Shown: positions 1 to 64,000 of the stretch, one piece after another
Numbering within the stretch: the first letter of the stretch is position 1
How the letters are laid out: every line of letters begins with the position of its first letter
Source of the DNA: Gammaproteobacteria bacterium
GTDB taxonomy: Bacteria; Pseudomonadota; Gammaproteobacteria; Steroidobacterales; JBCCMA01
Length of the DNA: 64,000 bases
Direction: 5' to 3'
Assembly (NCBI GenBank): GCA_045107005.1
Contig: JBGCFP010000003.1
Location: forward strand, 4,164 to 68,163
Notes under the pieces: generated by a model
The model's input: only the letters and a program-made list of their open reading frames with translations
Told to the model about the DNA's origin: nothing
Databases searched by the model: none
Translations under genes and position numbers: made by a program

Positions 1-115
1 GCGTTTACGGCCGCGCTCGAGCTTGTTTTGAGCGGCGCGACCCAGCCCAACGGCTATACCGAGCCACTGTTGCACGCGTTCCGCAAAAAAAGGAAAGCGC
101 AACCATCTTGAGCCG

Positions 116-493
116 CTAGCCGACTTCGTAAGTCGTGATTTCCAGCTCGTTGCCGAACGGATCGTTAAAGTACATCGAGTGGCACAAGCCGTGGTCGCTC
201 TGGCGAAGCGAAATGTCGACCGTGGCCAGATGCGCTTTCCACGCGACGTATTCCTGACGACTGGCGCCGAAAGCCAGTGACACCGGCTTAGGTTTGACGG
301 AACGAAACAACGCGAAGTGAATCGTGTTGCTGGCGTTGGCGATGGTCAGCGGACCACCCTCTGGTGTCGCCCAGAACGCGAATTCCTCCATTACCTTGAA
401 CCCCAGTTTGTCCCGATACCAATCTGCTGCCGCGACGCGGCTGGTAACGTAAACATGCACGTGGTCGATGGCGCCGCTCAAGTCAGGGGTCAT
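116..493 (-). CDS. VOC family protein (glyoxalase/bleomycin-resistance/dioxygenase fold)
   Basis: 125-aa ORF with the HVHVYV ... DPFGNELE pattern typical of the VOC fold. 4-nt ATGA overlap with the upstream VOC gene implies co-transcription. Confidence 0.75.
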   Translation of the reverse strand: MTPDLSGAIDHVHVYVTSRVAAADWYRDKLGFKVMEEFAFWATPEGGPLTIANASNTIHFALFRSVKPKPVSLAFGASRQEYVAWKAHLATVDISLRQSDHGLCHSMYFNDPFGNELEITTYEVG

Positions 494-885
494 GTCTTCT
501 CTCCCGCATAGCTCAGGACTTCGAATTCGATATTGTCGTCGTCGCGAAAATAGAAGCGGCGTCCGGGCTCGTAGTCACCGTGGTTAAACGTTTTGTACCC
601 GGCGGCAAGAACGCGTTGCTCCACCGCATTCAGATCGTCGACGTGAACGCCAAGATGGTTCAGCCCGCCGATTTGCTCGTAGCTAACTTGTTTTGGCGCA
701 CGCAGTTTTGGCATCGAATAGACCGCCAGATACTGTTCCGGCGTGCCCACGTGTACCGAGCGACCGCCGTGAATGGATGAGCCCTCCCAGCGTATCTGCC
801 AGTCGAAAAGTTGGCACAGCATGGCCGCCGTTTTGTCCGGGTCCTGCACGGTGACGTTGACGTGCTCGAGTGTCGTGGTGGTCAT
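490..885 (-). CDS. VOC family protein (glyoxalase-like), first gene of the SoxR-box-controlled pair
   Basis: LEHVNVTV ... HLGVHVDD ... FYFRDDDNIEFE VOC-fold pattern. I chose the ATG at 885 (MTTTTLEH) because AAGGAG lies 6 nt upstream. The ORF-track start at 915 would overlap the -10 element. Confidence 0.75.
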   Translation of the reverse strand: MTTTTLEHVNVTVQDPDKTAAMLCQLFDWQIRWEGSSIHGGRSVHVGTPEQYLAVYSMPKLRAPKQVSYEQIGGLNHLGVHVDDLNAVEQRVLAAGYKTFNHGDYEPGRRFYFRDDDNIEFEVLSYAGEKT

Positions 886-915
886 CGGTTTCTCCTTGAT
901 CTGTATCTGTGGCAC

Positions 916-946
916 AGTCTAGAACCTCAACTTAAGTTGAGGTCAA
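916..946 (-). promoter_or_regulatory. MerR/SoxR-type promoter: -35 TTGACC, 19-bp spacer, -10 TAGACT (read on the minus strand)
   Basis: Minus strand reads TTGACC-TCAACTTAAGTTGAGGTTC-TAGACT. The over-long 19-bp spacer containing the palindrome is the architecture of the E. coli soxS promoter. Confidence 0.7.
924..943. promoter_or_regulatory. SoxR box, perfect 20-bp palindrome ACCTCAACTTAAGTTGAGGT
   Basis: Perfect inverted repeat read directly from the DNA. It closely resembles the CCTCAAGTTAACTTGAGG SoxR operator and lies between the divergent soxR and VOC genes. Confidence 0.8.
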
Positions 947-969
947 GGGTTATATGGGGGATCACGATC

Positions 970-1467
970 ATGCGCTTATCCGAGGATTTACCGATCGCTA
1001 CGTTGGTTCGGCGCACGGGCCTGTCCGTGTCGGCCATTCGGTTCTACGAGTCGCGAGGTCTGGTGACGGCGGACCGCAATGCGGGCGGCCAGCGGCGTTT
1101 TGACAAAAGCGATATTCGAAAGTTGTCGTTTGTCATGATCGCTCAGCAACTGGGGTTCTCCATCGAGCAAATTGGCCAACAGTTGACGGGTCTGCCGCGC
1201 GGGCGGGCGCCAACTCAGCGAGACTGGACACGTATCAGTCGACAGTTTCGACAGGATCTGGACGCGCGAATCGCTGCGTTGAGCACTTTGCGAGATCGTC
1301 TGGACGGGTGTATCGGTTGCGGATGTTTGTCGCTGAAAAAATGCGCGCTGTACAATCCCGCCGATCGCGCTGCGAGCCGCGGTGCTGGTCCGCGGTATTT
1401 GTTGGGTGACAGTGCCGAAAAGCTGCCGGCATCACCGGTTAGATTTGGTCTCAAAAGTCAGGATTGA
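970..1467 (+). CDS. soxR: Redox-sensitive transcriptional activator SoxR (MerR family, [2Fe-2S])
   Basis: MerR wHTH (LSVSAIRFYESRGLV) plus the C-terminal CIGCGCLSLKKC motif (C-x2-C-x-C-x5-C). I chose the ATG at 970. The ORF-track extension from 811 runs through the divergent promoter. Confidence 0.9.
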   Translation: MRLSEDLPIATLVRRTGLSVSAIRFYESRGLVTADRNAGGQRRFDKSDIRKLSFVMIAQQLGFSIEQIGQQLTGLPRGRAPTQRDWTRISRQFRQDLDARIAALSTLRDRLDGCIGCGCLSLKKCALYNPADRAASRGAGPRYLLGDSAEKLPASPVRFGLKSQD

Positions 1468-1584
1468 AAACCAAAGCGCCCCGCTGACCCGTTAGGCGAA
1501 AACGTTTGTGCCATACTCTGTGATCGCCTCAAGTTAGCGTGGCCGCCGCGCCGCGCAAAGGTATTTGTCAGGAAAGGATCCGAC

Positions 1585-4500
1585 ATGAAGAAAGCGTTGA
1601 TTCTGACAGCATCGCTCGTGCTCATGGCCTGGCCGCTTGGCGTGTCCGCCATCAATGACGGTGGGAAGGCTAAGGACGGGTTGCTCAGTTACTTTGAACC
1701 CAACCTTGGGCAATTGAGTGCCGATTACACACACGTTGTGCGGGCTGATCGATACAGCGCGCTGCTGAACGCCGATCGGGCGAGATTTTTGATTGGCGCT
1801 GCCGCAGGACAAAACGCTGCCGTTGACGGCGAGCCCCTCGAGAGTCAACGCGTTACGGCAACGGTTGCCACCGCCGTACAGATGCGACTGGTGGGGGCAA
1901 ACGCTACCGATCCAGGCACTGCGGACGGTCTGCTGGACGGTCACAGCAACTATTTGTTTGGCACGGATGCGAAACGCTGGTTGAGTAACGTGCCGCATTA
2001 TTCAAGGCTTCAGTTTGCCGAAGTCTATCCCGGCATTGACGTCATTTACACATTGGAAGGATCGGCGCTGCGCTACGACTTTGTGCTGGCACCGCGGGCC
2101 GATGCCAACGACATTCGACTGCGTTTTGACGGAGCCGAGGGCGTCGAGCTCGATCAGCGTGGTGACCTCGTGGTCCGGGTGGGTGGCGTAGAGATGATTC
2201 ACAGCGCGCCCAAGCTGTTTCAGAACGTCGACGGTGCACAGCAAGATGTGGCAGGGGGATTCGCCGTTCAGGAAGATGGTTCGCTGCAGTTTCGCGTTGC
2301 CGAACATGACGCGGATACAGCGCTGGTGATTGATCCGCAGGTCACGCTGTCGACCTACCTGGGCGGTAGCGGCCCGGACCGTGTTCAGGATATCGCCGTT
2401 GACGCCAGCGGGCGCATGGTCGTCACCGGCTCAACCGGCTCGCTGGATTTTCCGATCGCGACGCCCATTGGGTCTACGCCATCTGGCGGCACCGACATCT
2501 TTGTCGCCCGGTTTGCACCCGACGGCCAAAGCCTCGAGTTCGCGACCTATGTCGGCGGTACGGGAGCCGACAATCCGCACCAGGTTGCGATCGACGCGGC
2601 GGGTAACATCCTGCTGGCGGGTTACACATCGTCACCGGACTTTCCCACCATGAATGCCGTGCAACCGGGTTTTCTTGGTGGTGGCCTCGTCGATAGCGAC
2701 GCCTTCGTTGCGAAGCTGGACCCAACCGGGGCCAGCCTGGTTTATTCAACCTATCTCGGTGGCACCGGACCGGTCGATCCTTTTTTTGGCTTTGAGTGGA
2801 TTCGCGGATTGACGGTTGATGCAGCCGGCAACGCTTTCGTCGTGGGCGAAACCTCATCGTTTGATTTTCCGGCAACCGATTCAGTCGGCGGGCGCGCCTG
2901 CCTGGAGGGCGAAGCGGGCGCAGTGAGCGTGTTGATTGGCGACGCGTTTGTGGCCAAATTTTCACCGAGCGGCGCGCTCGAGTTTGCCGCTTGCGTGGGT
3001 GGTTCCGAGCGCGACACTGGCCGCGGCATTGATCTTGCCGTCGACGGCGCGATTCACATCGTGGGCTTTACCCGTTCGTCTGACTATCCGGTCTCCGCGG
3101 GTGCGTTTCAAACGACGCTGGCCGAGCCGGGTTCCGGTCTCTATGACGTGCACGTGACGCGGTTGGACCCCAGCGGTGTGAACATAGACTGGGCCAGTCT
3201 TGTCGGTGGCACAGATAACGAATTTGCTCAACAGTTGCGCGTTACAGCCGACAGCTCAAGCGTCGTTATCGGTTCGTCCTCCTCGGATGATTTTCCGACC
3301 TCTGCCGGCGCTTATCAACCGAACAGAGCGGCCATCGCCGCAGACGGTATCTCTGACTCGATTGTGTTTCGTTTGGGAGCAGGGGGTTCGACCTTGTCTT
3401 TTGGCACGTATTTGGGCGGTACTGGCCAGGAGTTTGGGTGGGGGCTTGACCTCGACGAAAACGAACGGATCTATGTGTCGTCCACCACCGAATCGCTGGA
3501 CTTCCCGCTGGTCGTCCCGACGCAAAGCGTTCGCGGCGGTCCTCTCAGCGTGCTCGGTCGCATCGGGCCGGACACCGATGACACGCGCGACATGGCAGGC
3601 GGACAAGTGACCATCAACGGCGAAGTGCGCAGAGTGCTGGTCGCTGCTAACGCGGGTCAAAGCCGCGTGTACGAATTGGATGACCGTAATGTGGTGCAGT
3701 CCGTGTCGGATATTGGTGCGCCAGGCGACGACACGGTCGCCGTAGTGGGTTACGACTCGGATTTCGATCTGTTGGTAGACGCGTTTGTTCTGATCAATCA
3801 GGCTGCACCATCCCGTGCCTACTTCACGGACGGTTTGGGTGGTCTTTTGCCGCCCGTCGATTTGACGCTTCCCGGGAGTACAGCCACAGCCGTGGCCACC
3901 GGTCGGCTGGTGGGTCTGCTCGAAGACGACATTGTGATTGGCGGCAATCTGTCGGCTAGCGTGGTCTATCCAGGTAACGGCAGTGGTTTCGATCCCGGCC
4001 TGCAGATTTTGCCCGGTAGTGAAAATACAGCGACGTTGTCGCTGGCCGTTGGCGACCTGAATTTAGACGGTTTTGGAGACGTTGTAGAGGGCAACGCGGG
4101 CCGTAATCTTATCTACTTTGGCACCGGTAACGGTTTCCTCGCGAGCGTCGAACTTGGTACCGAAAGTGCGGAGAGCACGTCCATCGCCATTGCTGATGTG
4201 GATATGGATGGCGACCCTGATGTGGTAGTGGGCAACGATGGCGCGCCCAATCGCTTGTATCGCAATCTCGGTGACGGCACGTTTGCGTTCTTGCAAGATC
4301 TCGACGGCAACGTGGCCACGACTCAGGATTTGATCTTGACGAATCTCAACGGCGACGGCAGTAGCGACATCGTCACTGCCGATAATGGCGTCGGCGTTGC
4401 GTATGTGAACGACGGTACCGGGCAATTTACAGCGCTGCCGCTTGGGACTGAGCTGGCGCCGGCGACAGCTATCTTCGACACAGGGGCTTTCGGCGTTTTC

Positions 4501-5532
4501 CGCGCCACTGACGGCGAGGCCATTGAGTGGCTGGATCTTAGCACCGCGGACGCCTACCTCTCGGTACTTGATCCGTCAGGTCGAGAACTGTTGTTCTCGA
4601 CCTACGTTGGCGGGAGTGGCAGCGACAGATCAGAGTGGGGATTGTTCGTACAGGATTCGGCCAACATTTACCTCGCAGGATCCACGGCTGCGCCGGACTT
4701 TCCGACGGTTACGCCATTTCAGTCTGCCCGCTCGGGTAGTGATGACGCGTTCATCACGCGCTTCGCGCTTGATGATTTGACGAACCCGGGGCCAGCGGCC
4801 ATCTACGAGACCGTGCTCGATCTGACCGAGCCGGCCATTGACGGCATCACACAGGTCGTCTTCACCTGGTCGACGCTGGGCTGCGCAGAGAGTTCGGCTG
4901 AGGATCTATACGACTACGAAATGCGCCTCGTTGCCAACGGTGAGGTGATTTATGCGGATAGCGTCATTCGAGACGGCATCTTGCAGCCGTTCCGCGGATT
5001 GCAGCGCGCCAACCCGACGTGGGATTTCGATCTGGCGACGATGACTTTGCGCCAGTTCAATACCGGCATCGACACGTTGGTGGGCGTATCGGAAGCGTTC
5101 GGTACCAACTATCTGGTGTCAGACGCTGACAGTTTGCCAAGCGATGGTGTTGTGTCTATCTCACGTTTTGACGACGGTGTCTTTGTCAGCAATGCGGACG
5201 GCGAATTGGCCGCGCAGTCCACGTTGCTGGTGGCGGGGGACTGCGATGGCGACGGTGTGGACGCGTTGGAAGACAACTGCCTGAACGTGGCGAACGCCGA
5301 TCAGCGCGACACGAACGGCGACAACATTGGCAACGCCTGCGACGCGGATTTGAACGACGATTGCACCGTGAACGTGATTGATCTCGGGATTCTGCGCAAC
5401 GTGTTTTTCAGTAGCGATGCGGACGCCGATTTCAACGGTGACGGCGTGGTAAACGTTGGTGATCTTGGGATTTTGCGGTCAGGCTTTTTCGGTACCCCAG
5501 GGCCAAGTGGCATCGGCAACGCCTGTCAGTAA
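1585..5532 (+). CDS. Large secreted SBBP/FG-GAP beta-propeller repeat protein with a C-terminal TSP3 + dockerin-like module
   Basis: Signal peptide MKKALILTASLVLMAWPLGVSA. Many G-[ST]-x-S-x-DFP SBBP-type repeats. FG-GAP/VCBS-like DLNLDGFGD, DVDMDGDPD and NLNGDGSSD repeats. Conserved terminal module. Confidence 0.85.
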   Translation: MKKALILTASLVLMAWPLGVSAINDGGKAKDGLLSYFEPNLGQLSADYTHVVRADRYSALLNADRARFLIGAAAGQNAAVDGEPLESQRVTATVATAVQMRLVGANATDPGTADGLLDGHSNYLFGTDAKRWLSNVPHYSRLQFAEVYPGIDVIYTLEGSALRYDFVLAPRADANDIRLRFDGAEGVELDQRGDLVVRVGGVEMIHSAPKLFQNVDGAQQDVAGGFAVQEDGSLQFRVAEHDADTALVIDPQVTLSTYLGGSGPDRVQDIAVDASGRMVVTGSTGSLDFPIATPIGSTPSGGTDIFVARFAPDGQSLEFATYVGGTGADNPHQVAIDAAGNILLAGYTSSPDFPTMNAVQPGFLGGGLVDSDAFVAKLDPTGASLVYSTYLGGTGPVDPFFGFEWIRGLTVDAAGNAFVVGETSSFDFPATDSVGGRACLEGEAGAVSVLIGDAFVAKFSPSGALEFAACVGGSERDTGRGIDLAVDGAIHIVGFTRSSDYPVSAGAFQTTLAEPGSGLYDVHVTRLDPSGVNIDWASLVGGTDNEFAQQLRVTADSSSVVIGSSSSDDFPTSAGAYQPNRAAIAADGISDSIVFRLGAGGSTLSFGTYLGGTGQEFGWGLDLDENERIYVSSTTESLDFPLVVPTQSVRGGPLSVLGRIGPDTDDTRDMAGGQVTINGEVRRVLVAANAGQSRVYELDDRNVVQSVSDIGAPGDDTVAVVGYDSDFDLLVDAFVLINQAAPSRAYFTDGLGGLLPPVDLTLPGSTATAVATGRLVGLLEDDIVIGGNLSASVVYPGNGSGFDPGLQILPGSENTATLSLAVGDLNLDGFGDVVEGNAGRNLIYFGTGNGFLASVELGTESAESTSIAIADVDMDGDPDVVVGNDGAPNRLYRNLGDGTFAFLQDLDGNVATTQDLILTNLNGDGSSDIVTADNGVGVAYVNDGTGQFTALPLGTELAPATAIFDTGAFGVFRATDGEAIEWLDLSTADAYLSVLDPSGRELLFSTYVGGSGSDRSEWGLFVQDSANIYLAGSTAAPDFPTVTPFQSARSGSDDAFITRFALDDLTNPGPAAIYETVLDLTEPAIDGITQVVFTWSTLGCAESSAEDLYDYEMRLVANGEVIYADSVIRDGILQPFRGLQRANPTWDFDLATMTLRQFNTGIDTLVGVSEAFGTNYLVSDADSLPSDGVVSISRFDDGVFVSNADGELAAQSTLLVAGDCDGDGVDALEDNCLNVANADQRDTNGDNIGNACDADLNDDCTVNVIDLGILRNVFFSSDADADFNGDGVVNVGDLGILRSGFFGTPGPSGIGNACQ
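5239..5532 (+). repeat. TSP3 + dockerin-like Ca-binding module, copy 1 (C-terminal)
   Basis: DCDGDGVDALEDNC..GDNIGNACDADLNDDCTVNVIDLGILRNVFF..DADFNGDGVVNVGDLGILRSGFFGTPGPSGIGNACQ. Protein-level dispersed repeat shared with five other ORFs. Confidence 0.85.
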
Positions 5533-5543
5533 GTGCGCAACCG

Positions 5544-5566
5544 GGCCCGGTCGCCAAGACCGGGCC
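5544..5566 (+). terminator. Hairpin downstream of the 1585-5532 gene (possible terminator)
   Basis: GGCCCGGTC-gccaa-GACCGGGCC is a perfect 9-bp stem. No clear U-tract follows, so this is weak. Confidence 0.35.
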
Positions 5567-5685
5567 GAGACTCTTCAATGCAAACTTCGACCAATGGCCA
5601 GGGGAGCCTGGCCGCTCACTAAATCCGTTTGCGCTTGTCTGCCCGACGCTGGAAAAACAGCGTGAGTGGCAGACCGGTCAAGCCG

Positions 5686-6360
5686 CTAGGAAAGCGTCAT
5701 TTCATGCAGTCCACATTCCCGCTTAAGCCCAAAGAAGCGCGTTTGCTCGACGTCATCCACCTCGTGAATCGGCTTGGTCGTGTGCGTATCGCCGATTGAC
5801 AGATAACCCTGTTCATAAAGCGGGTGGTAGGGCAGGGCATGGCGCTTGAGATACCGGTAAATGTCCCGATCGGACCAGTCGGCGATAGGATGTATTTTGT
5901 AGCGCTTGTTGGCGCGCTGTACAAATGGTGTCTGTGCACGGCTGGCCGATTGACTGCGTCGCAGCCCGGCAAACCAGATGCCGGCATTGAGTTCATCGAG
6001 CGCGCGTCGCATGGGCTCCACCTTGGCAATGCGATTGTATTCGGTGATGCCCGCAAGGCCTCGCTCCCACTGCCGCCCGTGTCGGGCTTCGCGCCACGCG
6101 GCGCTGACGGCCGGCTCGTAAACGTGCAGATTGAGCTCTAAACGCTCGGTCAGTTCGTCGATGAATGCGTAGGTTTCCGGGAACAGATAGCCGGTGTCAA
6201 TCACAATAACCGGAATGTCCGGTTGCACCTGCGTGATCAAATGTAGTGACACCGCCGACTGCGCGCCAAAGCTGGAGCTAAGTACCGCCTTGCCTTGGAA
6301 ATTGGCCAGCGCGTATTCCACGCGGGCGGTGGCATTCAGGGCATCCAGATTGTGTTTCAT
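5686..6360 (-). CDS. cysH: Phosphoadenosine phosphosulfate (PAPS) reductase
   Basis: PAPS reductase fold with the C-terminal KRECGLHE motif. There is no CC...CxxC Fe-S tail, so it is PAPS-type rather than APS-type. 4-nt overlap with cysI. Confidence 0.9.
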   Translation of the reverse strand: MKHNLDALNATARVEYALANFQGKAVLSSSFGAQSAVSLHLITQVQPDIPVIVIDTGYLFPETYAFIDELTERLELNLHVYEPAVSAAWREARHGRQWERGLAGITEYNRIAKVEPMRRALDELNAGIWFAGLRRSQSASRAQTPFVQRANKRYKIHPIADWSDRDIYRYLKRHALPYHPLYEQGYLSIGDTHTTKPIHEVDDVEQTRFFGLKRECGLHEMTLS

Positions 6361-8009
6361 GACGGCATCCTTGTCAGGAAATCTCCAAACGCTTCGCCAG
6401 TCTGTCGATGACTCGCGTAGCGTGCCAGCAGTGGATCAAGATGTTGATCAATGGCATCAAGCGACAGGTTCTGCGCGACCAGCGTGTTCAGACGCGTGCC
6501 GAGCGCGTCGCCGCCCAGATGCAGGTTGTAGCGTCCGGGCGCCTTGCCGATCAGGCCAATCTCGGCGACGTAGGGCCGCGCGCAACCGTTGGGGCAGCCC
6601 GTGACACGTACGCTCAGAGGATCGTCTGCCAGCCCGTGTTTGGTCATCAACGCGTGGATGCGATCCACGATTTCAGGTAGACCGCGTTCGGCTTCCGCCA
6701 TGGCCAGCGAGCAGGTGGGCAATGCCACGCACGCCATCGCCGTTTGACCGATGGGCGGCAGGCGCCGCCACAGATCAATGCCGTGTTCACGTATGGCGGC
6801 GTCAACGGCATTGCGTTGCTGGTCGGTCAAATCCGCAATGATCAGATTCTGGTTTGCGGTGAGTCGGAACTCACCGACGTCAAGCTCGGCAATCGCACGT
6901 AAAGCGCTGAGAAAACGTTGCTCACCGCGATCCTCCAGTCTTCCCGATGGCACAAACAACGTCACGTGATGACGGCCGCTGTCGTCCCTGAACCATCCAA
7001 ACGGATCGCCGCGTCGATCAAACCGGATCGGCTTGGCGGTCGCCAGCGCCGTGCCCATACGCTCCGCGAGCAGGTTGACGAACCAGTCCACACCGCGGTC
7101 AGCGATGGTGTATTTCAACCGAGCGTGTTTTCGATTTGTGCGATCACCGAAGTCGCGCTGAATGCCAACCACGTGTTCGGCAACGCTCAGTACCTGATCC
7201 GGTGTGCAGAAACCGATCACGTCCGCCAGGCGGGGAGCCGTGCGGGCGTCGCCGTGCGTGGCACCCATGCCGCCGCCGACGCTCACGTTGAAGCCGATCA
7301 ATCGGCCCTCGTGTTCGACCGCGGTGTAACCCAGATCGTGGGCCAATACGTCCACGTCGTTGACCGGCGGAATCGCTACGGCAATCTTGAACTTGCGCGG
7401 CAGATAGGTCGGACCGTAGATCGGTTCGCGGTCCGGCGCTTCGAGCTTTTCGCCGTCGAGCCAGATCTCGTGATAGGCGCGGGTCTGTGGCGTCAACAGC
7501 GTGCTGATTTGCTGTGCCCAGTGCAGCGCGTCGCGGTGCACGATGGAGCGCTCCACCAACGGCGAGCACATCACGTTGCGATTGACGTCGCCGCACGCGG
7601 CAATCGTGTCCATCAGATTCTGGTTGATCGCCGCGATGGTGGGCTTGAGTTCTTCTTTAATCACGCCGTGCAGTTGGAACGCCTGGCGTGTGGTCAGACG
7701 TACCACGCTGCCGCCGTAGCGCTGCGCCAATGCGTCAATGCCAAGCCACTGCTGCGGCGTGCAGATGCCGCCGGGCACCCGCGCGCGGATCATGAAGCTG
7801 TACAGCGGCTCGAGTTTTTGTCGGGCCCGTTCGCCGCGCTGATCGCGGTCGTCCTGCTGGTAAAAGCCGTGGAATTTTGACAGCTGGGTATCGTCACTGG
7901 CGATGGCGCCTGACACAGGGTCGAGCAGACTTTTGTGCAACGAACCGCGCAGAAAATTGCTGCGCGCCTTGATGCCTTCAACCTCAGTGAGTGCGGTTTC
8001 GTCGGTCAT
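6357..8009 (-). CDS. cysI: Assimilatory sulfite reductase (NADPH) hemoprotein beta subunit
   Basis: Siroheme/4Fe-4S cysteine motifs MACVALPTC and TGCPNGCARP. Length and order within cysJ-cysI-cysH fit. Confidence 0.9.
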   Translation of the reverse strand: MTDETALTEVEGIKARSNFLRGSLHKSLLDPVSGAIASDDTQLSKFHGFYQQDDRDQRGERARQKLEPLYSFMIRARVPGGICTPQQWLGIDALAQRYGGSVVRLTTRQAFQLHGVIKEELKPTIAAINQNLMDTIAACGDVNRNVMCSPLVERSIVHRDALHWAQQISTLLTPQTRAYHEIWLDGEKLEAPDREPIYGPTYLPRKFKIAVAIPPVNDVDVLAHDLGYTAVEHEGRLIGFNVSVGGGMGATHGDARTAPRLADVIGFCTPDQVLSVAEHVVGIQRDFGDRTNRKHARLKYTIADRGVDWFVNLLAERMGTALATAKPIRFDRRGDPFGWFRDDSGRHHVTLFVPSGRLEDRGEQRFLSALRAIAELDVGEFRLTANQNLIIADLTDQQRNAVDAAIREHGIDLWRRLPPIGQTAMACVALPTCSLAMAEAERGLPEIVDRIHALMTKHGLADDPLSVRVTGCPNGCARPYVAEIGLIGKAPGRYNLHLGGDALGTRLNTLVAQNLSLDAIDQHLDPLLARYASHRQTGEAFGDFLTRMPS

Positions 8010-9787
8010 TAGTAGACGTCCTTTTGGTAGCGACTCGCGCGCTGCAAACCACGCAAATAGTCATCAGCCTGCTCTGGCGTTTTTCCGCCAATCCGCTGCA
8101 CGATCTGGCCCAGCGCGTCGTGGACATCGGGCGCCATGCGCGTTGCGTCACCGCACACGTAAACGTGGGCGCCGCGCTCCAGCCAGTCGTACACGTCGCG
8201 CGCGTTTTCCAGCAGGCGCTGCTGGACATAGATTTTTTCGGCCTGATCACGCGAAAAGGCCAGATCAATGCGATTCAGCGCACCGCTTTCGAGGTGTTGT
8301 TGCCACTCGGTTTGATAGAGAAAATCACGGCGAAACTCGCGATCGCCGAAGAACAACCAGTTGGCACCATCAGCGCCGAGCGCAGCGCGGTGCTCGACGA
8401 ACGCCCGAAACGGTGCGACGCCAGTGCCCGGGCCGATCATCAGGACTGGCGCACTGCCATCCTCAGGCAAACGAAAGTTGGGGTTCGCCTGGACGTAAAC
8501 GTCCACGTGCTCGCTCGCGCCAAGCAGTTCGGTCGACGCACTGCCAACGTGTGTGTGACCAAACTGTTCATAGTTAACGTGCGCGACGGTGAGATGGACT
8601 TCGTCCGGGCTGGCGAGCGGGCTGGAGGCAATGGAGTAGAGCCGCGGTGTCAATTTGCGCAAACCGTTAACCAGCGATTGCGCGTCGACGGGCCCGGGAT
8701 ACTCGCGGACAACGTCGACAATCTGATGCGAGTAAAAGAACGCCCGAGCCGCTTCGCCCGACAATTCCTGCAGTCGCGTCGCGAGGTCGTCGCGCCCGGC
8801 CGCTTTTGCATAGTGCTCGACAAAGCGACGATGGGAGGCGGAAATATCCAGCTGGACGGTCAGCGCATCACGCAGGGAAACAACGTCATCGCCAAGCGTG
8901 ACGTTTTGCTCCTGATCGAGTGCGGTGGCCGCCAGAACGGCGTCAACCATACGCGCTGGATTGTTTGTGACCACGCCAAGCGCGTCGCCGGGCTCGTAGT
9001 CCAGGCCCGATCCCTCCAGGTCAAGCTCAATGTGGTGAACGGTCTTGCTCGAACCGGTCGCGGTGATCCGCTGGTTGACGAGCACCGGCGCACGAAACGG
9101 GCGCGTGCGTGACACGTCGGTTTTCGGGACCGGTCGCAAGTGAGGCGTGGGCGTTGCGCTGTCGCCCGCTTGCTTGGACGCAAACGTCAGCACGGCGTCG
9201 CGCCATTTTTCCGCCGGATCGTCAAAGTCGAGGTCGCAATCGACACGCGGCGCAAAGCGTCGCGCGCCCAGTTGGGCCAGGCGTCCATCCAGTTCGACGC
9301 CGACCTGGCAGAAATCGTCGTAGCTTGAATCGCCCAGCGATAACACGGAGTACTGCAGGTGATCCAGCGCTGGCGCTCGGTCCGCGTTTAGCGCTTCGAA
9401 AAAGTCTTCACTGCCTTCAGGCGCGTCGCCCAGACCGTGCGTAGCCGCCACGAAGACGATCAGTTTTTCCTTCTTCAGCTGTTTGAGTTTTACCTGGCGC
9501 ACGTCGTACGCCTGCGCCCGCAAGCCACGCGATGCGGCGGCGCTGACTAACTCTTCGGCGACGCGGCGACTGTTGCCCGTCTCCGTCGCGTAGAACACTG
9601 ACAGCGGTGGATTATCGGCAGCGTTGTCCGGCGCAGGCAGCGCCGTTGCAGCAGCGGCCTGCCCGGCCAGATACCCGCTGGCCCACAGCAGCTCGTCGTG
9701 GTTCAGTCCTTTGGACACGCTCTGCAGTTGGTGAAAGGCGTCTTCGCCCAGCGCAAAATTTGTCAGGTCAGCAGCGGCACGGCTCAC
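8009..9787 (-). CDS. cysJ: Assimilatory sulfite reductase (NADPH) flavoprotein alpha subunit
   Basis: Flavodoxin-like segment (IVFVAATHGLGDAP). FAD/NADPH motifs RLYSIASS and MIGPGTGVAPFRAF. C-terminal YQKDVY. GTG start with GGAGA upstream. Confidence 0.9.
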   Translation of the reverse strand: MSRAAADLTNFALGEDAFHQLQSVSKGLNHDELLWASGYLAGQAAAATALPAPDNAADNPPLSVFYATETGNSRRVAEELVSAAASRGLRAQAYDVRQVKLKQLKKEKLIVFVAATHGLGDAPEGSEDFFEALNADRAPALDHLQYSVLSLGDSSYDDFCQVGVELDGRLAQLGARRFAPRVDCDLDFDDPAEKWRDAVLTFASKQAGDSATPTPHLRPVPKTDVSRTRPFRAPVLVNQRITATGSSKTVHHIELDLEGSGLDYEPGDALGVVTNNPARMVDAVLAATALDQEQNVTLGDDVVSLRDALTVQLDISASHRRFVEHYAKAAGRDDLATRLQELSGEAARAFFYSHQIVDVVREYPGPVDAQSLVNGLRKLTPRLYSIASSPLASPDEVHLTVAHVNYEQFGHTHVGSASTELLGASEHVDVYVQANPNFRLPEDGSAPVLMIGPGTGVAPFRAFVEHRAALGADGANWLFFGDREFRRDFLYQTEWQQHLESGALNRIDLAFSRDQAEKIYVQQRLLENARDVYDWLERGAHVYVCGDATRMAPDVHDALGQIVQRIGGKTPEQADDYLRGLQRASRYQKDVY

Positions 9788-9989
9788 AAGCGTCGTCTCC
9801 GAGAATTACGTCGAGTCCAGACGTTAACCAAGCGAGCGGCACACCTGAACGGTCGATTTCTTATGCGCCGATAACTCCTCGCTATATAGCCTGAAAAACC
9901 CGTGCTCGATTAGTGGGTTGCAGAGTACTCACTTCGACGCGGCATCCGGGCTACACTAACGGGCCGGAAACGGTGCGCAATGCTCAAGG

Positions 9990-10277
9990 ATGTCGGCTGT
10001 GATCTACCTGGTGATTGAACATTTCCACGAAGGTGCCGCGCGCAAAGCGTACGAGCGCGCGATTCGCGATGGCCGGGGTTTGCCCGAGGGTCTGGAATAC
10101 ATCGACAGCTGGGTGGATCTCGATTACTCGCGTTGCTTCCAGCTGATGCGCACCGAGGACCAGGATTTGCTGGCTCACTGGCAGCAGGGCTGGACCGATC
10201 TGATTCGCTTCGAAGTCATTCCGGTGCAGACGTCGCAAGAGGCGTATCAGCATTTCGGGCGTGGCGCCAAACGCTGA
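9990..10277 (+). CDS. DUF3303-like small protein
   Basis: The YLVIEHF ... GLEYIDSWVDLDYSRCFQLM ... FEVIPV pattern matches my recollection of DUF3303. The true start may be the GTG at 9999, which has better spacing to AAGGA. Confidence 0.6.
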   Translation: MSAVIYLVIEHFHEGAARKAYERAIRDGRGLPEGLEYIDSWVDLDYSRCFQLMRTEDQDLLAHWQQGWTDLIRFEVIPVQTSQEAYQHFGRGAKR

Positions 10278-10385
10278 ATCTGATAATTTCACGCGGCACC
10301 ACTTCACAATAAGAAGCCGCAACAATCTCCGGCATGCCAAGGGGTCGTAAGGGTGTCCGGTGTCATTTATGAGTTGGAGAGATCT

Positions 10386-12473
10386 ATGCTTCGTTACGTT
10401 TTCCCTGTCGCTGCGTTCGCGCTAATCGCGAGCGCGTCGACGACCGCTTTTGCTGCTGATCACGAGCACCGCCTGTTCAGCGCTGACGACGTCTTTGCCC
10501 TGGAATGGGCACGCGACCCCCAGCTCGATCCTGCGGGTCGGCGCATTGCCTACGCACGCACCGGTTACGACAAAAACAACGACCGCGCCCGCGCCAGCAT
10601 CTGGCTGGTGGACGCTATCGGCGGTGCGCATCGGCCACTGATTACCGGCCCCGGTAGCTATTCGTCGGCACGCTGGTCGCCCGACGGCCAGCGCATGGCG
10701 TATTTGGCGCGGGTTGAAGGCGGCGCGCAGTTGCGCATTCGCTATCTGGATGACGGCGCCGACTTTGAAGTCGCGCAGCTGCTTGAGTCGCCCAGTGGTC
10801 TGGTTTGGTCACCCGACGGCAAGCGTTTGGCGTTCTCGATGTTCGTGCCCGGCGAAGCGCCCAGTTTTGCCGAGGCGCCCAAAGCGCCGAAAGATTCGAA
10901 ATGGGCGGAGCCCGTGCGCGTGTTTGACGATCTGACCTACCGTTTCGACGGCGCCGGTTGGCTCGAGGAAGGTGCAGAGCATGTGTTTATCGTATCCACC
11001 GATGGCGGTGTGCCGCGCCAACTGACCGACGGCGAAAACGACTTCGCGTCGCCCGCCTGGCTCAACGACGACACGCTGCTGGTCGTCGGCAACGATGTGG
11101 AAGACCCGGGTCTGGATCCCATCGAGTCAGACATCTACTCCGTGGATGTTGTGAGCGGCGAACGACAGGCGCTGACCTCGCGCGACGGACCGGATTCGGG
11201 GCCCGTCGCAGACGCCAAAGGTGAACGCGTTGCGTACCTGGGTTTTGACGATGCCCTCAAGGCTTATCAGCAATCCGATCTTTACGTGATGCAAGCCGAC
11301 GGTAGTGAGCCTAAAAATCTGACCGACGAGTTTGATCACCCGGTCAGCGATCCTCGCTGGTCTTCAGACGGACAGTCGATTTTCGTGACCGCTGAGTACA
11401 AAGGGCACACCGCACTGGTCGAAGTGGGTATCGACGGTTCGGCGGCGGTGCTGGTTGAAGATCTGGGCGGTACGAGCATGGGCCGTCCTTACGCCTCTGG
11501 CAGCTTTTCGTTGGGCGGTGGCGGTCGGTCGCAGCGCATCGCGTACACGCAGTCGCGCCCGGGTCGCCCCGCCGATGTCGCCATCGTCGAAGTCAGCGGC
11601 AAAACGCGCACGCTGACGGATTTGAATACGGACGCCCTGGCGCATATCGATTTGGCGCAGCTCGAAGAGCTCGAAGTGAAGTCGAGTCACGATGAGCGCG
11701 CCATCGAAGCGTGGGTGGCCAAGCCGCCGGGATTCAAGGCCGACGCATCGATGCCGTTGCTGCTCGAGATTCACGGCGGACCGTTTGCGATGTATGGCCC
11801 TACGTTCGCTGCCGAAATTCAGCGGTATGCGGCCGAAGGCTACGTGACCGTCTACGTCAATCCGCGCGGCTCGACGGGGTACGGCGAAGAGTTTGCCCAG
11901 CTCATTGATCTAAATTATCCGGGTGAAGACTACGATGATCTGATGAGCGTGGTGGACGCTCTGATCGAACGCCGCTACGTCGACCCGGAGCGATTGTTCG
12001 TTACCGGTGGTTCGGGCGGCGGCGTGCTGACGGCCTGGATCGTGGGCAAGACCGAACGGTTTGCCGCAGCAGCCACGATCAAGCCGGTCATCAACTGGAC
12101 GACCATGGCGCTCACCGGGGATATCGCGGCGTTCGTCGGTCGTCACTGGCTGCGAGCGCAGCCGTGGGAGGACCCGGAACTCTATTGGCGCCTGTCGCCG
12201 ATTTCGTTGGTCGGCAACGTCAAGACCCCGACGCTGGTGATGGTCGGGGAAGAAGATTACCGCACGCCGACCTGGGAAGCGGAGCAGTTTTACGGGGCAT
12301 TGAAGCTACAGAAAGTGCCGTCAGCGCTGATCCGGGTGCCGGGCGCGTCGCACTCGATCGCATCGCGTCCGTCACAGCTAATTGCCAAGACCGACAACAT
12401 TATCGGGTGGTTCAGGAAATTTGATCGCGCGGCGGCGTCTGAGAGCGCCGCGGCGCCCACCAGCGTGCGGTGA
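10386..12473 (+). CDS. S9 family serine peptidase (prolyl oligopeptidase / acylaminoacyl-peptidase type), secreted
   Basis: Signal peptide. N-terminal beta-propeller-like region (WSPDG repeats). C-terminal alpha/beta hydrolase with GGSGGG nucleophile elbow, GEEDYRTP and a late His. ATG at 10386 has GGAGA upstream. Confidence 0.85.
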   Translation: MLRYVFPVAAFALIASASTTAFAADHEHRLFSADDVFALEWARDPQLDPAGRRIAYARTGYDKNNDRARASIWLVDAIGGAHRPLITGPGSYSSARWSPDGQRMAYLARVEGGAQLRIRYLDDGADFEVAQLLESPSGLVWSPDGKRLAFSMFVPGEAPSFAEAPKAPKDSKWAEPVRVFDDLTYRFDGAGWLEEGAEHVFIVSTDGGVPRQLTDGENDFASPAWLNDDTLLVVGNDVEDPGLDPIESDIYSVDVVSGERQALTSRDGPDSGPVADAKGERVAYLGFDDALKAYQQSDLYVMQADGSEPKNLTDEFDHPVSDPRWSSDGQSIFVTAEYKGHTALVEVGIDGSAAVLVEDLGGTSMGRPYASGSFSLGGGGRSQRIAYTQSRPGRPADVAIVEVSGKTRTLTDLNTDALAHIDLAQLEELEVKSSHDERAIEAWVAKPPGFKADASMPLLLEIHGGPFAMYGPTFAAEIQRYAAEGYVTVYVNPRGSTGYGEEFAQLIDLNYPGEDYDDLMSVVDALIERRYVDPERLFVTGGSGGGVLTAWIVGKTERFAAAATIKPVINWTTMALTGDIAAFVGRHWLRAQPWEDPELYWRLSPISLVGNVKTPTLVMVGEEDYRTPTWEAEQFYGALKLQKVPSALIRVPGASHSIASRPSQLIAKTDNIIGWFRKFDRAAASESAAAPTSVR

Positions 12474-12542
12474 CAGGTGTGGTTGCACGTGATCTGAATT
12501 TTTGTAAGCTGGCGACTCAGATGTTGCCAATGGGAGATCGAC

Positions 12543-13040
12543 ATGAACAGAATTTTTAGCGTGGTTTTCGGTTGGGTAGCAATGATGCTGGCCGTTGCTG
12601 ATGCGGCGGGCGACGTCGTTCGATTGTCCGAACCGGTTAGCGAGACGGCGACGCATGAGGTTTTTGGTGCGCCGATGCCCGAGGCATCCGAGGCCCGTTC
12701 TCTGGGTGCACTGGTCGCGAATTCAGAGGCGTACATTGACAAGGATGTTGTGGTCGATACGCGCATCGCCAAAGTTTGCCAGAAAAAGGGCTGTTTTTTC
12801 GTGGCCACCGACGGTGCGACCACGGCGCGGGTGACGTTCAAGGACTACGGCTTTTTCATCCCGACGGACGCTGGTGGTAAAGAGGTGTCATTGGCAGGCA
12901 CGTTCAGCCGCAAGGCGTTGAGCAAGAAAGACGCCGCCCACTATGCCAGCGATCTTGGCGACGATGCCCCGGCGACCGATGCGCCGAAATTCGAATACGT
13001 GATTGTGGCGTCGTCGATTCGAATTCCCAAGACGTTTTGA
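12543..13040 (+). CDS. DUF4920-like secreted protein
   Basis: Signal peptide and a CQKKGCFF motif followed by ARVTFKDYGFFIP. Recalled DUF4920 pattern. Confidence 0.65.
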   Translation: MNRIFSVVFGWVAMMLAVADAAGDVVRLSEPVSETATHEVFGAPMPEASEARSLGALVANSEAYIDKDVVVDTRIAKVCQKKGCFFVATDGATTARVTFKDYGFFIPTDAGGKEVSLAGTFSRKALSKKDAAHYASDLGDDAPATDAPKFEYVIVASSIRIPKTF

Positions 13041-13044
13041 GTAG

Positions 13045-13072
13045 AAGGCGCGGGGCTTGTGCCTCGCGCCTT
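13045..13072. terminator. Hairpin between convergent genes (possible bidirectional terminator)
   Basis: AAGGCGCG..GGC-ttgt-GCC..CGCGCCTT stem-loop in the 40-bp gap between the 13040 (+) and 13081 (-) gene ends. Confidence 0.45.
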
Positions 13073-13080
13073 CGGACCCG

Positions 13081-15615
13081 TTAGTCGACCGTGACGCATT
13101 CGGCGGGCGGTGTCGGTCCGTCGGGCACGCAATCCGTGCGAGTGCCGTACGACCAGCCTGAACCGCCACGGCCAATGTAGACAGTGCCGAACTCCTCTTT
13201 GCTGGCATCAATGGCCCGAATCGAGTCGAGGCTGGACGCCGGGAAGGTTGCGATCCGAGAGAAATTCGCCCCGTTGTTCACCGAGCGCCAGATTCCGTAT
13301 TGGCCGGCGTTCAGGCCGGCGGCGTAGATTGTCGCGTAGTTGTTGCCCGGCGCCGGTTTGCCAAAACCGATGGCCGAGACCCTGGTCAACGTGCCCACCG
13401 TTGTCCAGGTCGCGCCGCCGTCTACGCTGCGCAGCAACGGCGCATCAATGCCGTTGAGCGGACCGGCGCTGAAAAACAAGTGGCCCGCTTCACCGGGTAC
13501 GGAGCGCAACTGCGCGTTGAAACGCGAGAACGGTGACAGCTCTCCATTAAAGCGCTGGGTCCAGGTTTGCCCGCCGTCGACAGTGCGCCACAGCCCGGCC
13601 GAGATAGCCGCATCGGTGCTGCCGCTGTGATAGTAGTAAAACGTGGCGCCCAACACGCGATCCGCGGCCAGATGTTTGCGGTCGAGGAAGTTCGCAAAGT
13701 GCGAACCGGGCGCCGCGGCAAATTCCCCGGGCAGCACAACTCGCGACCAAGTGACACCGCGATCCAGAGTGTAAAAAGGCGAGCGATTGAACGTGGGTGC
13801 CCAGACGATGTTGTCCGGGTCGTCAGCAGCCACCGCGATGCTGCCGAAACTCATACGCCAGGGATCGTTCGCGTCGGCCTGGGGCGGTGTGGGCAACGTG
13901 GCGAATTTCGTCCACGTGCGTCCACCGTCCTCGCTATAGCCCGCCTGCACCGCATCGCCGTCGGCCGAACAGCAGAAGCGATGATCGCTGGTGTTTGAGA
14001 TGACGAAGCCGCTCTGCGCCGGTGTCCATTCGAGTTGCCAGGTGCTGTTGAATCGGCGTGACGGGCCGTGAGTGAGTGGGAAAACCTCTGGGTCTTCGGA
14101 CACGCGCAAACCAAAGTCCCACCCGCCGAGTATGGGTTTTTGACCGGGCGGCACGATGACGTCGTTGGCCACCAGTTGTTCGATGCCGCGCGATTGCACG
14201 GTCCAGTCCACCGAGTTCGCACTGTCGGTCACGTCGGCGAACCAGAACCCGATGCCGTTGGTCAGCAGCAGCCGATTGGGGACCACCGGGTCAAACTGAA
14301 CGTTGGAGACGGAGAAAAAGTTGTCGCTGATCCACGTTAGCCAGGGTGATTCGCCGGGCTGAGTATTGGCACTGCGGGCCAACTCGATGAAGGTTTCGCC
14401 GCCGTCCACGCTGCGGGCGTTGTCGCCGTTGATATTGAATACATAGAGCGCGTCGGTTGTTGGATTGACCGCAACGCTGCCGTATTCGAACGGCCGTGAT
14501 GGCAGTCGATCGGTGAGCTCAGTCCATGCGCCGCTGGCGTAACGCCATACGCCGTCGAGACCGGCAATAAACAAGCTCCCGTCGCTGTCAAAGCTGCCGT
14601 CACGGGCACTGACCGGTGCGTCGCCGGCGCCGTTCGGCAGAGGACTAAACGTCTGGCCTCCGTCGACGCTGCGAAAAAAGCCGTTGCCAAATGACATGGC
14701 GTAGAGCGTTTGCGAATTCGACGGCACTCCGAAAACCAGAACGTCTGCGCTTTGAATGCCGTCGGTCAAGGCATCCTGATCGACCGGCAGCGGTAGTCCG
14801 CTCGCCGTCGACCAGTTGGCGCCACCGTCTGTGGTGCGCAGCAGGCCGTCACGCACCGTGCCGAACCACACGGTATCGGGATCGGTGGGGCTGACGCGCA
14901 GGATCGGGTTCCACTGGCGATAATCATCATTGGGCTCCATGTAAATGCCCTCCAGTGCCGTGCGTTGCCACGAGTCGCCGCGGTCGTCCGTGCGATACAC
15001 CCGTCCGGCCAGAGCCATATAGATTCGGTTCGCGTCGGACGGTGCGACGGCAATAGCTTCCACGCCGACATCGAGCACTTCTGGGACCAGGTCCGCCGCG
15101 GGCATTGAACGGGTGCTCACGATCAGCGACCAGATGCCGTTGTCGAGTCGATACGCGCCGTAAGTATCAGCGCGCACGACGCGCGTGCTACCCGTGGCAT
15201 CGGCGCTGAAGCCTGTCAACATCCCGCCGGCACCGACTTGCACGGGTCGCCACTCGAAGCGCTCGGTTTGCGCACCCGGTCCGGGTGCGGCAAAGAAGAA
15301 TTGGCGCAGGATGCCAAGATCGACCACGTTCACCACGCCGTCGCCGGTCAGATCGGCAACCGGGTCGTCGGAAAAGAAACGGCTGCGCAGGATGCCAAGA
15401 TCGACCACATTGATCGTGCCATTGTTATCCAGATCGGGGTCGCAACGGTTGCCGAAACCGTCGTTGTCCGCGTCGAGCTGAGAGGCATTGGCGAGAAATG
15501 CGCAGTTGTCGTTTTGGTCATCGAAGCCGTCGCCATCGCTGTCCGCCGCAAAGCACGAGGGCGCGCAAAAGAAACCAAGCGCCATCCACGCGGTCCACTG
15601 AGTAGCTGAAATCAT
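13081..15615 (-). CDS. Secreted Asp-box (BNR) beta-propeller protein (sialidase/GH74/sortilin-like fold) with an N-terminal TSP3 + dockerin-like module
   Basis: At least 8 Asp-box motifs: DDRGDSWQ, TDGGANWS, VDGGQTFS, VDGGETF, EDGGRTWT, LDRGVTWS, VDGGQTWT, VDGGATWT. I chose the ATG at 15615 (MISATQW..CFA signal peptide, AGGGG RBS). Confidence 0.85.
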   Translation of the reverse strand: MISATQWTAWMALGFFCAPSCFAADSDGDGFDDQNDNCAFLANASQLDADNDGFGNRCDPDLDNNGTINVVDLGILRSRFFSDDPVADLTGDGVVNVVDLGILRQFFFAAPGPGAQTERFEWRPVQVGAGGMLTGFSADATGSTRVVRADTYGAYRLDNGIWSLIVSTRSMPAADLVPEVLDVGVEAIAVAPSDANRIYMALAGRVYRTDDRGDSWQRTALEGIYMEPNDDYRQWNPILRVSPTDPDTVWFGTVRDGLLRTTDGGANWSTASGLPLPVDQDALTDGIQSADVLVFGVPSNSQTLYAMSFGNGFFRSVDGGQTFSPLPNGAGDAPVSARDGSFDSDGSLFIAGLDGVWRYASGAWTELTDRLPSRPFEYGSVAVNPTTDALYVFNINGDNARSVDGGETFIELARSANTQPGESPWLTWISDNFFSVSNVQFDPVVPNRLLLTNGIGFWFADVTDSANSVDWTVQSRGIEQLVANDVIVPPGQKPILGGWDFGLRVSEDPEVFPLTHGPSRRFNSTWQLEWTPAQSGFVISNTSDHRFCCSADGDAVQAGYSEDGGRTWTKFATLPTPPQADANDPWRMSFGSIAVAADDPDNIVWAPTFNRSPFYTLDRGVTWSRVVLPGEFAAAPGSHFANFLDRKHLAADRVLGATFYYYHSGSTDAAISAGLWRTVDGGQTWTQRFNGELSPFSRFNAQLRSVPGEAGHLFFSAGPLNGIDAPLLRSVDGGATWTTVGTLTRVSAIGFGKPAPGNNYATIYAAGLNAGQYGIWRSVNNGANFSRIATFPASSLDSIRAIDASKEEFGTVYIGRGGSGWSYGTRTDCVPDGPTPPAECVTVD
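15274..15546 (-). repeat. TSP3 + dockerin-like module, copy 2 (N-terminal, directly after the signal peptide)
   Basis: ADSDGDGFDDQNDNC..DNDGFGNRCDPDLDNNGTINVVDLGILRSRFF..ADLTGDGVVNVVDLGILRQFFFAAPGPG. Confidence 0.85.
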
Positions 15616-15854
15616 CGGAAATACCCCTTGCGACCGTGCTGGTCGCGAAAATTTGACGGATTGGGGTAGATGCACGCCACGTTGTGCGCAGTGGCCGTTT
15701 CCCGGCTCATGTCGCGGAGTCTAGAGGGCGACAGGCGCGGCAATTGTATCCATTCGTTTCCAGACGACGTGATTCGTTAGACTGTGGTTTCTACGCGAGC
15801 GTAGACTTCACGGTGACGAGAAGAGATCGAGATCATCACCCAGGAGTAATGAAG

Positions 15855-16397
15855 ATGCGAGCATTGATACTTATGGCAGCGGCTTGGTTGGCAGCGCCGA
15901 CGTTTGCCTGCGAAAGCCCGCTATTGGACCAGGATTTTCGCAAACTGGCGTCAGAGGATTCGGTGAACCTGTGCAAGGAGTACGCGGGCAAAGTGGTACT
16001 CGTGGTCAACACCGCGTCGAAGTGTGGTAACACACCGCAGTATGACGGACTCGAGAAGTTGTACCAGGAATACGGTGAAGACGGCCTGGTTGTTTTGGGT
16101 TTTCCGAGCAACGATTTTTTCGGCCAGGAGCCGGGTACCGAGGACGAGGTCAAGGAATTTTGTCGCCTGACTTACGACATCAAGTTTCCGATGTTCGAGA
16201 AAGTGACCGTGAAGGAAGAGGCCGCGCATCCGTTTTTCAAGCGGCTTGCCTCCGCGTCGGGTACTTACCCAACGTGGAATTTTCACAAGTTTCTGATCGG
16301 GCGTGACGGCAAGTTGGTGAGCGAGTTCAGTCCGCGCACCAAGCCCTACGACAAGAAAGTGGTTGCCGCGATCAAAGGCGCGCTGGCCGATTCCTGA
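15855..16397 (+). CDS. Glutathione peroxidase, periplasmic (signal peptide)
   Basis: VVNTASKCGNTPQY active-site Cys, LGFPSNDF and WNFHKFL motifs. The start is at 15855 or 15849, with AGGAG at 15842-15846. Confidence 0.9.
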   Translation: MRALILMAAAWLAAPTFACESPLLDQDFRKLASEDSVNLCKEYAGKVVLVVNTASKCGNTPQYDGLEKLYQEYGEDGLVVLGFPSNDFFGQEPGTEDEVKEFCRLTYDIKFPMFEKVTVKEEAAHPFFKRLASASGTYPTWNFHKFLIGRDGKLVSEFSPRTKPYDKKVVAAIKGALADS

Positions 16398-16861
16398 TGC
16401 TCAAGCGCTGGCTGCAACAGCTCGGCGACGTGATGACGTCGCCAAGTACCGAAGCGGTTGATGCCCCGCAGCGCGAGCACGCGCTGCGGGTGGCGACTGC
16501 TGCACTGATGGTCGACGTCGCTCGCGCCGATCATCAGTTCGATGAAACCGAACTCGCGCTGATGCTGAAGTTGATGGCCGAACGCTTCGAACTCAGTGAC
16601 GACGAGACTCAAGCGCTTGCCAATACCGCGCAAGCGGCAGCGCAGGATGCTGTGTCGGTCTATGAATTCACCCAGCAGTTGCACGAGCATTTGAGCGACG
16701 ATGAAAAAGCGGCGATCGTTGGGCTACTGTGGCAGGTGGCCTACGCCGACGGACAACTCGACAAATATGAAAACTCGCTGGTGCTGAAAATCAGTGACCT
16801 GTTGTTTGTGTCGCGTGGGCTAGTGATGCGTCTCAAGCACGATGCGGCCAGCGCGGGCTAG
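16397..16861 (+). CDS. TerB family (tellurite-resistance-like) protein
   Basis: DHQFDETE ... LLWQVAYADGQLDKYE pattern of the TerB fold. TGATG overlap with gpx implies translational coupling. Confidence 0.7.
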   Translation: MLKRWLQQLGDVMTSPSTEAVDAPQREHALRVATAALMVDVARADHQFDETELALMLKLMAERFELSDDETQALANTAQAAAQDAVSVYEFTQQLHEHLSDDEKAAIVGLLWQVAYADGQLDKYENSLVLKISDLLFVSRGLVMRLKHDAASAG

Positions 16862-16863
16862 TC

Positions 16864-18861
16864 TCACTCAATCTCCACCCGAAACCGAAACTCCACCGTG
16901 CTGCCCGCTGCCATAGCGCCGCCGGGGGTGATTCGAATGGCGTCAACGGCGGCGTCGGCACCGCTCGACGGAGCGTACAGATAGGTCGAGCCACCGGTGT
17001 TGGAAAACGCCAGGTCACTCGCTACCAGCGTGAGACCGCTTGCCGGCGAATCGTCGACGAAACGCACCGACAGTCCGCCGGTCAGTGGGTCATTGATAAA
17101 GCTTGTGTTGTCCGGCAACACATCGGTAAGCGTCACCGTGCCACTGTCGATGCTCGCCGCACCGGGGTTGGTAATGGCGATGGTGTACTCGACGACGGCG
17201 CCGGGAAGCGCGTGCGCGTTGCCGGTTCCGACGATCGGATCGGAAATCACGCTTGCGGTTTTCGTGGCGACCAGGGGTTCACTGCATTCAAAGCCTGAAG
17301 ACACCCCGGGGATGTCCAGCTCGCTGATGCTGATGCGTTGGCCGCTGCTGCCGGCCGTCGCGCCATAGTTGGACGTAAACGGCGCCGGATTGCCGTCGGT
17401 CGTGCCCGGTGCGCCGCCCAGAACAGAGGTGCTCGTCGCGCTCAAAGCGGCGTTAAGGGCGGCTAAGCCACCACCGCCGCCGCCGCCGGGTCCGTGCGGT
17501 GAGCTGTTGCCATTGGTGCCGCCGTCACCGCCGCGCACGCGCACCGTGACGGACGCGCCGCTGGCGTCCGCCGCTGCCAGTAGCACAGCGCCGCCACCGC
17601 CGCCGCCGCCGCTGCCATCATTGCCGACGGTCTGATTGGCGGTCTCACCGTCAGCCAGAATTTCGCCGTTGCCCACCACGGTTGCCGCACGCACGATGAC
17701 CACTCCGCCACCGCGGGCGCCGCTGCTGGCCGGGCCACCTGCGGGTGTGCCGGTCGCGTTGTTTGTCGTGCCAGCGCCGCCGCCGCCACCGGGTACCAAA
17801 CGATCCACGCTCATGCTGGTCACGCCCGCGCCGCCGAAGCCACCGGTTTGCGCGCACACGGACGGTCCGCCCGGGCACCAGGCATAGCCCCCGACGCCAC
17901 CGTCGCCAAAACCGGCACCACCGCCACCACCGGTGTTTTGATCGTTGCTCGACGGGTTGCCATCGGTGCCACCACCGCCGGCGTTGCCCGGTGCGCCGCG
18001 GGCAAAGCTGCCGTTGGGATAGCCTTCAACCAGATTGTCGATGACGCTGCCGTTGTCGAACATCAATCGGGGGCTACCGGCAATGCCTTCGCCTTTGGCA
18101 CCGTTCGCGCCGTTGGAAAAGGGGGTTCGATAATCGGTGCTCGCGCCGCTGCCCGTGGTCGAGCTGCGTCCACCGCCACCGCGAAATCCGCTGGCGGAAA
18201 CGTCGATGCGTTGACCATTAAGATCAAGTGTGTCGGCGATGTCGAGCGCCACTACGCCACCGCTGCTGCCGTTCCAAACGGTTGCGGTCAGCGTGCCGGT
18301 CAGCGTGAGATTACTGAACTGAGGTACGCGCACCACCTGGAAACCGCGCTGTCCGCGAGTGCCAGTAGCGCTCTGCGTGCTGTAGTCGAACTGCGTTGGG
18401 GAAGCTAGCGTCAGTGTGCCGCCGCCAAGCCCAACGGCGTTCGTCGCACGGGCAAATTCGAAGCGGCCTGAGCGACGCAGATTGGTCGAGCCGCTGGCTG
18501 GGTCACCGCCTGCACCGTCGCCGTAGCTGCTGGTGTTGTCGCGATTGATGTTGGCGTCCTGCATCTGAATCACCAGAACCAGATCGCCCGCGCTGATGGT
18601 GGCGCTGGCACCGCGCGCGCTGCCAAGGGTTAGCGATGAGGTACCCGCTCCCGGGTTGGTAGTGCCGGGCCAGTAAGTATTGACGATGCCGGATAACGCG
18701 GCCGGGCCGTCGTTGCCGGGTATGCCGCACTGCTGCGCTTGGGCGACGCCACTAGTAATCAGCGCGCACGCCAGCGCGAACGCGTTGATCACGCGCGCGA
18801 GGACGCTGTGCCGCTGGCCTGATCCTTGGCCAAACGCAAGATGAATCAGCAGCTTGCACAT
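16864..18861 (-). CDS. Glycine-rich secreted/surface protein with a C-terminal DUF11-like repeat domain
   Basis: Signal-like INAFALACALITSGVAQA. Long poly-Gly-rich central region (GGGGGGG runs). C-terminal AVVEYTIAITNPG...TVTLTDVLP resembles the DUF11 conserved repeat. The start is uncertain: ATG at 18861 or GTG at 18891. Confidence 0.65.
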   Translation of the reverse strand: MCKLLIHLAFGQGSGQRHSVLARVINAFALACALITSGVAQAQQCGIPGNDGPAALSGIVNTYWPGTTNPGAGTSSLTLGSARGASATISAGDLVLVIQMQDANINRDNTSSYGDGAGGDPASGSTNLRRSGRFEFARATNAVGLGGGTLTLASPTQFDYSTQSATGTRGQRGFQVVRVPQFSNLTLTGTLTATVWNGSSGGVVALDIADTLDLNGQRIDVSASGFRGGGGRSSTTGSGASTDYRTPFSNGANGAKGEGIAGSPRLMFDNGSVIDNLVEGYPNGSFARGAPGNAGGGGTDGNPSSNDQNTGGGGGAGFGDGGVGGYAWCPGGPSVCAQTGGFGGAGVTSMSVDRLVPGGGGGAGTTNNATGTPAGGPASSGARGGGVVIVRAATVVGNGEILADGETANQTVGNDGSGGGGGGGAVLLAAADASGASVTVRVRGGDGGTNGNSSPHGPGGGGGGGLAALNAALSATSTSVLGGAPGTTDGNPAPFTSNYGATAGSSGQRISISELDIPGVSSGFECSEPLVATKTASVISDPIVGTGNAHALPGAVVEYTIAITNPGAASIDSGTVTLTDVLPDNTSFINDPLTGGLSVRFVDDSPASGLTLVASDLAFSNTGGSTYLYAPSSGADAAVDAIRITPGGAMAAGSTVEFRFRVEIE

Positions 18862-19286
18862 GACGTGAAGAATACGGAAGAAGGATTGCACGCGATGTTA
18901 AGTCAATCACAGCTCGAGCAACTCAGCGCAAAGAAGCGCGTTAATCGCGGTCAAAGTGGGTTATGACATAACGGCCTCGACGCGTGCGCATGCAACGTTC
19001 GCGCTTCCTCGCACCAGCGCTCGGCGTGGTTTAATTGCCGGGGAGTTCACGCTACCGGTCTGTCAGGACTTGAACGGTATCCAGCCCCAGACCGACTGCC
19101 ATTTTCCGTTGGGGTATCAGAAGTCGTTCTAAACCAGCTCACAACGGCATATTATGTAAGGCTATCTACCCGCCCGCCGGCTCACTGTCGGGTGGACGCC
19201 TGTCTACATTCTTTTCATGGGGACGTGCCGTGTTTTTGGATCTTGAGAAACAGTGGTCTGAGGTGTCGCAGATACCGCTGACAAAA

Positions 19287-21545
19287 ATGAATCGGCGTCA
19301 GTTTGTCGGCCGCACGGCGGCGGGCGCATTGTTGCTTGGCGTGCCTTTGAGCGCGCCGCGGGCGGATGATCATGAAGAAGTCGAGAAGACCCTTGAAAAT
19401 ATGCAGGGTGGGGATGCAACGCCATCGTTGTTTATCGCGCTGCACCCCGACGGGCAGGTCGATCTGACTTGTCATCGTTCTGAGATGGGGCAGCAAAGCT
19501 GGACGTCGATGGCGCAGCTGATTGCCGAGGAACTCGAAGCGGATTTCAGTCGCGTCAACATCGTGCAAGCCATTGGTCATCCGCGCTATGGCGATCAAAA
19601 CACTGACGGTTCACGCTCCGTGCGCTACAACTTTACGCGTTTGCGCACCGCGGGTGCGGCGATGCGACTGATGCTTGAACGAGCCGCGGCGGAACATTTT
19701 GGTGTCGAGAGTGGCTGTACCGCGAACGACCACTACGTTGTGCACACGGCCAGCGGGCGGCGCGTGAGTTTCGGCGAGCTTGCAGAGCGTGCGTCCGGGC
19801 AAGCCATCCCGTCGCTATCTGAGGTCAAGCTTAAGACGCGCGACCAGTGGCGCTACATTGGCAAGCCCACGCCTTCCCTAACGGTGCCAAAGATCACGCG
19901 CGGTCAGGGCGAGTTTGGTATCGATGTTCAGTTGCCAGACATGGTGCACGCTGTCATCGCGCGTCCGCCGCAGGTGCTCGGTAAGCCGGGCAAAGTTGAC
20001 GATGCGAAAAGTCGCGACGTGCCGGGTTTTCTGCGCACGGTGCGTTTGCCTGACGCGAGTGAGCCGGTCGCGTTCAAACCGCTTGGCGGAATTGCCGTGG
20101 TCGCGAAAGACACCTATGCCGCGATTGCCGCGCGTCGCGTGTTGAGCGTGGAGTGGGACACCGGACCCAACGCGCAGTACGATTCGGCCGATTTTGAAAA
20201 AGCCATGACCGCGACGGCGCGCCAGCCCGGCGCGGTAAAACTCAATCGCGGTGATGCGAATAAGGCGCTGGAGTCGGCCACGCGATCCGTGACCGCCGAG
20301 TACTACGCGCCGCATTTGGCGCAAGCGCCCATGGAGCCGCCTGTCGCCACCGCGCGCTGGGAGGGCAACAAGGTCGAGTGTTGGGCGTGCACGCAAACAC
20401 CGCAGGCCTCGCGTCGCACTGTGGCACAAGTGTGCGGCGTACCCGAAGACAACGTGACCATCAATGTGACCTGGCTGGGTGGCGGGTTCGGGCGCAAATC
20501 CAAACCTGACTACGTGGTGGAGGCGGCGCTGATCGCTCGTGAGATCGGGCAACCGGTCAAAGTCACGTGGACGCGAGAGGACGATTTGCAGCACGGCTAC
20601 TTTCATTCGGTCAGCGCGCAGCGCTTCGACGCGGCACTGGATGATGACGGTCGCTGCACGGCGCTGCGTCATCGCACCGTGTTTCCGCCGATTCCGTCAA
20701 CCTTCGCGGCGGGTGCCGACGATCCGTCGTGGGGTGAACTCGGGCTCGGCGCGACGGACAATCCCTTTGCGGTACCAAACTTGCGTCTTGAGAGCGGACG
20801 CGCCAAAGCGCACGTGCGCATTGGTTGGCTGCGTGCGGTGGCGAATGTCTACCACGCGTTTGGTGTGCAGAGTTTCGCGTCCGAGCTGGCAGCAGAGGCC
20901 GGTCGCGATCCGCGCGACTATCTGCTCGAACTGATCGGTCCGGATCGCTTGATTGATCCCAATAACGAAGGTGCCGAGTACAGCAACTACGGCAGTCCGA
21001 TGGCGGACTATCCGATCGACACGGCTCGACTCAAGCATGTCGCGCGCAAGGCGTCGGACATGGCGAACTGGGGGCGCGAGCTGCCTGAGGGTCACGGGCT
21101 GGGTATTGCCGTGCATCGCTCGTTTGTCTCTTACGTCGCGACTGTCGTGGAAGTAGCTGTTACGAAAGACGGTGCGCTCACCATCCCCGGCGTGTGGTCG
21201 GCGATTGATGCCGGTACCGTGGTTAACACTCGGCACACTGAATCGCAGGTGGAGGGTGGCACGCTGTACGGTTTGTCCAACGCGCTCTACGGTGAGATGA
21301 CAGCGAAAGACGGCGCGATCGTCCAGGCAAATTTCCCCGCGTGGCGCATCATGCGCATGAACGAAGCGCCACGGCGAATGCAAGTGCACATCGTTGAATC
21401 CGATGCGCCACCGGGAGGCGTGGGCGAGCCGCCGACGCCGCCCGCTGCACCGGCACTGGCCAACGCGATATTTGCCGCGACTGGTGTTCGCTATCGTCGT
21501 TTACCAATCATGGGTGCCAGCGCGACCACGCTGCCGCGCGCTTAA
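19287..21545 (+). CDS. Molybdopterin-binding subunit of a xanthine dehydrogenase family oxidoreductase (IorB / aldehyde oxidoreductase-like), TAT-exported
   Basis: Twin-arginine signal MNRRQFVGRTAAGALLLGVP. ~750-aa Mo-cofactor-binding architecture. Followed by a 2Fe-2S subunit gene. Confidence 0.85.
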   Translation: MNRRQFVGRTAAGALLLGVPLSAPRADDHEEVEKTLENMQGGDATPSLFIALHPDGQVDLTCHRSEMGQQSWTSMAQLIAEELEADFSRVNIVQAIGHPRYGDQNTDGSRSVRYNFTRLRTAGAAMRLMLERAAAEHFGVESGCTANDHYVVHTASGRRVSFGELAERASGQAIPSLSEVKLKTRDQWRYIGKPTPSLTVPKITRGQGEFGIDVQLPDMVHAVIARPPQVLGKPGKVDDAKSRDVPGFLRTVRLPDASEPVAFKPLGGIAVVAKDTYAAIAARRVLSVEWDTGPNAQYDSADFEKAMTATARQPGAVKLNRGDANKALESATRSVTAEYYAPHLAQAPMEPPVATARWEGNKVECWACTQTPQASRRTVAQVCGVPEDNVTINVTWLGGGFGRKSKPDYVVEAALIAREIGQPVKVTWTREDDLQHGYFHSVSAQRFDAALDDDGRCTALRHRTVFPPIPSTFAAGADDPSWGELGLGATDNPFAVPNLRLESGRAKAHVRIGWLRAVANVYHAFGVQSFASELAAEAGRDPRDYLLELIGPDRLIDPNNEGAEYSNYGSPMADYPIDTARLKHVARKASDMANWGRELPEGHGLGIAVHRSFVSYVATVVEVAVTKDGALTIPGVWSAIDAGTVVNTRHTESQVEGGTLYGLSNALYGEMTAKDGAIVQANFPAWRIMRMNEAPRRMQVHIVESDAPPGGVGEPPTPPAAPALANAIFAATGVRYRRLPIMGASATTLPRA

Positions 21546-21560
21546 GGGAGCATCACGAAC

Positions 21561-22016
21561 ATGGCCATCAAACTCAACATCAACGGTGTCGACAAGGACA
21601 TCGACGCTGCGCCGCAAACGCCTCTTCTTTGGGTGCTGCGCGATCATCTTGGCATGACCGGAACCAAGTTTGGCTGCGGCGTCGCGCAGTGCGGCGCGTG
21701 CACCGTGCACGTCGACGGCGCGCCGACGCGCTCCTGCGTGCTGCCGCACGATTCCCTGGCCGGACGCAAAATCACGACCATTGAAGGGCTCGATGGTGCG
21801 GAGGCTGATGCCGTGCGCAACGCCTGGGAGAGCATTGACGTACCGCAGTGTGGTTACTGCCAGTCGGGTCAGATTATGTCTGCCACGGCGCTGTTAAAAA
21901 ACACGCCCAAGCCAACGGACGACGACATTGATCGCGACATGAGCGGCAATTTGTGCCGCTGCGCAACCTATATGCGCATCCGGCGTGCGATCAAGGATGC
22001 GGCGGAAGAGTTGTAG
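21561..22016 (+). CDS. (2Fe-2S)-binding small subunit of the molybdoenzyme (IorA-like)
   Basis: Two cluster motifs: [11 protein letters not shown] and CGYCQSGQ...NLCRCATY. Confidence 0.9.
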
Positions 22017-22044
22017 CGATAGCTGTTCAGCGTTGGCGCGTTGT

Positions 22045-23208
22045 TCAAAGTCTTGACTCGTCACTGAACCAACGTGATGTTAGCGTCAGCATGATGGCGG
22101 CGGCGACCAGTGTGCTGATCGATACGCTCGCGATGGTGATCAGGCTGGCCGTTCCCTCCAGGAAAATATCCCGCAGCAGCAGCGTTTGGCCCGTCAACGG
22201 CATGGACGTCGTCAGCCCGCCGAATTCCACGTTGCCAATCATCAGTGAGCCTGCGACGGCTACCGGAAGAAACATCGTCAGCTGTCCGTAGATGCCGGCT
22301 TCGCGGTAGGTCTTGGCGCGCGATGCCATCATCATCTGCAACGCCACGGCGAACAGCGCGAGCGGTGCCAGGGTGATCGCTCCGAGCGCGATGCTTTGCG
22401 GATCCAGATGCAAGCGCAACCCCAGGTCAGCCAGCGCCACGCGGTTGAGCAAGATACCGCCGACCACGATGGTCACGGTGGACACCACTACGCTCACCGC
22501 GCTGCATGCGACCCATTTGCCCAGCGTCAACGCCATCGGCGACAGCGGCTGCGCGAGCAAAGGCTCCAGCGAATGGCGTTCGCGTTCGCCCGCCACTGAA
22601 TCGGCCGTCATGAAAGCACCGCTGACAAATCCCGCGATGAGAAATACGTAGATCAACGCGTTGGTGATGTTCGCCGACTTGCCACCAGCCGTTGACAGAT
22701 CAAACGTCTGCGCAGTCAGCGTTTGAATTCGAACTGGCGACACGCCCTCGGCGATCAGTCGAGAACGCGTGACGTTCTGCCCAAAGCCTTCGATCTGCCT
22801 TTGTAACGATTGAGCCTGAGCTTGCGCAATCGGGTCCTTGAAGTTGCCGTAGATGCTCAAGTTCACGCGATCACGACGCAAGTAGCGAGCGGCGTAGTCG
22901 GTCGGGATGCTCAACATGACGGATGCATCTGTGCCGAGCATGGCGCGCGCGGCCTGGGCGTCGATGGCATTGACCAGATCCATGCCGTTTTGCTCCAGAT
23001 GCGTAACCAGTGTCGGCGCGTTGGCGGCACCGACGACGGCGACTTTCAGATCGTCTTCGCTGGCCGCTTCAACGGCCAGGTTGTTTAGCATCAGATACAG
23101 AAAAGCGGGCCCGAACACGGCAAACGCCAGTGAGACTCCGATGCTGCGTCGGTCGCGAAACGCGTCCAGCCATTCTTTGTGCAGCACGTTTAAAAATGCG
23201 TGGATCAT
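22045..23208 (-). CDS. ABC-2 type transporter permease (NatB-like)
   Basis: N-terminal TM segment, large periplasmic loop, then about 5 C-terminal TM segments. Immediately downstream of the ABC ATPase. Confidence 0.75.
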   Translation of the reverse strand: MIHAFLNVLHKEWLDAFRDRRSIGVSLAFAVFGPAFLYLMLNNLAVEAASEDDLKVAVVGAANAPTLVTHLEQNGMDLVNAIDAQAARAMLGTDASVMLSIPTDYAARYLRRDRVNLSIYGNFKDPIAQAQAQSLQRQIEGFGQNVTRSRLIAEGVSPVRIQTLTAQTFDLSTAGGKSANITNALIYVFLIAGFVSGAFMTADSVAGERERHSLEPLLAQPLSPMALTLGKWVACSAVSVVVSTVTIVVGGILLNRVALADLGLRLHLDPQSIALGAITLAPLALFAVALQMMMASRAKTYREAGIYGQLTMFLPVAVAGSLMIGNVEFGGLTTSMPLTGQTLLLRDIFLEGTASLITIASVSISTLVAAAIMLTLTSRWFSDESRL

Positions 23209-23223
23209 GGATGAATACTCCGG

Positions 23224-23949
23224 TCAGGCTGCGTGCGATTGCGTCAGCGAAATAAAGGCCTCTTCGAGGTTGGGCGCTTGCGTGGCTTGAATGAGCTCTG
23301 CGGGCGAGGCGCTTTGGACGACCTTGCCGGCGCTGATCACAACCACTTGATCCGATAACTCCTCGACGTCCGCCATCGCGTGGCTGGACAGCAGCACGGT
23401 ACGGCCCTCAGCCGCCATCGCCCGCAGCACCTTGCGCAGCAGTCGTACGCTGATGACGTCGAGGCCGCGCGTGGGTTCGTCAAGGATCACGTTGGCCGGT
23501 CGATGGATCAGCGCCCGGGACAGAGCAACTTTCATCCGCTGACCTTGAGAGAAACCCTCGGTGCGCCGATCCAGCAGCTCCCCCATTTGCAGCAGGTCGG
23601 CCACCCACGTCGTCGCCTCGCGCAGTTTGCCGCCACGTAGCCCGTGAAAGCGTGCGAAGTAGTGCATGTGCTCGCGCGCAGTCAGGCGCGGGTAGAGGCC
23701 GAAGGGATCGGGGAACACGCCGAGCTTTTGTCGCGCGGTCATCACGTCGTCAGCCACACGCACGTTGTCGATAACGACGTTGCCCTGGTCCGGTTGGAGC
23801 AGGCCGCAAAGCATGCGCAAGGTCGTGGTTTTGCCCGAGCCGTTGGCACCGAGCAGCGTCGTGATCGCGCCGTCGGCCGCTTCAAACGTAGCGCCGTTGA
23901 CCGCGTTTACGCTGCCGAATGTTTTGTGCAGTGTTTGTGCTTGAATCAT
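23224..23949 (-). CDS. ABC transporter ATP-binding protein
   Basis: Walker A GANGSGKTT, signature FSQGQRMKV, Walker B VILDEPTRGLD. Confidence 0.9.
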   Translation of the reverse strand: MIQAQTLHKTFGSVNAVNGATFEAADGAITTLLGANGSGKTTTLRMLCGLLQPDQGNVVIDNVRVADDVMTARQKLGVFPDPFGLYPRLTAREHMHYFARFHGLRGGKLREATTWVADLLQMGELLDRRTEGFSQGQRMKVALSRALIHRPANVILDEPTRGLDVISVRLLRKVLRAMAAEGRTVLLSSHAMADVEELSDQVVVISAGKVVQSASPAELIQATQAPNLEEAFISLTQSHAA

Positions 23950-23958
23950 GTCGTTCTC

Positions 23959-25443
23959 TTATGGGTTGGGGCCGGCCAGGGTGAGCAGATACGGAGCTTG
24001 GCCCACGCGATTGAGGCAACTGTCGTCCAGCGCTTGCGGGTCGGTGGTCTCCAGAAACTCACTGATTAGTGTCGGTGCGCAGCTGTAGCCGCTGGTGATG
24101 TGTCCGTTGTGCTCGGCAATCAGGTGCTTCGATCGACTCAGGCCGCGCGCGGCGATCTCGCCGTAGTCAGGCGGCGTGACGGGATCGAGCGCGCCCGACA
24201 GCAACAGCGCAGGGACATCGGATACGACGTCGGCGGCGTAGTTGTCGTCAATGCTCGCCGACGGCCAGACCCGGCAAGCGTCGCGCCAAAACGACAGGTC
24301 GGTTAGATTAAAGGCCGTGGGCGACGCCAGTTCGTTCTGGCCCAGAGAGCGCGGAATCTCTTCGGCGCACATCACCGACAGCATGGTGCCCAGTGAGATC
24401 CCTTCGCTAATGCTGCCGCCGACGTCGCCGAGCGCCTTCCAGGGCCGATCGTTCCCGCGTGCGAACTCGCTGATCACGTAGGGAATCCATGCGGTCGAGT
24501 CGCGACCGTAAAGCCCGTTGCGCAGCGCGTTCATGAAGATGGATGCGTCAACGGTAAACGTTTCACCATTGATCGTCACGGCGCGGGGGTTGGCGCCAAG
24601 ATCCTCGACAATCGCATCGAGGTCGTCGCGCAGCGTGTCGAAGCGTGCCCGGCAGATCGGGTCGCTCTCACAGGCCGTGAGCAATCGATTCAGTGATTCG
24701 CCCGCTGAGAGTTTGGCGCGTGCCACGAACGCGGTGTTGGGTGCCGCGACGGCATCGAGAATCACGCTGCGCACCGTATGCTCGTATTTGCGCAGATACA
24801 GCAGGGCAGCGCGGGTGCCGTAAGAACCGCCCCAAAGGTTGATTTTTTCGTGACCAAGAGCGTTACGTACGGCGTGCAAATCGTCGATGAACGCGTCGGA
24901 ATGAAACCAGCGCGGATCGTTGTCGGTTTGTGCCAGGCAGGCCTTTGCTACCGCGTCACCGGCCGCGTTGGGGTCGCTTGGCATCATGCAGTTGAACGGC
25001 GCAGAGCGTCCGGTGCCGCGCTGATCAACGAGTATGACTTCGCGGCCGCGTCGCGCTTTACTGAGCACGGTTTCCACCAGTCGCCCCTGATCGCTGGCGG
25101 CTTGCCCAGGCCCCCCCGCGAGCAGATAAAGCGGCGCCGCGCTCGCTTGTCCGCCGCTGGGCGGAATCACCGCGACAAACAGTTCGAATGTTTCACTATC
25201 CGTTTGCGACCAGTCGAAAGGCACGCTCAACGTTGTGCATTTCGCCTGCGCTTCGATGCCATCAATATGGCAAGGTGAAAAGTCGACGGCTGCGCTGGTG
25301 TCGCCGTGGGCGGCAGGCAGGCCGATACTGACGAGATAGATGATCAGCAGACAAAAGTAGACAGCGCTCATCAACAAACGAGAGGTTGGTAAACGCGAGG
25401 GCGTAGCGACAGTCATGATGGGCGTGCTCCGTGGTGAGTGCAT
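23959..25443 (-). CDS. Secreted alpha/beta hydrolase (S33 tripeptidyl-aminopeptidase-like)
   Basis: N-terminal hydrophobic signal or anchor. GGPGQA oxyanion-like segment. GGSYGT nucleophile elbow. C-terminal TAP-like region with a late His (HNGH). Confidence 0.75.
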   Translation of the reverse strand: MHSPRSTPIMTVATPSRLPTSRLLMSAVYFCLLIIYLVSIGLPAAHGDTSAAVDFSPCHIDGIEAQAKCTTLSVPFDWSQTDSETFELFVAVIPPSGGQASAAPLYLLAGGPGQAASDQGRLVETVLSKARRGREVILVDQRGTGRSAPFNCMMPSDPNAAGDAVAKACLAQTDNDPRWFHSDAFIDDLHAVRNALGHEKINLWGGSYGTRAALLYLRKYEHTVRSVILDAVAAPNTAFVARAKLSAGESLNRLLTACESDPICRARFDTLRDDLDAIVEDLGANPRAVTINGETFTVDASIFMNALRNGLYGRDSTAWIPYVISEFARGNDRPWKALGDVGGSISEGISLGTMLSVMCAEEIPRSLGQNELASPTAFNLTDLSFWRDACRVWPSASIDDNYAADVVSDVPALLLSGALDPVTPPDYGEIAARGLSRSKHLIAEHNGHITSGYSCAPTLISEFLETTDPQALDDSCLNRVGQAPYLLTLAGPNP

Positions 25444-25490
25444 GGTTCAGTAGTCGCATGCCCGGAGCGTTCGTTACACGTTGCGCAAAA

Positions 25491-26081
25491 TTATTTTTCG
25501 TTTCCCTCGAATTCATTGATGCGCGCGTCGATCAGAATCAGGTCGCGCTTGCAACGGTTCGTCATCCGCCCGCCGTAGATAATGGTCAGCAGCGCGAGCA
25601 GGCTGACACTGATCAGTAGAGTCACTCTTACCGGTTCCGAAAATCCTGCAGAAAAACCGTCGTCGACAGCCAGAAATGCAAACGCCAGGCCGAGCAAGAG
25701 GCAGATGGGCGTGCCCCAGAAGTAGTAGCGTGCGAGTTTCAGATTCATGAGCGTCCGTTTGCGCTGCAGCTTCAGAAGATCAATTGGCGCGTCGGACAGC
25801 GCATGCCACAAGCCCGCCCGCCAGCGCCAGGTCCACGCTTGTACACCGACAGCCACAACGCTAAGGCCAACGGGAAACCAGTACCGATCGCCAAAAACGC
25901 CCCACACTGTGTAAATCGCCATCATGATCAGAGCCCCGATTGTGCCAACCAACTCTACGGCGAGCAGTTGCCACATGCGTGCACGGCTTTTGCGCACACT
26001 GTTGATCAGATCGTCAACATCGGGGGCTGCCGTATCCTGCCACAGCGACTTGAGATCGAGGTCGTCGTTACTTGCGTTCAT
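25491..26081 (-). CDS. Polytopic membrane protein, putative anti-sigma partner of the upstream ECF sigma
   Basis: 4-nt overlap with the sigma gene. About 4 hydrophobic segments. No HxxxCxxC zinc anti-sigma motif, so the function is inferred from position only. Confidence 0.5.
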   Translation of the reverse strand: MNASNDDLDLKSLWQDTAAPDVDDLINSVRKSRARMWQLLAVELVGTIGALIMMAIYTVWGVFGDRYWFPVGLSVVAVGVQAWTWRWRAGLWHALSDAPIDLLKLQRKRTLMNLKLARYYFWGTPICLLLGLAFAFLAVDDGFSAGFSEPVRVTLLISVSLLALLTIIYGGRMTNRCKRDLILIDARINEFEGNEK

Positions 26082-26590
26082 GTCACGTTACCAAGCTGTT
26101 TTTTCAGATGGGTTTTGCCGCGGGTCAGGCGCACGCCTACGTTGTTTGCGGTCAGGCTCAACGCCTCGGCGATTTCGCCGTTGCTAAAGCCTTCAAGGTG
26201 CAAGGTCATAACGGGGCGAAGGCTCAAGGGCAGATCGCGGACGGCGTTGAGCAGCAGCGCCCGCCGATCGCGTTGATCGGCGTGTTCGTCGGGCGTGGGT
26301 TGCTCGTCAGCGAGCGTGTCGGACAGCGCGTCCGACAACGGCGTCCACCGAGCGCGCGCGGCTTTGCGCACGTGACTGACGCTCACGTTGTGGGCAATGC
26401 GGGCAATGAAAGTCTTCTCACTGCTGTCGCCGCGAAATGAAGGCAGAGCACGCCACAGGGCCAGCGCGGTTTCTTGAACGAGCTCAGCGACCAGCGCCGG
26501 GCGTCGTTCGTAGGAATACGCGATGCGTTCGATCATGGCGCCGTGGTCGTCGAGCCACGCGCGCAGCGTGCTGTCACGATTCACTGCCAT
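26078..26590 (-). CDS. ECF-type RNA polymerase sigma-70 factor
   Basis: Region 2 (LVQETALALWRALPSF) and region 4 HTH (FSNGEIAEALSLTANNVGVRLTRGKTHLKK). 170 aa. Confidence 0.9.
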   Translation of the reverse strand: MAVNRDSTLRAWLDDHGAMIERIAYSYERRPALVAELVQETALALWRALPSFRGDSSEKTFIARIAHNVSVSHVRKAARARWTPLSDALSDTLADEQPTPDEHADQRDRRALLLNAVRDLPLSLRPVMTLHLEGFSNGEIAEALSLTANNVGVRLTRGKTHLKKQLGNVT

Positions 26591-26636
26591 TACCTAACAG
26601 TCGCAGGCTCGGCCGAATCATTACAGCGGGCCGGAA

Positions 26637-28076
26637 CTACTTGATTTGCTTGTAGGCATCGAGTGCCCGCTGGCGTGTTTCCTTTAAATCAACGATCGCC
26701 CGTGGATAGGTTTGGCCCAGAATGACACCGGAGCCTTTCAGGATCTCGGCGGGTGCCGATGACGGATCGTGGATGTATTTTTTGGGTAGATCGGCAATCT
26801 CGGGCACCCACCGACGCAGATAGTGGCCCTCAGGGTCAAACTTCGCGGACTGCGTCACGGGGTTGAAAATTCGAAAGTAAGGTGCTGCGTCTGCGCCGGA
26901 GCCCGCAACCCACTGCCAGCCCGCTGCGTTGCTCGCCAGATCGGCGTCCACCAGCGTGTCCCAAAACCAGTCTTCGCCGTCACGCCAGTGCACCAGCACG
27001 TTCTTGATCAACAGCGATGCGACGATCATGCGTACCCGGTTGTGCATCCAGCCGGTGTGCCACAGCTGGCGCATGCCGGCGTCCACAATCGGGATCCCGG
27101 TTTGCCCGGTCTCCCACGCGCGCAGTGATTTGCCGTCGCGGCGCCACGGAAACGACCGGAATTTTTCCTTGAACGGGGCGTCCGGCAGCGTCGGCCAGTG
27201 ATGCAGCAGGTGATAAGAAAACTCGCGCCAGCCAATTTCACTTAAGAACACGTCAGCGCCAGCCTGATTCGCACTGCTGCGAGTGATCGCGTCGTGCACC
27301 GCGTGCCAGACCTGACGTGGCGACAGCTCGCCAAAATGCAGGTGGGGCGACAGCATCGAGGTGCCGTGGACCGCCGGCAGATCACGACCTTCCTTGTAGT
27401 TGGCGACTGGCCCGTCAACAAAAGCCTCCAGTCGTTCCCAGGCACCGGTTTCGCCCGGCGTCCACGTGTCGCGCAAACCGCTGGCCCAGTCGGGTCGTGT
27501 CGGCAGTAGCGCCCAGTCTTCCAGATTATCGGATGCTGGCTGCGAGTCGGCGAACGTTACCCTTTTGGGCGCCCCGATCGCCGCGTCCGGCGCCGGCTTC
27601 TTGCGGCAGGATTTCCAGAACGGCGTGAACACTTTGTACGGATCGTCGTTGAGCGTGCGCACCGTTTCGGGTTCGAACAGCAACGTGCCGCGAAAACGTT
27701 TGGGCGTAATGTCAGCGTCTTGCAGCGTGTCGTGCAGCGTTTTTTCACCGAGCGTTGCGTAAGGCTCGTAAACTCGTGACCAGTACACGGCCGCCGCGTC
27801 ACAGTCGATCGCCAGGTTGGCCACCGTTTCGTGCCACACGCCGTGGCGCAGGCGCAACGAGCCGCCAAGCTCGGCGAGGTCGTCGTTCAACCGGTTCAGC
27901 GAGTGATGCAGCCACCAGCGGCTGGCGCCGCCCATTTTCCAGTGCCCGGGCGTCTGATCATCCAGCACATACAGCGCGATCACCGGATGGCCGGACGTTG
28001 CCGCCGCGTGCCAGCCACGGTTGTCCGCCAACCGCAGATCGTTGCGAAAACAAAACAGAACGGGCTGATTGCTCAA
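26637..28076 (-). CDS. phrB: Deoxyribodipyrimidine (CPD) photolyase, class I
   Basis: FRNDLRLADN N-terminus. C-terminal FAD-binding block TGIPIVDAGMRQLWHTGWMHNRVRMIVASLL...NAAGWQWVAGSGADAAPYFRIFNP. I propose a TTG start at 28076 (GGAGA 7 nt upstream). The ORF-track extension to 28175 is probably not translated. Confidence 0.85.
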   Translation of the reverse strand: MSNQPVLFCFRNDLRLADNRGWHAAATSGHPVIALYVLDDQTPGHWKMGGASRWWLHHSLNRLNDDLAELGGSLRLRHGVWHETVANLAIDCDAAAVYWSRVYEPYATLGEKTLHDTLQDADITPKRFRGTLLFEPETVRTLNDDPYKVFTPFWKSCRKKPAPDAAIGAPKRVTFADSQPASDNLEDWALLPTRPDWASGLRDTWTPGETGAWERLEAFVDGPVANYKEGRDLPAVHGTSMLSPHLHFGELSPRQVWHAVHDAITRSSANQAGADVFLSEIGWREFSYHLLHHWPTLPDAPFKEKFRSFPWRRDGKSLRAWETGQTGIPIVDAGMRQLWHTGWMHNRVRMIVASLLIKNVLVHWRDGEDWFWDTLVDADLASNAAGWQWVAGSGADAAPYFRIFNPVTQSAKFDPEGHYLRRWVPEIADLPKKYIHDPSSAPAEILKGSGVILGQTYPRAIVDLKETRQRALDAYKQIK

Positions 28077-28368
28077 ACGGGCATCTCCATGCGTGCAAGA
28101 CAGGGCGCAAAGGCTACCACTAACCTCGCCGGTGCGGCAGGCCGCGTCCGTGCGCACAACCGTCGATACCATCACGCGCGCGTCTCAATGGCAGTCGGGC
28201 CCGCGTCAACGAGTCACAGCAGACTTTGGATTGGATCAAGCACGGCAGGATTGTGTTCGGTCGGTCCGTGGGGTCATACTGACAAAACAGGCACAGCCAA
28301 CAAGAACAAAACAGTCGCCGCAAGGCGTCTGCGCGCCAAAAATCGCAATAAGAAGCCAGGAGCCGGCC

Positions 28369-30270
28369 ATGAATTCCCATCGTTTTCCCATTCTGATTCA
28401 GTGTTTTTCTTTCATGCTCTTCGCGCTGTCGATGTGCCCGGCGCAAGCCGATACCGTGCCCAACGGCGGGTCCATCAGCGGATTCCTCAATGCAGTGGAT
28501 AACAGTGACTCGCATACGTTCGACGGTGTCGCCGGTCGGATCGGTCTGTTTTCCATTGGTGGTGATATTCCCGGCGGCGAGTTTTACTCAGTGTTTGATC
28601 CCACGGGCGTCCTGCTCACATCCGGATCCGGGCAACGACTGGTCACATTACCCATGACCGGAAGCTACACCGTGGTGATCCAGAGTTTTCAAACCGACCG
28701 CACCGGCAACTACCGTTTCCATTTGGCCGTAGCGCCAGGTGCCAACGAGCACGGAGTGGTCGCCAACGGCTCTTCGCTGCCCCAGTCGCTGGATGTCGAA
28801 GGGGATATCGACAGTTTTGTATTCGACGGTACAGCAGGACAGTCCGGGGTCGTCTCGATTAGTGGCGATGTGTCCGGTGGCGAGTTTTTCACCATCGTGA
28901 ATCCTGACGGAACCTCGTTGACGTCCGGTTCGTCGCAGCGCAATGTCACGCTGCCACAAAGCGGGATCTACACCGTGCTGGTGCAGAGCTTCCAGAGCAG
29001 TCGCATCGGTGACTATCGTTTTCACCTGGCGCTTGCCCTTGGCGCGAACGAGCATGGCGTTGTGCCCAATGGCTCGTCCGTCACGCAAGTCCTTGACGTC
29101 GGTGGCGACATTGACAGCTTCACGTTTGACGGCATTGCCGGCCAGGCCGGGTTGACGTCGATCAGTGGCGACGTATCGGGCGGCGAGTTTTACACCGTCT
29201 TTAATCCGGATGCGACGACGCTAACGTCGGGGTCGGCGCAGCGTTTGATCACGCTGCCGCAAACCGGCACCTACACGGTGGTCGTGCAGAGTTTCCAGAC
29301 GAGCCGCATCGGCAGCTATCGCTTTCATCTGGCGCTGGCGCCAACGGCAAGCGAGCACGGCGTGGTCCAGAACGGCGGGTCCGTCATTGAGGAGTTAGAC
29401 GTCGATGGCGACATCGACAGTTACACGTTTGACGCACAGGCCGGCCAGGGCGGCGTGGTGTCGATTAGCGGTGGCGTCTCGGGCGGGCAGTTTTACTATC
29501 TCTTTGCACCGGACAGTTCATTGGTCACCAGCGGTTCGGCACAGCGAGTGATTGCGCTGGAGCAAACGGGAACGTATACCGTGGTCGTATCGAGTTTTCA
29601 GACCAGCGGCACCGGTCCCTACGAATGGCATCTGGCGTTGGCGCCTGGCGCCAACGAGCATGGATTGATCCCGAGCAATGCCTCGGCGACACAAAACCTT
29701 GATGACGACGGTGAGATCGACAGCTTCACGCTAAACGGTTTTGCCGGCGCCGATGGAGTGCTGACGTTGACCAGCCTTAGCGGGACCGGCAAGTTCATGC
29801 GTGTCTTTGGCCCCGATGGCAGCAACCTTGGTAACAGTTCCAGCCAGGTTTCGCTTGTCGACATGGCGCCCGGTATTCACACCGTCGTTGTGCGCAGTTT
29901 CCAGACCAGCGGCACCGGCGACTACCTGCTGGACTGGTCCGTCGACTGCGCTTCGTCCGGCGACAGCGACGGCGACGGTGTACCGGACGCGTGTGACAAC
30001 TGCACCGTGGTTGCCAATGCGCTGCAGGAAGACTCTGACAATGACGGCTTTGGCAACCAGTGTGATGCCGATTTCAATCAGGATTGCGTCGTTAACGTCC
30101 AGGATCTGGGCTTCCTGCGTTCCGTCTTTTTCACCAACGATCCGGATGCCGACCTCAACAGCGATGGCGTGGTCAACATCATTGATTTGGGTGTGCTCAG
30201 AACGCTGTTTTTTATGCCACCCGGACCGTCGGCGACGGGTCAGTGTTCGAGGGCCGGACCTGTCCGGTGA
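28369..30270 (+). CDS. Secreted protein with five PPC-like (pre-peptidase C-terminal type) repeats and a C-terminal TSP3 + dockerin-like module
   Basis: AGGAG RBS and signal peptide MNSHRFPILIQCFSFMLFALSMCPAQA. Five ~101-aa repeats, each with D-x-D-S-[FY]-x-F and Y-R-F-H-L motifs. Confidence 0.85.
   Translation: MNSHRFPILIQCFSFMLFALSMCPAQADTVPNGGSISGFLNAVDNSDSHTFDGVAGRIGLFSIGGDIPGGEFYSVFDPTGVLLTSGSGQRLVTLPMTGSYTVVIQSFQTDRTGNYRFHLAVAPGANEHGVVANGSSLPQSLDVEGDIDSFVFDGTAGQSGVVSISGDVSGGEFFTIVNPDGTSLTSGSSQRNVTLPQSGIYTVLVQSFQSSRIGDYRFHLALALGANEHGVVPNGSSVTQVLDVGGDIDSFTFDGIAGQAGLTSISGDVSGGEFYTVFNPDATTLTSGSAQRLITLPQTGTYTVVVQSFQTSRIGSYRFHLALAPTASEHGVVQNGGSVIEELDVDGDIDSYTFDAQAGQGGVVSISGGVSGGQFYYLFAPDSSLVTSGSAQRVIALEQTGTYTVVVSSFQTSGTGPYEWHLALAPGANEHGLIPSNASATQNLDDDGEIDSFTLNGFAGADGVLTLTSLSGTGKFMRVFGPDGSNLGNSSSQVSLVDMAPGIHTVVVRSFQTSGTGDYLLDWSVDCASSGDSDGDGVPDACDNCTVVANALQEDSDNDGFGNQCDADFNQDCVVNVQDLGFLRSVFFTNDPDADLNSDGVVNIIDLGVLRTLFFMPPGPSATGQCSRAGPVR
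28450..29943 (+). repeat. Five tandem ~303-bp coding repeats (PPC-like beta-sandwich units)
   Basis: Units end ...APGANEHG / ...ALGANEHG / ...APTASEHG / ...APGANEHG / ...LLDWSV. Periodicity 102, 101, 101, 101 and 93 aa, counted from the translation. Confidence 0.8.
29944..30270 (+). repeat. TSP3 + dockerin-like module, copy 3 (C-terminal)
   Basis: DSDGDGVPDACDNC..DNDGFGNQCDADFNQDCVVNVQDLGFLRSVFF..DADLNSDGVVNIIDLGVLRTLFFMPPGPSATGQC. Confidence 0.85.
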
Positions 30271-30328
30271 CGTTAGGCCCGGAATTTCAGCGCATCGCCA
30301 GGCTTGTCAGTCTCAATGATTGGGCACG

Positions 30329-30937
30329 CTACCGCGTGCCTAGCAGGGACTCGCGAAACACTTCCCACGCGACCCGGCTGGGGTCGCGGCAGGCGTTCTC
30401 TTTGCATACGAACGAAATCTGCAGCGCCGAGCTACCGATGTTCTCGGCGATGATGACGAAGTAGACCGCATCGGCGTTAATCATGCCCTCAACTATCAAC
30501 ACGTCGTGGTCGTCGATGATCAAGGGCGTCAACGTCAGGTCGGTGGCCCCGAGGTGCTCGAAATACGCCCGCATGGACATCAATTGATCGTCCACTGTTT
30601 TTTCGAATTCGCGGGTTTCGCCGTTGTAGACAACGCTCGATGTCGTCCTGCTCAGGAAGTAGCCATACCGGATCTTGGGGTTTTCCTTGCGCTGGATCTG
30701 CTTGAGGTCTTTGCGCCACCCGATACGGCGATAGGTCCCGGACCGGAGCCAGGAGTACGATTCCGGCAACAACACAATGCGGCTCATGTCAGCGACGACC
30801 TCCGTTGCAAAAACCTCGCCGATGCGAACTTCTTCCCAGTGTTCAGGATTGTCCGGGTCGAGCACGAGTTTTTTCGCGCTGACACTGGACGCCGCAAAGA
30901 AAAGTGCGCTCAGCACCAGTGCTCGACAGCGCATCAC
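30329..30937 (-). CDS. Hypothetical secreted protein, translationally coupled to the upstream S9 peptidase
   Basis: Signal peptide MMRCRALVLSALFFAASSVSA. 4-nt overlap with the 30934-32985 gene. I recognise no motif. Confidence 0.55.
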   Translation of the reverse strand: MMRCRALVLSALFFAASSVSAKKLVLDPDNPEHWEEVRIGEVFATEVVADMSRIVLLPESYSWLRSGTYRRIGWRKDLKQIQRKENPKIRYGYFLSRTTSSVVYNGETREFEKTVDDQLMSMRAYFEHLGATDLTLTPLIIDDHDVLIVEGMINADAVYFVIIAENIGSSALQISFVCKENACRDPSRVAWEVFRESLLGTR

Positions 30938-32985
30938 GATGCATCACCGGCGGCCGCTAGCGCGTCGGGTTCGCTCAGCAGGTGTTTGTCAAGAAAGCGG
31001 CGCAACGCTTCAATAAAGTGCAGTTGATTGCGTCGACTTTCAAAGCCGTGCCCTTCGTTCTTGTAGAAATACGCTTTGTGTTCCTTGTCGAATTTTTTCA
31101 GTTGTTCGACAAAGCGCTTCGATTGCTCGGGTAACACGTTTTTGTCCCGCTCGCCGTGCACGACCATGATGGGGGCTGTGATGCTCTCCACGTTGTGCAC
31201 CGGCGATTTGTCGCGCAACTCCTCAACACTGCGATTGGCAATGAGCGTCTGTTGGAAGAATTCGCGCAGATCCTCGGAACGTTCAGATTTGTTGCGTACC
31301 AGCGCTTCGAGGTCTGAAACACCGGCGAAGCTCACGCCACATCGATACAAATCGGGAAAACGAGAGAGGCTCATCATCGCGCTGAACCCACCAAAACTGC
31401 CGCCGTAAATACAGACTTTGTCACCTTCAAAAAGACCCTGTCGCTTGGCCCACAACGTCGCGTCACGCAGATCGTCCTGGATCGCGCGATCCCATTCGCC
31501 GTAACCCAGCTGCATGAACTCACGCCCAAATCCACCAGAACCGCGGAAATTGACCTGCAAGACGGTGTAGCCCCGGCTCGCGAGATATTGGATATCCGGA
31601 TTAAAGGCCCAGTGATCGCGAATGCCGAACGGGCCGCCGTGGACCATTAGCAGTAATGCGCCGTTGGCCTCGGCAACTTCGGGTTTGGTCAGATAGCCAG
31701 GCAGTGCGACAGCGTCGGACGCCTCAATGGTCACCGGATGGACCGCTGACATCTGATCCGCTGGTAGCTCGCCGAAGCGTTGGGTTTCGATGACCGTGCC
31801 GGCGGTGTGATCGTAAATATAGTAGCGCGACCGTTCCTTGTCGCTGAACGCACGGACTAACGCGACGTCGTCATTGCCGGTAAACGTGAGATCGAGATGC
31901 AGATCCGGAAAGACCTCGTACAGCGCCTCGTAGATGCCCTGTCGCTTGGTGTCAAAAAAGACCTGCTGCATTTTCTCTCCGTAGAAATAGACGCCCACGG
32001 GTTCATTGGTGGTTGGCGAGTATTCAACGCCGGTGAGGTCGTAGTTGTCGTCTACGAACAGCGTGTCGACAAATTGCTCGGTCGAGAGGTTGAAACGATG
32101 CAGGCCGAGCGTGTCATGACCGTTGTAGCCTTTCACATAAATGACGTTGGGATCCGATGAGAAACTCAGAATGCTGAACGCATCGTCGTAGTCCGTTTCT
32201 TTTGTCAGTCGGAAAAACGGCTGCCATTTGGCCTTCGGCTTCGGTCGCCACCGATAGACCAGATCGTTGCCGTCGATCGCGATGGCGATGCGCACGTTGC
32301 CGTCCTGATCGGCAATCCAGTGCACGACATCACCCGGGTTCGTCTCTACTTTGGCCATCTTGTCGCGATGCATGATATTGAGTTTGTAGACATCGCTAAA
32401 GTAGTGGGGACGATCCGGTTCCTCTTGTTTGTCGACGATATCCCGATGCAACTTGCGATTGATACTGGTCACGAGAACGTGCTCCGGATCGTGCCGTAGA
32501 GGGTCGATCAGTCGCATCGTGTACCATTTCCACAGCATGCGCCGTACGGCGGCGTACGAACGTTTTTTGCCCTCAGCGGTCGTCCGTACCACGCGGCGAT
32601 CGGGTACATCAATGACGTTGAACAACTGATCAAAATCGGCGTAACTGCCAATTTCATCTTGCAGGTAGGCCAAGTGGGAATCGTCGAGCCACGCGATGGC
32701 ACGCGGCGCCCAGTCTCCATATTCCTGCGACGAAATTCGCTTGCCCGTTTCCCGGTCCGTGATGATCATGTCGTGAACGTTGTTGTCGCTGCGCACGTGC
32801 GTCACCAGATAGCGTCCGCTGGGCGATAACATTGGAGCCTGGTAGGTGGCAAATTCGTAGTAATCGGAAATTTCGATCTTGGCCGATGCTTCGTCCGCAC
32901 TCACGCCGATAGCAGCCATCACCGATAGTGTGAAGGCGCACAGGATTTTTGCGGCGTGTCGCTGCTTGTTATGCTTGTGGATCAT
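30934..32985 (-). CDS. S9 family serine peptidase (prolyl oligopeptidase/DPP type), secreted
   Basis: Signal peptide. Propeller-like N-terminal half. C-terminal GGSFGG nucleophile elbow, HGERDKNV and NEGHGF catalytic-triad context. Confidence 0.85.
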   Translation of the reverse strand: MIHKHNKQRHAAKILCAFTLSVMAAIGVSADEASAKIEISDYYEFATYQAPMLSPSGRYLVTHVRSDNNVHDMIITDRETGKRISSQEYGDWAPRAIAWLDDSHLAYLQDEIGSYADFDQLFNVIDVPDRRVVRTTAEGKKRSYAAVRRMLWKWYTMRLIDPLRHDPEHVLVTSINRKLHRDIVDKQEEPDRPHYFSDVYKLNIMHRDKMAKVETNPGDVVHWIADQDGNVRIAIAIDGNDLVYRWRPKPKAKWQPFFRLTKETDYDDAFSILSFSSDPNVIYVKGYNGHDTLGLHRFNLSTEQFVDTLFVDDNYDLTGVEYSPTTNEPVGVYFYGEKMQQVFFDTKRQGIYEALYEVFPDLHLDLTFTGNDDVALVRAFSDKERSRYYIYDHTAGTVIETQRFGELPADQMSAVHPVTIEASDAVALPGYLTKPEVAEANGALLLMVHGGPFGIRDHWAFNPDIQYLASRGYTVLQVNFRGSGGFGREFMQLGYGEWDRAIQDDLRDATLWAKRQGLFEGDKVCIYGGSFGGFSAMMSLSRFPDLYRCGVSFAGVSDLEALVRNKSERSEDLREFFQQTLIANRSVEELRDKSPVHNVESITAPIMVVHGERDKNVLPEQSKRFVEQLKKFDKEHKAYFYKNEGHGFESRRNQLHFIEALRRFLDKHLLSEPDALAAAGDAS

Positions 32986-33099
32986 CGAGGGGGCAGCCCG
33001 TGGTACCAGGAGGTCTTATTTTATCACTTGGTGAGGTTTCCGCGACTTGAGACATGGCGTCGAGCATCCGCCACGCGATTTAAACCGATTCAAAGGATT

Positions 33100-34638
33100 A
33101 TGACCAAAAAGACTCTCCGCCTGATATTGGGCGATCAACTCTCACCGCAGCTCAGCGCTCTGGAAGAGTTTGACGTAAAGCGCGACACCATCGTGATGAT
33201 GGAGGTGAGCGATGAGGGCACATACGTGCCGCACCATCCCAAGAAGATCGCGTTTCTGCTTTCTGCCATGCGCCACTTTGCTGCCGGGATGCAGCAGAAC
33301 GGGGCCCGTGTCGACTACGTGAAGCTCAACAGCAAGCGCAGTCGCAAGAGCTTGACCGACACGTTGGGTGCCATCGTCACCAAGGGCGGATTCGATCGGC
33401 TGGTGGTCACAGAACCCGGCGAGTATCGGGTGCTCGAGATGATGCGCGGGTGGTCGGCAGTCTTTGGTCTGCCGGTCGAGATACGGCCCGACACCCGTTT
33501 CTTCGCCACCCACGACGACTTTGATCAGTGGGCGGACGGACGCAAGCAGCTCACTCTTGAATATTTCTACCGCGAGCTGCGACGCAGGACCGGTCTTTTG
33601 ATGGACGGCAAAGACCCGGCCGGCGGCAAGTGGAATTTCGACAAGGACAATCGCAAGCCAGCTCCGGCAGATTTAAAGTATCGCCAGCCACCTGAGACCG
33701 AACCAGACGAAGTCACGCTAGAGGTCATCAAGCTGGTCAACAAGCACTTTGGCGATCACTTCGGCGACATCGAGCCGTTCACCTGGGCCGTTACGAGCGC
33801 CGGTGCGCAGCGTGCGTTTGATCATTTTCTGAAACACGGGCTGCCCCGCTTTGGCGATTTTCAGGACGCCATGGTGCAAGGCGAAGCGTTCATGTATCAC
33901 AGCGTGATTTCGCACTACCTGAATGCAGGATTGCTGGACGCTCGTGATCTGTGTGAGCAGGCCGAAACGGAGTATCGCGAGGGCCGTGCGCCGATTAACG
34001 CGGTGGAGGGGTTCGTGCGCCAGATTCTGGGCTGGCGCGAGTTTGTGCGCGGTGTGTACTGGCTGAAAATGCCTGACTACGCCGAGCTCAATACGCTCAA
34101 TGCCAGGCGCGAGCTGCCGCCAAGCTACTGGGGTGGCGACACGAGCATGAACTGCATCAAGCAGGTCGTTGCACAGACGCGCGAGCACGCCTACTCGCAT
34201 CACATCCAGCGGCTGATGGTCACCGGCAATTTCGCACTGTTGACCGGGATCGCGCCGAAGGCCATTCACGAATGGTATCTGGCGGTTTACGCCGACGCTT
34301 ACGAATGGGTCGAAATGCCCAACACCATCGGCATGGCGACGTTCGCTGACGGTGGCATTGTCGGCACCAAGCCCTACGCCGCCAGCGGTGCTTACATCAA
34401 CAAGATGTCCAATTTCTGCAGCGGCTGTGTCTATAGCGTCAAGCAAAAAGAGGGCGAAGAGGCTTGCCCGCTGAACTATCTGTACTGGTATTTCATGCAT
34501 GTGAACCGAGAGAAGCTGGCTGACAATCGCCGCCTGGCGTTTCCGTACAAGTCGTTATCCCGATTTTCCGACGAGAAAATCGACCAAATAGTGCGCGACT
34601 CGGAGCGCTTCCTGGCCGCGGAGTTTCCGGCCAACTAA
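33100..34638 (+). CDS. Cryptochrome/photolyase family protein of the FeS-BCP type (PhrB/CryB-like, probable (6-4) photolyase)
   Basis: 512 aa. Four-Cys signature MNC...C-S-G-C-x13-C with the same CxxC-x13-C spacing as the [4Fe-4S] ligands recalled for Agrobacterium PhrB. ATG at 33100 with AAAGGA RBS. Confidence 0.8.
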   Translation: MTKKTLRLILGDQLSPQLSALEEFDVKRDTIVMMEVSDEGTYVPHHPKKIAFLLSAMRHFAAGMQQNGARVDYVKLNSKRSRKSLTDTLGAIVTKGGFDRLVVTEPGEYRVLEMMRGWSAVFGLPVEIRPDTRFFATHDDFDQWADGRKQLTLEYFYRELRRRTGLLMDGKDPAGGKWNFDKDNRKPAPADLKYRQPPETEPDEVTLEVIKLVNKHFGDHFGDIEPFTWAVTSAGAQRAFDHFLKHGLPRFGDFQDAMVQGEAFMYHSVISHYLNAGLLDARDLCEQAETEYREGRAPINAVEGFVRQILGWREFVRGVYWLKMPDYAELNTLNARRELPPSYWGGDTSMNCIKQVVAQTREHAYSHHIQRLMVTGNFALLTGIAPKAIHEWYLAVYADAYEWVEMPNTIGMATFADGGIVGTKPYAASGAYINKMSNFCSGCVYSVKQKEGEEACPLNYLYWYFMHVNREKLADNRRLAFPYKSLSRFSDEKIDQIVRDSERFLAAEFPAN

Positions 34639-34681
34639 AGCAAGCGTGCGAAATGTCCGGTCATTAACCGGTGTCGGCGAC

Positions 34682-34692
34682 ATTGTATACAA
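34682..34692. promoter_or_regulatory. Operator-like palindrome ATTGTATACAA (site 1)
   Basis: Perfect TTGTATACAA 10-mer at 34683-34692, upstream of the TonB-dependent receptor gene. Confidence 0.55.
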
Positions 34693-34756
34693 CGTTTGCC
34701 CGTTGTCATCGCAAGAGCTTGTCAAAGCTACCAATTCCCGGTTAGTCTCAAGTTCA

Positions 34757-34768
34757 ATTGTATACAAT
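34757..34768. promoter_or_regulatory. Operator-like palindrome ATTGTATACAAT (site 2)
   Basis: Perfect 12-bp palindrome, 75 bp from site 1, upstream of the TonB-dependent receptor gene. Confidence 0.55.
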
Positions 34769-34949
34769 CCATCTGCGCAGCAGCGGAGACCGTCGCGTTT
34801 TCCACCATCACCTTCGGCTGGACACAGGATGTCAGGTCGCCAGCGGGTTGCGTGGGATGGCGTCTGTCGTGCTTTCCAAAAGTGCCACCTGCGCGGCCTG
34901 AAAAACGCCGTGACGTCAGCGTCACGCAGATAAAGTGAAGGGGACTTCA

Positions 34950-37454
34950 ATGAGAAAATGGGCAACAGGGGCGTCGCTAATGGCGCTTGCGGCGCCGATG
35001 GGCAGTTTTTTGGGGCTTGGTGTCGGTGCGAGTGCGCAGATCGAAGAAGTGATCGTGACCGCCCGCCAGCGAGAGGAATCGCTGCAGGATGTTCCAGCAT
35101 CGATCACGGCGTTTACCGAAAAAGATCTGGAACGCATCGGCGTACAGCGCGCCGAAGATTTCGTTGGTCTGACGCCCGGCGTTACCATCGTCAATACGGT
35201 CGAAGTCGGTGATTCGCAGGTCAACATCCGCGGGCTCAACGGAGCGCGTGACGGCGAAACGAACTTTGCGTTTATTCTCGACGGCGTTTTGTACACCAAC
35301 CCGAGTGCATTCAATCGCGAGTATTCGGATCTGGCCCAGATTGAAGTGCTCAAAGGGCCTCAAGGGGCGCTTTACGGGCGGTCCGCCGCGGCAGGCGCGA
35401 TCATCGCGACAACCCGCAAACCGGGAGCGGAGCTCGATGGCTACGTGGAGCTGGGCGCGGCCGAGTTTGGCACCGTGTCGGCACAAGGTGCCATCGGTGG
35501 CGCACTCGGCGGCAGTAACAAATGGTTTGGTCGAATCAGCGGCGACTATCGCAGCACCGACGGTTTTCTCAGTAATTCGTTTACCGGCGCCGACACCGTC
35601 AACGATTTCGAAAGCTCGAGCATCAGCGGCCGGCTGATTTATGAACCCACCGATAATCTGAGCATCGATACCAAACTGCGTTACGCGACGGTTGAAGCAG
35701 CGGCCATTGCGTTTAATGCGTCCTTTGCGCTGCCTGGTTTTGCGGCGGCTTTCGGTAATCCTGATTTCTTCGAGGATGCGAACAGTCACGATTTTCGTTT
35801 TTCGCCAAACGTCGATCCGGTGAACGAACAGGACACGATCGAGCTGTCGATCAAGGCGGACTACGACATGGACGTGGGTACGCTGTCCGCCTGGTTGCTG
35901 TACAGCGACCAGGAGCAGTTCTTTGTCGCTGACGGCACGTCCGGCGCGTTTGGTTTCTATTTTGGCGACCAGGCCTGTCTGGATTCGACGGCCGCGCTGG
36001 CTGGCACAACGTCTGTCCAGTCGCCGACGTTTGTCGGTGGGACGCCGGCCGGCTCACTGTTCCCGCCCTACAGCCCAACCACCTGCGACGGATACCAGTA
36101 TCAGGAGCGTAATCAGGAAGACCTGAGTTTCCAGGTGTCGCTGACCTCTCCGGGTGATCAGGCGCTGCGCTGGCAGACGGGTATGTACTTGCTCGATATT
36201 GATCGTCGCGTTGGTGTTGCTCAGTTGCTCGATGATGGCAGTGGTACCTTCCCGCAGTCGTTCATTAATGACCGAACGGATGCTCTGGTGCTGGACGATT
36301 TCAGCACTCAGGTTTTCGCTCTGTTCGGCTCGTTGAACTACGACCTGACCGACGACATCGAAGCGTCGCTGGCGCTGCGTTGGGATCGAGAAGAACGCGA
36401 AGTGTCCAATGCCGTGCCGACGCCGACTCAGCAGGTGTCGACGCGAATTAACTATTGCGCCAACACGCCAGCTGGCTTCTGTTCCTTCGACGGCGTGACC
36501 GATATCGGCGGCACGCCGCTCAACCCCGCCTTCATTACGGATTTTCAAACCGGCATCGTGACCGACACGATTGCTGATCGCGACCGCGCGTTTACGGAGC
36601 TGCAACCGAAAGTGAGCCTGAGCTGGGACGTCAACGATGAGCTGACCATCTTTACCAGCTGGGGAGTCGGCTTCAAGAGCGGCGGCTTCAATAACATCGG
36701 CGGCACCGAAACGATCCAGTTCTTCCTGGTGGACGGCGGTGCAAGTCTGGTCGCACCACCTGAGTCCTTCGACAAGGAAACCTCAAGCGCGTTCGAGCTG
36801 GGCTTCAAGTCGGTGCTCGCAGACGGTGCGTTCACGCTGGACGGCGCGGTTTTCAACACGGATGTCGACAACATGCAGTTCTTCGAATTCTTTGTCGGGC
36901 CGTTTGGTCTGCTGCGCGTTGTCGAAAACATTGACAGAGTGTCGATCGTTGGTGCGGAGCTCTCGGCCGGCTGGCAGGTGACCGACAACTTCTCGATGAA
37001 CCTGGGCTTCAGCACCATCGAAAGCGACATCAACCAGAATGACATTCGGCCGTTCACGGTTGGCAACGACGCGCCCAGCGTGCCGGGTCTTACCTACAAT
37101 TTCTCGGCGCAGCTCGTGCAGCCGGTCAGCGACAGTATCGATTTTGTCGGGCGGCTTGAGTACTCGTACGTTGGTGATACCTGGTTCCACACGGTGCAAG
37201 ACGACGTGGTGCCTGCCACACTGTTTGGCGGACCTCCGGCCGATTTCTCGCGGTCCCGGGTCGATGGCTACGGCATAACCAACCTGCGTTTGGGCATTGA
37301 GACCGACCACTGGTCGTTCACCGCGTACTCACGCAATCTGTTTGACACTGAGTACCTCGCCGAAGTGATTACGGCGCCAGAGTTTGGCGGTTCGTTCGTG
37401 CATCCCGGGGTGCAACGCACGTCCGGCATCGAAGTGAACTACCGCTTCGATTGA
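34950..37454 (+). CDS. TonB-dependent outer-membrane receptor
   Basis: Signal peptide. Plug motif EEVIVTARQREESLQDVPASITAF. About 800-aa beta-barrel with terminal ...VNYRFD near-terminal aromatic. ATG at 34950 with AAGGGGA RBS. Confidence 0.9.
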   Translation: MRKWATGASLMALAAPMGSFLGLGVGASAQIEEVIVTARQREESLQDVPASITAFTEKDLERIGVQRAEDFVGLTPGVTIVNTVEVGDSQVNIRGLNGARDGETNFAFILDGVLYTNPSAFNREYSDLAQIEVLKGPQGALYGRSAAAGAIIATTRKPGAELDGYVELGAAEFGTVSAQGAIGGALGGSNKWFGRISGDYRSTDGFLSNSFTGADTVNDFESSSISGRLIYEPTDNLSIDTKLRYATVEAAAIAFNASFALPGFAAAFGNPDFFEDANSHDFRFSPNVDPVNEQDTIELSIKADYDMDVGTLSAWLLYSDQEQFFVADGTSGAFGFYFGDQACLDSTAALAGTTSVQSPTFVGGTPAGSLFPPYSPTTCDGYQYQERNQEDLSFQVSLTSPGDQALRWQTGMYLLDIDRRVGVAQLLDDGSGTFPQSFINDRTDALVLDDFSTQVFALFGSLNYDLTDDIEASLALRWDREEREVSNAVPTPTQQVSTRINYCANTPAGFCSFDGVTDIGGTPLNPAFITDFQTGIVTDTIADRDRAFTELQPKVSLSWDVNDELTIFTSWGVGFKSGGFNNIGGTETIQFFLVDGGASLVAPPESFDKETSSAFELGFKSVLADGAFTLDGAVFNTDVDNMQFFEFFVGPFGLLRVVENIDRVSIVGAELSAGWQVTDNFSMNLGFSTIESDINQNDIRPFTVGNDAPSVPGLTYNFSAQLVQPVSDSIDFVGRLEYSYVGDTWFHTVQDDVVPATLFGGPPADFSRSRVDGYGITNLRLGIETDHWSFTAYSRNLFDTEYLAEVITAPEFGGSFVHPGVQRTSGIEVNYRFD

Positions 37455-37466
37455 TTTTCGATAGTC

Positions 37467-37505
37467 AGGCGCGCCCGGTCTGGAGCCGGGCGCGCCTTTT
37501 TTTTG
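37467..37505 (+). terminator. Rho-independent terminator
   Basis: AGGCGCGCCCGG-tctggag-CCGGGCGCGCCT 12-bp GC stem followed by T8. Confidence 0.85.
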
Positions 37506-37539
37506 CGAACTGCCGTTAGCACGTGGTGGGACTCGATTC

Positions 37540-38118
37540 ATGCGCATTGAGGTTGGGATTCCCGAGCGCGACCGACGGGCTGCCGCGCAACTCTACGACG
37601 TCGCCTTTGGCAGCAAACTTGCGCTGGCTGTACCGGATTCAGACCAGCGTCTGGTTCTCCTAACCCAGTCCCTTTTCCTGGATTACGCCGTAGCCGCATT
37701 CGATGACCAGAAACTGGTCGGGCTGGCAGGGTTTTCGACGAGCGAAGGCTCGCTTACGGGCGGCATTGACTATCGCTCTTTGCTGCGTGAATTGGGATTC
37801 ATTGGCGGGCATAGGGCCGCGCTCGTGTTCAGCGTTTACGAGCGAGAGATCAAGCCCACAGAGTTATTGATGGACGGCGTAGTGGTCGATGCGCCGTGCC
37901 GTGGCCGGGGAATCGGAACCCAGCTGTTCGCCCGCATTATGGACGTGGCGCGAGAGGGCGGTTACGCGACCATTCGCCTTGATGTCATCGACACTAACCC
38001 GGCTGCAAAACGGCTGTATCAACGCCTGGGCTTTGTCGAAGGGAAGACGGAGTCCTTTGAATTTCTGCGTGGCGTGCTCGGGTTTGGGGCGTCGACAACG
38101 ATGATTTACACTCTGTGA
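37540..38118 (+). CDS. GNAT family N-acetyltransferase
   Basis: Acetyl-CoA motif A VDAPCRGRGIGTQLF and ...AKRLYQRLGF. Confidence 0.8.
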   Translation: MRIEVGIPERDRRAAAQLYDVAFGSKLALAVPDSDQRLVLLTQSLFLDYAVAAFDDQKLVGLAGFSTSEGSLTGGIDYRSLLRELGFIGGHRAALVFSVYEREIKPTELLMDGVVVDAPCRGRGIGTQLFARIMDVAREGGYATIRLDVIDTNPAAKRLYQRLGFVEGKTESFEFLRGVLGFGASTTMIYTL

Positions 38119-38166
38119 GACCGGCACGCAGATCGGCTTCCTGCCGGCGCGATATAAGGAATTTCA

Positions 38167-38601
38167 ATGCGCTCGTTGTCATACCCTGACTTACCCTCCG
38201 TCGCGGCTCTGTTGGCCGCGAACCAGCTCGATCCGTCGGATCTGGCGCCGGATGATATGCCCCATTTTCTCGGCATTGAGGTTGACCAGCGTCTGGTCGC
38301 AACCGGAGCACTGACGCCCATTGCTCAATTGGGTCTGTTGCGCTCGGTGGTCACCGCGCAAAGCGCCCGCGGCCAGGGCCATGCGAACAAGATTGTGCGG
38401 GCACTGGAAGCACGGGCTGTCGCACAGAACATTCATCACGTTTATCTTCTGACGGATTCGGCACGCAACTACTTCACAGGCATGGGGTATCAGGACGTGG
38501 CGCGCGAAGATGCCCCGCCGCCCATTCGGGCCACCCCGCAGTTCGAGCAGCTGTGTCCGGCCAGTGCGCAAGTCATGCTAAAAGTGCTAGCGCCGCAATA
38601 G
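38167..38601 (+). CDS. GNAT family N-acetyltransferase (ArsN2-like by recollection)
   Basis: RGQGHANKIV motif A. The C-terminal IRATPQFEQLCPASAQVM resembles ArsN2-type proteins. The subfamily is unverified. Confidence 0.65.
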   Translation: MRSLSYPDLPSVAALLAANQLDPSDLAPDDMPHFLGIEVDQRLVATGALTPIAQLGLLRSVVTAQSARGQGHANKIVRALEARAVAQNIHHVYLLTDSARNYFTGMGYQDVAREDAPPPIRATPQFEQLCPASAQVMLKVLAPQ

Positions 38602-38737
38602 GATCCGCGAATACTGGGTAGCGCTAACGCTGCGATGTCAGTCGGAGCGCCCAACTGCCCCGGGCGAAATGCCCGTGCCAAAGCACTCAGCCTGACCGTG
38701 CTGCGCTGCCAGTGAGCCTGGAGCGCAGCACTCCGTC

Positions 38738-39031
38738 CTAGTCGCAGACGTTAGGGATGCTGCTTGGTCCGGGCGGCAGGAAAAACAGCGTTCGGAGAAT
38801 GCCCAGATCAACGATGTTTACGACGCCGTCGCCGTTGAGATCGGCTTGTGCATCAGTGCTGAAAAACAGCGTTCTGAGAATGCCCAGATCGACGATGTTA
38901 ACGATGCAGTCGTTGTTGAAATCGCCATCGCAGGCGTTACCGAAACCGTCTGCGTCGCCATCCAGTTGGTCAGCGTTGGCGACAACCGTGCAGTTGTCGG
39001 CGGTATCTGGCGCGCCGTCGCCGTCCACATC
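38738..39031 (-). repeat. TSP3 + dockerin-like module, copy 4 (C-terminal)
   Basis: DVDGDGAPDTADNC..DADGFGNACDGDFNNDCIVNIVDLGILRTLFF..QADLNGDGVVNIVDLGILRTLFFLPPGPSSIPNVCD. Confidence 0.85.
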
Positions 39032-40645
39032 GTTCCCTGCCACCAGCACACGGATGTAGTCGCCCGGACTGCTGGCGGCAAAGGTCACCGATAGCGTATC
39101 GCCCGAGAACGACGCGAAGTCACCGGACTCAAGGCCGCGCAGTTCAGGGTTCAGGTATATCGCTGTTTCGTTGCCCAGAACGTCGCTGTCGGTCAGCGGG
39201 TCGGTTGACGTCGCAAGACCGAGAATTTGCCCCGGAAACGTTACGGTGCCGACGATGTCACTGACGCCCCCGGGATCGAACGCGACGTAGTAGCTGCTGA
39301 CCAGCGTGCCGGCCGTGAGTGTCGTGGACTCTGGATCGTCAATCTCGAGGTCTGCGGCCAGCGTGACATTTTGCTGTTCCTCAAACGCGAACAGATCGTT
39401 GCGCTGGAAATTGTCATTGCCGACTCGGCCGATGGGGTCACACAGTTGCAGGAACGTGCCACCCGCGCTTGCTGCCGAGCCGCCGGTCACCGTGCCGGTG
39501 AGCGTGACGTCTTCAGGTTCGCAGACGTTGGCGTTGAGGTTTGGTGATGCGCTACCCAACAAGACCCGCACCGAGTCGCCCGGGCTGCCCGCACTAAAAT
39601 CAATGCTGAGATTGGCGCCGTCAATTTCAATGTCGTCACCGCCTTCGAGGCCGAGCAGCGATGGGTTCAGATACTGCGCGGATGCGTTGCCCAGAAATTC
39701 GCTGGCTTGAAGTTCATCGCGTTCGGTAATCACTCCGATAATCGTATCGGGAAACGTCACTGTCGCAATGATTCGATTCGACGGCACCGGGTCCCATACC
39801 ACGTAGAAGCTCGATACGAATTCGCCGGCAGCAATCACCGTTGTTTCGTCCAGCGACAGCGGTTCGGCCAACTCGACGTTCTGCTGTTCTTCGAACGTAA
39901 ACAGATCGAAAGAATCAAAGTTGTCGCTGCCAACCGGGCCAATGGGATCGCAGATTTGCCGCACCTGGCCGCCGTTGGTGAATGCGCTACCACCGGTAAC
40001 GACGCCTGTTATGGTCTGATCTGCGCTACTGCAAACGTTGACGACTGTCACCGGGTCGACGCCTGTGACTACCCGAATGGCGTCGCCAGGCGACGACGTG
40101 CGCAAGTCGTAACTGATGCTGTTGCCGCTGATCGTCACAACGTCCGGGCTCTCCAGCGACTGATCGCCAATCGCGTAGTCGGTCGCGACGTTGCCGAGCA
40201 AATCGTCGGTTTCATTGAACCGCAACGTACTGACAATGACCCCCAGCACCGGTTCGTCGAACGTGATGCTGCCAAGCGCCGTGCGCGTGTTGACCGGGTC
40301 GTAAATGACGTAGTGACTCGAAACGACCGAGCCCGCTCCAAGGACGTTGCTGGTCAAATCGGGGGAGGCAATGTCCAGGATTTGGATATCCAGCAGCGTC
40401 AGATCCTGAGTTTCATTGAACGCGCGAACGTTGTTATCGTCGAACGCGTTATTGCCAAGTACCGCAGGCGGCGCAATGATCTCAAAAGTGCCGCCTTCGT
40501 CGAACGAGCTGCCCTCGGTCAAGTCGCCCGACACGATGTCGGCCGCGACGAGCGGGCTGGTCAAAGCGGTTAGTGCCGTCGCCGTTAAGGCGAGTGCGCG
40601 ACCGCGAAAAAAAACAGGGTCTTGATTGCAGGCGAACGGATTCAC
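38738..40645 (-). CDS. Secreted protein with three ~160-175-aa repeats of an unrecognised domain and a C-terminal TSP3 + dockerin-like module
   Basis: GTG start at 40645 with GGAGG 6 nt upstream. Signal-like RALALTATALTALTSPLVAA. The triple repeat shares NxF..D.F.FEEQQNV.L ... V.S.YV..DP ... VTFP..I.G ... LGN...YLNP...GLE..D ... SPGD.IRV. Confidence 0.8.
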   Translation of the reverse strand: MNPFACNQDPVFFRGRALALTATALTALTSPLVAADIVSGDLTEGSSFDEGGTFEIIAPPAVLGNNAFDDNNVRAFNETQDLTLLDIQILDIASPDLTSNVLGAGSVVSSHYVIYDPVNTRTALGSITFDEPVLGVIVSTLRFNETDDLLGNVATDYAIGDQSLESPDVVTISGNSISYDLRTSSPGDAIRVVTGVDPVTVVNVCSSADQTITGVVTGGSAFTNGGQVRQICDPIGPVGSDNFDSFDLFTFEEQQNVELAEPLSLDETTVIAAGEFVSSFYVVWDPVPSNRIIATVTFPDTIIGVITERDELQASEFLGNASAQYLNPSLLGLEGGDDIEIDGANLSIDFSAGSPGDSVRVLLGSASPNLNANVCEPEDVTLTGTVTGGSAASAGGTFLQLCDPIGRVGNDNFQRNDLFAFEEQQNVTLAADLEIDDPESTTLTAGTLVSSYYVAFDPGGVSDIVGTVTFPGQILGLATSTDPLTDSDVLGNETAIYLNPELRGLESGDFASFSGDTLSVTFAASSPGDYIRVLVAGNDVDGDGAPDTADNCTVVANADQLDGDADGFGNACDGDFNNDCIVNIVDLGILRTLFFSTDAQADLNGDGVVNIVDLGILRTLFFLPPGPSSIPNVCD

Positions 40646-40823
40646 GATGGACCTCCTGGTTATTGTGATTTTACAGAGGTTGAATGCACGCGATGCGTCG
40701 TGGCAGGCGCACATCAAGCCGCCAGTATACACGCAGACCAAAGGATGCCAGCAGGAGCAGGGCACCTGGCCGTTTATGTTGAAATGGTCTTCGGCAAAGT
40801 GCCGCCCACGTGCCCGCGTCGTT

Positions 40824-42929
40824 TCAGGCGACGGCCGCTACTGCGACGGTATCGCTCAGCGGGAGGCGAATGACAAAGGTCGTGCCTCGACCCAATTGAC
40901 TTAATACCTCGATCTGACCGCCGTGTCGGGTGAGGATAATGTTGCGCGCAATCGAGAGCCCTTGGCCCGTGCCTTTGCCCACCCCCTTGGTGGTGAAGAA
41001 CGGGTCGAAAATTTTCTTTTTCAGCTCGTCTGTCATGCCCGGTCCCGTATCGCTGATCTCGATGCGCACGTAGTCGCCGTCAAGCCGTGTCTTGATGCCA
41101 ATCCGGCCTAACTCGGAGCGATCATCCATTTCATCAAGCGCGTGCGCGGCGTTTACGATGATGTTTAGAAAAACCTGATTGAGCTCGCCAATCAGACACG
41201 GAATGGGGGGCAGGTCAGGAGCGAGATCTGTGTCCATCTCAGCCACGTAGCGCCACTCGTTGGTGGTTACCACAATTGTGTTTTCCAGCGCTGAATTCAC
41301 ATCAGCCACGGTTTTTTCGTCGCCACCAGGGTGCGAGAATTCTTTCATGGATGCGACGATCTTGCGCACGTGCCCTACGCCTTGCAACGTCTGTTCGATG
41401 GCGACGGGCAATTCCGTCTGCAGGAACTCCAGGTCAACGTCGTGCATGGACTCTGTGAGTTGCTGGGTGAGTTCTCGGTATCGTTCGTCGCCCGCGAACG
41501 CGTCGAGTAGCGGCGTGATTTTGGATAATGCGCCCATCATGTCGTCGACACTGTCGCTTAAAAACAGCGTGTTGTCGCCCACGTACTGAATGGGTGTGTT
41601 GATCTCGTGAGCAATGCCGGACGACAGTTGGCCAATGGCCTCGAGAATATTGAATTGAGTCAGTCTTTCTTCCAGTTCCTTCTTTTCGGTAACATCCACC
41701 GTCACGCCAATCATCCCAATGGTCTCGCGTGCTTCGTTGAACATCGGGACGCGACTAGCGCTCAAATACACCGGGTTGCCGTCGGCGTCTTGCTGCTCTT
41801 GCGCAACCTGGAGTTGTGGCTTTCCCGTGCGCAGTACCGCGTCGTCGGCTTCGGTATGTTTACCGTGAGTGGCGTCGAGGGCTCTTAGATCTGCATCGGT
41901 TCGCCCTTTGATCAGCTCTGGATGTTCCAGGCCCATACTGTCGGCGAACGCCTGGTTGCAGCCCATGTAGCTTGAGTCCGCCGCTTTCCAGTAGATGTGG
42001 AACGGAATTCGCGCCAGAATCTGGCGCAGCAGTGCGCGCTCGTCGCGCAACTCGCGCTCCGCGTTGCGGCGGGCGGTCGTTTCCGACGCAACAATGATGA
42101 AGCCATTGATCTCACCATTTTTGTGGATCGGCTTCGCCTCCATGGCCACCCAATAGGCGTCGCCCTGACGATTGTGCAGCTGGACTTCGACGGTGTAGCC
42201 CGTACCGTTTTCCAAGCCATCCTGCATGACCTGCAGCGTTCGCCTGTCTGTATTTGGTCCGTGAAATTGAAACCGGAGCCTTTGCCCGCCCAGTTCCTCC
42301 AGCGAATAGCCGGTGATCCGTGAAAAGCCTTCGTTGATCCAGCTGCAGTTGCGTTGCTGGTCCAGAATCATCACGCCGTTGTCCGTATGGCGAGCGACCA
42401 AAGACAGCAGTTTTGCTTCTTCTTCGAGCTGCCACTGCTGACTGCAGTTGGTCAGCGCTACGACGGTGCCACCGATAATTTGTTCGCTGCCAAGTGGTGT
42501 GATGTGAGTTCGGAACGCTTGAATTTCGTTGGCGCTTGAGCGGCAGTAGCGAATGATCTCCAACTCGGCGTCCCGTGACGACACACGGCGAAGGCCACGC
42601 GCGATGTCTTGTGCAGCCTTGAAGCGCTCCGCCGGCACCGAGTCACAGAAAGCAAGGAAATTGTCGCCGATTTGACTCGTGGGGTGCCCGTCGATCTGCA
42701 AATCGAATTGCTTCCAGTTCTGGTTCGTTTCGATAATGCGACCAGTGGCATCCAGCACGGCGACACGCGTGTCGAGCGAGTCGAGGATCGCGGTGCAGCA
42801 TACGCCTTGATCGGAACCGGCGTCTGTTGGCCCATGATTGACCAACGGGTGGCGTTGTCCCAATACGCGACCGGCAGCGAACGCGACTGCGCCGGTAACC
42901 AGCAGTGTGAGCCAGATGGATAAGGTCAA
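40824..42929 (-). CDS. Membrane-anchored multi-PAS sensor histidine kinase (no receiver domain)
   Basis: N-terminal TM segment. About three PAS-like segments. H-box SSGIAHEINTPIQ. N, G1 and G2 boxes (NIIVNAAHA, DTGPGM, GKGTGQGLS). TTG start with GGAG upstream. Confidence 0.85.
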   Translation of the reverse strand: MTLSIWLTLLVTGAVAFAAGRVLGQRHPLVNHGPTDAGSDQGVCCTAILDSLDTRVAVLDATGRIIETNQNWKQFDLQIDGHPTSQIGDNFLAFCDSVPAERFKAAQDIARGLRRVSSRDAELEIIRYCRSSANEIQAFRTHITPLGSEQIIGGTVVALTNCSQQWQLEEEAKLLSLVARHTDNGVMILDQQRNCSWINEGFSRITGYSLEELGGQRLRFQFHGPNTDRRTLQVMQDGLENGTGYTVEVQLHNRQGDAYWVAMEAKPIHKNGEINGFIIVASETTARRNAERELRDERALLRQILARIPFHIYWKAADSSYMGCNQAFADSMGLEHPELIKGRTDADLRALDATHGKHTEADDAVLRTGKPQLQVAQEQQDADGNPVYLSASRVPMFNEARETIGMIGVTVDVTEKKELEERLTQFNILEAIGQLSSGIAHEINTPIQYVGDNTLFLSDSVDDMMGALSKITPLLDAFAGDERYRELTQQLTESMHDVDLEFLQTELPVAIEQTLQGVGHVRKIVASMKEFSHPGGDEKTVADVNSALENTIVVTTNEWRYVAEMDTDLAPDLPPIPCLIGELNQVFLNIIVNAAHALDEMDDRSELGRIGIKTRLDGDYVRIEISDTGPGMTDELKKKIFDPFFTTKGVGKGTGQGLSIARNIILTRHGGQIEVLSQLGRGTTFVIRLPLSDTVAVAAVA

Positions 42930-43197
42930 CGCTCGCGCTCCGAGATCATCGTAAAGTCGTCGTAAGTGGCCAAGAGTTCTGTCCTGTCAACGAGTAGCGA
43001 CCGATGCGCCGTAACAATGATAGGCGCCCCAAGTATTCTGTTTGGTCGCTAAAGTCTGTGAGCGATACGTCGCTGTACTGAATAGACAACGGCACTGTAG
43101 GTGGCGCGTGACTGACGTGCCTCGAACCCGGTGCTTTAGGGCTTGAGTCTTCAAGTGGCCGTTTTCTCTTAACTCTCTCGACTTGCGGGAAACGACG

Positions 43198-43629
43198 ATG
43201 AGCCGACTGATCCAGGTCACCTACATCAGCAAATCAGCGCAGGAATTTGACGACGCAACGCTTGGCAAGTTGATGCGCCACTCAAGACGCAATAATGCGC
43301 GACGTGACATTACGGGCTTGCTGGTGATGCAGCCACCGCGTTTTATTCAGGTTCTCGAAGGCGCGCCTGAGGTGGTTCGCGCGCTGGTGGAAGTCATCGA
43401 GTGCGATACACGGCATACGAATTTTGAAGTCGTCAGCGAGCGGGCGATACGCGATAGAGAATTCGGTTGCTGGCGCATGGGGTGCCAGGTTGTGGCGGCC
43501 GACGCACCGCTGGCCGAACTGGATGATCGCGTAAAAGCGATCTTGCGCGATTCGAATCCGACGAGCAGTGACGCGTTGACACTGCTCGCCACTTTACGCG
43601 ATCTGGATCAAACGTCTGCGTGTCTCTGA
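43198..43629 (+). CDS. BLUF domain (blue-light FAD sensor) short protein
   Basis: LIQVTYISKS...ARRDITGLLV...FIQVLEG...V..D.RH is the canonical BLUF pattern. 143 aa with a short C-terminal extension. ATG at 43198. Confidence 0.85.
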   Translation: MSRLIQVTYISKSAQEFDDATLGKLMRHSRRNNARRDITGLLVMQPPRFIQVLEGAPEVVRALVEVIECDTRHTNFEVVSERAIRDREFGCWRMGCQVVAADAPLAELDDRVKAILRDSNPTSSDALTLLATLRDLDQTSACL

Positions 43630-43650
43630 ACCCATCTGAAGTGCTCGAGG

Positions 43651-43941
43651 TTACGGGCAGAACGTCACGCCAGAAGGGCCTGGCGGTGCGAAAAATACCG
43701 ACCGCAACGTGCCAAGATCAATGACGTTCACGACGCCGTCGCCGTTCAGATCGGCATCAGCATCATCGCTGAAGAATACGGTTCGAAGCAGGCCCAAATC
43801 GACGACGTTAACCACGCAGTCATCGTTTAGATCCGCGTCGCAGGCGTTGCCAAATCCATCGGCGTTGCTGTCAATCTGGGCGGCGTTGTCGACCAGCGTG
43901 CAGTTGTCGATGTCGTCGGTCACGCCGTCGCCGTCACTGTC
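43651..43941 (-). repeat. TSP3 + dockerin-like module, copy 5 (C-terminal)
   Basis: DSDGDGVTDDIDNC..NADGFGNACDADLNDDCVVNVVDLGLLRTVFF..DADLNGDGVVNVIDLGTLRSVFFAPPGPSGVTFCP. Confidence 0.85.
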
Positions 43942-45207
43942 GGGCTCGTTGCCGCCCGGTCCTGGGTAAAGGTAAACGACACCTGCGCCGTTGCCCGCAG
44001 CGCCCACCGCGATGTGCTGGGCGCTGGCGGCGACATCGCCGCCCAACGCATCGTTTGGTGCGCTGTCGCTGGCGGTCAGAGACTCAATCTGGCCCCAGCT
44101 GTCGGTACCGGTTTCATTGCGCGAAAAAACGTAGCCCTGGCCGCGCAGTGAATCGTGATTGGACGCACCGGACACCAGCGTGTCGCCAACCAGAGCCAGC
44201 GAAATGCCGAAAAACGCCGTCACCATGGCGTCGTCCGCTTCCACGTTGGCGATCTCAATCCAGTCACCCGGTGTGCCGGTCGGGTTTTCGTACATGTAAG
44301 CGCGACCGCTGCCTGAGCCGACCGTGCCACCGAAATTCCAGGTGCCGACTGCAATGGTGTTGCCGTCTATCGCAATGTCCTCACCGAATTTTGCGTTGCC
44401 GCGTGGCACGCTGGCGTAGATGCGATTGGTCTGACCAAAGTTCTGCGCGCCGCCTTCGTTGCGGTTGTAAATGTAGAAAGCCCCTTCGTTGGTGAACTGG
44501 GTCTGGTCAAGCGCGTTGGCGCCAACCACGGCGGTATCGCCGTCGATCGCCACGGCAACGCCAAAGGACGCGTTGCTGTCGAATACGTCATCGACCAGGC
44601 GTTTGATTTCGCCCCAGTTGTCAGTGCCGCCGGTGTTCTTGTCGTAGAGATAGGCGAAGCCACCGGTGCTGCCCGAGCCGCCTTTTTGCGCGCCGACGAT
44701 GATGGTGTCGCCGTCGATGTCGACCGCCGTACCGTATTCGGCCAAGTTGCCAGCGCTCGAATCGGCAAACAATTTGCGCACGCTGGTCCACGAACTCGTG
44801 TCGCCCGGCGCGTGGCGAAACACGTAGGCGGCTCCTTGCGATGAATTGCCGCCAATGGGCGCGCCTTTCGCGCCAACGACTGCGGTATCGCCATCAATCG
44901 CGACCGCGATGCCAAACTGATCAAATTCGACGCCATCGTCGCTGGTGAGTTTCGCGACCTGGGTCCAACTTCCCGCACCGTCGGTTTCAAATACGTACGC
45001 GGCACCTTGTGTTTCGGCGCCGTCGATATCGGCAAACGAGGCGCCAACAATGAGCAAGTCGCCCGAGATTTCGAGCGACTCGCCAAAGCCGTCCAGTGCT
45101 TCACCGTCGTCGGCTGTAAGTTGAGTCAGTTCATTTATCGCAGCGGCGTGACAAAGTGGCAGGCAAGCGATCACGGCCAACAGACCGTTGGTCAGGCATT
45201 TGTTCAT
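43651..45207 (-). CDS. Secreted FG-GAP (integrin-alpha-like) beta-propeller protein with a C-terminal TSP3 + dockerin-like module
   Basis: Signal peptide MNKCLTNGLLAVIACLPLCHA. About 7 repeats of G.S(V/I)AIDGDT..VGA......G.AY(V/I)(F/Y). Confidence 0.85.
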   Translation of the reverse strand: MNKCLTNGLLAVIACLPLCHAAAINELTQLTADDGEALDGFGESLEISGDLLIVGASFADIDGAETQGAAYVFETDGAGSWTQVAKLTSDDGVEFDQFGIAVAIDGDTAVVGAKGAPIGGNSSQGAAYVFRHAPGDTSSWTSVRKLFADSSAGNLAEYGTAVDIDGDTIIVGAQKGGSGSTGGFAYLYDKNTGGTDNWGEIKRLVDDVFDSNASFGVAVAIDGDTAVVGANALDQTQFTNEGAFYIYNRNEGGAQNFGQTNRIYASVPRGNAKFGEDIAIDGNTIAVGTWNFGGTVGSGSGRAYMYENPTGTPGDWIEIANVEADDAMVTAFFGISLALVGDTLVSGASNHDSLRGQGYVFSRNETGTDSWGQIESLTASDSAPNDALGGDVAASAQHIAVGAAGNGAGVVYLYPGPGGNEPDSDGDGVTDDIDNCTLVDNAAQIDSNADGFGNACDADLNDDCVVNVVDLGLLRTVFFSDDADADLNGDGVVNVIDLGTLRSVFFAPPGPSGVTFCP

Positions 45208-45329
45208 TGGACACCTCGGATTGTGTGTTCTTATTTTTCTTCGTCGGCAACTATAGCTCATGCGACCGGCTTTTTGCACGATCGGCGCATCGCTGGTTTG
45301 CGTGCTTAGTACACGGTCGAGCCTCTCGG

Positions 45330-46547
45330 CTAAATAATACCCTTGTCGCGCAGTGCGTCGCGCTGGTCACTATCAAGACCGAGCACGCCACCAAACACGT
45401 CGTCATTATGTTCGCCGAGTTCCGGTCCCGCGTGACGCACACTGCCGGGAGTCAGCGACAGTTTCGGAAACACGTTCTGCATCGCGAGCTCGCCAAACGT
45501 GGGGTGCGCCAGCTTGATAATCGCTTCGCGTGCCGCAAAGTGCGGATCTTCGAGCATGTCCGGCGCGCGATAAATTTTGCCGACCGGCACGCCGCTCTCT
45601 TCCATCAAATCGGTGAGCTCATCCGCGGTTTTGGTCTTTGTCCACGCGCCGATTAACTCATCGAGTTCTACCTGGTGATGGCCGCGCGTTGCATGGCTCA
45701 CGTAGCGCTCATCTTCCGCTAACTCCGGCTGTTCCATGGCGGCGGCAAGACGCCGAAAAACCGTGTCCTGATTGGCGGCGATCAGTATCATCTTGTCGTC
45801 ACTGGTGGGGTAGATGTTCGACGGTGCCACATTGGGCAGTATGGACCCGGTGCGTTCGCGCACGTAACCGGTTTGCTGATATTCCGTCACCAGCGATTCC
45901 ATCATCCCCAGGACGGCCTCGTAAATGGCCGAGTCCACAATCTGGCCCTCGCCGGTGCGATCGCGATGATGCAGCGCGGACAGCGCGCCAACGGTCGCAA
46001 AGGTTGCCGCGAGCGAGTCACCAATACTGATTCCCATACGACTTGGCGGCGTGGCCGGATCACCGACCACGTAGCGCAAGCCGCCCATCGCTTCGCCGAT
46101 CGAACCGTAGCCGGCGCGTTTGGCGTAAGGCCCGGTTTGTCCTTGCCCGGAGACGCGCACCATGATCAGGCCGGGATTGATTTTCTTCAGCTCGTCGTAG
46201 CCAAGCCCCCAACGCTCCATCGTGCCGGGGCGGAAATTTTCGAGGAGAATATCGCTCTTGGCCACCAGATCACGGACCAGTTGCTGGCCTTCCTCGACCC
46301 GGCAGTTCACCGTTACCGATTTCTTGTTGCGCGCGACCACCGGCCACCACAGCGACTTACCGTGTGCCTTCTCCTGCCCCCATACGCGCATGGGGTCGCC
46401 CTGACCTGGCGCTTCGATTTTGATCACTTCGGCACCCATGTCGGCCAGTAGCTGACCACAGAACGGCCCGGCCAGCAGACTGCCCATTTCCACCACGCGC
46501 AAATCGGTCAGTGCACCTGTCCGTCCGTCTGTATTGTCCTGTCCCAT
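45330..46547 (-). CDS. Family III (CaiB/BaiF) CoA-transferase
   Basis: LRVVEMGSLLAGPFCGQLLADMGAEVIKIE N-terminal signature. 405 aa. Confidence 0.9.
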   Translation of the reverse strand: MGQDNTDGRTGALTDLRVVEMGSLLAGPFCGQLLADMGAEVIKIEAPGQGDPMRVWGQEKAHGKSLWWPVVARNKKSVTVNCRVEEGQQLVRDLVAKSDILLENFRPGTMERWGLGYDELKKINPGLIMVRVSGQGQTGPYAKRAGYGSIGEAMGGLRYVVGDPATPPSRMGISIGDSLAATFATVGALSALHHRDRTGEGQIVDSAIYEAVLGMMESLVTEYQQTGYVRERTGSILPNVAPSNIYPTSDDKMILIAANQDTVFRRLAAAMEQPELAEDERYVSHATRGHHQVELDELIGAWTKTKTADELTDLMEESGVPVGKIYRAPDMLEDPHFAAREAIIKLAHPTFGELAMQNVFPKLSLTPGSVRHAGPELGEHNDDVFGGVLGLDSDQRDALRDKGII

Positions 46548-46556
46548 GCCGCCCCC

Positions 46557-46566
46557 GTGTATACAA
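46557..46566. promoter_or_regulatory. Operator-like half-degenerate palindrome gTGTATACAA (site 3)
   Basis: Core TGTATACA at 46558-46565, about 10 bp upstream of the CoA-transferase ATG, in the divergent intergenic region. Confidence 0.5.
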
Positions 46567-46618
46567 TATTGATATATTCGGCAAAAAAATCACCGAATAT
46601 CCGCAAACGATGGCCCAG

Positions 46619-46630
46619 ATTGTATACAAT
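46619..46630. promoter_or_regulatory. Operator-like palindrome ATTGTATACAAT (site 4)
   Basis: Perfect 12-bp palindrome, 37 bp upstream of the HMG-CoA-lyase-like ATG. Confidence 0.55.
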
Positions 46631-46666
46631 TTGACGTATTACTGACAGATACCGCGAAGGAAAATC

Positions 46667-47572
46667 ATGGCACAGGTCCAAATCATTGACGTGGCGCCGC
46701 GCGATGGCTTGCAAAGCGAGCACCACGTGCTGCCAACGGCCACCAAAGTGGAGCTGATTCGGCGGTTGGCCGCGGCAGGGGTGCGGTCGGTCGAAGCGAC
46801 GAGTTTCGTTAACCCGCGCAAAGTGCCGCAAATGGCGGACGCGGTCGAAGTCATCGCCGGGGTTAAAGCCGCGGCGATTGATGTGCAGCAGATCGGTCTG
46901 GCGTTGAACGTCCGCGGCTGTGAGCGGGCCATTGAGGCGGGCGTCGATGAGGTGGGTTTTGTGTTGGTGTCCACCGATACGTTCAGCCAGCGCAACCAGG
47001 GCGCGCCGGTCAGCCAGTCGATCGATGTTTGGTATGAGATTCACGCGCTGTGCCGCGCCGCGAACGTGCGCTGCAACGTTTTGATTGCTTCGGCGTTCGG
47101 CTGCCCGTTCGAAGGAGAAGTCAGTGCCGATCACGTGCTGGGGCTGGCCGACAAACTGTTGGCGTGTGCGCCCGACACGTTCGGTGTTGCCGACAGCATC
47201 GGCGTGGGCGTACCCGTTCAAATGAAGGCGGTGATTGCACCGCTTGCGAAGACTTTGGGTGATATCCCGCTGCGTTGCCATCTGCACGACACGCGCAACA
47301 CCGGGATTGCCAACGCATTGACGGCCATCGATCATGGTGCGACGCAAATTGATGCCAGCACCGGCGGTATTGGCGGTTGTCCGTTTGCGCCCGCCGCCAC
47401 TGGCAATATTGCCACCGAAGATTTGCTTTACGCGCTGGAGCGCAGCGGCATTGACGGCGCCGTGGATCTCGAAAAAACCATTGATACCGCCAGCTGGCTC
47501 GCCGAACAACTCGGCCACGACGTGCCAAGCTCGCTGCTGCGTGCCGGCGGATTTCCAAAGAAAGTGGCCTGA
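46667..47572 (+). CDS. HMG-CoA lyase family protein (hydroxymethylglutaryl-CoA / citramalyl-CoA lyase-like)
   Basis: IIDVAPRDGLQ N-terminal DRE-TIM metallolyase motif and HLHDTRNTG metal site. 301 aa. Confidence 0.85.
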   Translation: MAQVQIIDVAPRDGLQSEHHVLPTATKVELIRRLAAAGVRSVEATSFVNPRKVPQMADAVEVIAGVKAAAIDVQQIGLALNVRGCERAIEAGVDEVGFVLVSTDTFSQRNQGAPVSQSIDVWYEIHALCRAANVRCNVLIASAFGCPFEGEVSADHVLGLADKLLACAPDTFGVADSIGVGVPVQMKAVIAPLAKTLGDIPLRCHLHDTRNTGIANALTAIDHGATQIDASTGGIGGCPFAPAATGNIATEDLLYALERSGIDGAVDLEKTIDTASWLAEQLGHDVPSSLLRAGGFPKKVA

Positions 47573-48228
47573 TGCGCGCCGCTCGCAAAGCCTACGAGGC
47601 CGTGCGTCATGAGATCATTGAAGGACGCTTTGCGCCCGGCGATCGGATCACCGAATCGGAAATTGCCAAAAGCGCCAGCGTCAGCCGCACGCCGGTTCGC
47701 GAAGCGCTGCATCGACTCGAAGCCGAGGGCTTGATTCGATTCGTACCTAACCAAGGTGCCTACGTGAGCAGTTTCGGCCTGGAGGAGGCTGAGGAGATTT
47801 TTGAACTGCGGGCCATGCTTGAAGCGTACTCCGTCCGACTCTGCGTCGACCGCGCCACGCCCGCTGAGATTGCCACGATGCGCGAACTGGCCGAAGCGCA
47901 GCTCGCCGAATCCGAAAAGAGCAAGTCGGGTTATTTGCAACGCGTCGCGGACTTGAACGGGCAGTTCCACAACGCGCTGCTTGACGCCTGTCGCAGCGAT
48001 CCGTTGCGCGCGACCTTGGGCGCCCTGACCAATGCGCCGCTGGTCTTTCAGACGTTTCGCGATTATTCGAAAAGCAATTTGGTGCGCAGCGCACAGCATC
48101 ATCTGGAAGTGGTTCAAGCCATCGAAGCGGGCAACGCGCCGTGGGCCTCCGCCGTGATGCGCGCGCATATTCTGGCCGCGCGCTCCGTGTTTCGCGACGT
48201 GCACGGCGCGCGCATGGCGGCAGAATAG
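47572..48228 (+). CDS. GntR family transcriptional regulator, FadR/FCD subfamily
   Basis: wHTH ITESEIAKSASVSRTPVREALHRLEAEGLI plus an all-helical FCD-like C-terminal domain. TGATG overlap with the lyase gene. Confidence 0.9.
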   Translation: MRAARKAYEAVRHEIIEGRFAPGDRITESEIAKSASVSRTPVREALHRLEAEGLIRFVPNQGAYVSSFGLEEAEEIFELRAMLEAYSVRLCVDRATPAEIATMRELAEAQLAESEKSKSGYLQRVADLNGQFHNALLDACRSDPLRATLGALTNAPLVFQTFRDYSKSNLVRSAQHHLEVVQAIEAGNAPWASAVMRAHILAARSVFRDVHGARMAAE

Positions 48229-48302
48229 CCCGCGCCATATCGGCTTTGAAAAATCCCCCCGGATCAGCGTTAAATAGAGATCTATTGACGAGGGGGAAGA
48301 AC

Positions 48303-49526
48303 ATGCAACGAATGGGATTGAAAATCGGGCTGGCCGTGGTGGCGAGCGGGTTGTTTGGTAGCGCAGCGTATGCGGTAGACAGCGACGGAGACGGCGTCGA
48401 TGACAGCGTCGATAACTGCTCGCAGCAGGCAAATGCTGACCAGCGCGATTCCAACGGCGACGGCTTTGGCAACGTTTGCGACACCGACTTGAACAACGAT
48501 CTGATCGTCAACGTCGTTGACCTCGGGATTTTTCGGTCCGTGTTTTTCTCGGGCGACGCCGATGCGGATGCGAACGGCGACGGCACGGTCAACGTTGTGG
48601 ATCTGGGCGTACTGCGCAGCCAGTTTTTCTCGGCGCCTGGTCCGGGTGCTGTACCCCCCGCCGGCTTTGGCCAGCGACCGGCGTCGGTGGATTTCGATTT
48701 TGACAACAACGGCTTGGTCGATGCGCAATCGGTTATCACTTACGATGATGATGGCAACGTAACGTCGCAGACCTACACGATCACCGGCGACGGCACACCG
48801 GACTTGTTCAACCCTGTATCCGATGCGAATTTCCAGGCCGATTACACTTGGGAAGACGGCCTGTTGACGCTGGTTGAACAAGACAACATTACCGATGGCA
48901 ACGATTTCGTTTCGGCCATCAGCTATGTCGACGGTGTGATGACCTCAACCGTAGAAAGCGTGTTTGACGCGATGGGCGGTTTGGTGGCGCAAGTCAACAT
49001 TGACTATGACTACCTGGACGATCTGCGAGTACGAGACACCTGGACGTTCGGGCCCGATAATTTGCCACTGCTGATTATTGATCACGTCTACGATGGCAAT
49101 GGATTGATCGCGACGTCATCGTGGGTGAATCAGCTGACACCGGGTGGTCAGGAGTTTGATTTCACTTGGAACACGGATGGCAAACTCACGCAGCGTCGCA
49201 CCGACGCGGATGCCGATGGCGTGTTTGAAGAAGTGATCGATATCGAGCACGCTGGTGGCGTGTCGACCATGCGTACGGTTACGGGCTCTCTGAGCTTCAC
49301 GCCCGCGGACTACACGGAGACACCTGCTTATGACACGGATGGGCGCATTCTGCGCATTGACTATGACGCCAACATCGACGGATCGATTGATGCGGTCGGG
49401 ACACCGGTGTGGGAAGAAGGGCCGTGTCAGCCGTTTTTTCTGCCTACGCTTAATCCCACCAACGAGTCGGGTTTTGACGGGGATCCCGATTCCGGTGTCG
49501 GTGACGTTCTGTTCTGCGGGCCGTAA
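48303..49526 (+). CDS. Secreted protein with an N-terminal TSP3 + dockerin-like module and an Asp/Thr/Gly-rich YD-like C-terminal region
   Basis: GAGGGGGA RBS. Signal peptide MQRMGLKIGLAVVASGLFGSAAYA. Module directly after the signal peptide. The remainder has no motif I recognise. Confidence 0.8.
   Translation: MQRMGLKIGLAVVASGLFGSAAYAVDSDGDGVDDSVDNCSQQANADQRDSNGDGFGNVCDTDLNNDLIVNVVDLGIFRSVFFSGDADADANGDGTVNVVDLGVLRSQFFSAPGPGAVPPAGFGQRPASVDFDFDNNGLVDAQSVITYDDDGNVTSQTYTITGDGTPDLFNPVSDANFQADYTWEDGLLTLVEQDNITDGNDFVSAISYVDGVMTSTVESVFDAMGGLVAQVNIDYDYLDDLRVRDTWTFGPDNLPLLIIDHVYDGNGLIATSSWVNQLTPGGQEFDFTWNTDGKLTQRRTDADADGVFEEVIDIEHAGGVSTMRTVTGSLSFTPADYTETPAYDTDGRILRIDYDANIDGSIDAVGTPVWEEGPCQPFFLPTLNPTNESGFDGDPDSGVGDVLFCGP
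48375..48647 (+). repeat. TSP3 + dockerin-like module, copy 6 (N-terminal)
   Basis: VDSDGDGVDDSVDNC..NGDGFGNVCDTDLNNDLIVNVVDLGIFRSVFF..DADANGDGTVNVVDLGVLRSQFFSAPGPG. Confidence 0.85.
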
Positions 49527-49561
49527 GCGGCGACTGCCGATTGCGTGACTAATCCGCGCAC

Positions 49562-49594
49562 AAAAAAGCCGCCTCGTCAGAGGCGGCCTTTGTT
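49562..49594. terminator. Bidirectional rho-independent terminator between convergent genes
   Basis: A6-GCCGCCTC-gtca-GAGGCGGC-CTTTGTT. A-tract and T-rich tract flank an 8-bp GC stem. Confidence 0.75.
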
Positions 49595-49622
49595 CACTGG
49601 GTGTGCGAGCTTCTTTGCGATC

Positions 49623-50156
49623 TTATGCCGCTAAAAAGTTCGCCAGGTCGCGCTCAACCCCGCTGAAGGCTGCGGGATTTCCGATGGCCTCGGAAACGCC
49701 GAGGCCGTCTAACACTTCGCTGACATTGGAGAGCGCGCCAAGCTTGTCGCCAACGGCCAGATTTCCGGCCGCTTGCATCGCATCGATGGCCGTCTGGCTC
49801 AGACCGAACTGAGTGCCGATTTCCTGCACGGCTTCGTCAACGACATCGCCGAGCGTGGAATTCGCCAAACCGCCGAACGCTGCGCCCAAAGGTCCGCCGA
49901 AGGCCGCGCCAATCGCTACGCCGATGGCCGCTTCAACCGCGGCGGATACCGCATCGCCGATGGCCTCGCCGAGCGCTTCGTTGCCCGTCACTGCGCCGAC
50001 GGCTGCGCCAATGGCGTCGCCGATGGCGTCTGCGACATCACTGACTGCGTCACTGACCGCGTCCGCTACGTCACCGATTCCACCTACCCCGGAGGAATCG
50101 CCGACGCCTCCGACACCACTTCCCGAGTCGCCACCTACGCCGCCTGCACCGTCCAT
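49623..50156 (-). CDS. Acidic Gly/Ala/Asp-rich protein with glycine-zipper (GxxxG)n segments, function unknown
   Basis: GGAG RBS 6 nt upstream of the ATG and a terminator downstream. The codon third positions are GC-rich like neighbouring genes. No signal peptide. Only 1 Lys and 1 Arg in 177 aa. Confidence 0.55.
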   Translation of the reverse strand: MDGAGGVGGDSGSGVGGVGDSSGVGGIGDVADAVSDAVSDVADAIGDAIGAAVGAVTGNEALGEAIGDAVSAAVEAAIGVAIGAAFGGPLGAAFGGLANSTLGDVVDEAVQEIGTQFGLSQTAIDAMQAAGNLAVGDKLGALSNVSEVLDGLGVSEAIGNPAAFSGVERDLANFLAA

Positions 50157-50228
50157 TGTTATCTCCCCAAACGTGATTCAGAGACTAAAAATAGACCGTC
50201 GCTGGTGTCGACGTTACTGGGGCAAACC

Positions 50229-51983
50229 CTATGCGTTGCCGCGAAGCTCGGCGAGGTTTTTGTCCACCGCTTCGAGAAACCCGTGCATATCGACAATGGT
50301 TTCGTTGTCCGGATCGGTGGTCTTGCCTTTGAGGTCGCCGGTGACAATGCCTTGTTCGACGGTATGGATTAAGGCCTTTTTCAGTGCGAGGGAGTAGTCG
50401 AGTAAAGCGTCGTTGTCTTCGCGCTTGCTCAACGCCTGCAGAGCATTGGCCAACGCATAGAGCAAGGCCGACGAATTGAACAGCGCCGTCTTGCCGTCGC
50501 TTTCCTGATACATCAGATATAAATCGTGCGCCGTGCCGTGTGGCGCTTCGTACAACATGGTGCCGTCTTTACTCTCAATGATTGAGCTGGCGGTGGCGAG
50601 GCTGCCACCGAGCGCAGCGGAGATGTCCGAGAAAATATCGCCGTCGAGGTTTTGCGCAGGATAGAGTGCGTTGCGCGGCGGATCGGTGATCATCTTTGTT
50701 AGCTGTAGCGACGGGCGCATGATCATGAACGAGGGCGGCGCTGTGTTGTTTGCCGCCAATTCCTGGCGGACTTCATTGATGACGGTACTGAACACGTCGT
50801 CATAGTCCATGTATTCGCGCTTGAGTCCGAAATACACTTCCTTATGCTTGTGCGAGGCATCGCGGAAAACCTGACTTACCCAGTCCTTGATTGCCGCGCG
50901 GTCGTTGGACATCAGCAGAATCGGGTCGCCTTCTTCGACCAGGCGCGCGTGCTTTTCCTTGCCGTCGACAATCACTTTCAAGATGCCCGCTTCGGCGGCA
51001 GGCGCGTTAAAACTGCCGTACTGGTCGCCGCCGCCGGCGCTCATGCGCGAAATAGAGACGTGCGCCTCGCGGCTGGGAATGCCGTATTTTTTCAGGTTGG
51101 TAACAAGCTTGAGAAGTTTGCGACCCGACGTGTTATCGGGCACACCCCACAGAGCGCGCTCGGGCGGGTTGGCGACGATGCGGGCGGCCTGTGCATCAAT
51201 GAGCTCGTAGTGATACTCCAGGCCCAGCGCGGCGAGCTTTTTCTGGTAGTCGCGTTCGTAGATGTCTTCGATGGCCTCGCGCATCACGCCGTCGTAACCC
51301 GGAATGACGGTGTCCTTAAGGCCCAGATAGACGTGACGTTTTTCTTCCAGCGCGCGTTTGAAAAACCGGTGCGCCCAGGCTTTCACGTTCTCGATATTGT
51401 TGGTGGCCAGTAGCCACGGGTCGCCGCGTTGAATGAAGCGACGATGCAGTTCGATTGGGTCGCCGCTGGCACCAATGAAAATCAGTTTGACGACACCGGT
51501 GGATTTCGACAGTTCATTGTGACTGTCCTTGATCCCACCATCGTCCATGGTGACAACTTCGATGTCGCGACCAACCCAGCCCGGCTTGCGCACTTCGAGA
51601 TTGCGAAACTGGATGTCTTCACGGGTGATGTTGCCGCCTATGCCCTTGCGGATGGCGCCGTTAGGAGACTTGGTGGCCAGCTTGTGCAGGTCAGCTTCCT
51701 GGATAGTCGGATTGGCGGCCAGCAGCTCGTCGAGCTGATCGCGGTTGACCGTCATGCCCGCATTTTTGACCCCAACGCCGTGCACCTTGAGCGCTTCGAT
51801 CGCGTCGACGACGGCTTGACCGTTGGTCAGCAGCCGGTTTTCGGCAGACAGATCAATGTCAATCAGCTCAATGTCCAAACGTTTTTCGACGAAGGTTTTC
51901 AGGATCAGCTCAAAAGCGACTTGGGCCATCTCGTCTCCGTGCAGGACAACGAGCGGGTTCGCGACGGTGATTTTCTCAGGCAT
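50229..51983 (-). CDS. icd: Isocitrate dehydrogenase, enlarged type II (eukaryote-like) form, probably NAD-specific (ClIDH-like)
   Basis: N-terminal NPLVVLHGDEMAQV and C-terminal HGTAHDLY type II IDH blocks. 584 aa, about 160 aa longer than ordinary type II IDH. Asp487-Leu488 sit at the cofactor-specificity position. Confidence 0.8.
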   Translation of the reverse strand: MPEKITVANPLVVLHGDEMAQVAFELILKTFVEKRLDIELIDIDLSAENRLLTNGQAVVDAIEALKVHGVGVKNAGMTVNRDQLDELLAANPTIQEADLHKLATKSPNGAIRKGIGGNITREDIQFRNLEVRKPGWVGRDIEVVTMDDGGIKDSHNELSKSTGVVKLIFIGASGDPIELHRRFIQRGDPWLLATNNIENVKAWAHRFFKRALEEKRHVYLGLKDTVIPGYDGVMREAIEDIYERDYQKKLAALGLEYHYELIDAQAARIVANPPERALWGVPDNTSGRKLLKLVTNLKKYGIPSREAHVSISRMSAGGGDQYGSFNAPAAEAGILKVIVDGKEKHARLVEEGDPILLMSNDRAAIKDWVSQVFRDASHKHKEVYFGLKREYMDYDDVFSTVINEVRQELAANNTAPPSFMIMRPSLQLTKMITDPPRNALYPAQNLDGDIFSDISAALGGSLATASSIIESKDGTMLYEAPHGTAHDLYLMYQESDGKTALFNSSALLYALANALQALSKREDNDALLDYSLALKKALIHTVEQGIVTGDLKGKTTDPDNETIVDMHGFLEAVDKNLAELRGNA

Positions 51984-52108
51984 GGTCTTTCCTTTGGGGT
52001 CAGGCGGCGCGTGCGCGCGTCTCGGCTCGTATTGTGCCAGAACACGCCGTGTTGCGGGCCGTGTCGCCCGTGTAAAATGGTCAGATCGTCACAAACCGCT
52101 GAGACAAC

Positions 52109-52435
52109 ATGAGCAAGAATTCGCGCCTGGTCTATTCGACCGATTCGGGCCGCATCAAGTCAGCCGCGGCCGCCGCCGACATGCCGCCGACGGGCGACGG
52201 GATTGTCCGGATCCGCCGGGAGACCAAAGGGCGCGGCGGTAAAGGGGTCAGTGTGATCACCGGCCTTGGTCTGCCTGCCGCAAAGCTCAAGCCGCTGGCC
52301 AAGGCGCTCAAGCAGCGCTGCGGGGTCGGCGGTGCCGTGAAAAAGTGGGATATCGAGATCCAGGGCGACCAGCGCGAGGTGCTGCAAGCCGAGCTCGAGA
52401 AACGCGGGTTTACCGTGAAGCTGGCCGGGGGTTAG
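52109..52435 (+). CDS. yciH: SUI1/YciH family translation initiation factor-like protein
   Basis: VRIRRETKGRGGKGVSVITGL ... IEIQGDQRE ... GFTVK SUI1 pattern. 108 aa. Confidence 0.85.
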   Translation: MSKNSRLVYSTDSGRIKSAAAAADMPPTGDGIVRIRRETKGRGGKGVSVITGLGLPAAKLKPLAKALKQRCGVGGAVKKWDIEIQGDQREVLQAELEKRGFTVKLAGG

Positions 52436-52438
52436 TTC

Positions 52439-52684
52439 GTGCAGGCCGAGCAGCCGTTCCCGCCTGAATACCTGAAATTGCTGGTCACCACGGCCATGCC
52501 GTTTGGCAAGTACACAGGGCGGCCCATCGCGAATCTGCCTGAACCTTACCTCGTTTGGTTCAAGGGCCAGGGGTTTCCGGCTGGTCGGCTGGGTCAACTG
52601 ATGGCTTTGATGCTTGAAATCAAATTGAACGGTTTGGAACCCATCCTCGAACCGCTGCGTCCAGACAGCGCGTCGTCGCGTTGA
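52439..52684 (+). CDS. DUF3820-like small protein
   Basis: MPFGKYTGRPIANLPEPYLVWF motif recalled from DUF3820. GTG start 4 nt after the yciH stop. Confidence 0.6.
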   Translation: MQAEQPFPPEYLKLLVTTAMPFGKYTGRPIANLPEPYLVWFKGQGFPAGRLGQLMALMLEIKLNGLEPILEPLRPDSASSR

Positions 52685-53358
52685 CCGAGCGTCGCCGCTA
52701 CGACTGCCGGCGCACCGTTGGCGCTACCCTGGCGGGCGGCACGCTGGAACCAGGCGCGTGGGCGGATATTGCGTGGACCGCGGACTTCGTGGATATCGAG
52801 ACGGGCTGCGATGCGCCCGCGGCGCGCCGTGCTCGCGCCAAGCTGGCGTGGAATGACAGCGGGCTGTTCGTGCTCGCACACCTGGTGGACACTGACGTGA
52901 GCGCGAAAGTCACGAAGGGCGGTCCCGAGATACTGCGCGACAACACGTTCGAGTTATTGCTCGACCCGGACTGCGACGGGCTGAACTACTACGAAGTGCA
53001 GATCAACGCGTTGGGAGCGTGCTGGGAACTGGCGTTGCCAAAACCCTACTCAGCGGGTGGTGTTGCGGATCCGGGCGGTCGCGTTGCCGGTATGGCGCGC
53101 GCGGTGACCGTGTACGGAATGCTGAATGATTCGTCCCGAGTTGATGACGGTTGGGAGGTGTCGCTGGCGTTACCGTGGTCTGGTCTGATTCCCTTTCATC
53201 GCCTGCGCCAATGCCCACCCACGCGAGGTGACGCCTGGCGTATCAATATGGCGCGCTTGCAGTGGTCTGTTGAGGGCAAGGAGTACTGGGTTTGGAGCGT
53301 CCAGGGAGAGCTAAATCTGCACGCGCCCGCACAGTGGGGGGATCTGGTGTTTGGCTAG
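52681..53358 (+). CDS. Carbohydrate-binding family 9-like protein
   Basis: AKLAWNDSGLFV..DNTFELLLDPDCDGLNYYEVQINALG..GDAWRINMARLQW pattern recalled for CBM9-like proteins. TTG start overlaps the previous stop. Confidence 0.6.
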   Translation: MTERRRYDCRRTVGATLAGGTLEPGAWADIAWTADFVDIETGCDAPAARRARAKLAWNDSGLFVLAHLVDTDVSAKVTKGGPEILRDNTFELLLDPDCDGLNYYEVQINALGACWELALPKPYSAGGVADPGGRVAGMARAVTVYGMLNDSSRVDDGWEVSLALPWSGLIPFHRLRQCPPTRGDAWRINMARLQWSVEGKEYWVWSVQGELNLHAPAQWGDLVFG

Positions 53359-53421
53359 AACCGGTGCCGAAGCCGGTTAGCCGTCAAGCGGCAGTGGTAT
53401 TGCCAGCGTTGACGCAATATT

Positions 53422-54141
53422 TCAGGTCATGGCCGAGATTTGGTTGGCGGGAGAATCGGACGTTGGGCCGAGCATCGCGGCGTAGCTGGTCATGCCCTCA
53501 TGAGCGGCCGCCGAGTGGGCGCCGCCGCACGCCGGACAACCCGATTTCGCGGACTCGGGACTCTGATCTTGATCGATTTCGGACGGTTTCTGGTCGCTCT
53601 CGCCAAGCCCGCCCGGGCTCGAGCTCAACGCATTTTCCTCGCTGTCTGCACTGGCGAGTTCCGCCGCGGCTTCGCTGGCCATTTGGGCAGCCTGTGCTGC
53701 GACGGCGCGGTCCTGGGCGGAGGGATTATTGGGCGCGAGTGCGGCCCGGCGAATAATCTGGGCTTTGCGCAGCGTTGCGGCCGGATCGCCTTTGACTTGG
53801 GACGTGTCGATCTGCACTTCGCCGCCGATCGCGTAAAGACGCTGGTCCGGACCGCGTTCATAGGTGTAGGTCGCACCACCTTGCGCGAGCGAACCGGCAG
53901 CGGCCAGATGCGCTTGTTCGTGAGCGCGGACTTCACGATCGCGTTCCTTGAGCTCGCGCAGGCGCTTCTGGTCGGCCTCGCTCAGTGTGGCTTCCGGCGT
54001 TGTCGTATCGTCGCCAGGTTGTGCCTGCGCCTCCTCCGGGGGCTCCTGGCGCACCGGTGGTGCGACTGAGCGGAAGGCTGTGCTGGCGGTGTGAACGTGA
54101 CCAATCAAAGGGTGTACCGGCGTAATTTGATTTCCGAACAA
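53422..54141 (-). CDS. SprA-related / putative metalloprotease CJM1_0395-family protein
   Basis: RELKERDREVRAHEQAHLAAAG...GGATYTYERGPDQRLYAIGGEVQIDTS block recalled from the SprA-related family. The start codon is uncertain (TTG, no clear RBS). Confidence 0.6.
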   Translation of the reverse strand: MFGNQITPVHPLIGHVHTASTAFRSVAPPVRQEPPEEAQAQPGDDTTTPEATLSEADQKRLRELKERDREVRAHEQAHLAAAGSLAQGGATYTYERGPDQRLYAIGGEVQIDTSQVKGDPAATLRKAQIIRRAALAPNNPSAQDRAVAAQAAQMASEAAAELASADSEENALSSSPGGLGESDQKPSEIDQDQSPESAKSGCPACGGAHSAAAHEGMTSYAAMLGPTSDSPANQISAMT

Positions 54142-54196
54142 CCGGTAGCGACGAAAGCGGCGAAACCTTTAGCCCCTTTGCGGCTCAAGTTTCATA

Positions 54197-56179
54197 TCAA
54201 AACGGCTGGAAACCCTGGTCCGTGAGCATGTCCGGCGCGAAGTAGGCGTTGCGCCCCTTGATGACGTGACGCACTTTGTACAGCGCCGCCAGATCATCGA
54301 GTGGGTTTCCGTCTACCAGATACAGGTGTGCCTCCTTGCCAACGGTGATCGAGCCCAGCCGATGGTCTTGCTGCATGTGCCTTGATGCCTCAATGGTGGC
54401 CAGTTGCAACACTTCACTGTTCGCAATACCGGCCTGCGCGTAGAACATCAGTTCACGGATCAACGTAAAGCCGGGCAACATGTTGTCGGTGCCGGGCAGC
54501 AGGCGAATTCCCTGATCGTGTAAGAGGCGTATCAACTCGAGCGAACGCTCTGCAGCCGCTGCATACTCGGTTTCCTTACCGTCGTTGTAAGACGCTGATG
54601 CGATCGTCTGGCGACGTGTGTTCGCAGGGAGATGCTCGGCGATGTCGCGAAACACAATCGATGTTTTGCCCGGTTCGTTCAGGAACATGTTCATGAAAAT
54701 GGAGAGCGTTGGGTCCAGGGCGATGCCGCGTTCTTTCATCCCTTTGACAAACGCCCGAACCTCGCGCGACGTCAGGTCGATCGTGCCCGCTTTCTCACCG
54801 GGTACTTTGAATCGGGTTGGCGTACGTGTGTCGAGTTGCTGCGCGCCCAGGAAATTCAGCAGCACCATGTTGATGTGCGTGATTTCATCGTAGCCGGCGT
54901 CGATCGCCTGTTGCGCGTCCATGAACGCGGGCACGTGACCCTGGACTGTCATGCCGCGGTCGTGAGCCAGCTTGGCGAGCGGTGCTACCCAGTCCGGGTC
55001 GATGGAGCTATACAGCTTGATGCCGATGTAGCCGTGCTGCGCGTAAAACTCGATGTGGTCTTTGGCTTCCTGCAAGGTATCGGCCAGTCGCCCCGTGGGC
55101 GCAGCGAACTCGCCACGTTTGTCGACGAAACCCAGCGCGTAGACGTCGGGCCCTGCGATGCGGTCAAGACGCACGTCGCGGCTGAGTTTGGTGGTGACTT
55201 CGTGTTCATTGGCCATGTCGCGCACGTTGGTCACGCCGGACGCCAGGTAATTGAGGTAGCTGTTGGCACTGACGTGGCCGTGCATGTCCCACAGCGTCGG
55301 CAGGAGTGTCTGGCCGACGCCGTCAATAACGAACGTATCTTTGGGCAGCGTCACGTCTTTGGGGTACAAAGCCGTGATCTTGCCGTCAAAAATCGTCACG
55401 GTTTGTGGTTCGCTGAGCTCGCCCGTCAAGCTGTCGAACACGCGCGCGCCGCGGATAGCGACCAATCCTTCGAGCGGCCGTGTGTGTCGGTCTCGCTGCG
55501 CGGTGAAGTGTTTGTCATTGGCGGCAATCTGACGTTGTTTTAGTTGGCCGATATGGGTTTCGTAGCCTTTGCGGGTCATGCCGAACCAGCCGTAGTCGAC
55601 GCCAAACAGCTGTTTTTGGTCGTCAAGCCATACGTGCGCCGGGTTGGTGTCGAGGCCGCGTATGCCGTAGAGCGTTACGTTTTTGTCGCCAAATTTTGCG
55701 CTGTCCAGGACCTCGAGTGACGCCGTGCCGGTTGGCAGCAGAGGCAGCGCATTGTCGTCGGTGGCCAGGATCGCGCGCGCGAGCATCGCCATGAGTTCTG
55801 GGGGGCCGTTGTTGGGCAAATAGAACGCGTCGCCACCGAACGCACTGTCGCCTTTTTCGTTTGCTGATCTCCATGTCGCGTGTTGGCTGGAGGACGTGAA
55901 CTGTTCGTCGACCTCGCCTTTTTGATAGTTGACGCCCGTTACACTGACCTGGGTTGGCACTCCCTGGTCATTGATTACGACGCGCGTTGTGGTGGCGGGC
56001 CCACGGCCGCGATCGCTGAAATGAAACGCGATTTCGACGCTGCCATCTTCGTGCAACGTCGTGGTTTGCGCCCCCGAGGGCTGATCGATTGTCAACCAGG
56101 TGTACTCGAGCGATTCGGCGTGGGCGAAGGTCGTTGCGATGCCCGCGATCAGAAGAAGAATCCTGGCAATGTGGGTCAT
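54197..56179 (-). CDS. Secreted amidohydrolase family protein (metal-dependent hydrolase, TIM-barrel)
   Basis: Signal peptide MTHIARILLLIAGIATTFAHA. The LWDMHGHV H-x-H metal motif and later conserved His/Asp positions fit. Confidence 0.8.
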   Translation of the reverse strand: MTHIARILLLIAGIATTFAHAESLEYTWLTIDQPSGAQTTTLHEDGSVEIAFHFSDRGRGPATTTRVVINDQGVPTQVSVTGVNYQKGEVDEQFTSSSQHATWRSANEKGDSAFGGDAFYLPNNGPPELMAMLARAILATDDNALPLLPTGTASLEVLDSAKFGDKNVTLYGIRGLDTNPAHVWLDDQKQLFGVDYGWFGMTRKGYETHIGQLKQRQIAANDKHFTAQRDRHTRPLEGLVAIRGARVFDSLTGELSEPQTVTIFDGKITALYPKDVTLPKDTFVIDGVGQTLLPTLWDMHGHVSANSYLNYLASGVTNVRDMANEHEVTTKLSRDVRLDRIAGPDVYALGFVDKRGEFAAPTGRLADTLQEAKDHIEFYAQHGYIGIKLYSSIDPDWVAPLAKLAHDRGMTVQGHVPAFMDAQQAIDAGYDEITHINMVLLNFLGAQQLDTRTPTRFKVPGEKAGTIDLTSREVRAFVKGMKERGIALDPTLSIFMNMFLNEPGKTSIVFRDIAEHLPANTRRQTIASASYNDGKETEYAAAAERSLELIRLLHDQGIRLLPGTDNMLPGFTLIRELMFYAQAGIANSEVLQLATIEASRHMQQDHRLGSITVGKEAHLYLVDGNPLDDLAALYKVRHVIKGRNAYFAPDMLTDQGFQPF

Positions 56180-56299
56180 GGTGGCGCGTGCTCGTTGGGT
56201 TGGCGGATACCTCTACCTTAACGCATGTCGACACAAAAACGCTGGCATAAAAAAACGGCCCACAAGGGGCCGTTTTCATCAGCGTGCAGTCTTGCTGTG

Positions 56300-58252
56300 T
56301 TACGCGGCGGACTTCTTCTTGCGCGCTTTGGTCTTGCGCTTCTTCGTTGTGCGTTTTTTCTGGGTCGATGCCACTTTCTCAGCCGCGGTGACCCAGGTCT
56401 GGAACTCCGGCGGACGCGGTGCGGCGTGTCCGGTTTCCTTCTTGGCGCGCTTCTTGAGCTCTTCGATCGTGCCACCGAAATCGAACACCGGCGGCTTGCC
56501 GCGCGCTTTGCTGAGCTTGGCGCGCAGCGTGGCGGTGCGTTTTTCGTTGACCGTCATATCGTTATTGATGACCACGCCGTAACGGCGCGCACCCTTTTGC
56601 GACACGAGACCGGCTTTCACATCGAACAGTACGCGTTCGGGTTCGCGTTTGAACGGGTCGCCGCAGCCGCCACCGCCCCAGGTGTCGAAGTAGAGCAGGT
56701 CGTTGGCTTCGACTTTGATCCGATCACACTTGGACGGCAGTTTTTCGACCGTGCCGTCGGCGCGATGCAGGATTTTCTCCGAGCGACGACCGGGTTCGCC
56801 ACCGGTCACGCCCCACGGGTAGGTGAGCCAGCGGTCATCGTGAATCGAGATTTCGCCGGGCTCGAGGAAACGATAGCCCATCGACAGTCCGTTGCCGCCG
56901 CGGTGATAACCGGCGCCGCCGCTGTCGATGATGGTCTCGTATTTCTCGATGCGCAGTGGGAAATAGCTTTCCAGAAACTCGTTGGGCACGTTGGTGAAAC
57001 TCGGCCACAGCGAGTGACCGTCCGGGCCGTCCCCGAAGGGCTTGCCGGGGATGCCGCCGAAGCCAATGGAATAAAGCTGATACCACTCGCCGTTTTTGTC
57101 GTGACCCGAGTACATGAAATGCGGGCTGTCCGAGAAGCCGGCGCCGCACAGGAAGTCCGGGTTGCCTTGACCGAGCAACCCGCCGAGCACGTCGAAGATA
57201 CGGCCCAGCGCGTGCGTGCGACAGGACAGCGCTGCGGGTGCCTTGGGTTTGAGCAAGGTGCCGTCCGGGATGTTCACTTCCATCAGATCGTAGAAGCCGT
57301 CGTTGAACATGATTTGCGGGTCGAACACCATGATCATGTAGACGCCGCAGAACATTTTGAACATTTCTTCGTTCAGATAGAAGTTGATGGAGCTGATCGA
57401 CTGCGGGTCGGTGCCGTCGAAATCAAACTTCACCTTATTGCCGTCACGCCACATGGCGCACTTGATCTTGTACGGACCCATGCCCAAACCATCGTCGCAG
57501 ATGTAATCTTCGAAATACTGCTTCTTGGTCGGGATGGTCGATTTGATCAGCTTGGACATGGCGCGCTTGTTGCGCTCAAGCAGTTCATCCAGGGCCGAGT
57601 AGTAGATGTCGTCGCCGAAGCGTTCCGACATCTCAATGACGCGTTTCTCGGCCGTGCGAATTGCGGCGACCAGCGCATTGAAATCACTGCGGTTCCAGTG
57701 CGGGAGGCGGCAGTTGTGCATGATTAGGTCGAGAATATCGGTCTGCAGTTCGTCGTTCTTGTAGATCTTCGTTGGTGGCACGCGAATGCCTTCTTCGAAA
57801 ATCTCGCGAGCGTCGGTGGGCAACGAGCCCGGCACTTTGCCGCCCACGTCGGTCATGTGACCAAACATGGCGGCATAGGCAATCAGCCGGCCGTCTTTGA
57901 AGATCGGTCGCAGCAGCAGCCAGTCGTTAATGTGACTGACGGCGCCGTTGCAGGCATAAGGATCGGTGGTCAGGAACATGTCCCCTTCCTCGATCGTGCC
58001 GTCGTAAGCTTCTTTGAAGCCGTGAATAAAGCTGCCGAACTGGCCGACGACCATCTTGCCTTCAAGGTTGGCGATCATCGGAAATTCATCGTGCTGTTCA
58101 CGAATACCCGGCGACATGGCGGTGCGAAACAGCACGGCGTCCATTTCATGGCGTGCGTTGAGCATCGCGTTTTCAATGATGTCGAGGGTGATGGGGTCTA
58201 CGTCCAGACGTTTAAACGGACGGGGACGACTTTCAACGAGTGTAGCTGGCAT
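56300..58252 (-). CDS. hyuB: Hydantoinase B / oxoprolinase family protein with a poly-basic C-terminal tail
   Basis: DPITLDIIENA N-terminus and GGGGCGDP block typical of the HyuB family. AGGAG RBS. 22-nt gap after hyuA. Confidence 0.9.
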   Translation of the reverse strand: MPATLVESRPRPFKRLDVDPITLDIIENAMLNARHEMDAVLFRTAMSPGIREQHDEFPMIANLEGKMVVGQFGSFIHGFKEAYDGTIEEGDMFLTTDPYACNGAVSHINDWLLLRPIFKDGRLIAYAAMFGHMTDVGGKVPGSLPTDAREIFEEGIRVPPTKIYKNDELQTDILDLIMHNCRLPHWNRSDFNALVAAIRTAEKRVIEMSERFGDDIYYSALDELLERNKRAMSKLIKSTIPTKKQYFEDYICDDGLGMGPYKIKCAMWRDGNKVKFDFDGTDPQSISSINFYLNEEMFKMFCGVYMIMVFDPQIMFNDGFYDLMEVNIPDGTLLKPKAPAALSCRTHALGRIFDVLGGLLGQGNPDFLCGAGFSDSPHFMYSGHDKNGEWYQLYSIGFGGIPGKPFGDGPDGHSLWPSFTNVPNEFLESYFPLRIEKYETIIDSGGAGYHRGGNGLSMGYRFLEPGEISIHDDRWLTYPWGVTGGEPGRRSEKILHRADGTVEKLPSKCDRIKVEANDLLYFDTWGGGGCGDPFKREPERVLFDVKAGLVSQKGARRYGVVINNDMTVNEKRTATLRAKLSKARGKPPVFDFGGTIEELKKRAKKETGHAAPRPPEFQTWVTAAEKVASTQKKRTTKKRKTKARKKKSAA

Positions 58253-58273
58253 TGTTAGTAGCTCCTGGTGCGT

Positions 58274-60331
58274 TTATTTGGCTGGGTTGATCAAGAGATT
58301 ACCGAGCTTGTCGACTTTGGCGACGTGCTTGGGAAGGATGACAGTGGTGGAATCCATCTCGAGCACCACGGCCGGACCTTCGATTCGATTGCCGGATTTG
58401 AGTTCGCGACGATCGTAAAGCTGAGCTTCGCGGTTCTTCCCGTCGACGAACACTTTGGTCGTCGCGAGTTTCGATGCGGCGGAAGGCTTGGGTCCGCCAC
58501 GTGGCACGCTGCTCGCCGCGATGTTCGCTTCCTTGCCTTGCGCAACGGCGCGCAGGTTGACGAGTTCCTTGTCACTCTCCAGAGCGAACGTAAACAGCTG
58601 GCGATGCATTTCGTCGAACTGGTCGCCAATGATATCGAGGCCCTTTTTCTTCAAATCCTTGATGTCGAAATCGACCGTGAGCAACAGACCCTGGCCCGCG
58701 TAGCGAATATCGACCTGATAGGTCGTGCTGCGATCTTTGGGTTTGACGCCTTCCTTTTCGAGGGTTTTCTCGGCCTGGCGCGCCAGTTTTTCGAAGATAC
58801 CGGCAACCTGCTTGACGCTGGTCTGAGAGAATCGTTTGATGAACGTGCGCGACGCTTCATCGCGTACGCGCGTCGTGGCATCGCCATAGGCGCACAGCAC
58901 GCCCGGGCCCGGCGGAATAATGACCGGCCAACTGTTCATCAGTTTGCCCAGCGCGTTGGCGTGCAGCGGGCCGGCACCACCAAAGCCAATCAGCGCAAAG
59001 TCTCGCGGATCGTAGCCTTTTTCCACCGACACCAGACGCAGCGCGCCGTACATGTTCTCGTTGACAATATCGACGATGCCAGCTGCCGCTTGCTGCACGG
59101 TAAGGCCGAGTGCTTTGGCTACCGGCTCGATCGATTTGATCGCCAGATCCTTGCGCACTTCCATGTCGCCGCCCAGACGCACTTCGGTGGGCAGGAAGCC
59201 CAGCACGACGTTGGCGTCGGTTACTGTCGGGGCTTCGCCCCCTTTGTTGTAGGCTGCCGGCCCCGGTGCGGCGCCGGCGCTTTCTGGCCCAACGCGCAGT
59301 GCGCCGGTGAGTTCCGGTACGTGAGCAATGGAGCCGCCGCCAGCGCCAACGGTACGCACGTCGACCGACGAAGCGCGAACCGTCACGTCACCGACCGTGG
59401 TCTCACGCCGCAGCTGCGCCTTGCCGTCCTGAACCAGTGCGACGTCCGTAGACGTGCCGCCCATGTCAAAGGTCAGCAGGTTTTCATAGCCCGCCTGCTT
59501 GGCGATCCAGACCGCCCCGGACACGCCGCCCGCCGGGCCACTCATCAGCAGGTTGACGGGCAATTGCTCCGCGACTTTCGCCGACGCCATGCCGCCGTCG
59601 GAGCGCAGGATGTGCAGCTTCACATCCTTCATTTTGCTCTTGAGTTTGCGTTTGAGATTCTTGACGTACATCGACACTTTCGGCGCGACGTAGGAGTTGG
59701 CGACCGTCGTGATGGTGCGCTCATACTCCTGCATTTCCGGAACCACGTCGGACGACAGCGACACCGGGATGCCGGGCAGCGCTTTTTTGGCGAGCTTGCC
59801 GACTTCTTTTTCATTCGCACCGTTGGCGTAACTGTTAATCAGTGACACGGTCAGCGCTTCAATGTTTTCTTTTTTGAGTGACTTAAGCGCTTTGGTCAGC
59901 GCCGTTTTCTTCAGCGGCCGAACAACTTTGCCGTCCGCGCCCATGCGCTCCTCGGCTTCGATCGTGCAGGCCAGTGGAGCCAGCGGCTCACTCTTGTTGT
60001 AAATCACCCAGCCGCCGAGGCCGCCCGGTACGTAAGAGCGGGCAATTTGCAGCACCTGACGGTAGCCTTCTGTGGTAACCAAACCCACTTTTGCGCCAGT
60101 GCCGGTGAGTACCGTGTTGGTGGCAACCGTCGTGCCGTGCATAACCTGGTTGATTTTGTCGGGTGAAATACCGGCGGTCGCGCATACGCGCTCGATGCCG
60201 TTGAGAACGCCGATGGACGAATCCTCTGGCGTGCTGGGCACTTTGGCCGTGTAGGTTTTATTGGATTTTTCGTCGACCAGCAGTAGGTCGGTGAATGTGC
60301 CACCGACATCAACCCCTAAACGATATGACAT
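58274..60331 (-). CDS. hyuA: Hydantoinase A / oxoprolinase family protein (ATP-dependent)
   Basis: YRLGVDVGGTFTDLLLVDE N-terminus and FDMGGTSTDV ASKHA-fold ATPase motifs. Confidence 0.9.
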   Translation of the reverse strand: MSYRLGVDVGGTFTDLLLVDEKSNKTYTAKVPSTPEDSSIGVLNGIERVCATAGISPDKINQVMHGTTVATNTVLTGTGAKVGLVTTEGYRQVLQIARSYVPGGLGGWVIYNKSEPLAPLACTIEAEERMGADGKVVRPLKKTALTKALKSLKKENIEALTVSLINSYANGANEKEVGKLAKKALPGIPVSLSSDVVPEMQEYERTITTVANSYVAPKVSMYVKNLKRKLKSKMKDVKLHILRSDGGMASAKVAEQLPVNLLMSGPAGGVSGAVWIAKQAGYENLLTFDMGGTSTDVALVQDGKAQLRRETTVGDVTVRASSVDVRTVGAGGGSIAHVPELTGALRVGPESAGAAPGPAAYNKGGEAPTVTDANVVLGFLPTEVRLGGDMEVRKDLAIKSIEPVAKALGLTVQQAAAGIVDIVNENMYGALRLVSVEKGYDPRDFALIGFGGAGPLHANALGKLMNSWPVIIPPGPGVLCAYGDATTRVRDEASRTFIKRFSQTSVKQVAGIFEKLARQAEKTLEKEGVKPKDRSTTYQVDIRYAGQGLLLTVDFDIKDLKKKGLDIIGDQFDEMHRQLFTFALESDKELVNLRAVAQGKEANIAASSVPRGGPKPSAASKLATTKVFVDGKNREAQLYDRRELKSGNRIEGPAVVLEMDSTTVILPKHVAKVDKLGNLLINPAK

Positions 60332-60416
60332 GTTGCGCGCACCTTAAAAATTACGAATTCGTATGAGCCCCGCACCGACCCTTATATAAGTAGTAGTGAG
60401 GGGCGAAGGAGCGAAA

Positions 60417-60430
60417 CATTGTATACAATG
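60417..60430. promoter_or_regulatory. Operator-like palindrome CATTGTATACAATG (site 5)
   Basis: Perfect 14-bp palindrome in the divergent hyuA / CoA-transferase intergenic region. Confidence 0.55.
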
Positions 60431-60491
60431 GGCGCGAGCTGATCTAGCCGATATCCGATATTCAGTCGGTTGTGCGGCGCACGATGCAAAG

Positions 60492-60502
60492 ATTGTATAC
60501 AT
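60492..60502. promoter_or_regulatory. Operator-like palindrome ATTGTATACAt (site 6)
   Basis: Core TGTATACA at 60494-60501, about 20 bp upstream of the CoA-transferase ATG and 74 bp from site 5. Confidence 0.5.
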
Positions 60503-60521
60503 TCATTGAGGAAACGTCTCC

Positions 60522-61709
60522 ATGTCCCTACCTCTCGACGGAATCCGCGTGCTGGCCATTGAGCAGTTCGGTGCAGGCCCCTACGGCTCGATGTATCTGG
60601 CCGATCTTGGCGCCGAGGTGATCAAAATCGAGAATCGGGCGTTTGGCGGCGATCCGTCTCGCCAGACCGGTGAGCACCTGATGGGCGACGACGATTGCGC
60701 CTACTTTCAAGCGTTTAACCTCAACAAGAAAAGCGTGACGCTCGATCTGAAACACGCCGACGGGCAGCGGGTGCTGCACAAGCTGGTGCAAACCGCCGAC
60801 GTGGTCTGGAACAATCTGCGTGGTAATCAGCCGGCGCGATTGGGTCTTGACTATGCGTCGCTCAAGGCGGTCAAGCCGTCCATCATCTGCACGCACATCT
60901 CGGCCTACGGCCGTGACAACGATCGCGCGGACTGGCCCGGCTATGATTACTTAATGCAGGCCGAGTGCGGTTTTCTGGATCTGACCGGTGAGCCGGATGC
61001 GCCACCTGCGCGATTCGGACTGTCGATGATCGATTTTATGACCGGCACGGTGGCCGGTATGGGGACACTGGCCGCACTGATTGGGCGCGAGCGCAATGGC
61101 GGTGGCGACGTCGACGTCAGCTTGTTCGACGTGGCGTTGCACCAGCTGACGTACCCTGGCACCTGGTACATGAACCACGGTGTCAAAACCGGGCGTATCG
61201 CGCGCAGTGCGCACCCGGCCAACACGCCCGTGCAGCTTTATCGCACGCAGGACGCGTGGATCTTTATCATGTGCATGACGCAGAAATTCTGGTTGCTGCT
61301 GATTGAAACGCTGGGCGTCGCCGATCTCAATGATGATCCGCGTTTTGCGACCATTCGCGCGCGGACGCAACATCGCGATGCGCTGACGCCGTTGCTGGAC
61401 GACGCGTTTTCCAAAAACACCACGGAACACTGGCTGGGCAAACTCCAGACTCGCGTGCCGGTGGCGCCGGTGTACGATTTGCCCCAGGCGCTCGACAACC
61501 CGTTCGTGCAGCAGATCAACATGATTCAGACGATGCCGCATCGCGTCGCCGGCGAACTGCGGGCGCTGCGCAATCCGATCAAGCTCGATGGTGCGAGGTT
61601 GGACGGTGAGCCTTGTCATGGGCTTGGCGCTGATAACGAGTCGGTGCTCGGTGACGAGTTGGGCTTGGCGGATCAGTTGGATGCGTTGCGAGACGACGGC
61701 GCGGTTTAG
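60522..61709 (+). CDS. Family III (CaiB/BaiF) CoA-transferase
   Basis: IRVLAIEQFGAGPYGSMYLADLGAEVIKIE signature. 395 aa. Confidence 0.9.
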   Translation: MSLPLDGIRVLAIEQFGAGPYGSMYLADLGAEVIKIENRAFGGDPSRQTGEHLMGDDDCAYFQAFNLNKKSVTLDLKHADGQRVLHKLVQTADVVWNNLRGNQPARLGLDYASLKAVKPSIICTHISAYGRDNDRADWPGYDYLMQAECGFLDLTGEPDAPPARFGLSMIDFMTGTVAGMGTLAALIGRERNGGGDVDVSLFDVALHQLTYPGTWYMNHGVKTGRIARSAHPANTPVQLYRTQDAWIFIMCMTQKFWLLLIETLGVADLNDDPRFATIRARTQHRDALTPLLDDAFSKNTTEHWLGKLQTRVPVAPVYDLPQALDNPFVQQINMIQTMPHRVAGELRALRNPIKLDGARLDGEPCHGLGADNESVLGDELGLADQLDALRDDGAV

Positions 61710-61712
61710 CGC

Positions 61713-63611
61713 TTACGTTTCGTCGTGGGCTTCCAGCGCTTCGGTTGCGCTTAGCCATTGTTCTTCGCAGGCTACGAGTTGGGACGCGTTGTCCGCTTGA
61801 CGGCCAAGCAGAAGTTTTAGCTCTTCCTTATTCTCATCGGCATAAATAGCCGTGTCAGACAGCGCTTCCTCGAGTTCGATTTTCGTCGCTTCGAGTTTGG
61901 CCAGCTGCGACTCCGCTTGTTTTAACTGTTTGCGCAATGGCGCGAGTTTTTGTCGCTGTTGCGCTTCGAGTCGGCGCTGCTCTTTTCGATTGACCGACGC
62001 CGGGGCGGCGCTCGGTGCTTTCGCGCGGTCTTTTAGTGCGCGCTGTCGGTCGACCAGCCACGCCGGGTAATCGTCGAGCGAACCGGCAAACTCATCGACA
62101 CTGCCACCGTCGACCAGAAGCAGTTGATCCACGGTGAGCCGGAGCAAGTGTCGGTCATGCGACACGATCACCATGGCGCCCGGAAAATCCTGCAGCGCGT
62201 TGGCCAACGCTTGGCGCATTTCCAGATCGAGATGGTTGGTGGGCTCGTCGAGCAGCAACAAATTCGGTTTTTGATAAACCAGAATGGCCAGCGCCAGGCG
62301 TGATTTCTCGCCGCCGGAGAACGGCGCAACCGGGCTGACGGCCTGATCATTGCTAAAGCCAAAGCTGCCGAGGTAGTTACGCAGCTCCTGTTCGCGAGCT
62401 TTGGGGTCGAGTCGTACGAAGTGTTCGAGCGGCGTGCTCTGCGGGTCGAGTTGCTCGACCTGGTGCTGTGCGAAATAGCCGATGGCGGCCATCTTGGCTT
62501 CGGTGCGTTCGCCAGCTTGCAGTGGCAAACCGCCCGCCAGCAGTTTGATGAGTGTGGACTTGCCCGCGCCGTTGGGCCCGAGCAAGCCGACTCGATCGCC
62601 CGGTGCCAGCGACAGTTCGATGTTGGACACAACGGTCTTGTCGTCGTAGCCAACGTTGGCGTCTTGTAAGGTGAGCAACGGCGCGGGCAGGTCGTCGACT
62701 TTGCGCAAGCGAAAACCAAACGGGGAATCGACGTGCGCCGGCAGGATTTCTTCCATGCGGGCGAGGGCTTTGAGCCGGCTTTGGGCTTGGCGCGCCTTAG
62801 TGGCTTTCGCTCTGAAGCGATCGACGAATGCCCGCATGTGGGCAATTTCGCGCTGCTGTTTTTGATACGCCGCTTGTTGTCCGGCAAGGCGCTCCGCGCG
62901 AATGTGCTCGAACGCGCTGTAGTTGCCGCTGTAAAGTTGGGCGTGTTCGCGCTCGATGTTGACGATGCTCGTGCTGATGCTGTCGAGAAAATCCCGATCG
63001 TGCGAGATCAGCAGCAGCGTGCCGGGATACGCTTTGAGCCACTGCTCCAGCCACAGCACCGCGTCGAGGTCGAGATGGTTGGTCGGCTCATCCAGTAGTA
63101 ACAAATCCGAGCGACACATCAGTGCGCGCGCAAGGTTAAGACGCACTCGCCAGCCGCCCGAAAACTCATCCAGCGAACGCCCCAGATCGAGGTTTTGAAA
63201 TCCCAGACCGTGCAGCAGTTGCGCCGCGCGACTGTTTGCCGTGTAGCCATCGATGGCTTCGAGCTTGGCCAGCAGGGTGGCTTGGCGTTCGCCGTCAGCA
63301 TCGCGTTCGGCCGCAGCCAACTGGTGTTCGATGTCGCGCAGTTGCTGATCGCCATCGAGCGTGTAGTCGAGTGCCGTGCGCGAACCGTGCGGTGCCTCCT
63401 GTGCGACGTGCGCGATGACCCAGTGCGACGGGCAGCTGAAGTGCCCGGTGTCCGCCTGGAGCTCACCGCGTACCAAAGAGAACAGGCTCGATTTGCCGGT
63501 GCCGTTGGCGCCGGTGATGCCCGCTTTTTGCCCCGGATGGATCTGGAAACTGGCGCGCTCGAACAGGAGCTTGGCGCCGCGGCGCAGGCTGAGGTCATCG
63601 AAATGGAGCAT
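61713..63611 (-). CDS. ABC-F family ATPase (YheS-like, two ABC cassettes, no TM domain)
   Basis: Two Walker A sites (GANGTGKSS, GPNGAGKST), two signature/Walker B sets, an inter-domain linker and a C-terminal coiled-coil-like tail. The N-terminus resembles E. coli YheS. Confidence 0.85.
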   Translation of the reverse strand: MLHFDDLSLRRGAKLLFERASFQIHPGQKAGITGANGTGKSSLFSLVRGELQADTGHFSCPSHWVIAHVAQEAPHGSRTALDYTLDGDQQLRDIEHQLAAAERDADGERQATLLAKLEAIDGYTANSRAAQLLHGLGFQNLDLGRSLDEFSGGWRVRLNLARALMCRSDLLLLDEPTNHLDLDAVLWLEQWLKAYPGTLLLISHDRDFLDSISTSIVNIEREHAQLYSGNYSAFEHIRAERLAGQQAAYQKQQREIAHMRAFVDRFRAKATKARQAQSRLKALARMEEILPAHVDSPFGFRLRKVDDLPAPLLTLQDANVGYDDKTVVSNIELSLAPGDRVGLLGPNGAGKSTLIKLLAGGLPLQAGERTEAKMAAIGYFAQHQVEQLDPQSTPLEHFVRLDPKAREQELRNYLGSFGFSNDQAVSPVAPFSGGEKSRLALAILVYQKPNLLLLDEPTNHLDLEMRQALANALQDFPGAMVIVSHDRHLLRLTVDQLLLVDGGSVDEFAGSLDDYPAWLVDRQRALKDRAKAPSAAPASVNRKEQRRLEAQQRQKLAPLRKQLKQAESQLAKLEATKIELEEALSDTAIYADENKEELKLLLGRQADNASQLVACEEQWLSATEALEAHDET

Positions 63612-63663
63612 GCCCGGATTGTACCGATGATAGGGGCTTTGGCGTGAACGATGACAAGGACAC

Positions 63664-63692
63664 TTGACATCGGCTGGTGTGTTAGTTAGTGT
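63664..63692 (+). promoter_or_regulatory. Candidate sigma-70 promoter (TTGACA-17 nt-TAGTGT) with an overlapping inverted repeat GTAAAG-caag-CTTTAC (63691-63706)
   Basis: Read from the DNA upstream of the partial ORF at 63728. The -10 element is weak. Confidence 0.3.
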
Positions 63693-63727
63693 AAAGCAAG
63701 CTTTACTTATAGACAGAGAGACTTGTC

Positions 63728-64000
63728 ATGATTGAGAAACCCGTGGATGCCGACAATACCGGCGGAGTGATGAACAATTTGGGTGCCTGCATGGGCCGCA
63801 AGAGTGATCGCAACAATCAATTGCTGGTCGCGGGCGGCTTGATCGTGTGGGCGCTGAGTAGCGTAGTGACCAGTTACGCGGTGGAGGGTGGTGCGAGCGC
63901 AATGCTTGCGATAATCCCGCCCTTACTGTCGCTGGTTGTCGTGGCATGCTTCATGCGATTTTTGCGCCAAACGGATGAATACGTCCGCATGATGCAGTAC
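63728..64000 (+). CDS. Partial ORF (5' end only): small membrane protein, function unknown
   Basis: Open frame from the ATG at 63728 to the window edge. It has two hydrophobic segments (LLVAGGLIVWALSSVV, LAIIPPLLSLVVVACF). It is absent from the ORF track because no stop lies in the window. Confidence 0.4.
   Translation, partial: MIEKPVDADNTGGVMNNLGACMGRKSDRNNQLLVAGGLIVWALSSVVTSYAVEGGASAMLAIIPPLLSLVVVACFMRFLRQTDEYVRMMQY

Follow-up and report, generated by a model that had tools for sequence, protein, structure and literature searches.

Modules and host proteins in the window

The window, a 64,000-nucleotide stretch of DNA, contains six genes for secreted proteins that carry one common module (Table 1). 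Alignment of the window copies yielded one ungapped 90-aa module, closed by PGPS, in each of the six ORFs, and neither a six-frame motif scan nor an HMM search against all ORFs of the window detected a seventh copy there. The ORF check and the scans thus confirmed the six ORFs and the single copy in each that the first-pass annotation had reported; its module size of 91-108 aa was revised, as the shared module is real but its core is 90 aa. The modules of A, C, D and E are C-terminal, with 4-12 residues beyond PGPS, and those of B and F begin at about residue +2 of the mature protein. All six N-termini, judged by eye, consist of a basic or polar n-region, a hydrophobic core and an AxA-type cleavage site, and the signal peptides claimed earlier for all six ORFs were recognised as Sec-type. 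Translation of protein B could also start at an upstream GTG (15675), and P0309 is a protein identical to B.

Table 1. Module-bearing proteins and their module copies in the window
Feature	Position	Strand	Description
Protein A	1585..5532	+	1315 aa; signal peptide MKKALILTASLVLMAWPLGVSA (by eye), DUF7948 + SBBP + FG-GAP_3 passenger, C-terminal module
Module copy A	5239-5508	+	aa 1219-1308 of protein A; Cys42 and tail Cys (GIGNACQ)
Protein B	13081..15615	-	844 aa; signal peptide, module at mature N-terminus, BNR/Sortilin-Vps10 double-propeller passenger
Module copy B	15274-15543	-	aa 25-114 of protein B; without Cys42, without tail Cys
Protein C	28369..30270	+	633 aa; signal peptide, repeated PPC-like domains, C-terminal module
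Module copy C	29962-30231	+	aa 532-621 of protein C
Protein D	38738..40645	-	635 aa; signal peptide, three ~165-aa all-beta repeats, C-terminal module
Module copy D	38762-39031	-	aa 539-628 of protein D; copy used for structure model
Protein E	43651..45207	-	518 aa; signal peptide, seven FG-GAP_2 repeats forming propeller, C-terminal module
Module copy E	43672-43941	-	aa 423-512 of protein E
Protein F	48303..49526	+	407 aa; signal peptide, module at mature N-terminus, YD/RHS-like passenger (weak Pfam RHS-repeat match only)
Module copy F	48378-48647	+	aa 26-115 of protein F; without Cys42, without tail Cys

With the module masked, BLASTP gave no match at 1e-10 among the six proteins, in keeping with the earlier description of the passengers as unrelated. 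The passenger types proposed there agree with the Pfam assignments in Table 1, including D, whose beta-repeats matched nothing in Pfam or the PDB. Across the six modules, 42 of the 90 columns are invariant, and pairs are 60-73% identical at the protein level (mean 0.67) and 61-73% at the DNA level (mean 0.66). The earlier estimate of about two-thirds protein identity therefore holds, but DNA identity is about equal to it and not lower. Third-codon-position identity between pairs is just 39-58%, which fits old paralogues under purifying selection and not a recent duplication, as had been proposed. Chance resemblance was ruled out, since a profile of the six sequences finds relatives at E = 1e-39 among 5.8 billion proteins.

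Outside the window the family is greatly expanded, with at least 414 confirmed module copies among species-representative genomes; a small number of uncultured Gammaproteobacteria MAGs account for most of them. In related loci, which were chosen by similarity to the window copies, 108 of 109 module ORFs (80 loci) carried a single module, and placement among 78 complete ORFs was C-terminal in 60, N-terminal in 11, internal in 6 and stand-alone in 1. Passengers in the related genomes were subtilases/proteases, nucleases/phosphatases, GH16 proteins, dehydrogenases, cytochrome c proteins, propellers and others; the earlier view of a tag on binding-type proteins was not upheld, as this cargo includes enzymes as well as cytochrome c proteins.

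Composition and predicted fold of the module

At the level of sequence profiles, module columns 1-36 are a true thrombospondin type-3 (TSP3) repeat with two predicted Asp-rich calcium loops. Four of the six isolated modules passed Pfam TSP_3 (29.5-36.2 bits, cut-off 25), and the six-copy profile matched the type-3 repeats of COMP and thrombospondin-1/-2 through columns 1-37/49 (E = 9e-35 to 5e-16). Columns 37-84 are, by sequence profile and predicted fold, a short compact dockerin, in which a helix (DLGILRxxFF) follows each of two 12-residue EF-hand loops (D-x-N-x-D-x-x-x-N-x-x-D). The six-copy profile matched the solved cellulosomal dockerins 2Y3N_B, 1DAQ, 2MTE, 1OHZ_B and 2CCL_B through columns 36-83 (E down to 2e-7). 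Pfam Dockerin_1 gave 16.7-21.2 bits on window copies, below its cut-off of 22.9, and no match to module F; the linker between the two segments is about 7 residues shorter than in cellulosomal dockerins, which accounts for the scores below cut-off. The Pfam models thus recognised the TSP3 part in four of six modules and did not reach the cut-off for the dockerin part.

An AlphaFold2 model of module copy D (pLDDT 96, pTM 0.84) placed helices at columns 46-54 and 73-82. Foldseek searches of the PDB with this model returned only dockerins or TSP3 repeats among the top 25 matches, the best being 2Y3N_B (TM 0.79, rmsd 1.2 Å, 41% identity). The TSP3 plus dockerin-like composition read from the sequence in the first-pass annotation was therefore borne out by profile matches and predicted fold. 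In a dockerin register checked against 1DAQ, 1OHZ and 4FL4, both loops have D/N/D/N/D as predicted calcium ligands at loop positions 1, 3, 5, 9 and 12. The six window copies do not vary at positions 1, 9 and 12 of either loop or at position 5 of the second loop, and positions 3 and 5 are otherwise nearly invariant. Dockerin positions 8, 13, 16 and 20 form a conserved hydrophobic stripe.

Both Cys14 and Cys34 were present in 108 of 108 modules, and as a predicted disulfide they would pin the two calcium loops of the TSP3 repeat. Cys42 and a tail cysteine covary (both, n=50; neither, n=55; tail Cys only, n=3; Cys42 only, n=0; p = 1e-27), and about half of the copies would gain a second disulfide, from Cys42 to the cysteine just past PGPS, clasping the end of the module. 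This covariation and the universal Cys14/Cys34 pair fit folding outside the cytoplasm.

Genome-specific residues, anchor replacement and candidate partners

We examined the 58 variable module columns by genome, with ten genomes, those with at least five modules, in the analysis. Genome identity explained about 0% of the entropy at most columns, and 49%/42% at columns 46/73, 37%/27% at columns 50/77, 56%/49% at columns 53/80 and 38%/29% at columns 57/84 (z = 8-20), which are dockerin positions 10, 14, 17 and 21, respectively, in both segments, some of them known to recognise cohesin. The TSP3 half, the most acidic part of the module, gave no genome signal in this analysis. The pre-chosen dockerin positions 10, 11, 17, 18 and 22 were enriched for genome signal (p = 5e-5), and positions 10 and 11 are described as specificity determinants in PMC8063739. 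The two segments agree in their residue at columns 46/73 in 83% of modules, against 41% expected, and at columns 53/80 in 86%, against 43% expected; at position 17, all modules of one genome have the same residue, R, K or E. At twelve code columns, ten of which were picked from the same data and only eight of which (46, 47, 53, 54, 73, 74, 80 and 81) overlap the pre-chosen set, same-genome paralogues were 63% identical (80% at four core columns) and cross-genome orthologues 35% (41%). The order was reversed at the other variable columns, with 38% for paralogues and 46% for orthologues. The passengers of window D and its counterpart L031 are 69% identical, yet the residue pair at dockerin positions 10-11 shifts from IV to FS in each of the two segments. 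At the code columns, modules resemble their genome-mates rather than their orthologues, which suggests, indirectly, that module proteins dock to a common partner.

These patterns bear on the possibility of a generic calcium-stabilised cap or linker without a specific interactor, in which case the code columns would arise from helix packing inside the module or from artefacts of sampling. Motifs of the TSP3 and EF-hand types are indeed common among secreted proteins of bacteria (at E < 1e-3 the profile matches 42,641 clusters, most of them multi-TSP3 proteins), and to our knowledge most non-cellulosomal dockerins lack a known partner. However, the genome-specific stripe (positions 10, 14, 17 and 21, including a charged residue) is distinct from the conserved hydrophobic stripe, genome-mate resemblance is confined to the code columns and gives way to orthologue resemblance elsewhere, the module is terminal rather than between domains, and a membrane anchor replaces it in orthologues (see below). 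We regard a generic linker as very unlikely.

The replacement was found in the passenger family of protein D, in which the module is the C-terminal element of 20 members; in nine others its place at the junction is taken by a VPxxGP motif, a membrane helix and a basic cluster, and one of these nine passes NCBIfam IPTL_CTERM (21.1, cut-off 20.5). A predicted IPTL-CTERM-like membrane sorting signal thus takes the place of the module in D orthologues at exactly the same junction, and this swap suggests docking to a common partner as a second independent, likewise indirect, line. Its support is weak for N-terminal modules; among module-less homologues of B, a lipobox occurs in 8 of 82 and a plain leader in most. 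Interchangeability with a C-terminal sorting signal would also be expected if the module were itself an export or sorting signal, read in transit by, for example, a type II secretion system or a sortase-like machine, and not a permanent tether. Such a signal would likewise be common to many exported proteins in one copy each, mostly terminal, and its co-evolution with the genome's own machine would also yield the code. We nevertheless consider this improbable: N-terminal, C-terminal and internal placement is unusual among processed sorting signals, the module is a stable predicted calcium domain with putative disulfides and neither cleavage motif nor membrane helix, and two redundant symmetric faces are typical of docking.

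Searches for a partner gave no cohesin by Pfam among the ~45 window ORFs, no match of a narrow cohesin HMM in the window or ~720 kb of related loci (a weak negative), no recurrent gene family beside module genes, and no match of the protein D beta-repeats to cohesin folds. For the window, the two cohesin searches agree with the first-pass annotation, which had seen no cohesin-like candidate there. This absence would be explained if modules bound each other without a separate receptor, forming a calcium-dependent extracellular network with tandem-module proteins as cross-linkers. The two equivalent faces on the module would suit such binding, as would P0131, which consists of a signal peptide and four tandem modules and nothing more, and a self-complementary interface would also make all paralogues of one genome change together. 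Self-binding is improbable, since position 17 is uniform per genome with no obvious opposite charge covarying inside the module, a single module in 108 of 109 proteins offers little valency for a network, and solved dockerins, as far as we know, bind cohesins and not one another.

The failure to find a cohesin or other protein partner also fits a module that binds a genome-specific glycan (LPS O-antigen, capsule or exopolysaccharide) through calcium bridges, holding proteins on the surface or matrix without a protein partner. Four predicted acidic calcium sites are available in the module, surface glycans vary between strains and could also drive the code, and the anchor swap needs nothing beyond envelope retention. 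Against this, the variable columns form the canonical protein-contact face of the dockerin helices and not the calcium loops, the acidic TSP3 half is without genome signal, the R to K to E changes at position 17, mirrored in both helices, resemble salt-bridge tuning at a protein interface, and we know of no dockerin that binds a glycan. We judge glycan binding unlikely, if slightly less so than the other alternatives. Among the partners suggested earlier (a scaffold, an outer-membrane component or a polysaccharide), the contact-face variation makes a polysaccharide less likely than a protein.

We therefore favour, with moderate confidence, the reading of the 90-aa unit as a composite module for calcium-dependent docking that plugs unrelated proteins into one common partner, likely at the cell surface. 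The code and the anchor swap, both indirect, support the common address tag for one partner that had been proposed at first. Module-bearing proteins would leave the cytoplasm via Sec, and outside it the module would fold around calcium and its disulfides would form. Either helix would present the face formed by dockerin positions 10, 14, 17 and 21 to a partner encoded in the same genome, and the two faces would be equivalent, a counterpart of the dual binding mode known from cellulosomal dockerins. In this way each genome would tether dozens of unrelated enzymes and binding proteins to one common structure, most likely located at the cell surface.

Comparison with known systems

Cellulosomal type I/II dockerins (PF00404; C. 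thermocellum CelS and Xyn10B, Pseudobacteroides cellulosolvens Cel48; 1DAQ, 1OHZ, 2Y3N) share with the module the duplicated 22-residue segment of EF-hand loop and helix and the predicted fold (rmsd 1.2 Å to 2Y3N_B). Both occur once per protein, usually C-terminally, on many unrelated secreted proteins, have two segments that are almost the same at the recognition positions, a feature of the dual binding mode, and keep recognition residues within a genome while differing between genomes. Positions 10-11 of the module are hydrophobic, like Met-Ala of the B. cellulosolvens Cel48 dockerin. Unlike these dockerins of Gram-positives, the module occurs in Gram-negative Gammaproteobacteria, always has a TSP3 repeat fused upstream at fixed spacing, contains one or two putative disulfides, is N-terminal in some proteins and carries mostly non-CAZyme cargo, and no cohesin or scaffoldin was found for it in the window and ~720 kb of related loci.

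With thrombospondin/COMP type-3 repeats (PF02412; 1UX6, 1YO8, 3FBY) the module shares the motif DxDxDGxxDxxDNC...NxDQxDxDxDGxGNxCD and the conserved Cys pair, at ~30 bits per repeat against COMP, and it gives partial NCBIfam matches (39-48 bits) to MtsC of the bacterial TSP3 proteins M. xanthus MtsC/MtsD. In place of a long array, the module has a single TSP3 repeat. This repeat is free of genome-specific signal and apparently extends the dockerin on its N-terminal side in a fixed manner, possibly in a role like that of the X-module in type II dockerins.

C-terminal tripartite sorting signals (PEP-CTERM, IPTL-CTERM TIGR04174 and MYXO-CTERM, with their 'choice-of-anchor' logic) also mark many diverse exported proteins per genome, and the module sits at the position of an IPTL-CTERM-like signal on orthologous passengers. 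Unlike them, it is a 90-aa predicted calcium domain without membrane helix or basic tail, is not confined to the C-terminus and gives no sign of processing. NCBIfam NF041540 (dockerin_GC; GC-type dockerin domain-anchored protein) is a curated dockerin variant regarded, akin to the module, as an anchoring domain outside cellulosomes; the window modules reach 15-19 bits against a cut-off of 29 and so are not members.

Non-cellulosomal cohesin-dockerin systems have been hypothesised for freshwater Planctomycetes, as the 'planctosome' (PMC6461901), and for Saccharophagus degradans, with its dockerin-like and cohesin-like ORFs (PMC2386152). These proposals likewise involve dockerin-type modules in Gram-negatives on peptidases and other non-cellulolytic proteins, TSP3 repeats within the same proteins, and assembly of a surface complex. 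Their basis is the co-occurrence of cohesin domains within those genomes, unlike the module family, which is far larger per genome and for which the evidence is a recognition-residue code and an anchor swap, reported for neither.

The module and its six copies in the window

All six ORFs (A to F) were present as the first-pass annotation gave them, each encoding a secreted protein with one copy of a 90-residue module, and no seventh copy was found by a six-frame motif scan and an HMM search of every window ORF. The copies share 42 invariant columns, and their pairwise identity was 60-73% at the protein level (mean 0.67) and 61-73% at the DNA level (mean 0.66), so the lower identity reported earlier for DNA was not seen. 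Third codon positions were only 39-58% identical. These values, the low third-position identity in particular, suggest that the copies are old paralogues under purifying selection, in keeping with the age first proposed for them.

Proteins A, C, D and E have the module at the C-terminus; in B and F it begins 1-2 residues past the predicted signal-peptide cleavage site, as judged by eye. The real start of protein B is uncertain: the ATG at 15615 gives a signal peptide without a basic residue, and an in-frame GTG at 15675 would give an n-region with K and R. When the modules were masked, the six passengers (the remainders of the proteins) had no similarity to one another at E = 1e-10, and their Pfam families differ or are absent, which agrees with their description as unrelated. 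The window cargo consists of propellers, PPC repeats and repeats without a known Pfam family.

The module genes are spread over both strands amid housekeeping genes and form no operon. Their neighbours include cysHIJ, S9 peptidases, photolyases, an ECF sigma factor, a TonB-dependent receptor, a hydantoinase and CoA transferases. Three further features of the window were recorded. Module gene C lies between the two parts of a light-response neighbourhood. A 675-residue protein without a module, assigned to no family, combines a signal peptide with a long stretch rich in Gly (GGGGxG runs), which may be a beta-helix, and its C-terminal domain resembles DUF11 at 19 bits, below the cut-off. A 177-residue ORF, which may not be a real gene, lies on the other strand immediately downstream of module gene F; it consists almost wholly of low-complexity Gly/Ala/Val/Asp repeats (GVGG, AIGDA) and has no family match.

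Module copies and other features of the window
Feature	Position	Strand	Remark
Module copy A	5239-5508	+	90-residue gapless alignment
Module copy B	15274-15543	-	90-residue gapless alignment
Module copy C	29962-30231	+	90-residue gapless alignment
Module copy D	38762-39031	-	90-residue gapless alignment
Module copy E	43672-43941	-	90-residue gapless alignment
Module copy F	48378-48647	+	90-residue gapless alignment
Protein B	13081-15675	-	from the GTG
Protein D	38738-40645	-	
Gly-rich protein	16864-18891	-	675 aa
Light-response neighbourhood	25491-28175; 32956-34638	-; +	
Likely membrane anti-sigma factor	25491-26081	-	
ECF sigma factor	26078-26590	-	
DNA photolyase	26637-28175	-	
Photolyase-related DPRP protein	32956-34638	+	
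Low-complexity ORF	49623-50156	-	177 aa

The first 36 columns carry an Asp-rich thrombospondin type-3 (TSP3) motif, DxDxDGxxDxxDNC / DxDxDGxGNxCD, with a conserved Cys pair. Four of the six isolated modules passed Pfam TSP_3 (PF02412, cut-off 25 bits) at 29.5-36.2 bits, and A and E scored ~20; the window module proteins also gave a partial, sub-cut-off match to the NCBIfam TSP3 protein MtsC. A profile built from the six copies matched, over columns 1-37/49, the type-3 repeats of COMP and thrombospondin-1/-2, at E values from 9e-35 (COMP) to 5e-16. Over columns 36-83, the same profile matched the solved cellulosomal dockerins 2Y3N_B, 1DAQ, 2MTE, 4FL4, 1OHZ_B and 2CCL_B, and the dockerin half alone matched solved dockerins at E = 2e-7 to 1e-5. 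By Pfam Dockerin_1 (PF00404), five isolated copies scored 16.7-21.2 bits, under the cut-off of 22.9, and F was unmatched; the linker between the two segments is ~7 residues shorter than that of the Pfam model, which accounts for the sub-cut-off scores. Among relatives, 22 of 72 matched Dockerin_1 at E < 1e-3 (best 1.7e-9). NCBIfam dockerin_GC (NF041540) matched C, D and F at 15.4-19.3 bits and left A, B and E unmatched. The HMM searches suggested in the first-pass annotation recognized the TSP3 half in four copies and left the dockerin half below the curated cut-off in all six.

The module contains the two tandem ~22-residue loop-and-helix segments of a dockerin. Its 12-residue EF-hand loops, D37-D48 and D64-D75 in the register of the solved-dockerin alignments, have D/N/D/N/D at loop positions 1, 3, 5, 9 and 12, with the ligand residues conserved, and four calcium sites are predicted per module. 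V46-V47 align with the Clostridium thermocellum Ser-Thr pair (dockerin positions 10 and 11), and R53-S54 with its Lys-Arg pair (positions 17 and 18). An AlphaFold2 model from 121 sequences (pLDDT 96, pTM 0.84) had helices at columns 46-54 and 73-82, and when it was compared with the PDB by Foldseek, every one of ranks 1-25 was a dockerin or a thrombospondin type-3 repeat. This predicted structure matched 2Y3N_B best (TM 0.79, rmsd 1.2 Å, 41% identity). The unit is a seamless fusion and not two domains with a linker between them, since its thrombospondin repeat leads without a break into dockerin loop 1 (GNxCD-x-D-L-N-N-D). Profiles and predicted fold together bear out the TSP3 and dockerin-like composition first assigned by eye, and the 90-residue unit is almost certainly a TSP3-dockerin homologue.

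Cys14 and Cys34 were present in all 108 aligned modules. Cys42 and a Cys within 15 residues past PGPS occurred together in 50 modules and were both missing from 55; the tail Cys occurred alone in 3 and Cys42 alone in none (Fisher p = 1e-27). Because the two covary, they indicate a putative, optional second disulfide clasping the end of the module. The pair is independent of whether the module is N- or C-terminal.

Genome-specific residues in the dockerin helices

We grouped the 108 modules by genome and determined the entropy of each column explained by genome, corrected by label shuffling; the sample comprised just ten genomes with at least five modules, and the statistic ignores phylogeny. 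For most of the 58 variable columns, including every variable column of the thrombospondin half, genome explained about none of the entropy. Recent expansion or gene conversion is excluded, because paralogues from the same genome are, at most columns, no more alike than modules of different genomes. Gene conversion as the source of the genome-specific columns was likewise rejected, there being no homogenization of the other variable columns or of third codon positions.

Four column pairs, equivalent in the two dockerin segments, carried a strong genome signal (z = 8-20), with columns 53, 80, 46 and 73 ranking first to fourth; columns 47/74, 54/81 and 52 carried a fainter one. The positions are spaced i, i+4, i+7, i+11, which places them in a single stripe on each helix, separate from the conserved hydrophobic stripe (positions 8, 13, 16 and 20).

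Entropy explained by genome at the four strongest column pairs
Columns	Dockerin position	Entropy explained
46 / 73	10	0.49 / 0.42
50 / 77	14	0.37 / 0.27
53 / 80	17	0.56 / 0.49
57 / 84	21	0.38 / 0.29

In the cellulosome literature, positions 17, 18 and 22 are cited among the determinants of cohesin specificity. The accepted determinants are positions 10 and 11 in each of the two segments (PMC8063739). When positions 10, 11, 17, 18 and 22 of both segments were preset, they were strongly enriched for genome specificity (Mann-Whitney p = 4.8e-5). The modules thus display a dockerin trait: the recognition residues at 10/11 and 17/18 are conserved within a genome and different between genomes. We distinguished at least five types of this code among the genomes: V/R (the window, JBGCEL and CAYGSQ), F/R (CAZXCL and JBCCMA), F/K (JBCAXP and CBDUQI), F/E (JAHEKH), and F with small residues and Leu at position 21 (JBGCFV and CAWUKD). 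Residues agreed between the two segments of a module at columns 46/73 in 83% of cases (expected 41%) and at columns 53/80 in 86% (expected 43%), which would be the signature of a dual binding mode.

In a comparison of pair types, which served as the main control, modules resembled their genome-mates at the code columns, which were in part picked from the same data, and their orthologues at the other variable columns. Protein D and its CAZXCL orthologue (locus L031) exemplify this: their passengers are 69% identical over 521 residues, yet at dockerin positions 10-11 both segments read IV in D and FS in the orthologue. The simplest reading of these residue patterns is that every module of a genome would track one genome-encoded binding partner.

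Identity of module pairs (orthologues defined by passengers ≥40% identical; code columns in part picked from the same data)
Pair	Code columns	Four core columns	Other variable columns
Same-genome paralogues	63%	80%	38%
Cross-genome orthologues	35%	41%	46%
Cross-genome non-orthologues	37%	38% (0.375)	37% (0.365)

Minority residues were also seen at code columns. Column 46 was Ala in 6 of 23 modules of JBGCEL (SGMAG-48), and columns 53 and 80 were Arg in 2 of 9 modules of JBCAXP. Such minorities within one genome could correspond to two docking classes, comparable to cellulosomal type I and type II dockerins.

Cargo, anchor exchange and the binding partner

A word-indexed search with the six-copy profile returned 768 proteins at E ≤ 1e-5, which, where named, had no description beyond 'thrombospondin type 3 repeat-containing' or 'dockerin type I domain-containing' and came from Gammaproteobacteria/Pseudomonadota MAGs. 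In an exhaustive profile search, 42,641 clusters matched at E ≤ 1e-3, most of them multi-TSP3 proteins; the stricter threshold of E ≤ 1e-30 left 2,107. Species-representative genomes contained at least 414 confirmed module stretches, the best 80 of which (722 kb) came from ~18 MAGs, nearly all of uncultured Gammaproteobacteria. The top module identity to the window copies, among the matches listed, was 72-76%; none of these MAGs is the one from which the window comes, and exact look-ups of window proteins had no match on record.

Those 80 loci contained 109 ORFs with a near-full module, in single copy in 108 of them, and 24 loci had two or three module genes. Beyond each locus's seed gene the density was one module gene per 27 kb, compared with one per 11 kb in the window. 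The module was C-terminal in 60 of the 78 complete ORFs, N-terminal in 11, internal in 6 and stand-alone in 1; C-terminal modules ended with PGPS 0-17 residues before the stop codon, with no hydrophobic helix after it. The passengers of 72 complete related proteins covered 56 Pfam families, including FG-GAP and lactonase propellers, PA domains, subtilases, endo/exonuclease-phosphatases, glucose/sorbosone dehydrogenase, RoxA-like and MauG-type cytochromes, DUF1800, PKD and fn3. GH16 was found on only 2 of the 72, beside proteases, nucleases and redox proteins. The earlier view that the cargo is of the binding type only does not extend to these relatives, many of whose passengers are enzymes.

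The passenger of protein D (residues 36-538) consists of three ~165-residue all-beta repeats without a Pfam, NCBIfam or PDB match. Repeats 2 and 3 have two conserved Cys each, and all three close with SPGD-x-(I/V)RV; the passenger looks like an undescribed surface-protein domain. In 20 of the 38 proteins of its family, the module follows directly past the conserved SPGDY(I/V)RV motif. In nine others, the same junction leads into VPxxGP, a hydrophobic helix and an Arg-rich tail, with no module. The sources of these nine are MAGs of Myxococcota and of other Pseudomonadota, and their identity to D is 47-67%. One of the nine passed NCBIfam IPTL-CTERM (21.1 bits, cut-off 20.5), another scored 15.3 bits, and one family member was named a MYXO-CTERM protein by its source. 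Tripartite C-terminal signals are membrane or surface sorting anchors (TIGRFAMs/NCBIfam families). Because orthologues swap in a sorting signal, the module appears equivalent to an anchor, and its job, by this 'choice-of-anchor' logic, would be retention at the envelope.

A lipoprotein anchor in place of the N-terminal module was considered for homologues of B and rejected as too weak: only 8 of 82 module-less homologues had a lipobox, a few had signal anchors and most had plain leaders. Four distant relatives of the D repeats (P0305-P0308, ~311 aa) have a single EF-hand/dockerin-like end segment, DSDNDNDVDLxDLAxLAxxWL, and no full module.

Pfam searches of ~45 window ORFs of at least 150 residues found no cohesin, only housekeeping and hydrolase families. 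A cohesin HMM, built from three C. thermocellum CipA cohesins verified against 2CCL_A, 1OHZ_A and 1ANU, had no match with E under 1.9 among 6,353 six-frame segments from the window and the 80 loci (~785 kb), a weak negative given so narrow a model. The partner may accordingly be a divergent cohesin encoded elsewhere in the genome, or it may be a non-cohesin receptor. When 468 non-module ORFs from 81 loci were clustered, no recurrent family was found beside the module genes; the commonest, an ammonium-transporter-type-like membrane protein, occurred at 8 loci. A role for protein D as an adaptor scaffoldin with cohesin-like beta-repeats was not supported: its AlphaFold2 model (pLDDT 85) had no significant PDB match besides its own dockerin, and by Foldseek the repeats do not resemble cohesins.

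Modules may instead bind one another. P0131, a related protein of 407 residues (locus L081, 1102-2325), consists of a signal peptide and four tandem TSP3-dockerin modules and nothing more. It may be a multivalent connector, and its architecture fits such a connector and module-to-module binding alike. The P0131 gene lies directly downstream of another TSP3/dockerin protein gene (305 aa). Around P0131 and a second related protein, P0039, we found no cohesin, only further module genes and a weak PEP-CTERM protein.

The first-pass annotation had proposed an address tag for a common partner, such as a scaffold, an outer-membrane component or a polysaccharide. The code and the anchor exchange support the address tag; a glycan is a possible partner, and a protein is more likely. 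It is fairly probable that the module docks its proteins to a shared partner at the cell envelope.

Significance and comparison with known systems

A wider proposal, which we regard as doubtful, is that uncultured sediment and marine Gammaproteobacteria possess a large cohesin-independent docking system, in which dozens of Sec-exported enzymes and binding proteins per genome would plug, via the module and with lineage-specific codes, into an outer-membrane receptor or scaffold of a novel kind, unrelated to cohesins. If true, this would be a Gram-negative 'exoproteome display' organelle, a cellulosome analogue for general nutrient scavenging. To our knowledge, it has long been unclear how Gram-negative marine and sediment heterotrophs avoid losing exoenzymes by diffusion, and we know of no role for most non-cellulosomal dockerins. 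The family offers a large, clean test case, with one defined 90-residue unit and dozens of cargo proteins per genome. The code provides a handle on the partner, whose family should show compensating changes in the same genome grouping, and it also permits specificity-swap experiments. If confirmed, the system would yield small, orthogonal, calcium-switchable docking pairs for protein assembly in oxidizing environments.

A literature search returned no account of this TSP3-dockerin fusion or of how it has expanded, and none of a recognition code in a non-cellulosomal setting. Unlike PEP-CTERM, IPTL-CTERM and MYXO-CTERM, in which a motif, a membrane helix and a basic cluster stand at the C-terminus, the module has no such helix or basic tail, and it can be N-terminal or internal. 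By profile and predicted fold it is homologous to cellulosomal dockerins, to which we likened it. It differs from them in its scores, which fall short of the curated thresholds for Pfam Dockerin_1 and for NCBIfam dockerin_GC (at most 19.3 bits against 29, outside the latter family by score), in occurring in Gram-negative bacteria, always fused to a thrombospondin repeat, in its predicted disulfides and its placement at either protein end, and in carrying non-cellulolytic cargo without a known cohesin. A cellulosome combines a scaffoldin bearing repeated cohesins with plant cell-wall CAZyme cargo, and the module system does not qualify as one. Dockerin systems outside cellulosomes had already been hypothesized in Gram-negative bacteria, for example the planctosome (PMC6461901) and that of Saccharophagus degradans (PMC2386152).

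Follow-up and report, generated by a model that had tools for sequence, protein, structure and literature searches.

GntR of Bacillus subtilis, the founding member of its family, represses the gluconate operon and is released by the pathway substrate; its gnt operator contains the core TTGTATACAA, and to our knowledge no paired, phased sites have been reported for it. Classical proteins of the FadR subfamily are catabolic repressors whose effector, a carboxylate or an acyl-CoA, releases them (PMC4494728). The initial annotation of the DNA analysed here had taken UxuR/ExuR as precedent, which turned out to be a looser analogy; the closest system is Atu1419 of Agrobacterium fabrum, a VanR-group FCD GntR repressor (PDB 6z74, 6za3) (PMC7797058). 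Atu1419 binds 5'-ATGTATACAT-3', where Arg45 reads G3 in the crystal structures and a G3-to-A change abolishes binding; the protein is a tetramer that uses paired sites, and the DNA loops are visible by electron microscopy (PMC7797058). PmiR of Pseudomonas aeruginosa (PDB 7xp0, 7xp1) is an FCD regulator that senses 2-methylisocitrate, a hydroxy-tricarboxylate, and has a 2-methylcitrate-cycle regulon (PMC9728974).

The window, a 64-kb stretch of DNA from an uncultured gammaproteobacterium, carries a regulator of this kind together with candidate target genes. The gene calls of the initial annotation (TBDR, two family-III CoA-transferases, HMGL-like, GntR plus FCD, HyuA, HyuB and amidohydrolase) all hold. 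The relevant features are as follows.

34950-37454, plus strand: TonB-dependent receptor (TBDR; Pfam Plug and barrel), monocistronic, predicted regulon member
37467-37505, plus strand: intrinsic terminator 3' of the TBDR gene, 13-bp stem with 11 G-C pairs, then T8
45330-46547, minus strand: family-III CoA-transferase 1 (Pfam, NCBIfam, PDB), core module member
46667-47572, plus strand: HMG-CoA-lyase-like gene (HMGL; Pfam HMGL-like), opening the HMGL-GntR operon
47572-48228, plus strand: GntR/FCD regulator, VanR-group-like, predicted repressor, second gene of the HMGL-GntR operon
56249-56277, minus strand: intrinsic terminator 3' of hyuB, 11-bp stem and U run (dG -22.7 kcal/mol, z = -4.5)
56300-58252, minus strand: hyuB (Pfam Hydantoinase_B), predicted regulon member
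58274-60331, minus strand: hyuA (Pfam Hydantoinase_A), opening the hyuAB operon
60522-61709, plus strand: family-III CoA-transferase 2 (Pfam, PDB, synteny)

The HMGL stop codon and the GntR ATG share bases (TGATG), a sign of co-transcription and autoregulation. Because a strong terminator follows the TBDR gene, the two GNAT genes at 37540-38601 lie outside the regulated operons. The amidohydrolase at 54197-56179, earlier put forward as a possible member, is probably also outside the regulon, being parted from hyuB by a strong terminator and not a conserved neighbour. HMGL scored 271.6 against NCBIfam PRK05692 (cut-off 246) and matches HMG-CoA lyases in the PDB at 8e-61, and the best structural relatives of CoA-transferase 1 in the PDB include SUGCT-like and formyl-CoA-transferase-like enzymes. 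The closest NCBIfam model to hyuB is caprolactamase beta, with a score below that model's cut-off; hyuA ranks N-methylhydantoinase (8e-133) above a chain of 6yra (1e-111; PDB title 5-oxoprolinase), which we take to be a caprolactamase, and above carboxylases. No other HTH one-component regulator was found encoded in the 64-kb window.

Three intergenic regions at this locus each contain a pair of palindromes, listed here as putative operators with their scores from a PWM trained on orthologous loci only and then run on the window.

34682-34693, unstranded: putative operator O1a, ATTGTATACAAC, the TBDR-distal site, 22.4 bits, kept in loci L001 and L086
34757-34768, unstranded: putative operator O1b, ATTGTATACAAT, 75 bp from O1a, TBDR ATG 183 nt downstream, 23.7 bits
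46556-46567, unstranded: putative operator O2a, CGTGTATACAAT, core abutting the Shine-Dalgarno (SD) sequence of CoA-transferase 1 and starting 10 nt from its start codon
46619-46630, unstranded: putative operator O2b, ATTGTATACAAT, 63 bp from O2a, HMGL ATG 38 nt on, top score of 26.5 bits
60417-60430, unstranded: putative operator O3a, CATTGTATACAATG, 14-bp perfect palindrome, core 88 nt before the hyuA ATG
60492-60503, unstranded: putative operator O3b, ATTGTATACATT, 74 bp from O3a, abutting the CoA-transferase 2 SD, core ending 20 nt before its ATG

The 64 kb contain exactly six copies of the core TGTATACA (core starts 34684, 34759, 46558, 46621, 60420 and 60494), and a search of both strands of the window gave no further one. 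Four copies extend to TTGTATACAA and three to ATTGTATACAAT (34757-34768, 46619-46630 and 60418-60429), the third lengthening to the 14-bp palindrome CATTGTATACAATG. ORF and Pfam mapping placed all six cores in intergenic DNA, one pair each in the gaps upstream of TBDR (34639-34949), between CoA-transferase 1 and HMGL-GntR (46548-46666) and between hyuA and CoA-transferase 2 (60332-60521), with core-to-core spacings of 75, 63 and 74 bp. The initial annotation had described these six paired intergenic cores, with four and three extended copies and the same spacings, and every element of that description was recovered. Dinucleotide-preserving shuffles of the window contained the core 0.11 times on average (sd 0.35, maximum 2) and none of 100 reached six; together with the conservation of the sites across loci, this already refutes a chance or compositional origin of the six copies, for which only the general AT-richness of intergenic DNA would speak. 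In the window scan with the PWM from orthologous loci, the six sites stood out at 16.7-26.5 bits, and the next-best positions in the window reached only 12.4 and 11.1 bits, within the range of shuffled sequence.

A comparison with orthologous genes, proposed at the outset, showed that site pairs are kept in nine related loci (regulator identity 50-75%, together about 185 kb), which are not statistically independent. All 32 exact cores in these loci fall in three types of intergenic region: upstream of TBDR, between CoA-transferase 1 and HMGL-GntR, and between hyuAB and CoA-transferase 2. Mean column identity in the spacer alignments was 39-66%, and the sites were the only invariant blocks besides start codons: O2a and O2b are invariant in alignment A2, O3a and O3b in alignment A3, and O1b is the sole invariant block in alignment A4. 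The geometry of O2a recurs in L001, L003, L086 and L088. Pair spacing between CoA-transferase 1 and HMGL is 62-64 bp in eight loci and 68 bp in L013; between hyuA and CoA-transferase 2 it is 73-75 bp in four loci, with L003, L087 and L088 among the comparisons; and in the TBDR region it is 73-75 bp in three loci; in L006 the partner, at 74 bp, is the degenerate TGTATACC. TBDR orthologues with 70-78% identity have an upstream pair in L001, L086 and L088 and one upstream site in L087. The spacings of 68 bp (L013) and 191 bp (L088) and the single sites in L087 and in Sphingomonadales depart from a simple phase rule. The regulator's own promoter region has a site pair in every orthologue but L087, where one exact site lies. 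The genes themselves are conserved to differing degrees, CoA-transferase 1 at 57-92% identity across related module-carrying loci and hyuB at 88-89% in L003, L087 and L088. The proposal that the regulator controls its own gene along with TBDR, HMGL, both CoA-transferases and HyuAB has gained comparative support and is most likely correct.

The regulator consists of a GntR winged-helix domain (PF00392, E = 7e-20, residues 4-65) and an FCD domain (PF07729, E = 1.6e-23, residues 75-200). Its AF2 model (pLDDT 92) has three N-terminal helices with a two-strand wing, followed by an all-helical region (residues 70-217) in which DSSP assigned seven helical segments. The FCD domain has six helices in the VanR group and seven in the FadR group; the short model helices 143-152 and 155-164 are possibly one kinked helix. 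The best fold matches of the model, PmiR, Atu1419, McbR, TM0439 and AlkR, are all VanR-type, whereas FadR, whose group has the seven-helix domain, is a much poorer match with a far lower rank. PmiR is the best PDB match in both sequence (8e-23) and fold. Alignment to the Atu1419 structure 6z74 (E = 7e-17) revealed an identical helix SRTPVREAL and placed Glu-28, Arg-39, Thr-40 and Arg-43 opposite Atu1419 Glu-34, Arg-45, Thr-46 and Arg-49, and Asn-129, His-133, His-177 and His-199 opposite its Zn ligands Asn-137, His-141, His-192 and His-214. These DNA-contact, metal-site and helix residues are invariant in 29 orthologues, and the effector-pocket metal site of one Asn/Asp and three His that is a hallmark of the VanR group is predicted to be present. 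The operator, ATT-GT-AT-AC-AAT, fits the NyGTNxACNy / TKGT-ACMA consensus of the FadR (FCD) subfamily (compared with PMC4494728).

The motif also follows the regulator outside this set of orthologues. A set of 80 loci with more distant relatives (regulators 29-53% identical) contains 65 cores, and 19 of these are found in the 250 bp before the regulator gene, where 0.95 would be expected (P ~1e-19), a 20-fold enrichment directly upstream of the regulator-relative genes that spans unrelated phyla; the peptide pattern used to retrieve the loci covers the recognition helix, and the result is a helix-motif association, not an unbiased family sample. A metagenome scan for the paired pattern, performed independently of the regulator, yielded 21 contigs of GC 0.5 or higher; a GntR/FCD ORF lies no more than 2.5 kb away in seven of them, and another three are the orthologous spacer between CoA-transferase 1 and HMGL-HyuA. 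The 14 regulator-linked scan matches have spacings of 52, 62, 64 and 72 bp and are strongly phased (vector strength R = 0.88 at a 10.5-bp period, Rayleigh p ~2e-5); spacing in 80 unlinked matches was uniform (R = 0.16). Phased pairs of 52/63/74 bp suggest that cooperative binding or looping may be common in the subgroup. These data bear on whether a different transcription factor, encoded elsewhere, binds the palindromes while the local GntR protein is a passenger or regulates something else. The 64-kb view of the genome would leave room for such a factor, and several transcription factor families can recognise short AT-rich palindromes. This is nevertheless very unlikely given the enrichment upstream of the regulator's relatives, the recovery of the motif beside GntR/FCD genes by a regulator-blind scan, the site pair (in L087, the single exact site) in the regulator's own promoter, and the exact match of the recognition helix to that of Atu1419, whose crystal structures show the same core bound.

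Operator position is informative about the sign of regulation. O2a and O3b abut the SDs of both CoA-transferase genes, at 10 and 20 nt from the start codons, where a bound protein would cover the transcription start or lie downstream of it; this position is conserved in orthologues and suggests repression. The local GntR protein could instead bind these sites as an activator or a dual regulator. O1a, and O3a relative to CoA-transferase 2, sit where activators often bind; members of the FadR subfamily sometimes activate transcription, as FadR does on fabA; and promoters were looked for by a consensus scan for sigma-70 promoters, which found no convincing one in the right orientation. We consider activation unlikely because of the proximal operators at or after the transcription start, because the studied relative with the same operator, Atu1419, is a repressor (PMC7797058), and because FCD regulators of catabolism usually are repressors that an effector releases (PMC4494728). 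The only promoter-like matches of the consensus scan take the palindrome as the -10 element; it carries TACAAT on each strand, and part of its conservation could therefore reflect a -10 role. That the conserved blocks are mainly promoter elements, with TACAAT hexamers serving both strands of divergent promoters, is still extremely improbable. A -10 role would explain neither an invariant palindrome of 10-12 bp, nor two copies per region at phased spacing, nor the association with one regulator clade, and the copy 10 nt from a start codon would, as a -10 element, leave no room for an SD. The Atu1419 operator also overlaps a -10 box (PMC7797058), and the operator and -10 roles are thus compatible.

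Taken as a whole, the best explanation, which we regard as highly probable, is that the ATTGTATACAAT-type palindromes are operators of the regulator encoded at 47572-48228, acting as a repressor of three promoter regions; judged from comparative evidence, the six palindromes are most likely the binding sites of this adjacent GntR-type protein. A point against this assignment is that PmiR, the best PDB sequence match, is reported to bind different DNA. In the effector-free state, one dimer would bind each palindrome via the conserved recognition helix VSRTPVREAL, with Arg-39 expected to read the G of TGT by analogy with Atu1419. The two operators of a pair are about six or seven integral helical turns apart and therefore face the same side of the DNA, and they would probably be occupied cooperatively, either by a DNA-looping tetramer or by two interacting dimers. 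A loop of 63 bp would be a tight fit for a tetramer with DNA-binding dimers about 10 nm apart. Binding would repress the TBDR promoter region, the divergent CoA-transferase 1 and HMGL-GntR genes, which would make the regulator autoregulated, and the divergent hyuAB and CoA-transferase 2 genes. A carboxylate-type pathway metabolite bound at the FCD metal site (Asn-129, His-133, His-177 and His-199) would release the repressor. Since PmiR senses a hydroxy-tricarboxylate, a hydroxy-carboxylate is a plausible effector for the window protein. The regulon would then import a nutrient and degrade it: HyuAB would open a cyclic amide at the expense of ATP, a family-III CoA-transferase would activate the acid product, and the HMG-CoA-lyase-type enzyme would split the thioester into acetyl-CoA and a carbonyl compound. 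The sites themselves, their non-random occurrence and conservation, their link to the regulator clade, the conserved contact and metal residues and the operon boundaries are shown by the analysis; binding, the sign of regulation, the oligomeric state with looping, the effector and the pathway chemistry are inferred. None of the RNA runs searched for this sequence contained it. The analysis provides a confident and testable regulon prediction for an uncultured gammaproteobacterium and ties the TBDR to a defined set of enzymes.

The module of TBDR, HyuAB, CoA-transferase and HMG-CoA-lyase-like enzyme recurs in Sphingomonadales, Steroidobacteraceae and Actinobacteria, and it is clustered in Sphingomonadales (L017, L019, L020, L026, L027) and Actinobacteria (L011, L015, L016). 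Genes that are spread over 26 kb in the window are fused into a single divergon in other genomes: TBDR-isochorismatase-CoA-transferase opposite HMGL-HyuA-HyuB-GntR in L005, the same without the isochorismatase in L006, and again one divergon in L013. TBDR orthologues with 41-43% identity adjoin the module in Sphingomonadales and Steroidobacteraceae. CoA-transferase 2 is a predicted regulon member only within the window's own gammaproteobacterial clade. The module is often accompanied by isochorismatase-family amidases, a racemase and amidohydrolases. The conserved clustering makes a single substrate class for the regulon plausible. A broader reading, which we put forward tentatively and hold to be somewhat less probable than not, is that the regulon marks an uncharacterised catabolic module present in several phyla and that phased operator pairs are general in the VanR-like clade. 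The module would combine TBDR uptake, a HyuAB-type ATP-dependent cyclic-amide hydrolase, a SUGCT-like family-III CoA-transferase and an HMG-CoA-lyase-type enzyme, and its substrate would be an N-heterocyclic or hydroxy-dicarboxylate nutrient. Strictly phased pairs, at five, six or seven helical turns, may be a general binding mode of the clade, and the tetramer and looping mechanism would then be widespread; we know of no GntR protein other than Atu1419 for which it has been reported so far. Erythrobacter ramosus JCM 10282 (L020) is one of the cultured bacteria that have the same module and operator, which opens a way to the substrate by means of the regulator's effector or of induction screens.

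Compared with known systems, the window operators share with the classical FadR-subfamily operators (FadR, DgoR, ExuR/UxuR, LldR and PdhR; NyGTNxACNy) a TKGT/ACMA palindrome in an A/T-rich setting (PMC4494728), but the GT-AC spacer is 3 nt in most classical operators and 2 here (GT-AT-AC). As with looping repressors of the LacI type, two same-face operators flank or overlap a promoter and cooperative repression is expected; LacI belongs to an unrelated protein family, and in the window regulon it is the spacing statistics alone that suggest looping. PmiR has a different recognition helix, ISRGPLREAI, and is reported to recognise very different DNA (PMC9728974). Orthology to Atu1419 was considered and rejected, owing to an identity of 26-27% and a wholly different gene context. 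The Atu1419 regulon comprises hydroxycinnamate/THF-linked genes with N5,N10-methylene-THF as the effector, its operator pairs are spaced 190 and 109 bp apart versus 52-75 bp (5-7 helical turns) here, and the window protein is 32 residues shorter, with the tetramer and looping known for Atu1419 and suggested for the window by analogy. The two proteins nevertheless share their domain architecture, the recognition helix SRTPVREAL, the contact residues and the four metal ligands, and the core TGTATACA is common to their operators (ATGTATACAT in Atu1419, ATTGTATACAAT in the window). Both have two operators per regulated region, and autoregulation from a divergent promoter region, as in Atu1419, is predicted for the window. 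The proposed switch is of an ordinary bacterial type, textbook repressor-operator biology that has already been demonstrated for the Agrobacterium relative.

Six copies, and no more, of the palindromic core TGTATACA are present in the 64-kb window (34684, 34759, 46558, 46621, 60420 and 60494), whereas dinucleotide-preserving shuffles of the window average 0.11 and never exceed 2. Reading of the sequence shows TTGTATACAA at four of the six copies and ATTGTATACAAT at three; one ATTGTATACAAT copy is part of the 14-bp palindrome CATTGTATACAATG. All six cores are intergenic by ORF listing and Pfam, and they form three pairs with core-to-core distances of 75, 63 and 74 bp. The copy number, extensions, pairing and gene identities given in the initial annotation are thereby borne out. 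The genes concerned are as follows.

Genes flanking or linked to the palindrome pairs (ORF listing and Pfam)
34950-37454, plus strand: TonB-dependent receptor (TBDR)
45330-46547, minus strand: CoA-transferase 1, family III
46667-47572, plus strand: HMG-CoA-lyase-like gene (HMGL)
47572-48228, plus strand: GntR+FCD regulator (218 aa)
56300-58252, minus strand: HyuB
58274-60331, minus strand: HyuA
60522-61709, plus strand: CoA-transferase 2, the second of family III

A PWM scan of the window, a check proposed in that annotation and done here with a matrix from orthologous loci, returned nothing beyond the six sites above 12.4 bits, which is the noise level. Candidate extra sites at 15741, 14432, 30624 and 32384 scored no higher, at least 14432 lies in coding sequence, and they were not accepted. 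A second motif, CCGA(A)TATCCG, picked out by eye in regions 2 and 3, is not kept in orthologous spacers and was likewise rejected.

The start codon of the GntR gene overlaps the HMGL stop codon (TGATG), and the regulator thus belongs to an operon with one of the site pairs at its head. The window encodes no second one-component regulator of the helix-turn-helix kind; an ECF sigma factor and a PAS histidine kinase are its sole remaining regulatory genes. A terminator with a 13-bp stem and T8 directly 3' of the TBDR places the GNAT genes at 37540-38601, considered as part of the TBDR operon, outside the regulon. The amidohydrolase at 54197-56179, a tentative regulon member in the initial annotation, probably also lies outside because hyuB is followed by a terminator (11-bp stem, dG -22.7 kcal/mol, z = -4.5), the N-terminus of the protein is signal-peptide-like and the gene is absent beside hyuB in three related loci (L003, L087 and L088). 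Apart from this gene, the regulon interpretation is supported by the comparative evidence.

No terminator was found between the GntR gene and the secreted TSP3-repeat gene directly downstream, and read-through into the latter is possible. That gene encodes one of a set of large secreted proteins with repeats (FG-GAP, BNR/sortilin-like, thrombospondin type-3 repeats, DUF7948) that are unusually dense in the window, at 1585-5532, 13081-15675, 38738-40765, 43651-45279 and 48304-49526. A separate observation concerns a 584-aa isocitrate-dehydrogenase-like protein (50229-51983, minus strand), in which NADP-IDH models match two separate stretches, at residues of about 3-271 and 361-577. A normal IDH has about 400 residues, so the length suggests a large insertion or rearrangement; the protein is also present in L001, L002 and L086, and its length is similar (581-582 aa) in related genomes.

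Every relative of the regulator in the 55-93% identity range derives from uncultured Gammaproteobacteria or Pseudomonadota. We compared nine related loci, seven from those relatives (L001, L003, L005 and L086-L089) and two from a genome scan (L006 and L013, regulator identity 50-53%). In about 185 kb from these nine loci, all 32 exact cores are confined to three kinds of spacer, namely those that precede the TBDR, separate CoA-transferase 1 from HMGL/GntR, or divide hyuA from CoA-transferase 2, so that the conservation near orthologous genes on which the initial annotation had sought a check is indeed found. Spacer alignments have a mean column identity of 39-66%, and the only invariant stretches are the TGTATACAAT blocks and the start codons. 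Pair spacing is 62-64 bp between CoA-transferase 1 and HMGL (68 bp in L013), 73-75 bp between hyuA and CoA-transferase 2, and 73-75 bp upstream of the TBDR, where L088 has 191 bp, L087 a single exact site, and L006 a one-mismatch partner, TGTATACC, at 74 bp. The operator beside each CoA-transferase gene abuts the Shine-Dalgarno sequence of that gene, which accounts for the asymmetric outer flank of these operators. Bound protein would then sit on the transcription start or beyond it, a position that speaks for repression.

Two further features were seen in these loci. An A-tract, GGCAAAAAAA, lies at 46575-46592, midway between both operators of the CoA-transferase 1-HMGL spacer; it is present in the three closest genomes (the window, and L001 and L086 at the orthologous position) and not in more distant ones, and could be an intrinsic bend favouring a loop or a promoter UP-like element. 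Far from the module, L013 carries two adjoining variant palindromes, TTGTATGCAC and TTGTATATACAA (16423-16447), which possibly serve a paralogous GntR/HutC-type regulator as its operator.

Beyond the close relatives, 80 loci with 29-53% identical regulators from many phyla were analyzed. Of their 65 cores, 19 are found no more than 250 bp upstream of that gene, where 0.95 would be expected (binomial P about 1e-19). Because the loci were retrieved by peptide patterns containing the recognition helix VSRTPVREA, this associates the helix with the motif and does not describe FCD regulators as a whole. The enrichment also holds in the 40 loci with a GC content of at least 0.55. Relatives lacking the exact core (actinobacterial, alphaproteobacterial) have variants 125-267 bp upstream of the regulator gene, two keeping GTATAC (TCGTATACAA and TTGTATACGA) and one degenerate (ATGTAGACGA), at L015 9809, L012 9874 and L016 9735; all three regulators keep the VSRTPVREAL helix.

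In a regulator-blind test, metagenome contigs were scanned for TGTATACAA-N42-66-TTGTATACA, which gave at least 120 matches; among those listed, most are AT-rich noise or tandem repeats. Among the matches listed, 21 have a GC content of at least 0.5; seven of these have a GntR/FCD ORF within 2.5 kb and three more are the orthologous CoA-transferase 1-HMGL-HyuA spacer on short contigs. The 14 regulator-linked matches among those listed have spacings of 52 (seven), 62 (two), 64 (four) and 72 bp (one) and show strong phasing with a 10.5-bp period (R = 0.88, Rayleigh p about 2e-5, an optimistic value as some of the 14 are related to each other). Spacing is uniform (R = 0.16) in the 80 unlinked matches among those listed.

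A riboswitch in the 183-nt TBDR leader was also considered. Rfam has no match to a riboswitch or other RNA anywhere in the window, and an alignment of orthologous TBDR spacers showed the leader not to be conserved. The leader does contain a perfect hairpin, CGTGACG-TCAG-CGTCACG (34909-34926), terminator-like in that a T run follows on the minus strand. A consensus scan of the window could not place promoters, and the window sequence was found solely in DNA runs from 'plant metagenome'. A search through the ABC-F gene turned up no record that would prolong the contig past the window. Since both strands of the palindrome include TACAAT, the -10 element may coincide with the operator, by analogy with the Agrobacterium fabrum regulator Atu1419.

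The genes near the operators also cluster in other loci. The genes spread over 26 kb in the window lie within 8 kb in L003, L087 and L088, and L005 has a single divergon, TBDR-isochorismatase-CoA-transferase opposite HMGL-HyuA-HyuB-GntR, which L006 and L013 share with no isochorismatase detected. The module of GntR, CoA-transferase, HMGL, HyuA and HyuB, joined in Gram-negatives by a TBDR, is also found in Sphingomonadales (L017, L019, L020 from Erythrobacter ramosus, L026 and L027), where both the regulator and the HMGL operon are preceded by TGTATACA, and in Actinobacteria (L011, L015 and L016). Nocardioides (L018) has GntR, CoA-transferase and HMGL, and Halomonas (L014 and L021) only the regulator, CoA-transferase and HMGL; neither gave a HyuAB match. 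The L020 operon extends further, to an isochorismatase-family hydrolase and two amidohydrolases, and an Asp/Glu/hydantoin racemase adjoins the TBDR.

A conserved light-related cluster (photolyase, ECF sigma factor, an unannotated ORF downstream of it that is possibly an anti-sigma, and a DPRP cryptochrome-like protein) also adjoins the TBDR (window 25491-28175 and 32956-34638; L086 569-4891). L003 and L088 have light-harvesting LHC and PucC genes between TBDR and CoA-transferase 1; aerobic anoxygenic phototrophs are therefore probably among the members of the lineage.

The nearest match of HyuA is N-methylhydantoinase (8e-133), followed by the 6yra chain (1e-111), a caprolactamase bearing the PDB title 5-oxoprolinase, with acetophenone and acetone carboxylases far behind. 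NCBIfam also places caprolactamase at the top, and no third subunit is present. Together these points favour, at low confidence, an ATP-dependent cyclic-amide hydrolase, and weigh against an acetone-carboxylase-type HyuAB taking 3-hydroxyisovalerate through acetone to acetoacetate. A creatinine/N-methylhydantoin route would account for HyuAB, the isochorismatase and the amidohydrolase but was set aside, as it leaves the universally conserved CoA-transferase and lyase unexplained. CoA-transferase 1 resembles succinate-hydroxymethylglutarate, succinate-glutarate and mesaconate CoA-transferases, and the lyase scores above the HMG-CoA-lyase subfamily threshold and matches solved HMG-CoA lyases. 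With HyuAB as a cyclic-amide hydrolase, a plausible, low-confidence pathway would open the ring of a cyclic amide, imide or hydantoin, continue with an amidase step by the isochorismatase-family enzyme present in many loci, convert the hydroxy-(di)carboxylate product to a CoA thioester and cleave this to acetyl-CoA and a carbonyl compound. In L089 (2536-9834), from a Xanthomonadales MAG, a 56%-identical regulator and a conserved 64-bp site pair stand beside a different gene set without HyuAB (CoA-transferase, HMG-CoA-synthase-like, aconitase/LeuCD-like large and small subunits, and a second CoA-transferase with an HMGL-like gene), which hints at an HMG- or citramalate-type acid as the effector common to both contexts. 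A literature search found no paper describing a HyuAB, CoA-transferase and HMGL cluster; the substrate of this widely conserved module and the phased-pair operator architecture, apparently a general one, are the points of interest.

Judged from sequence, cooperative paired-site repression by the local regulator, released by a pathway metabolite at its metal site, is the mechanism we favour, with good confidence. Regulator dimers would occupy each palindrome, and the two sites of a pair, on the same helix face about 6 or 7 turns apart, would be bound cooperatively, repressing TBDR, CoA-transferase 1, HMGL-GntR, hyuAB and CoA-transferase 2 until the metabolite bound the metal site and released the regulator. 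The cooperation could come from a looping tetramer like that of Atu1419 or from interacting dimers; looping, proposed from the spacing, has slightly less than even odds.

Atu1419 is a VanR-group FCD GntR repressor that binds the palindrome ATGTATACAT and autoregulates; its operators lie in pairs at distances of 190 and 109 bp. In its crystal structures G3 is read by Arg45; a G3-to-A change abolishes binding. The protein is a tetramer whose DNA loops were seen by electron microscopy (Vigouroux et al., PMC7797058). The window regulator aligns with it (6z74, E = 7e-17), with an identical recognition helix SRTPVREAL, corresponding contact residues (E28, R39, T40 and R43) and, by alignment, four corresponding Zn ligands (N129, H133, H177 and H199). 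These helix, contact and metal-ligand residues are invariant in 29 of 29 orthologues of the window regulator. At 26-27% identity and with a different regulon, however, it is not an orthologue of Atu1419. An AF2 model (pLDDT 92) best matches PmiR, Atu1419, McbR, TM0439 and AlkR, with FadR far lower. PmiR of Pseudomonas aeruginosa is the best sequence match, yet its helix differs and it is reported to bind different DNA (PMC9728974). The window operator fits the family consensus NyGTNxACNy / TKGT-ACMA (PMC4494728), with 2 nt between GT and AC versus the more usual 3. The outcome is a sound regulon prediction of a known type.
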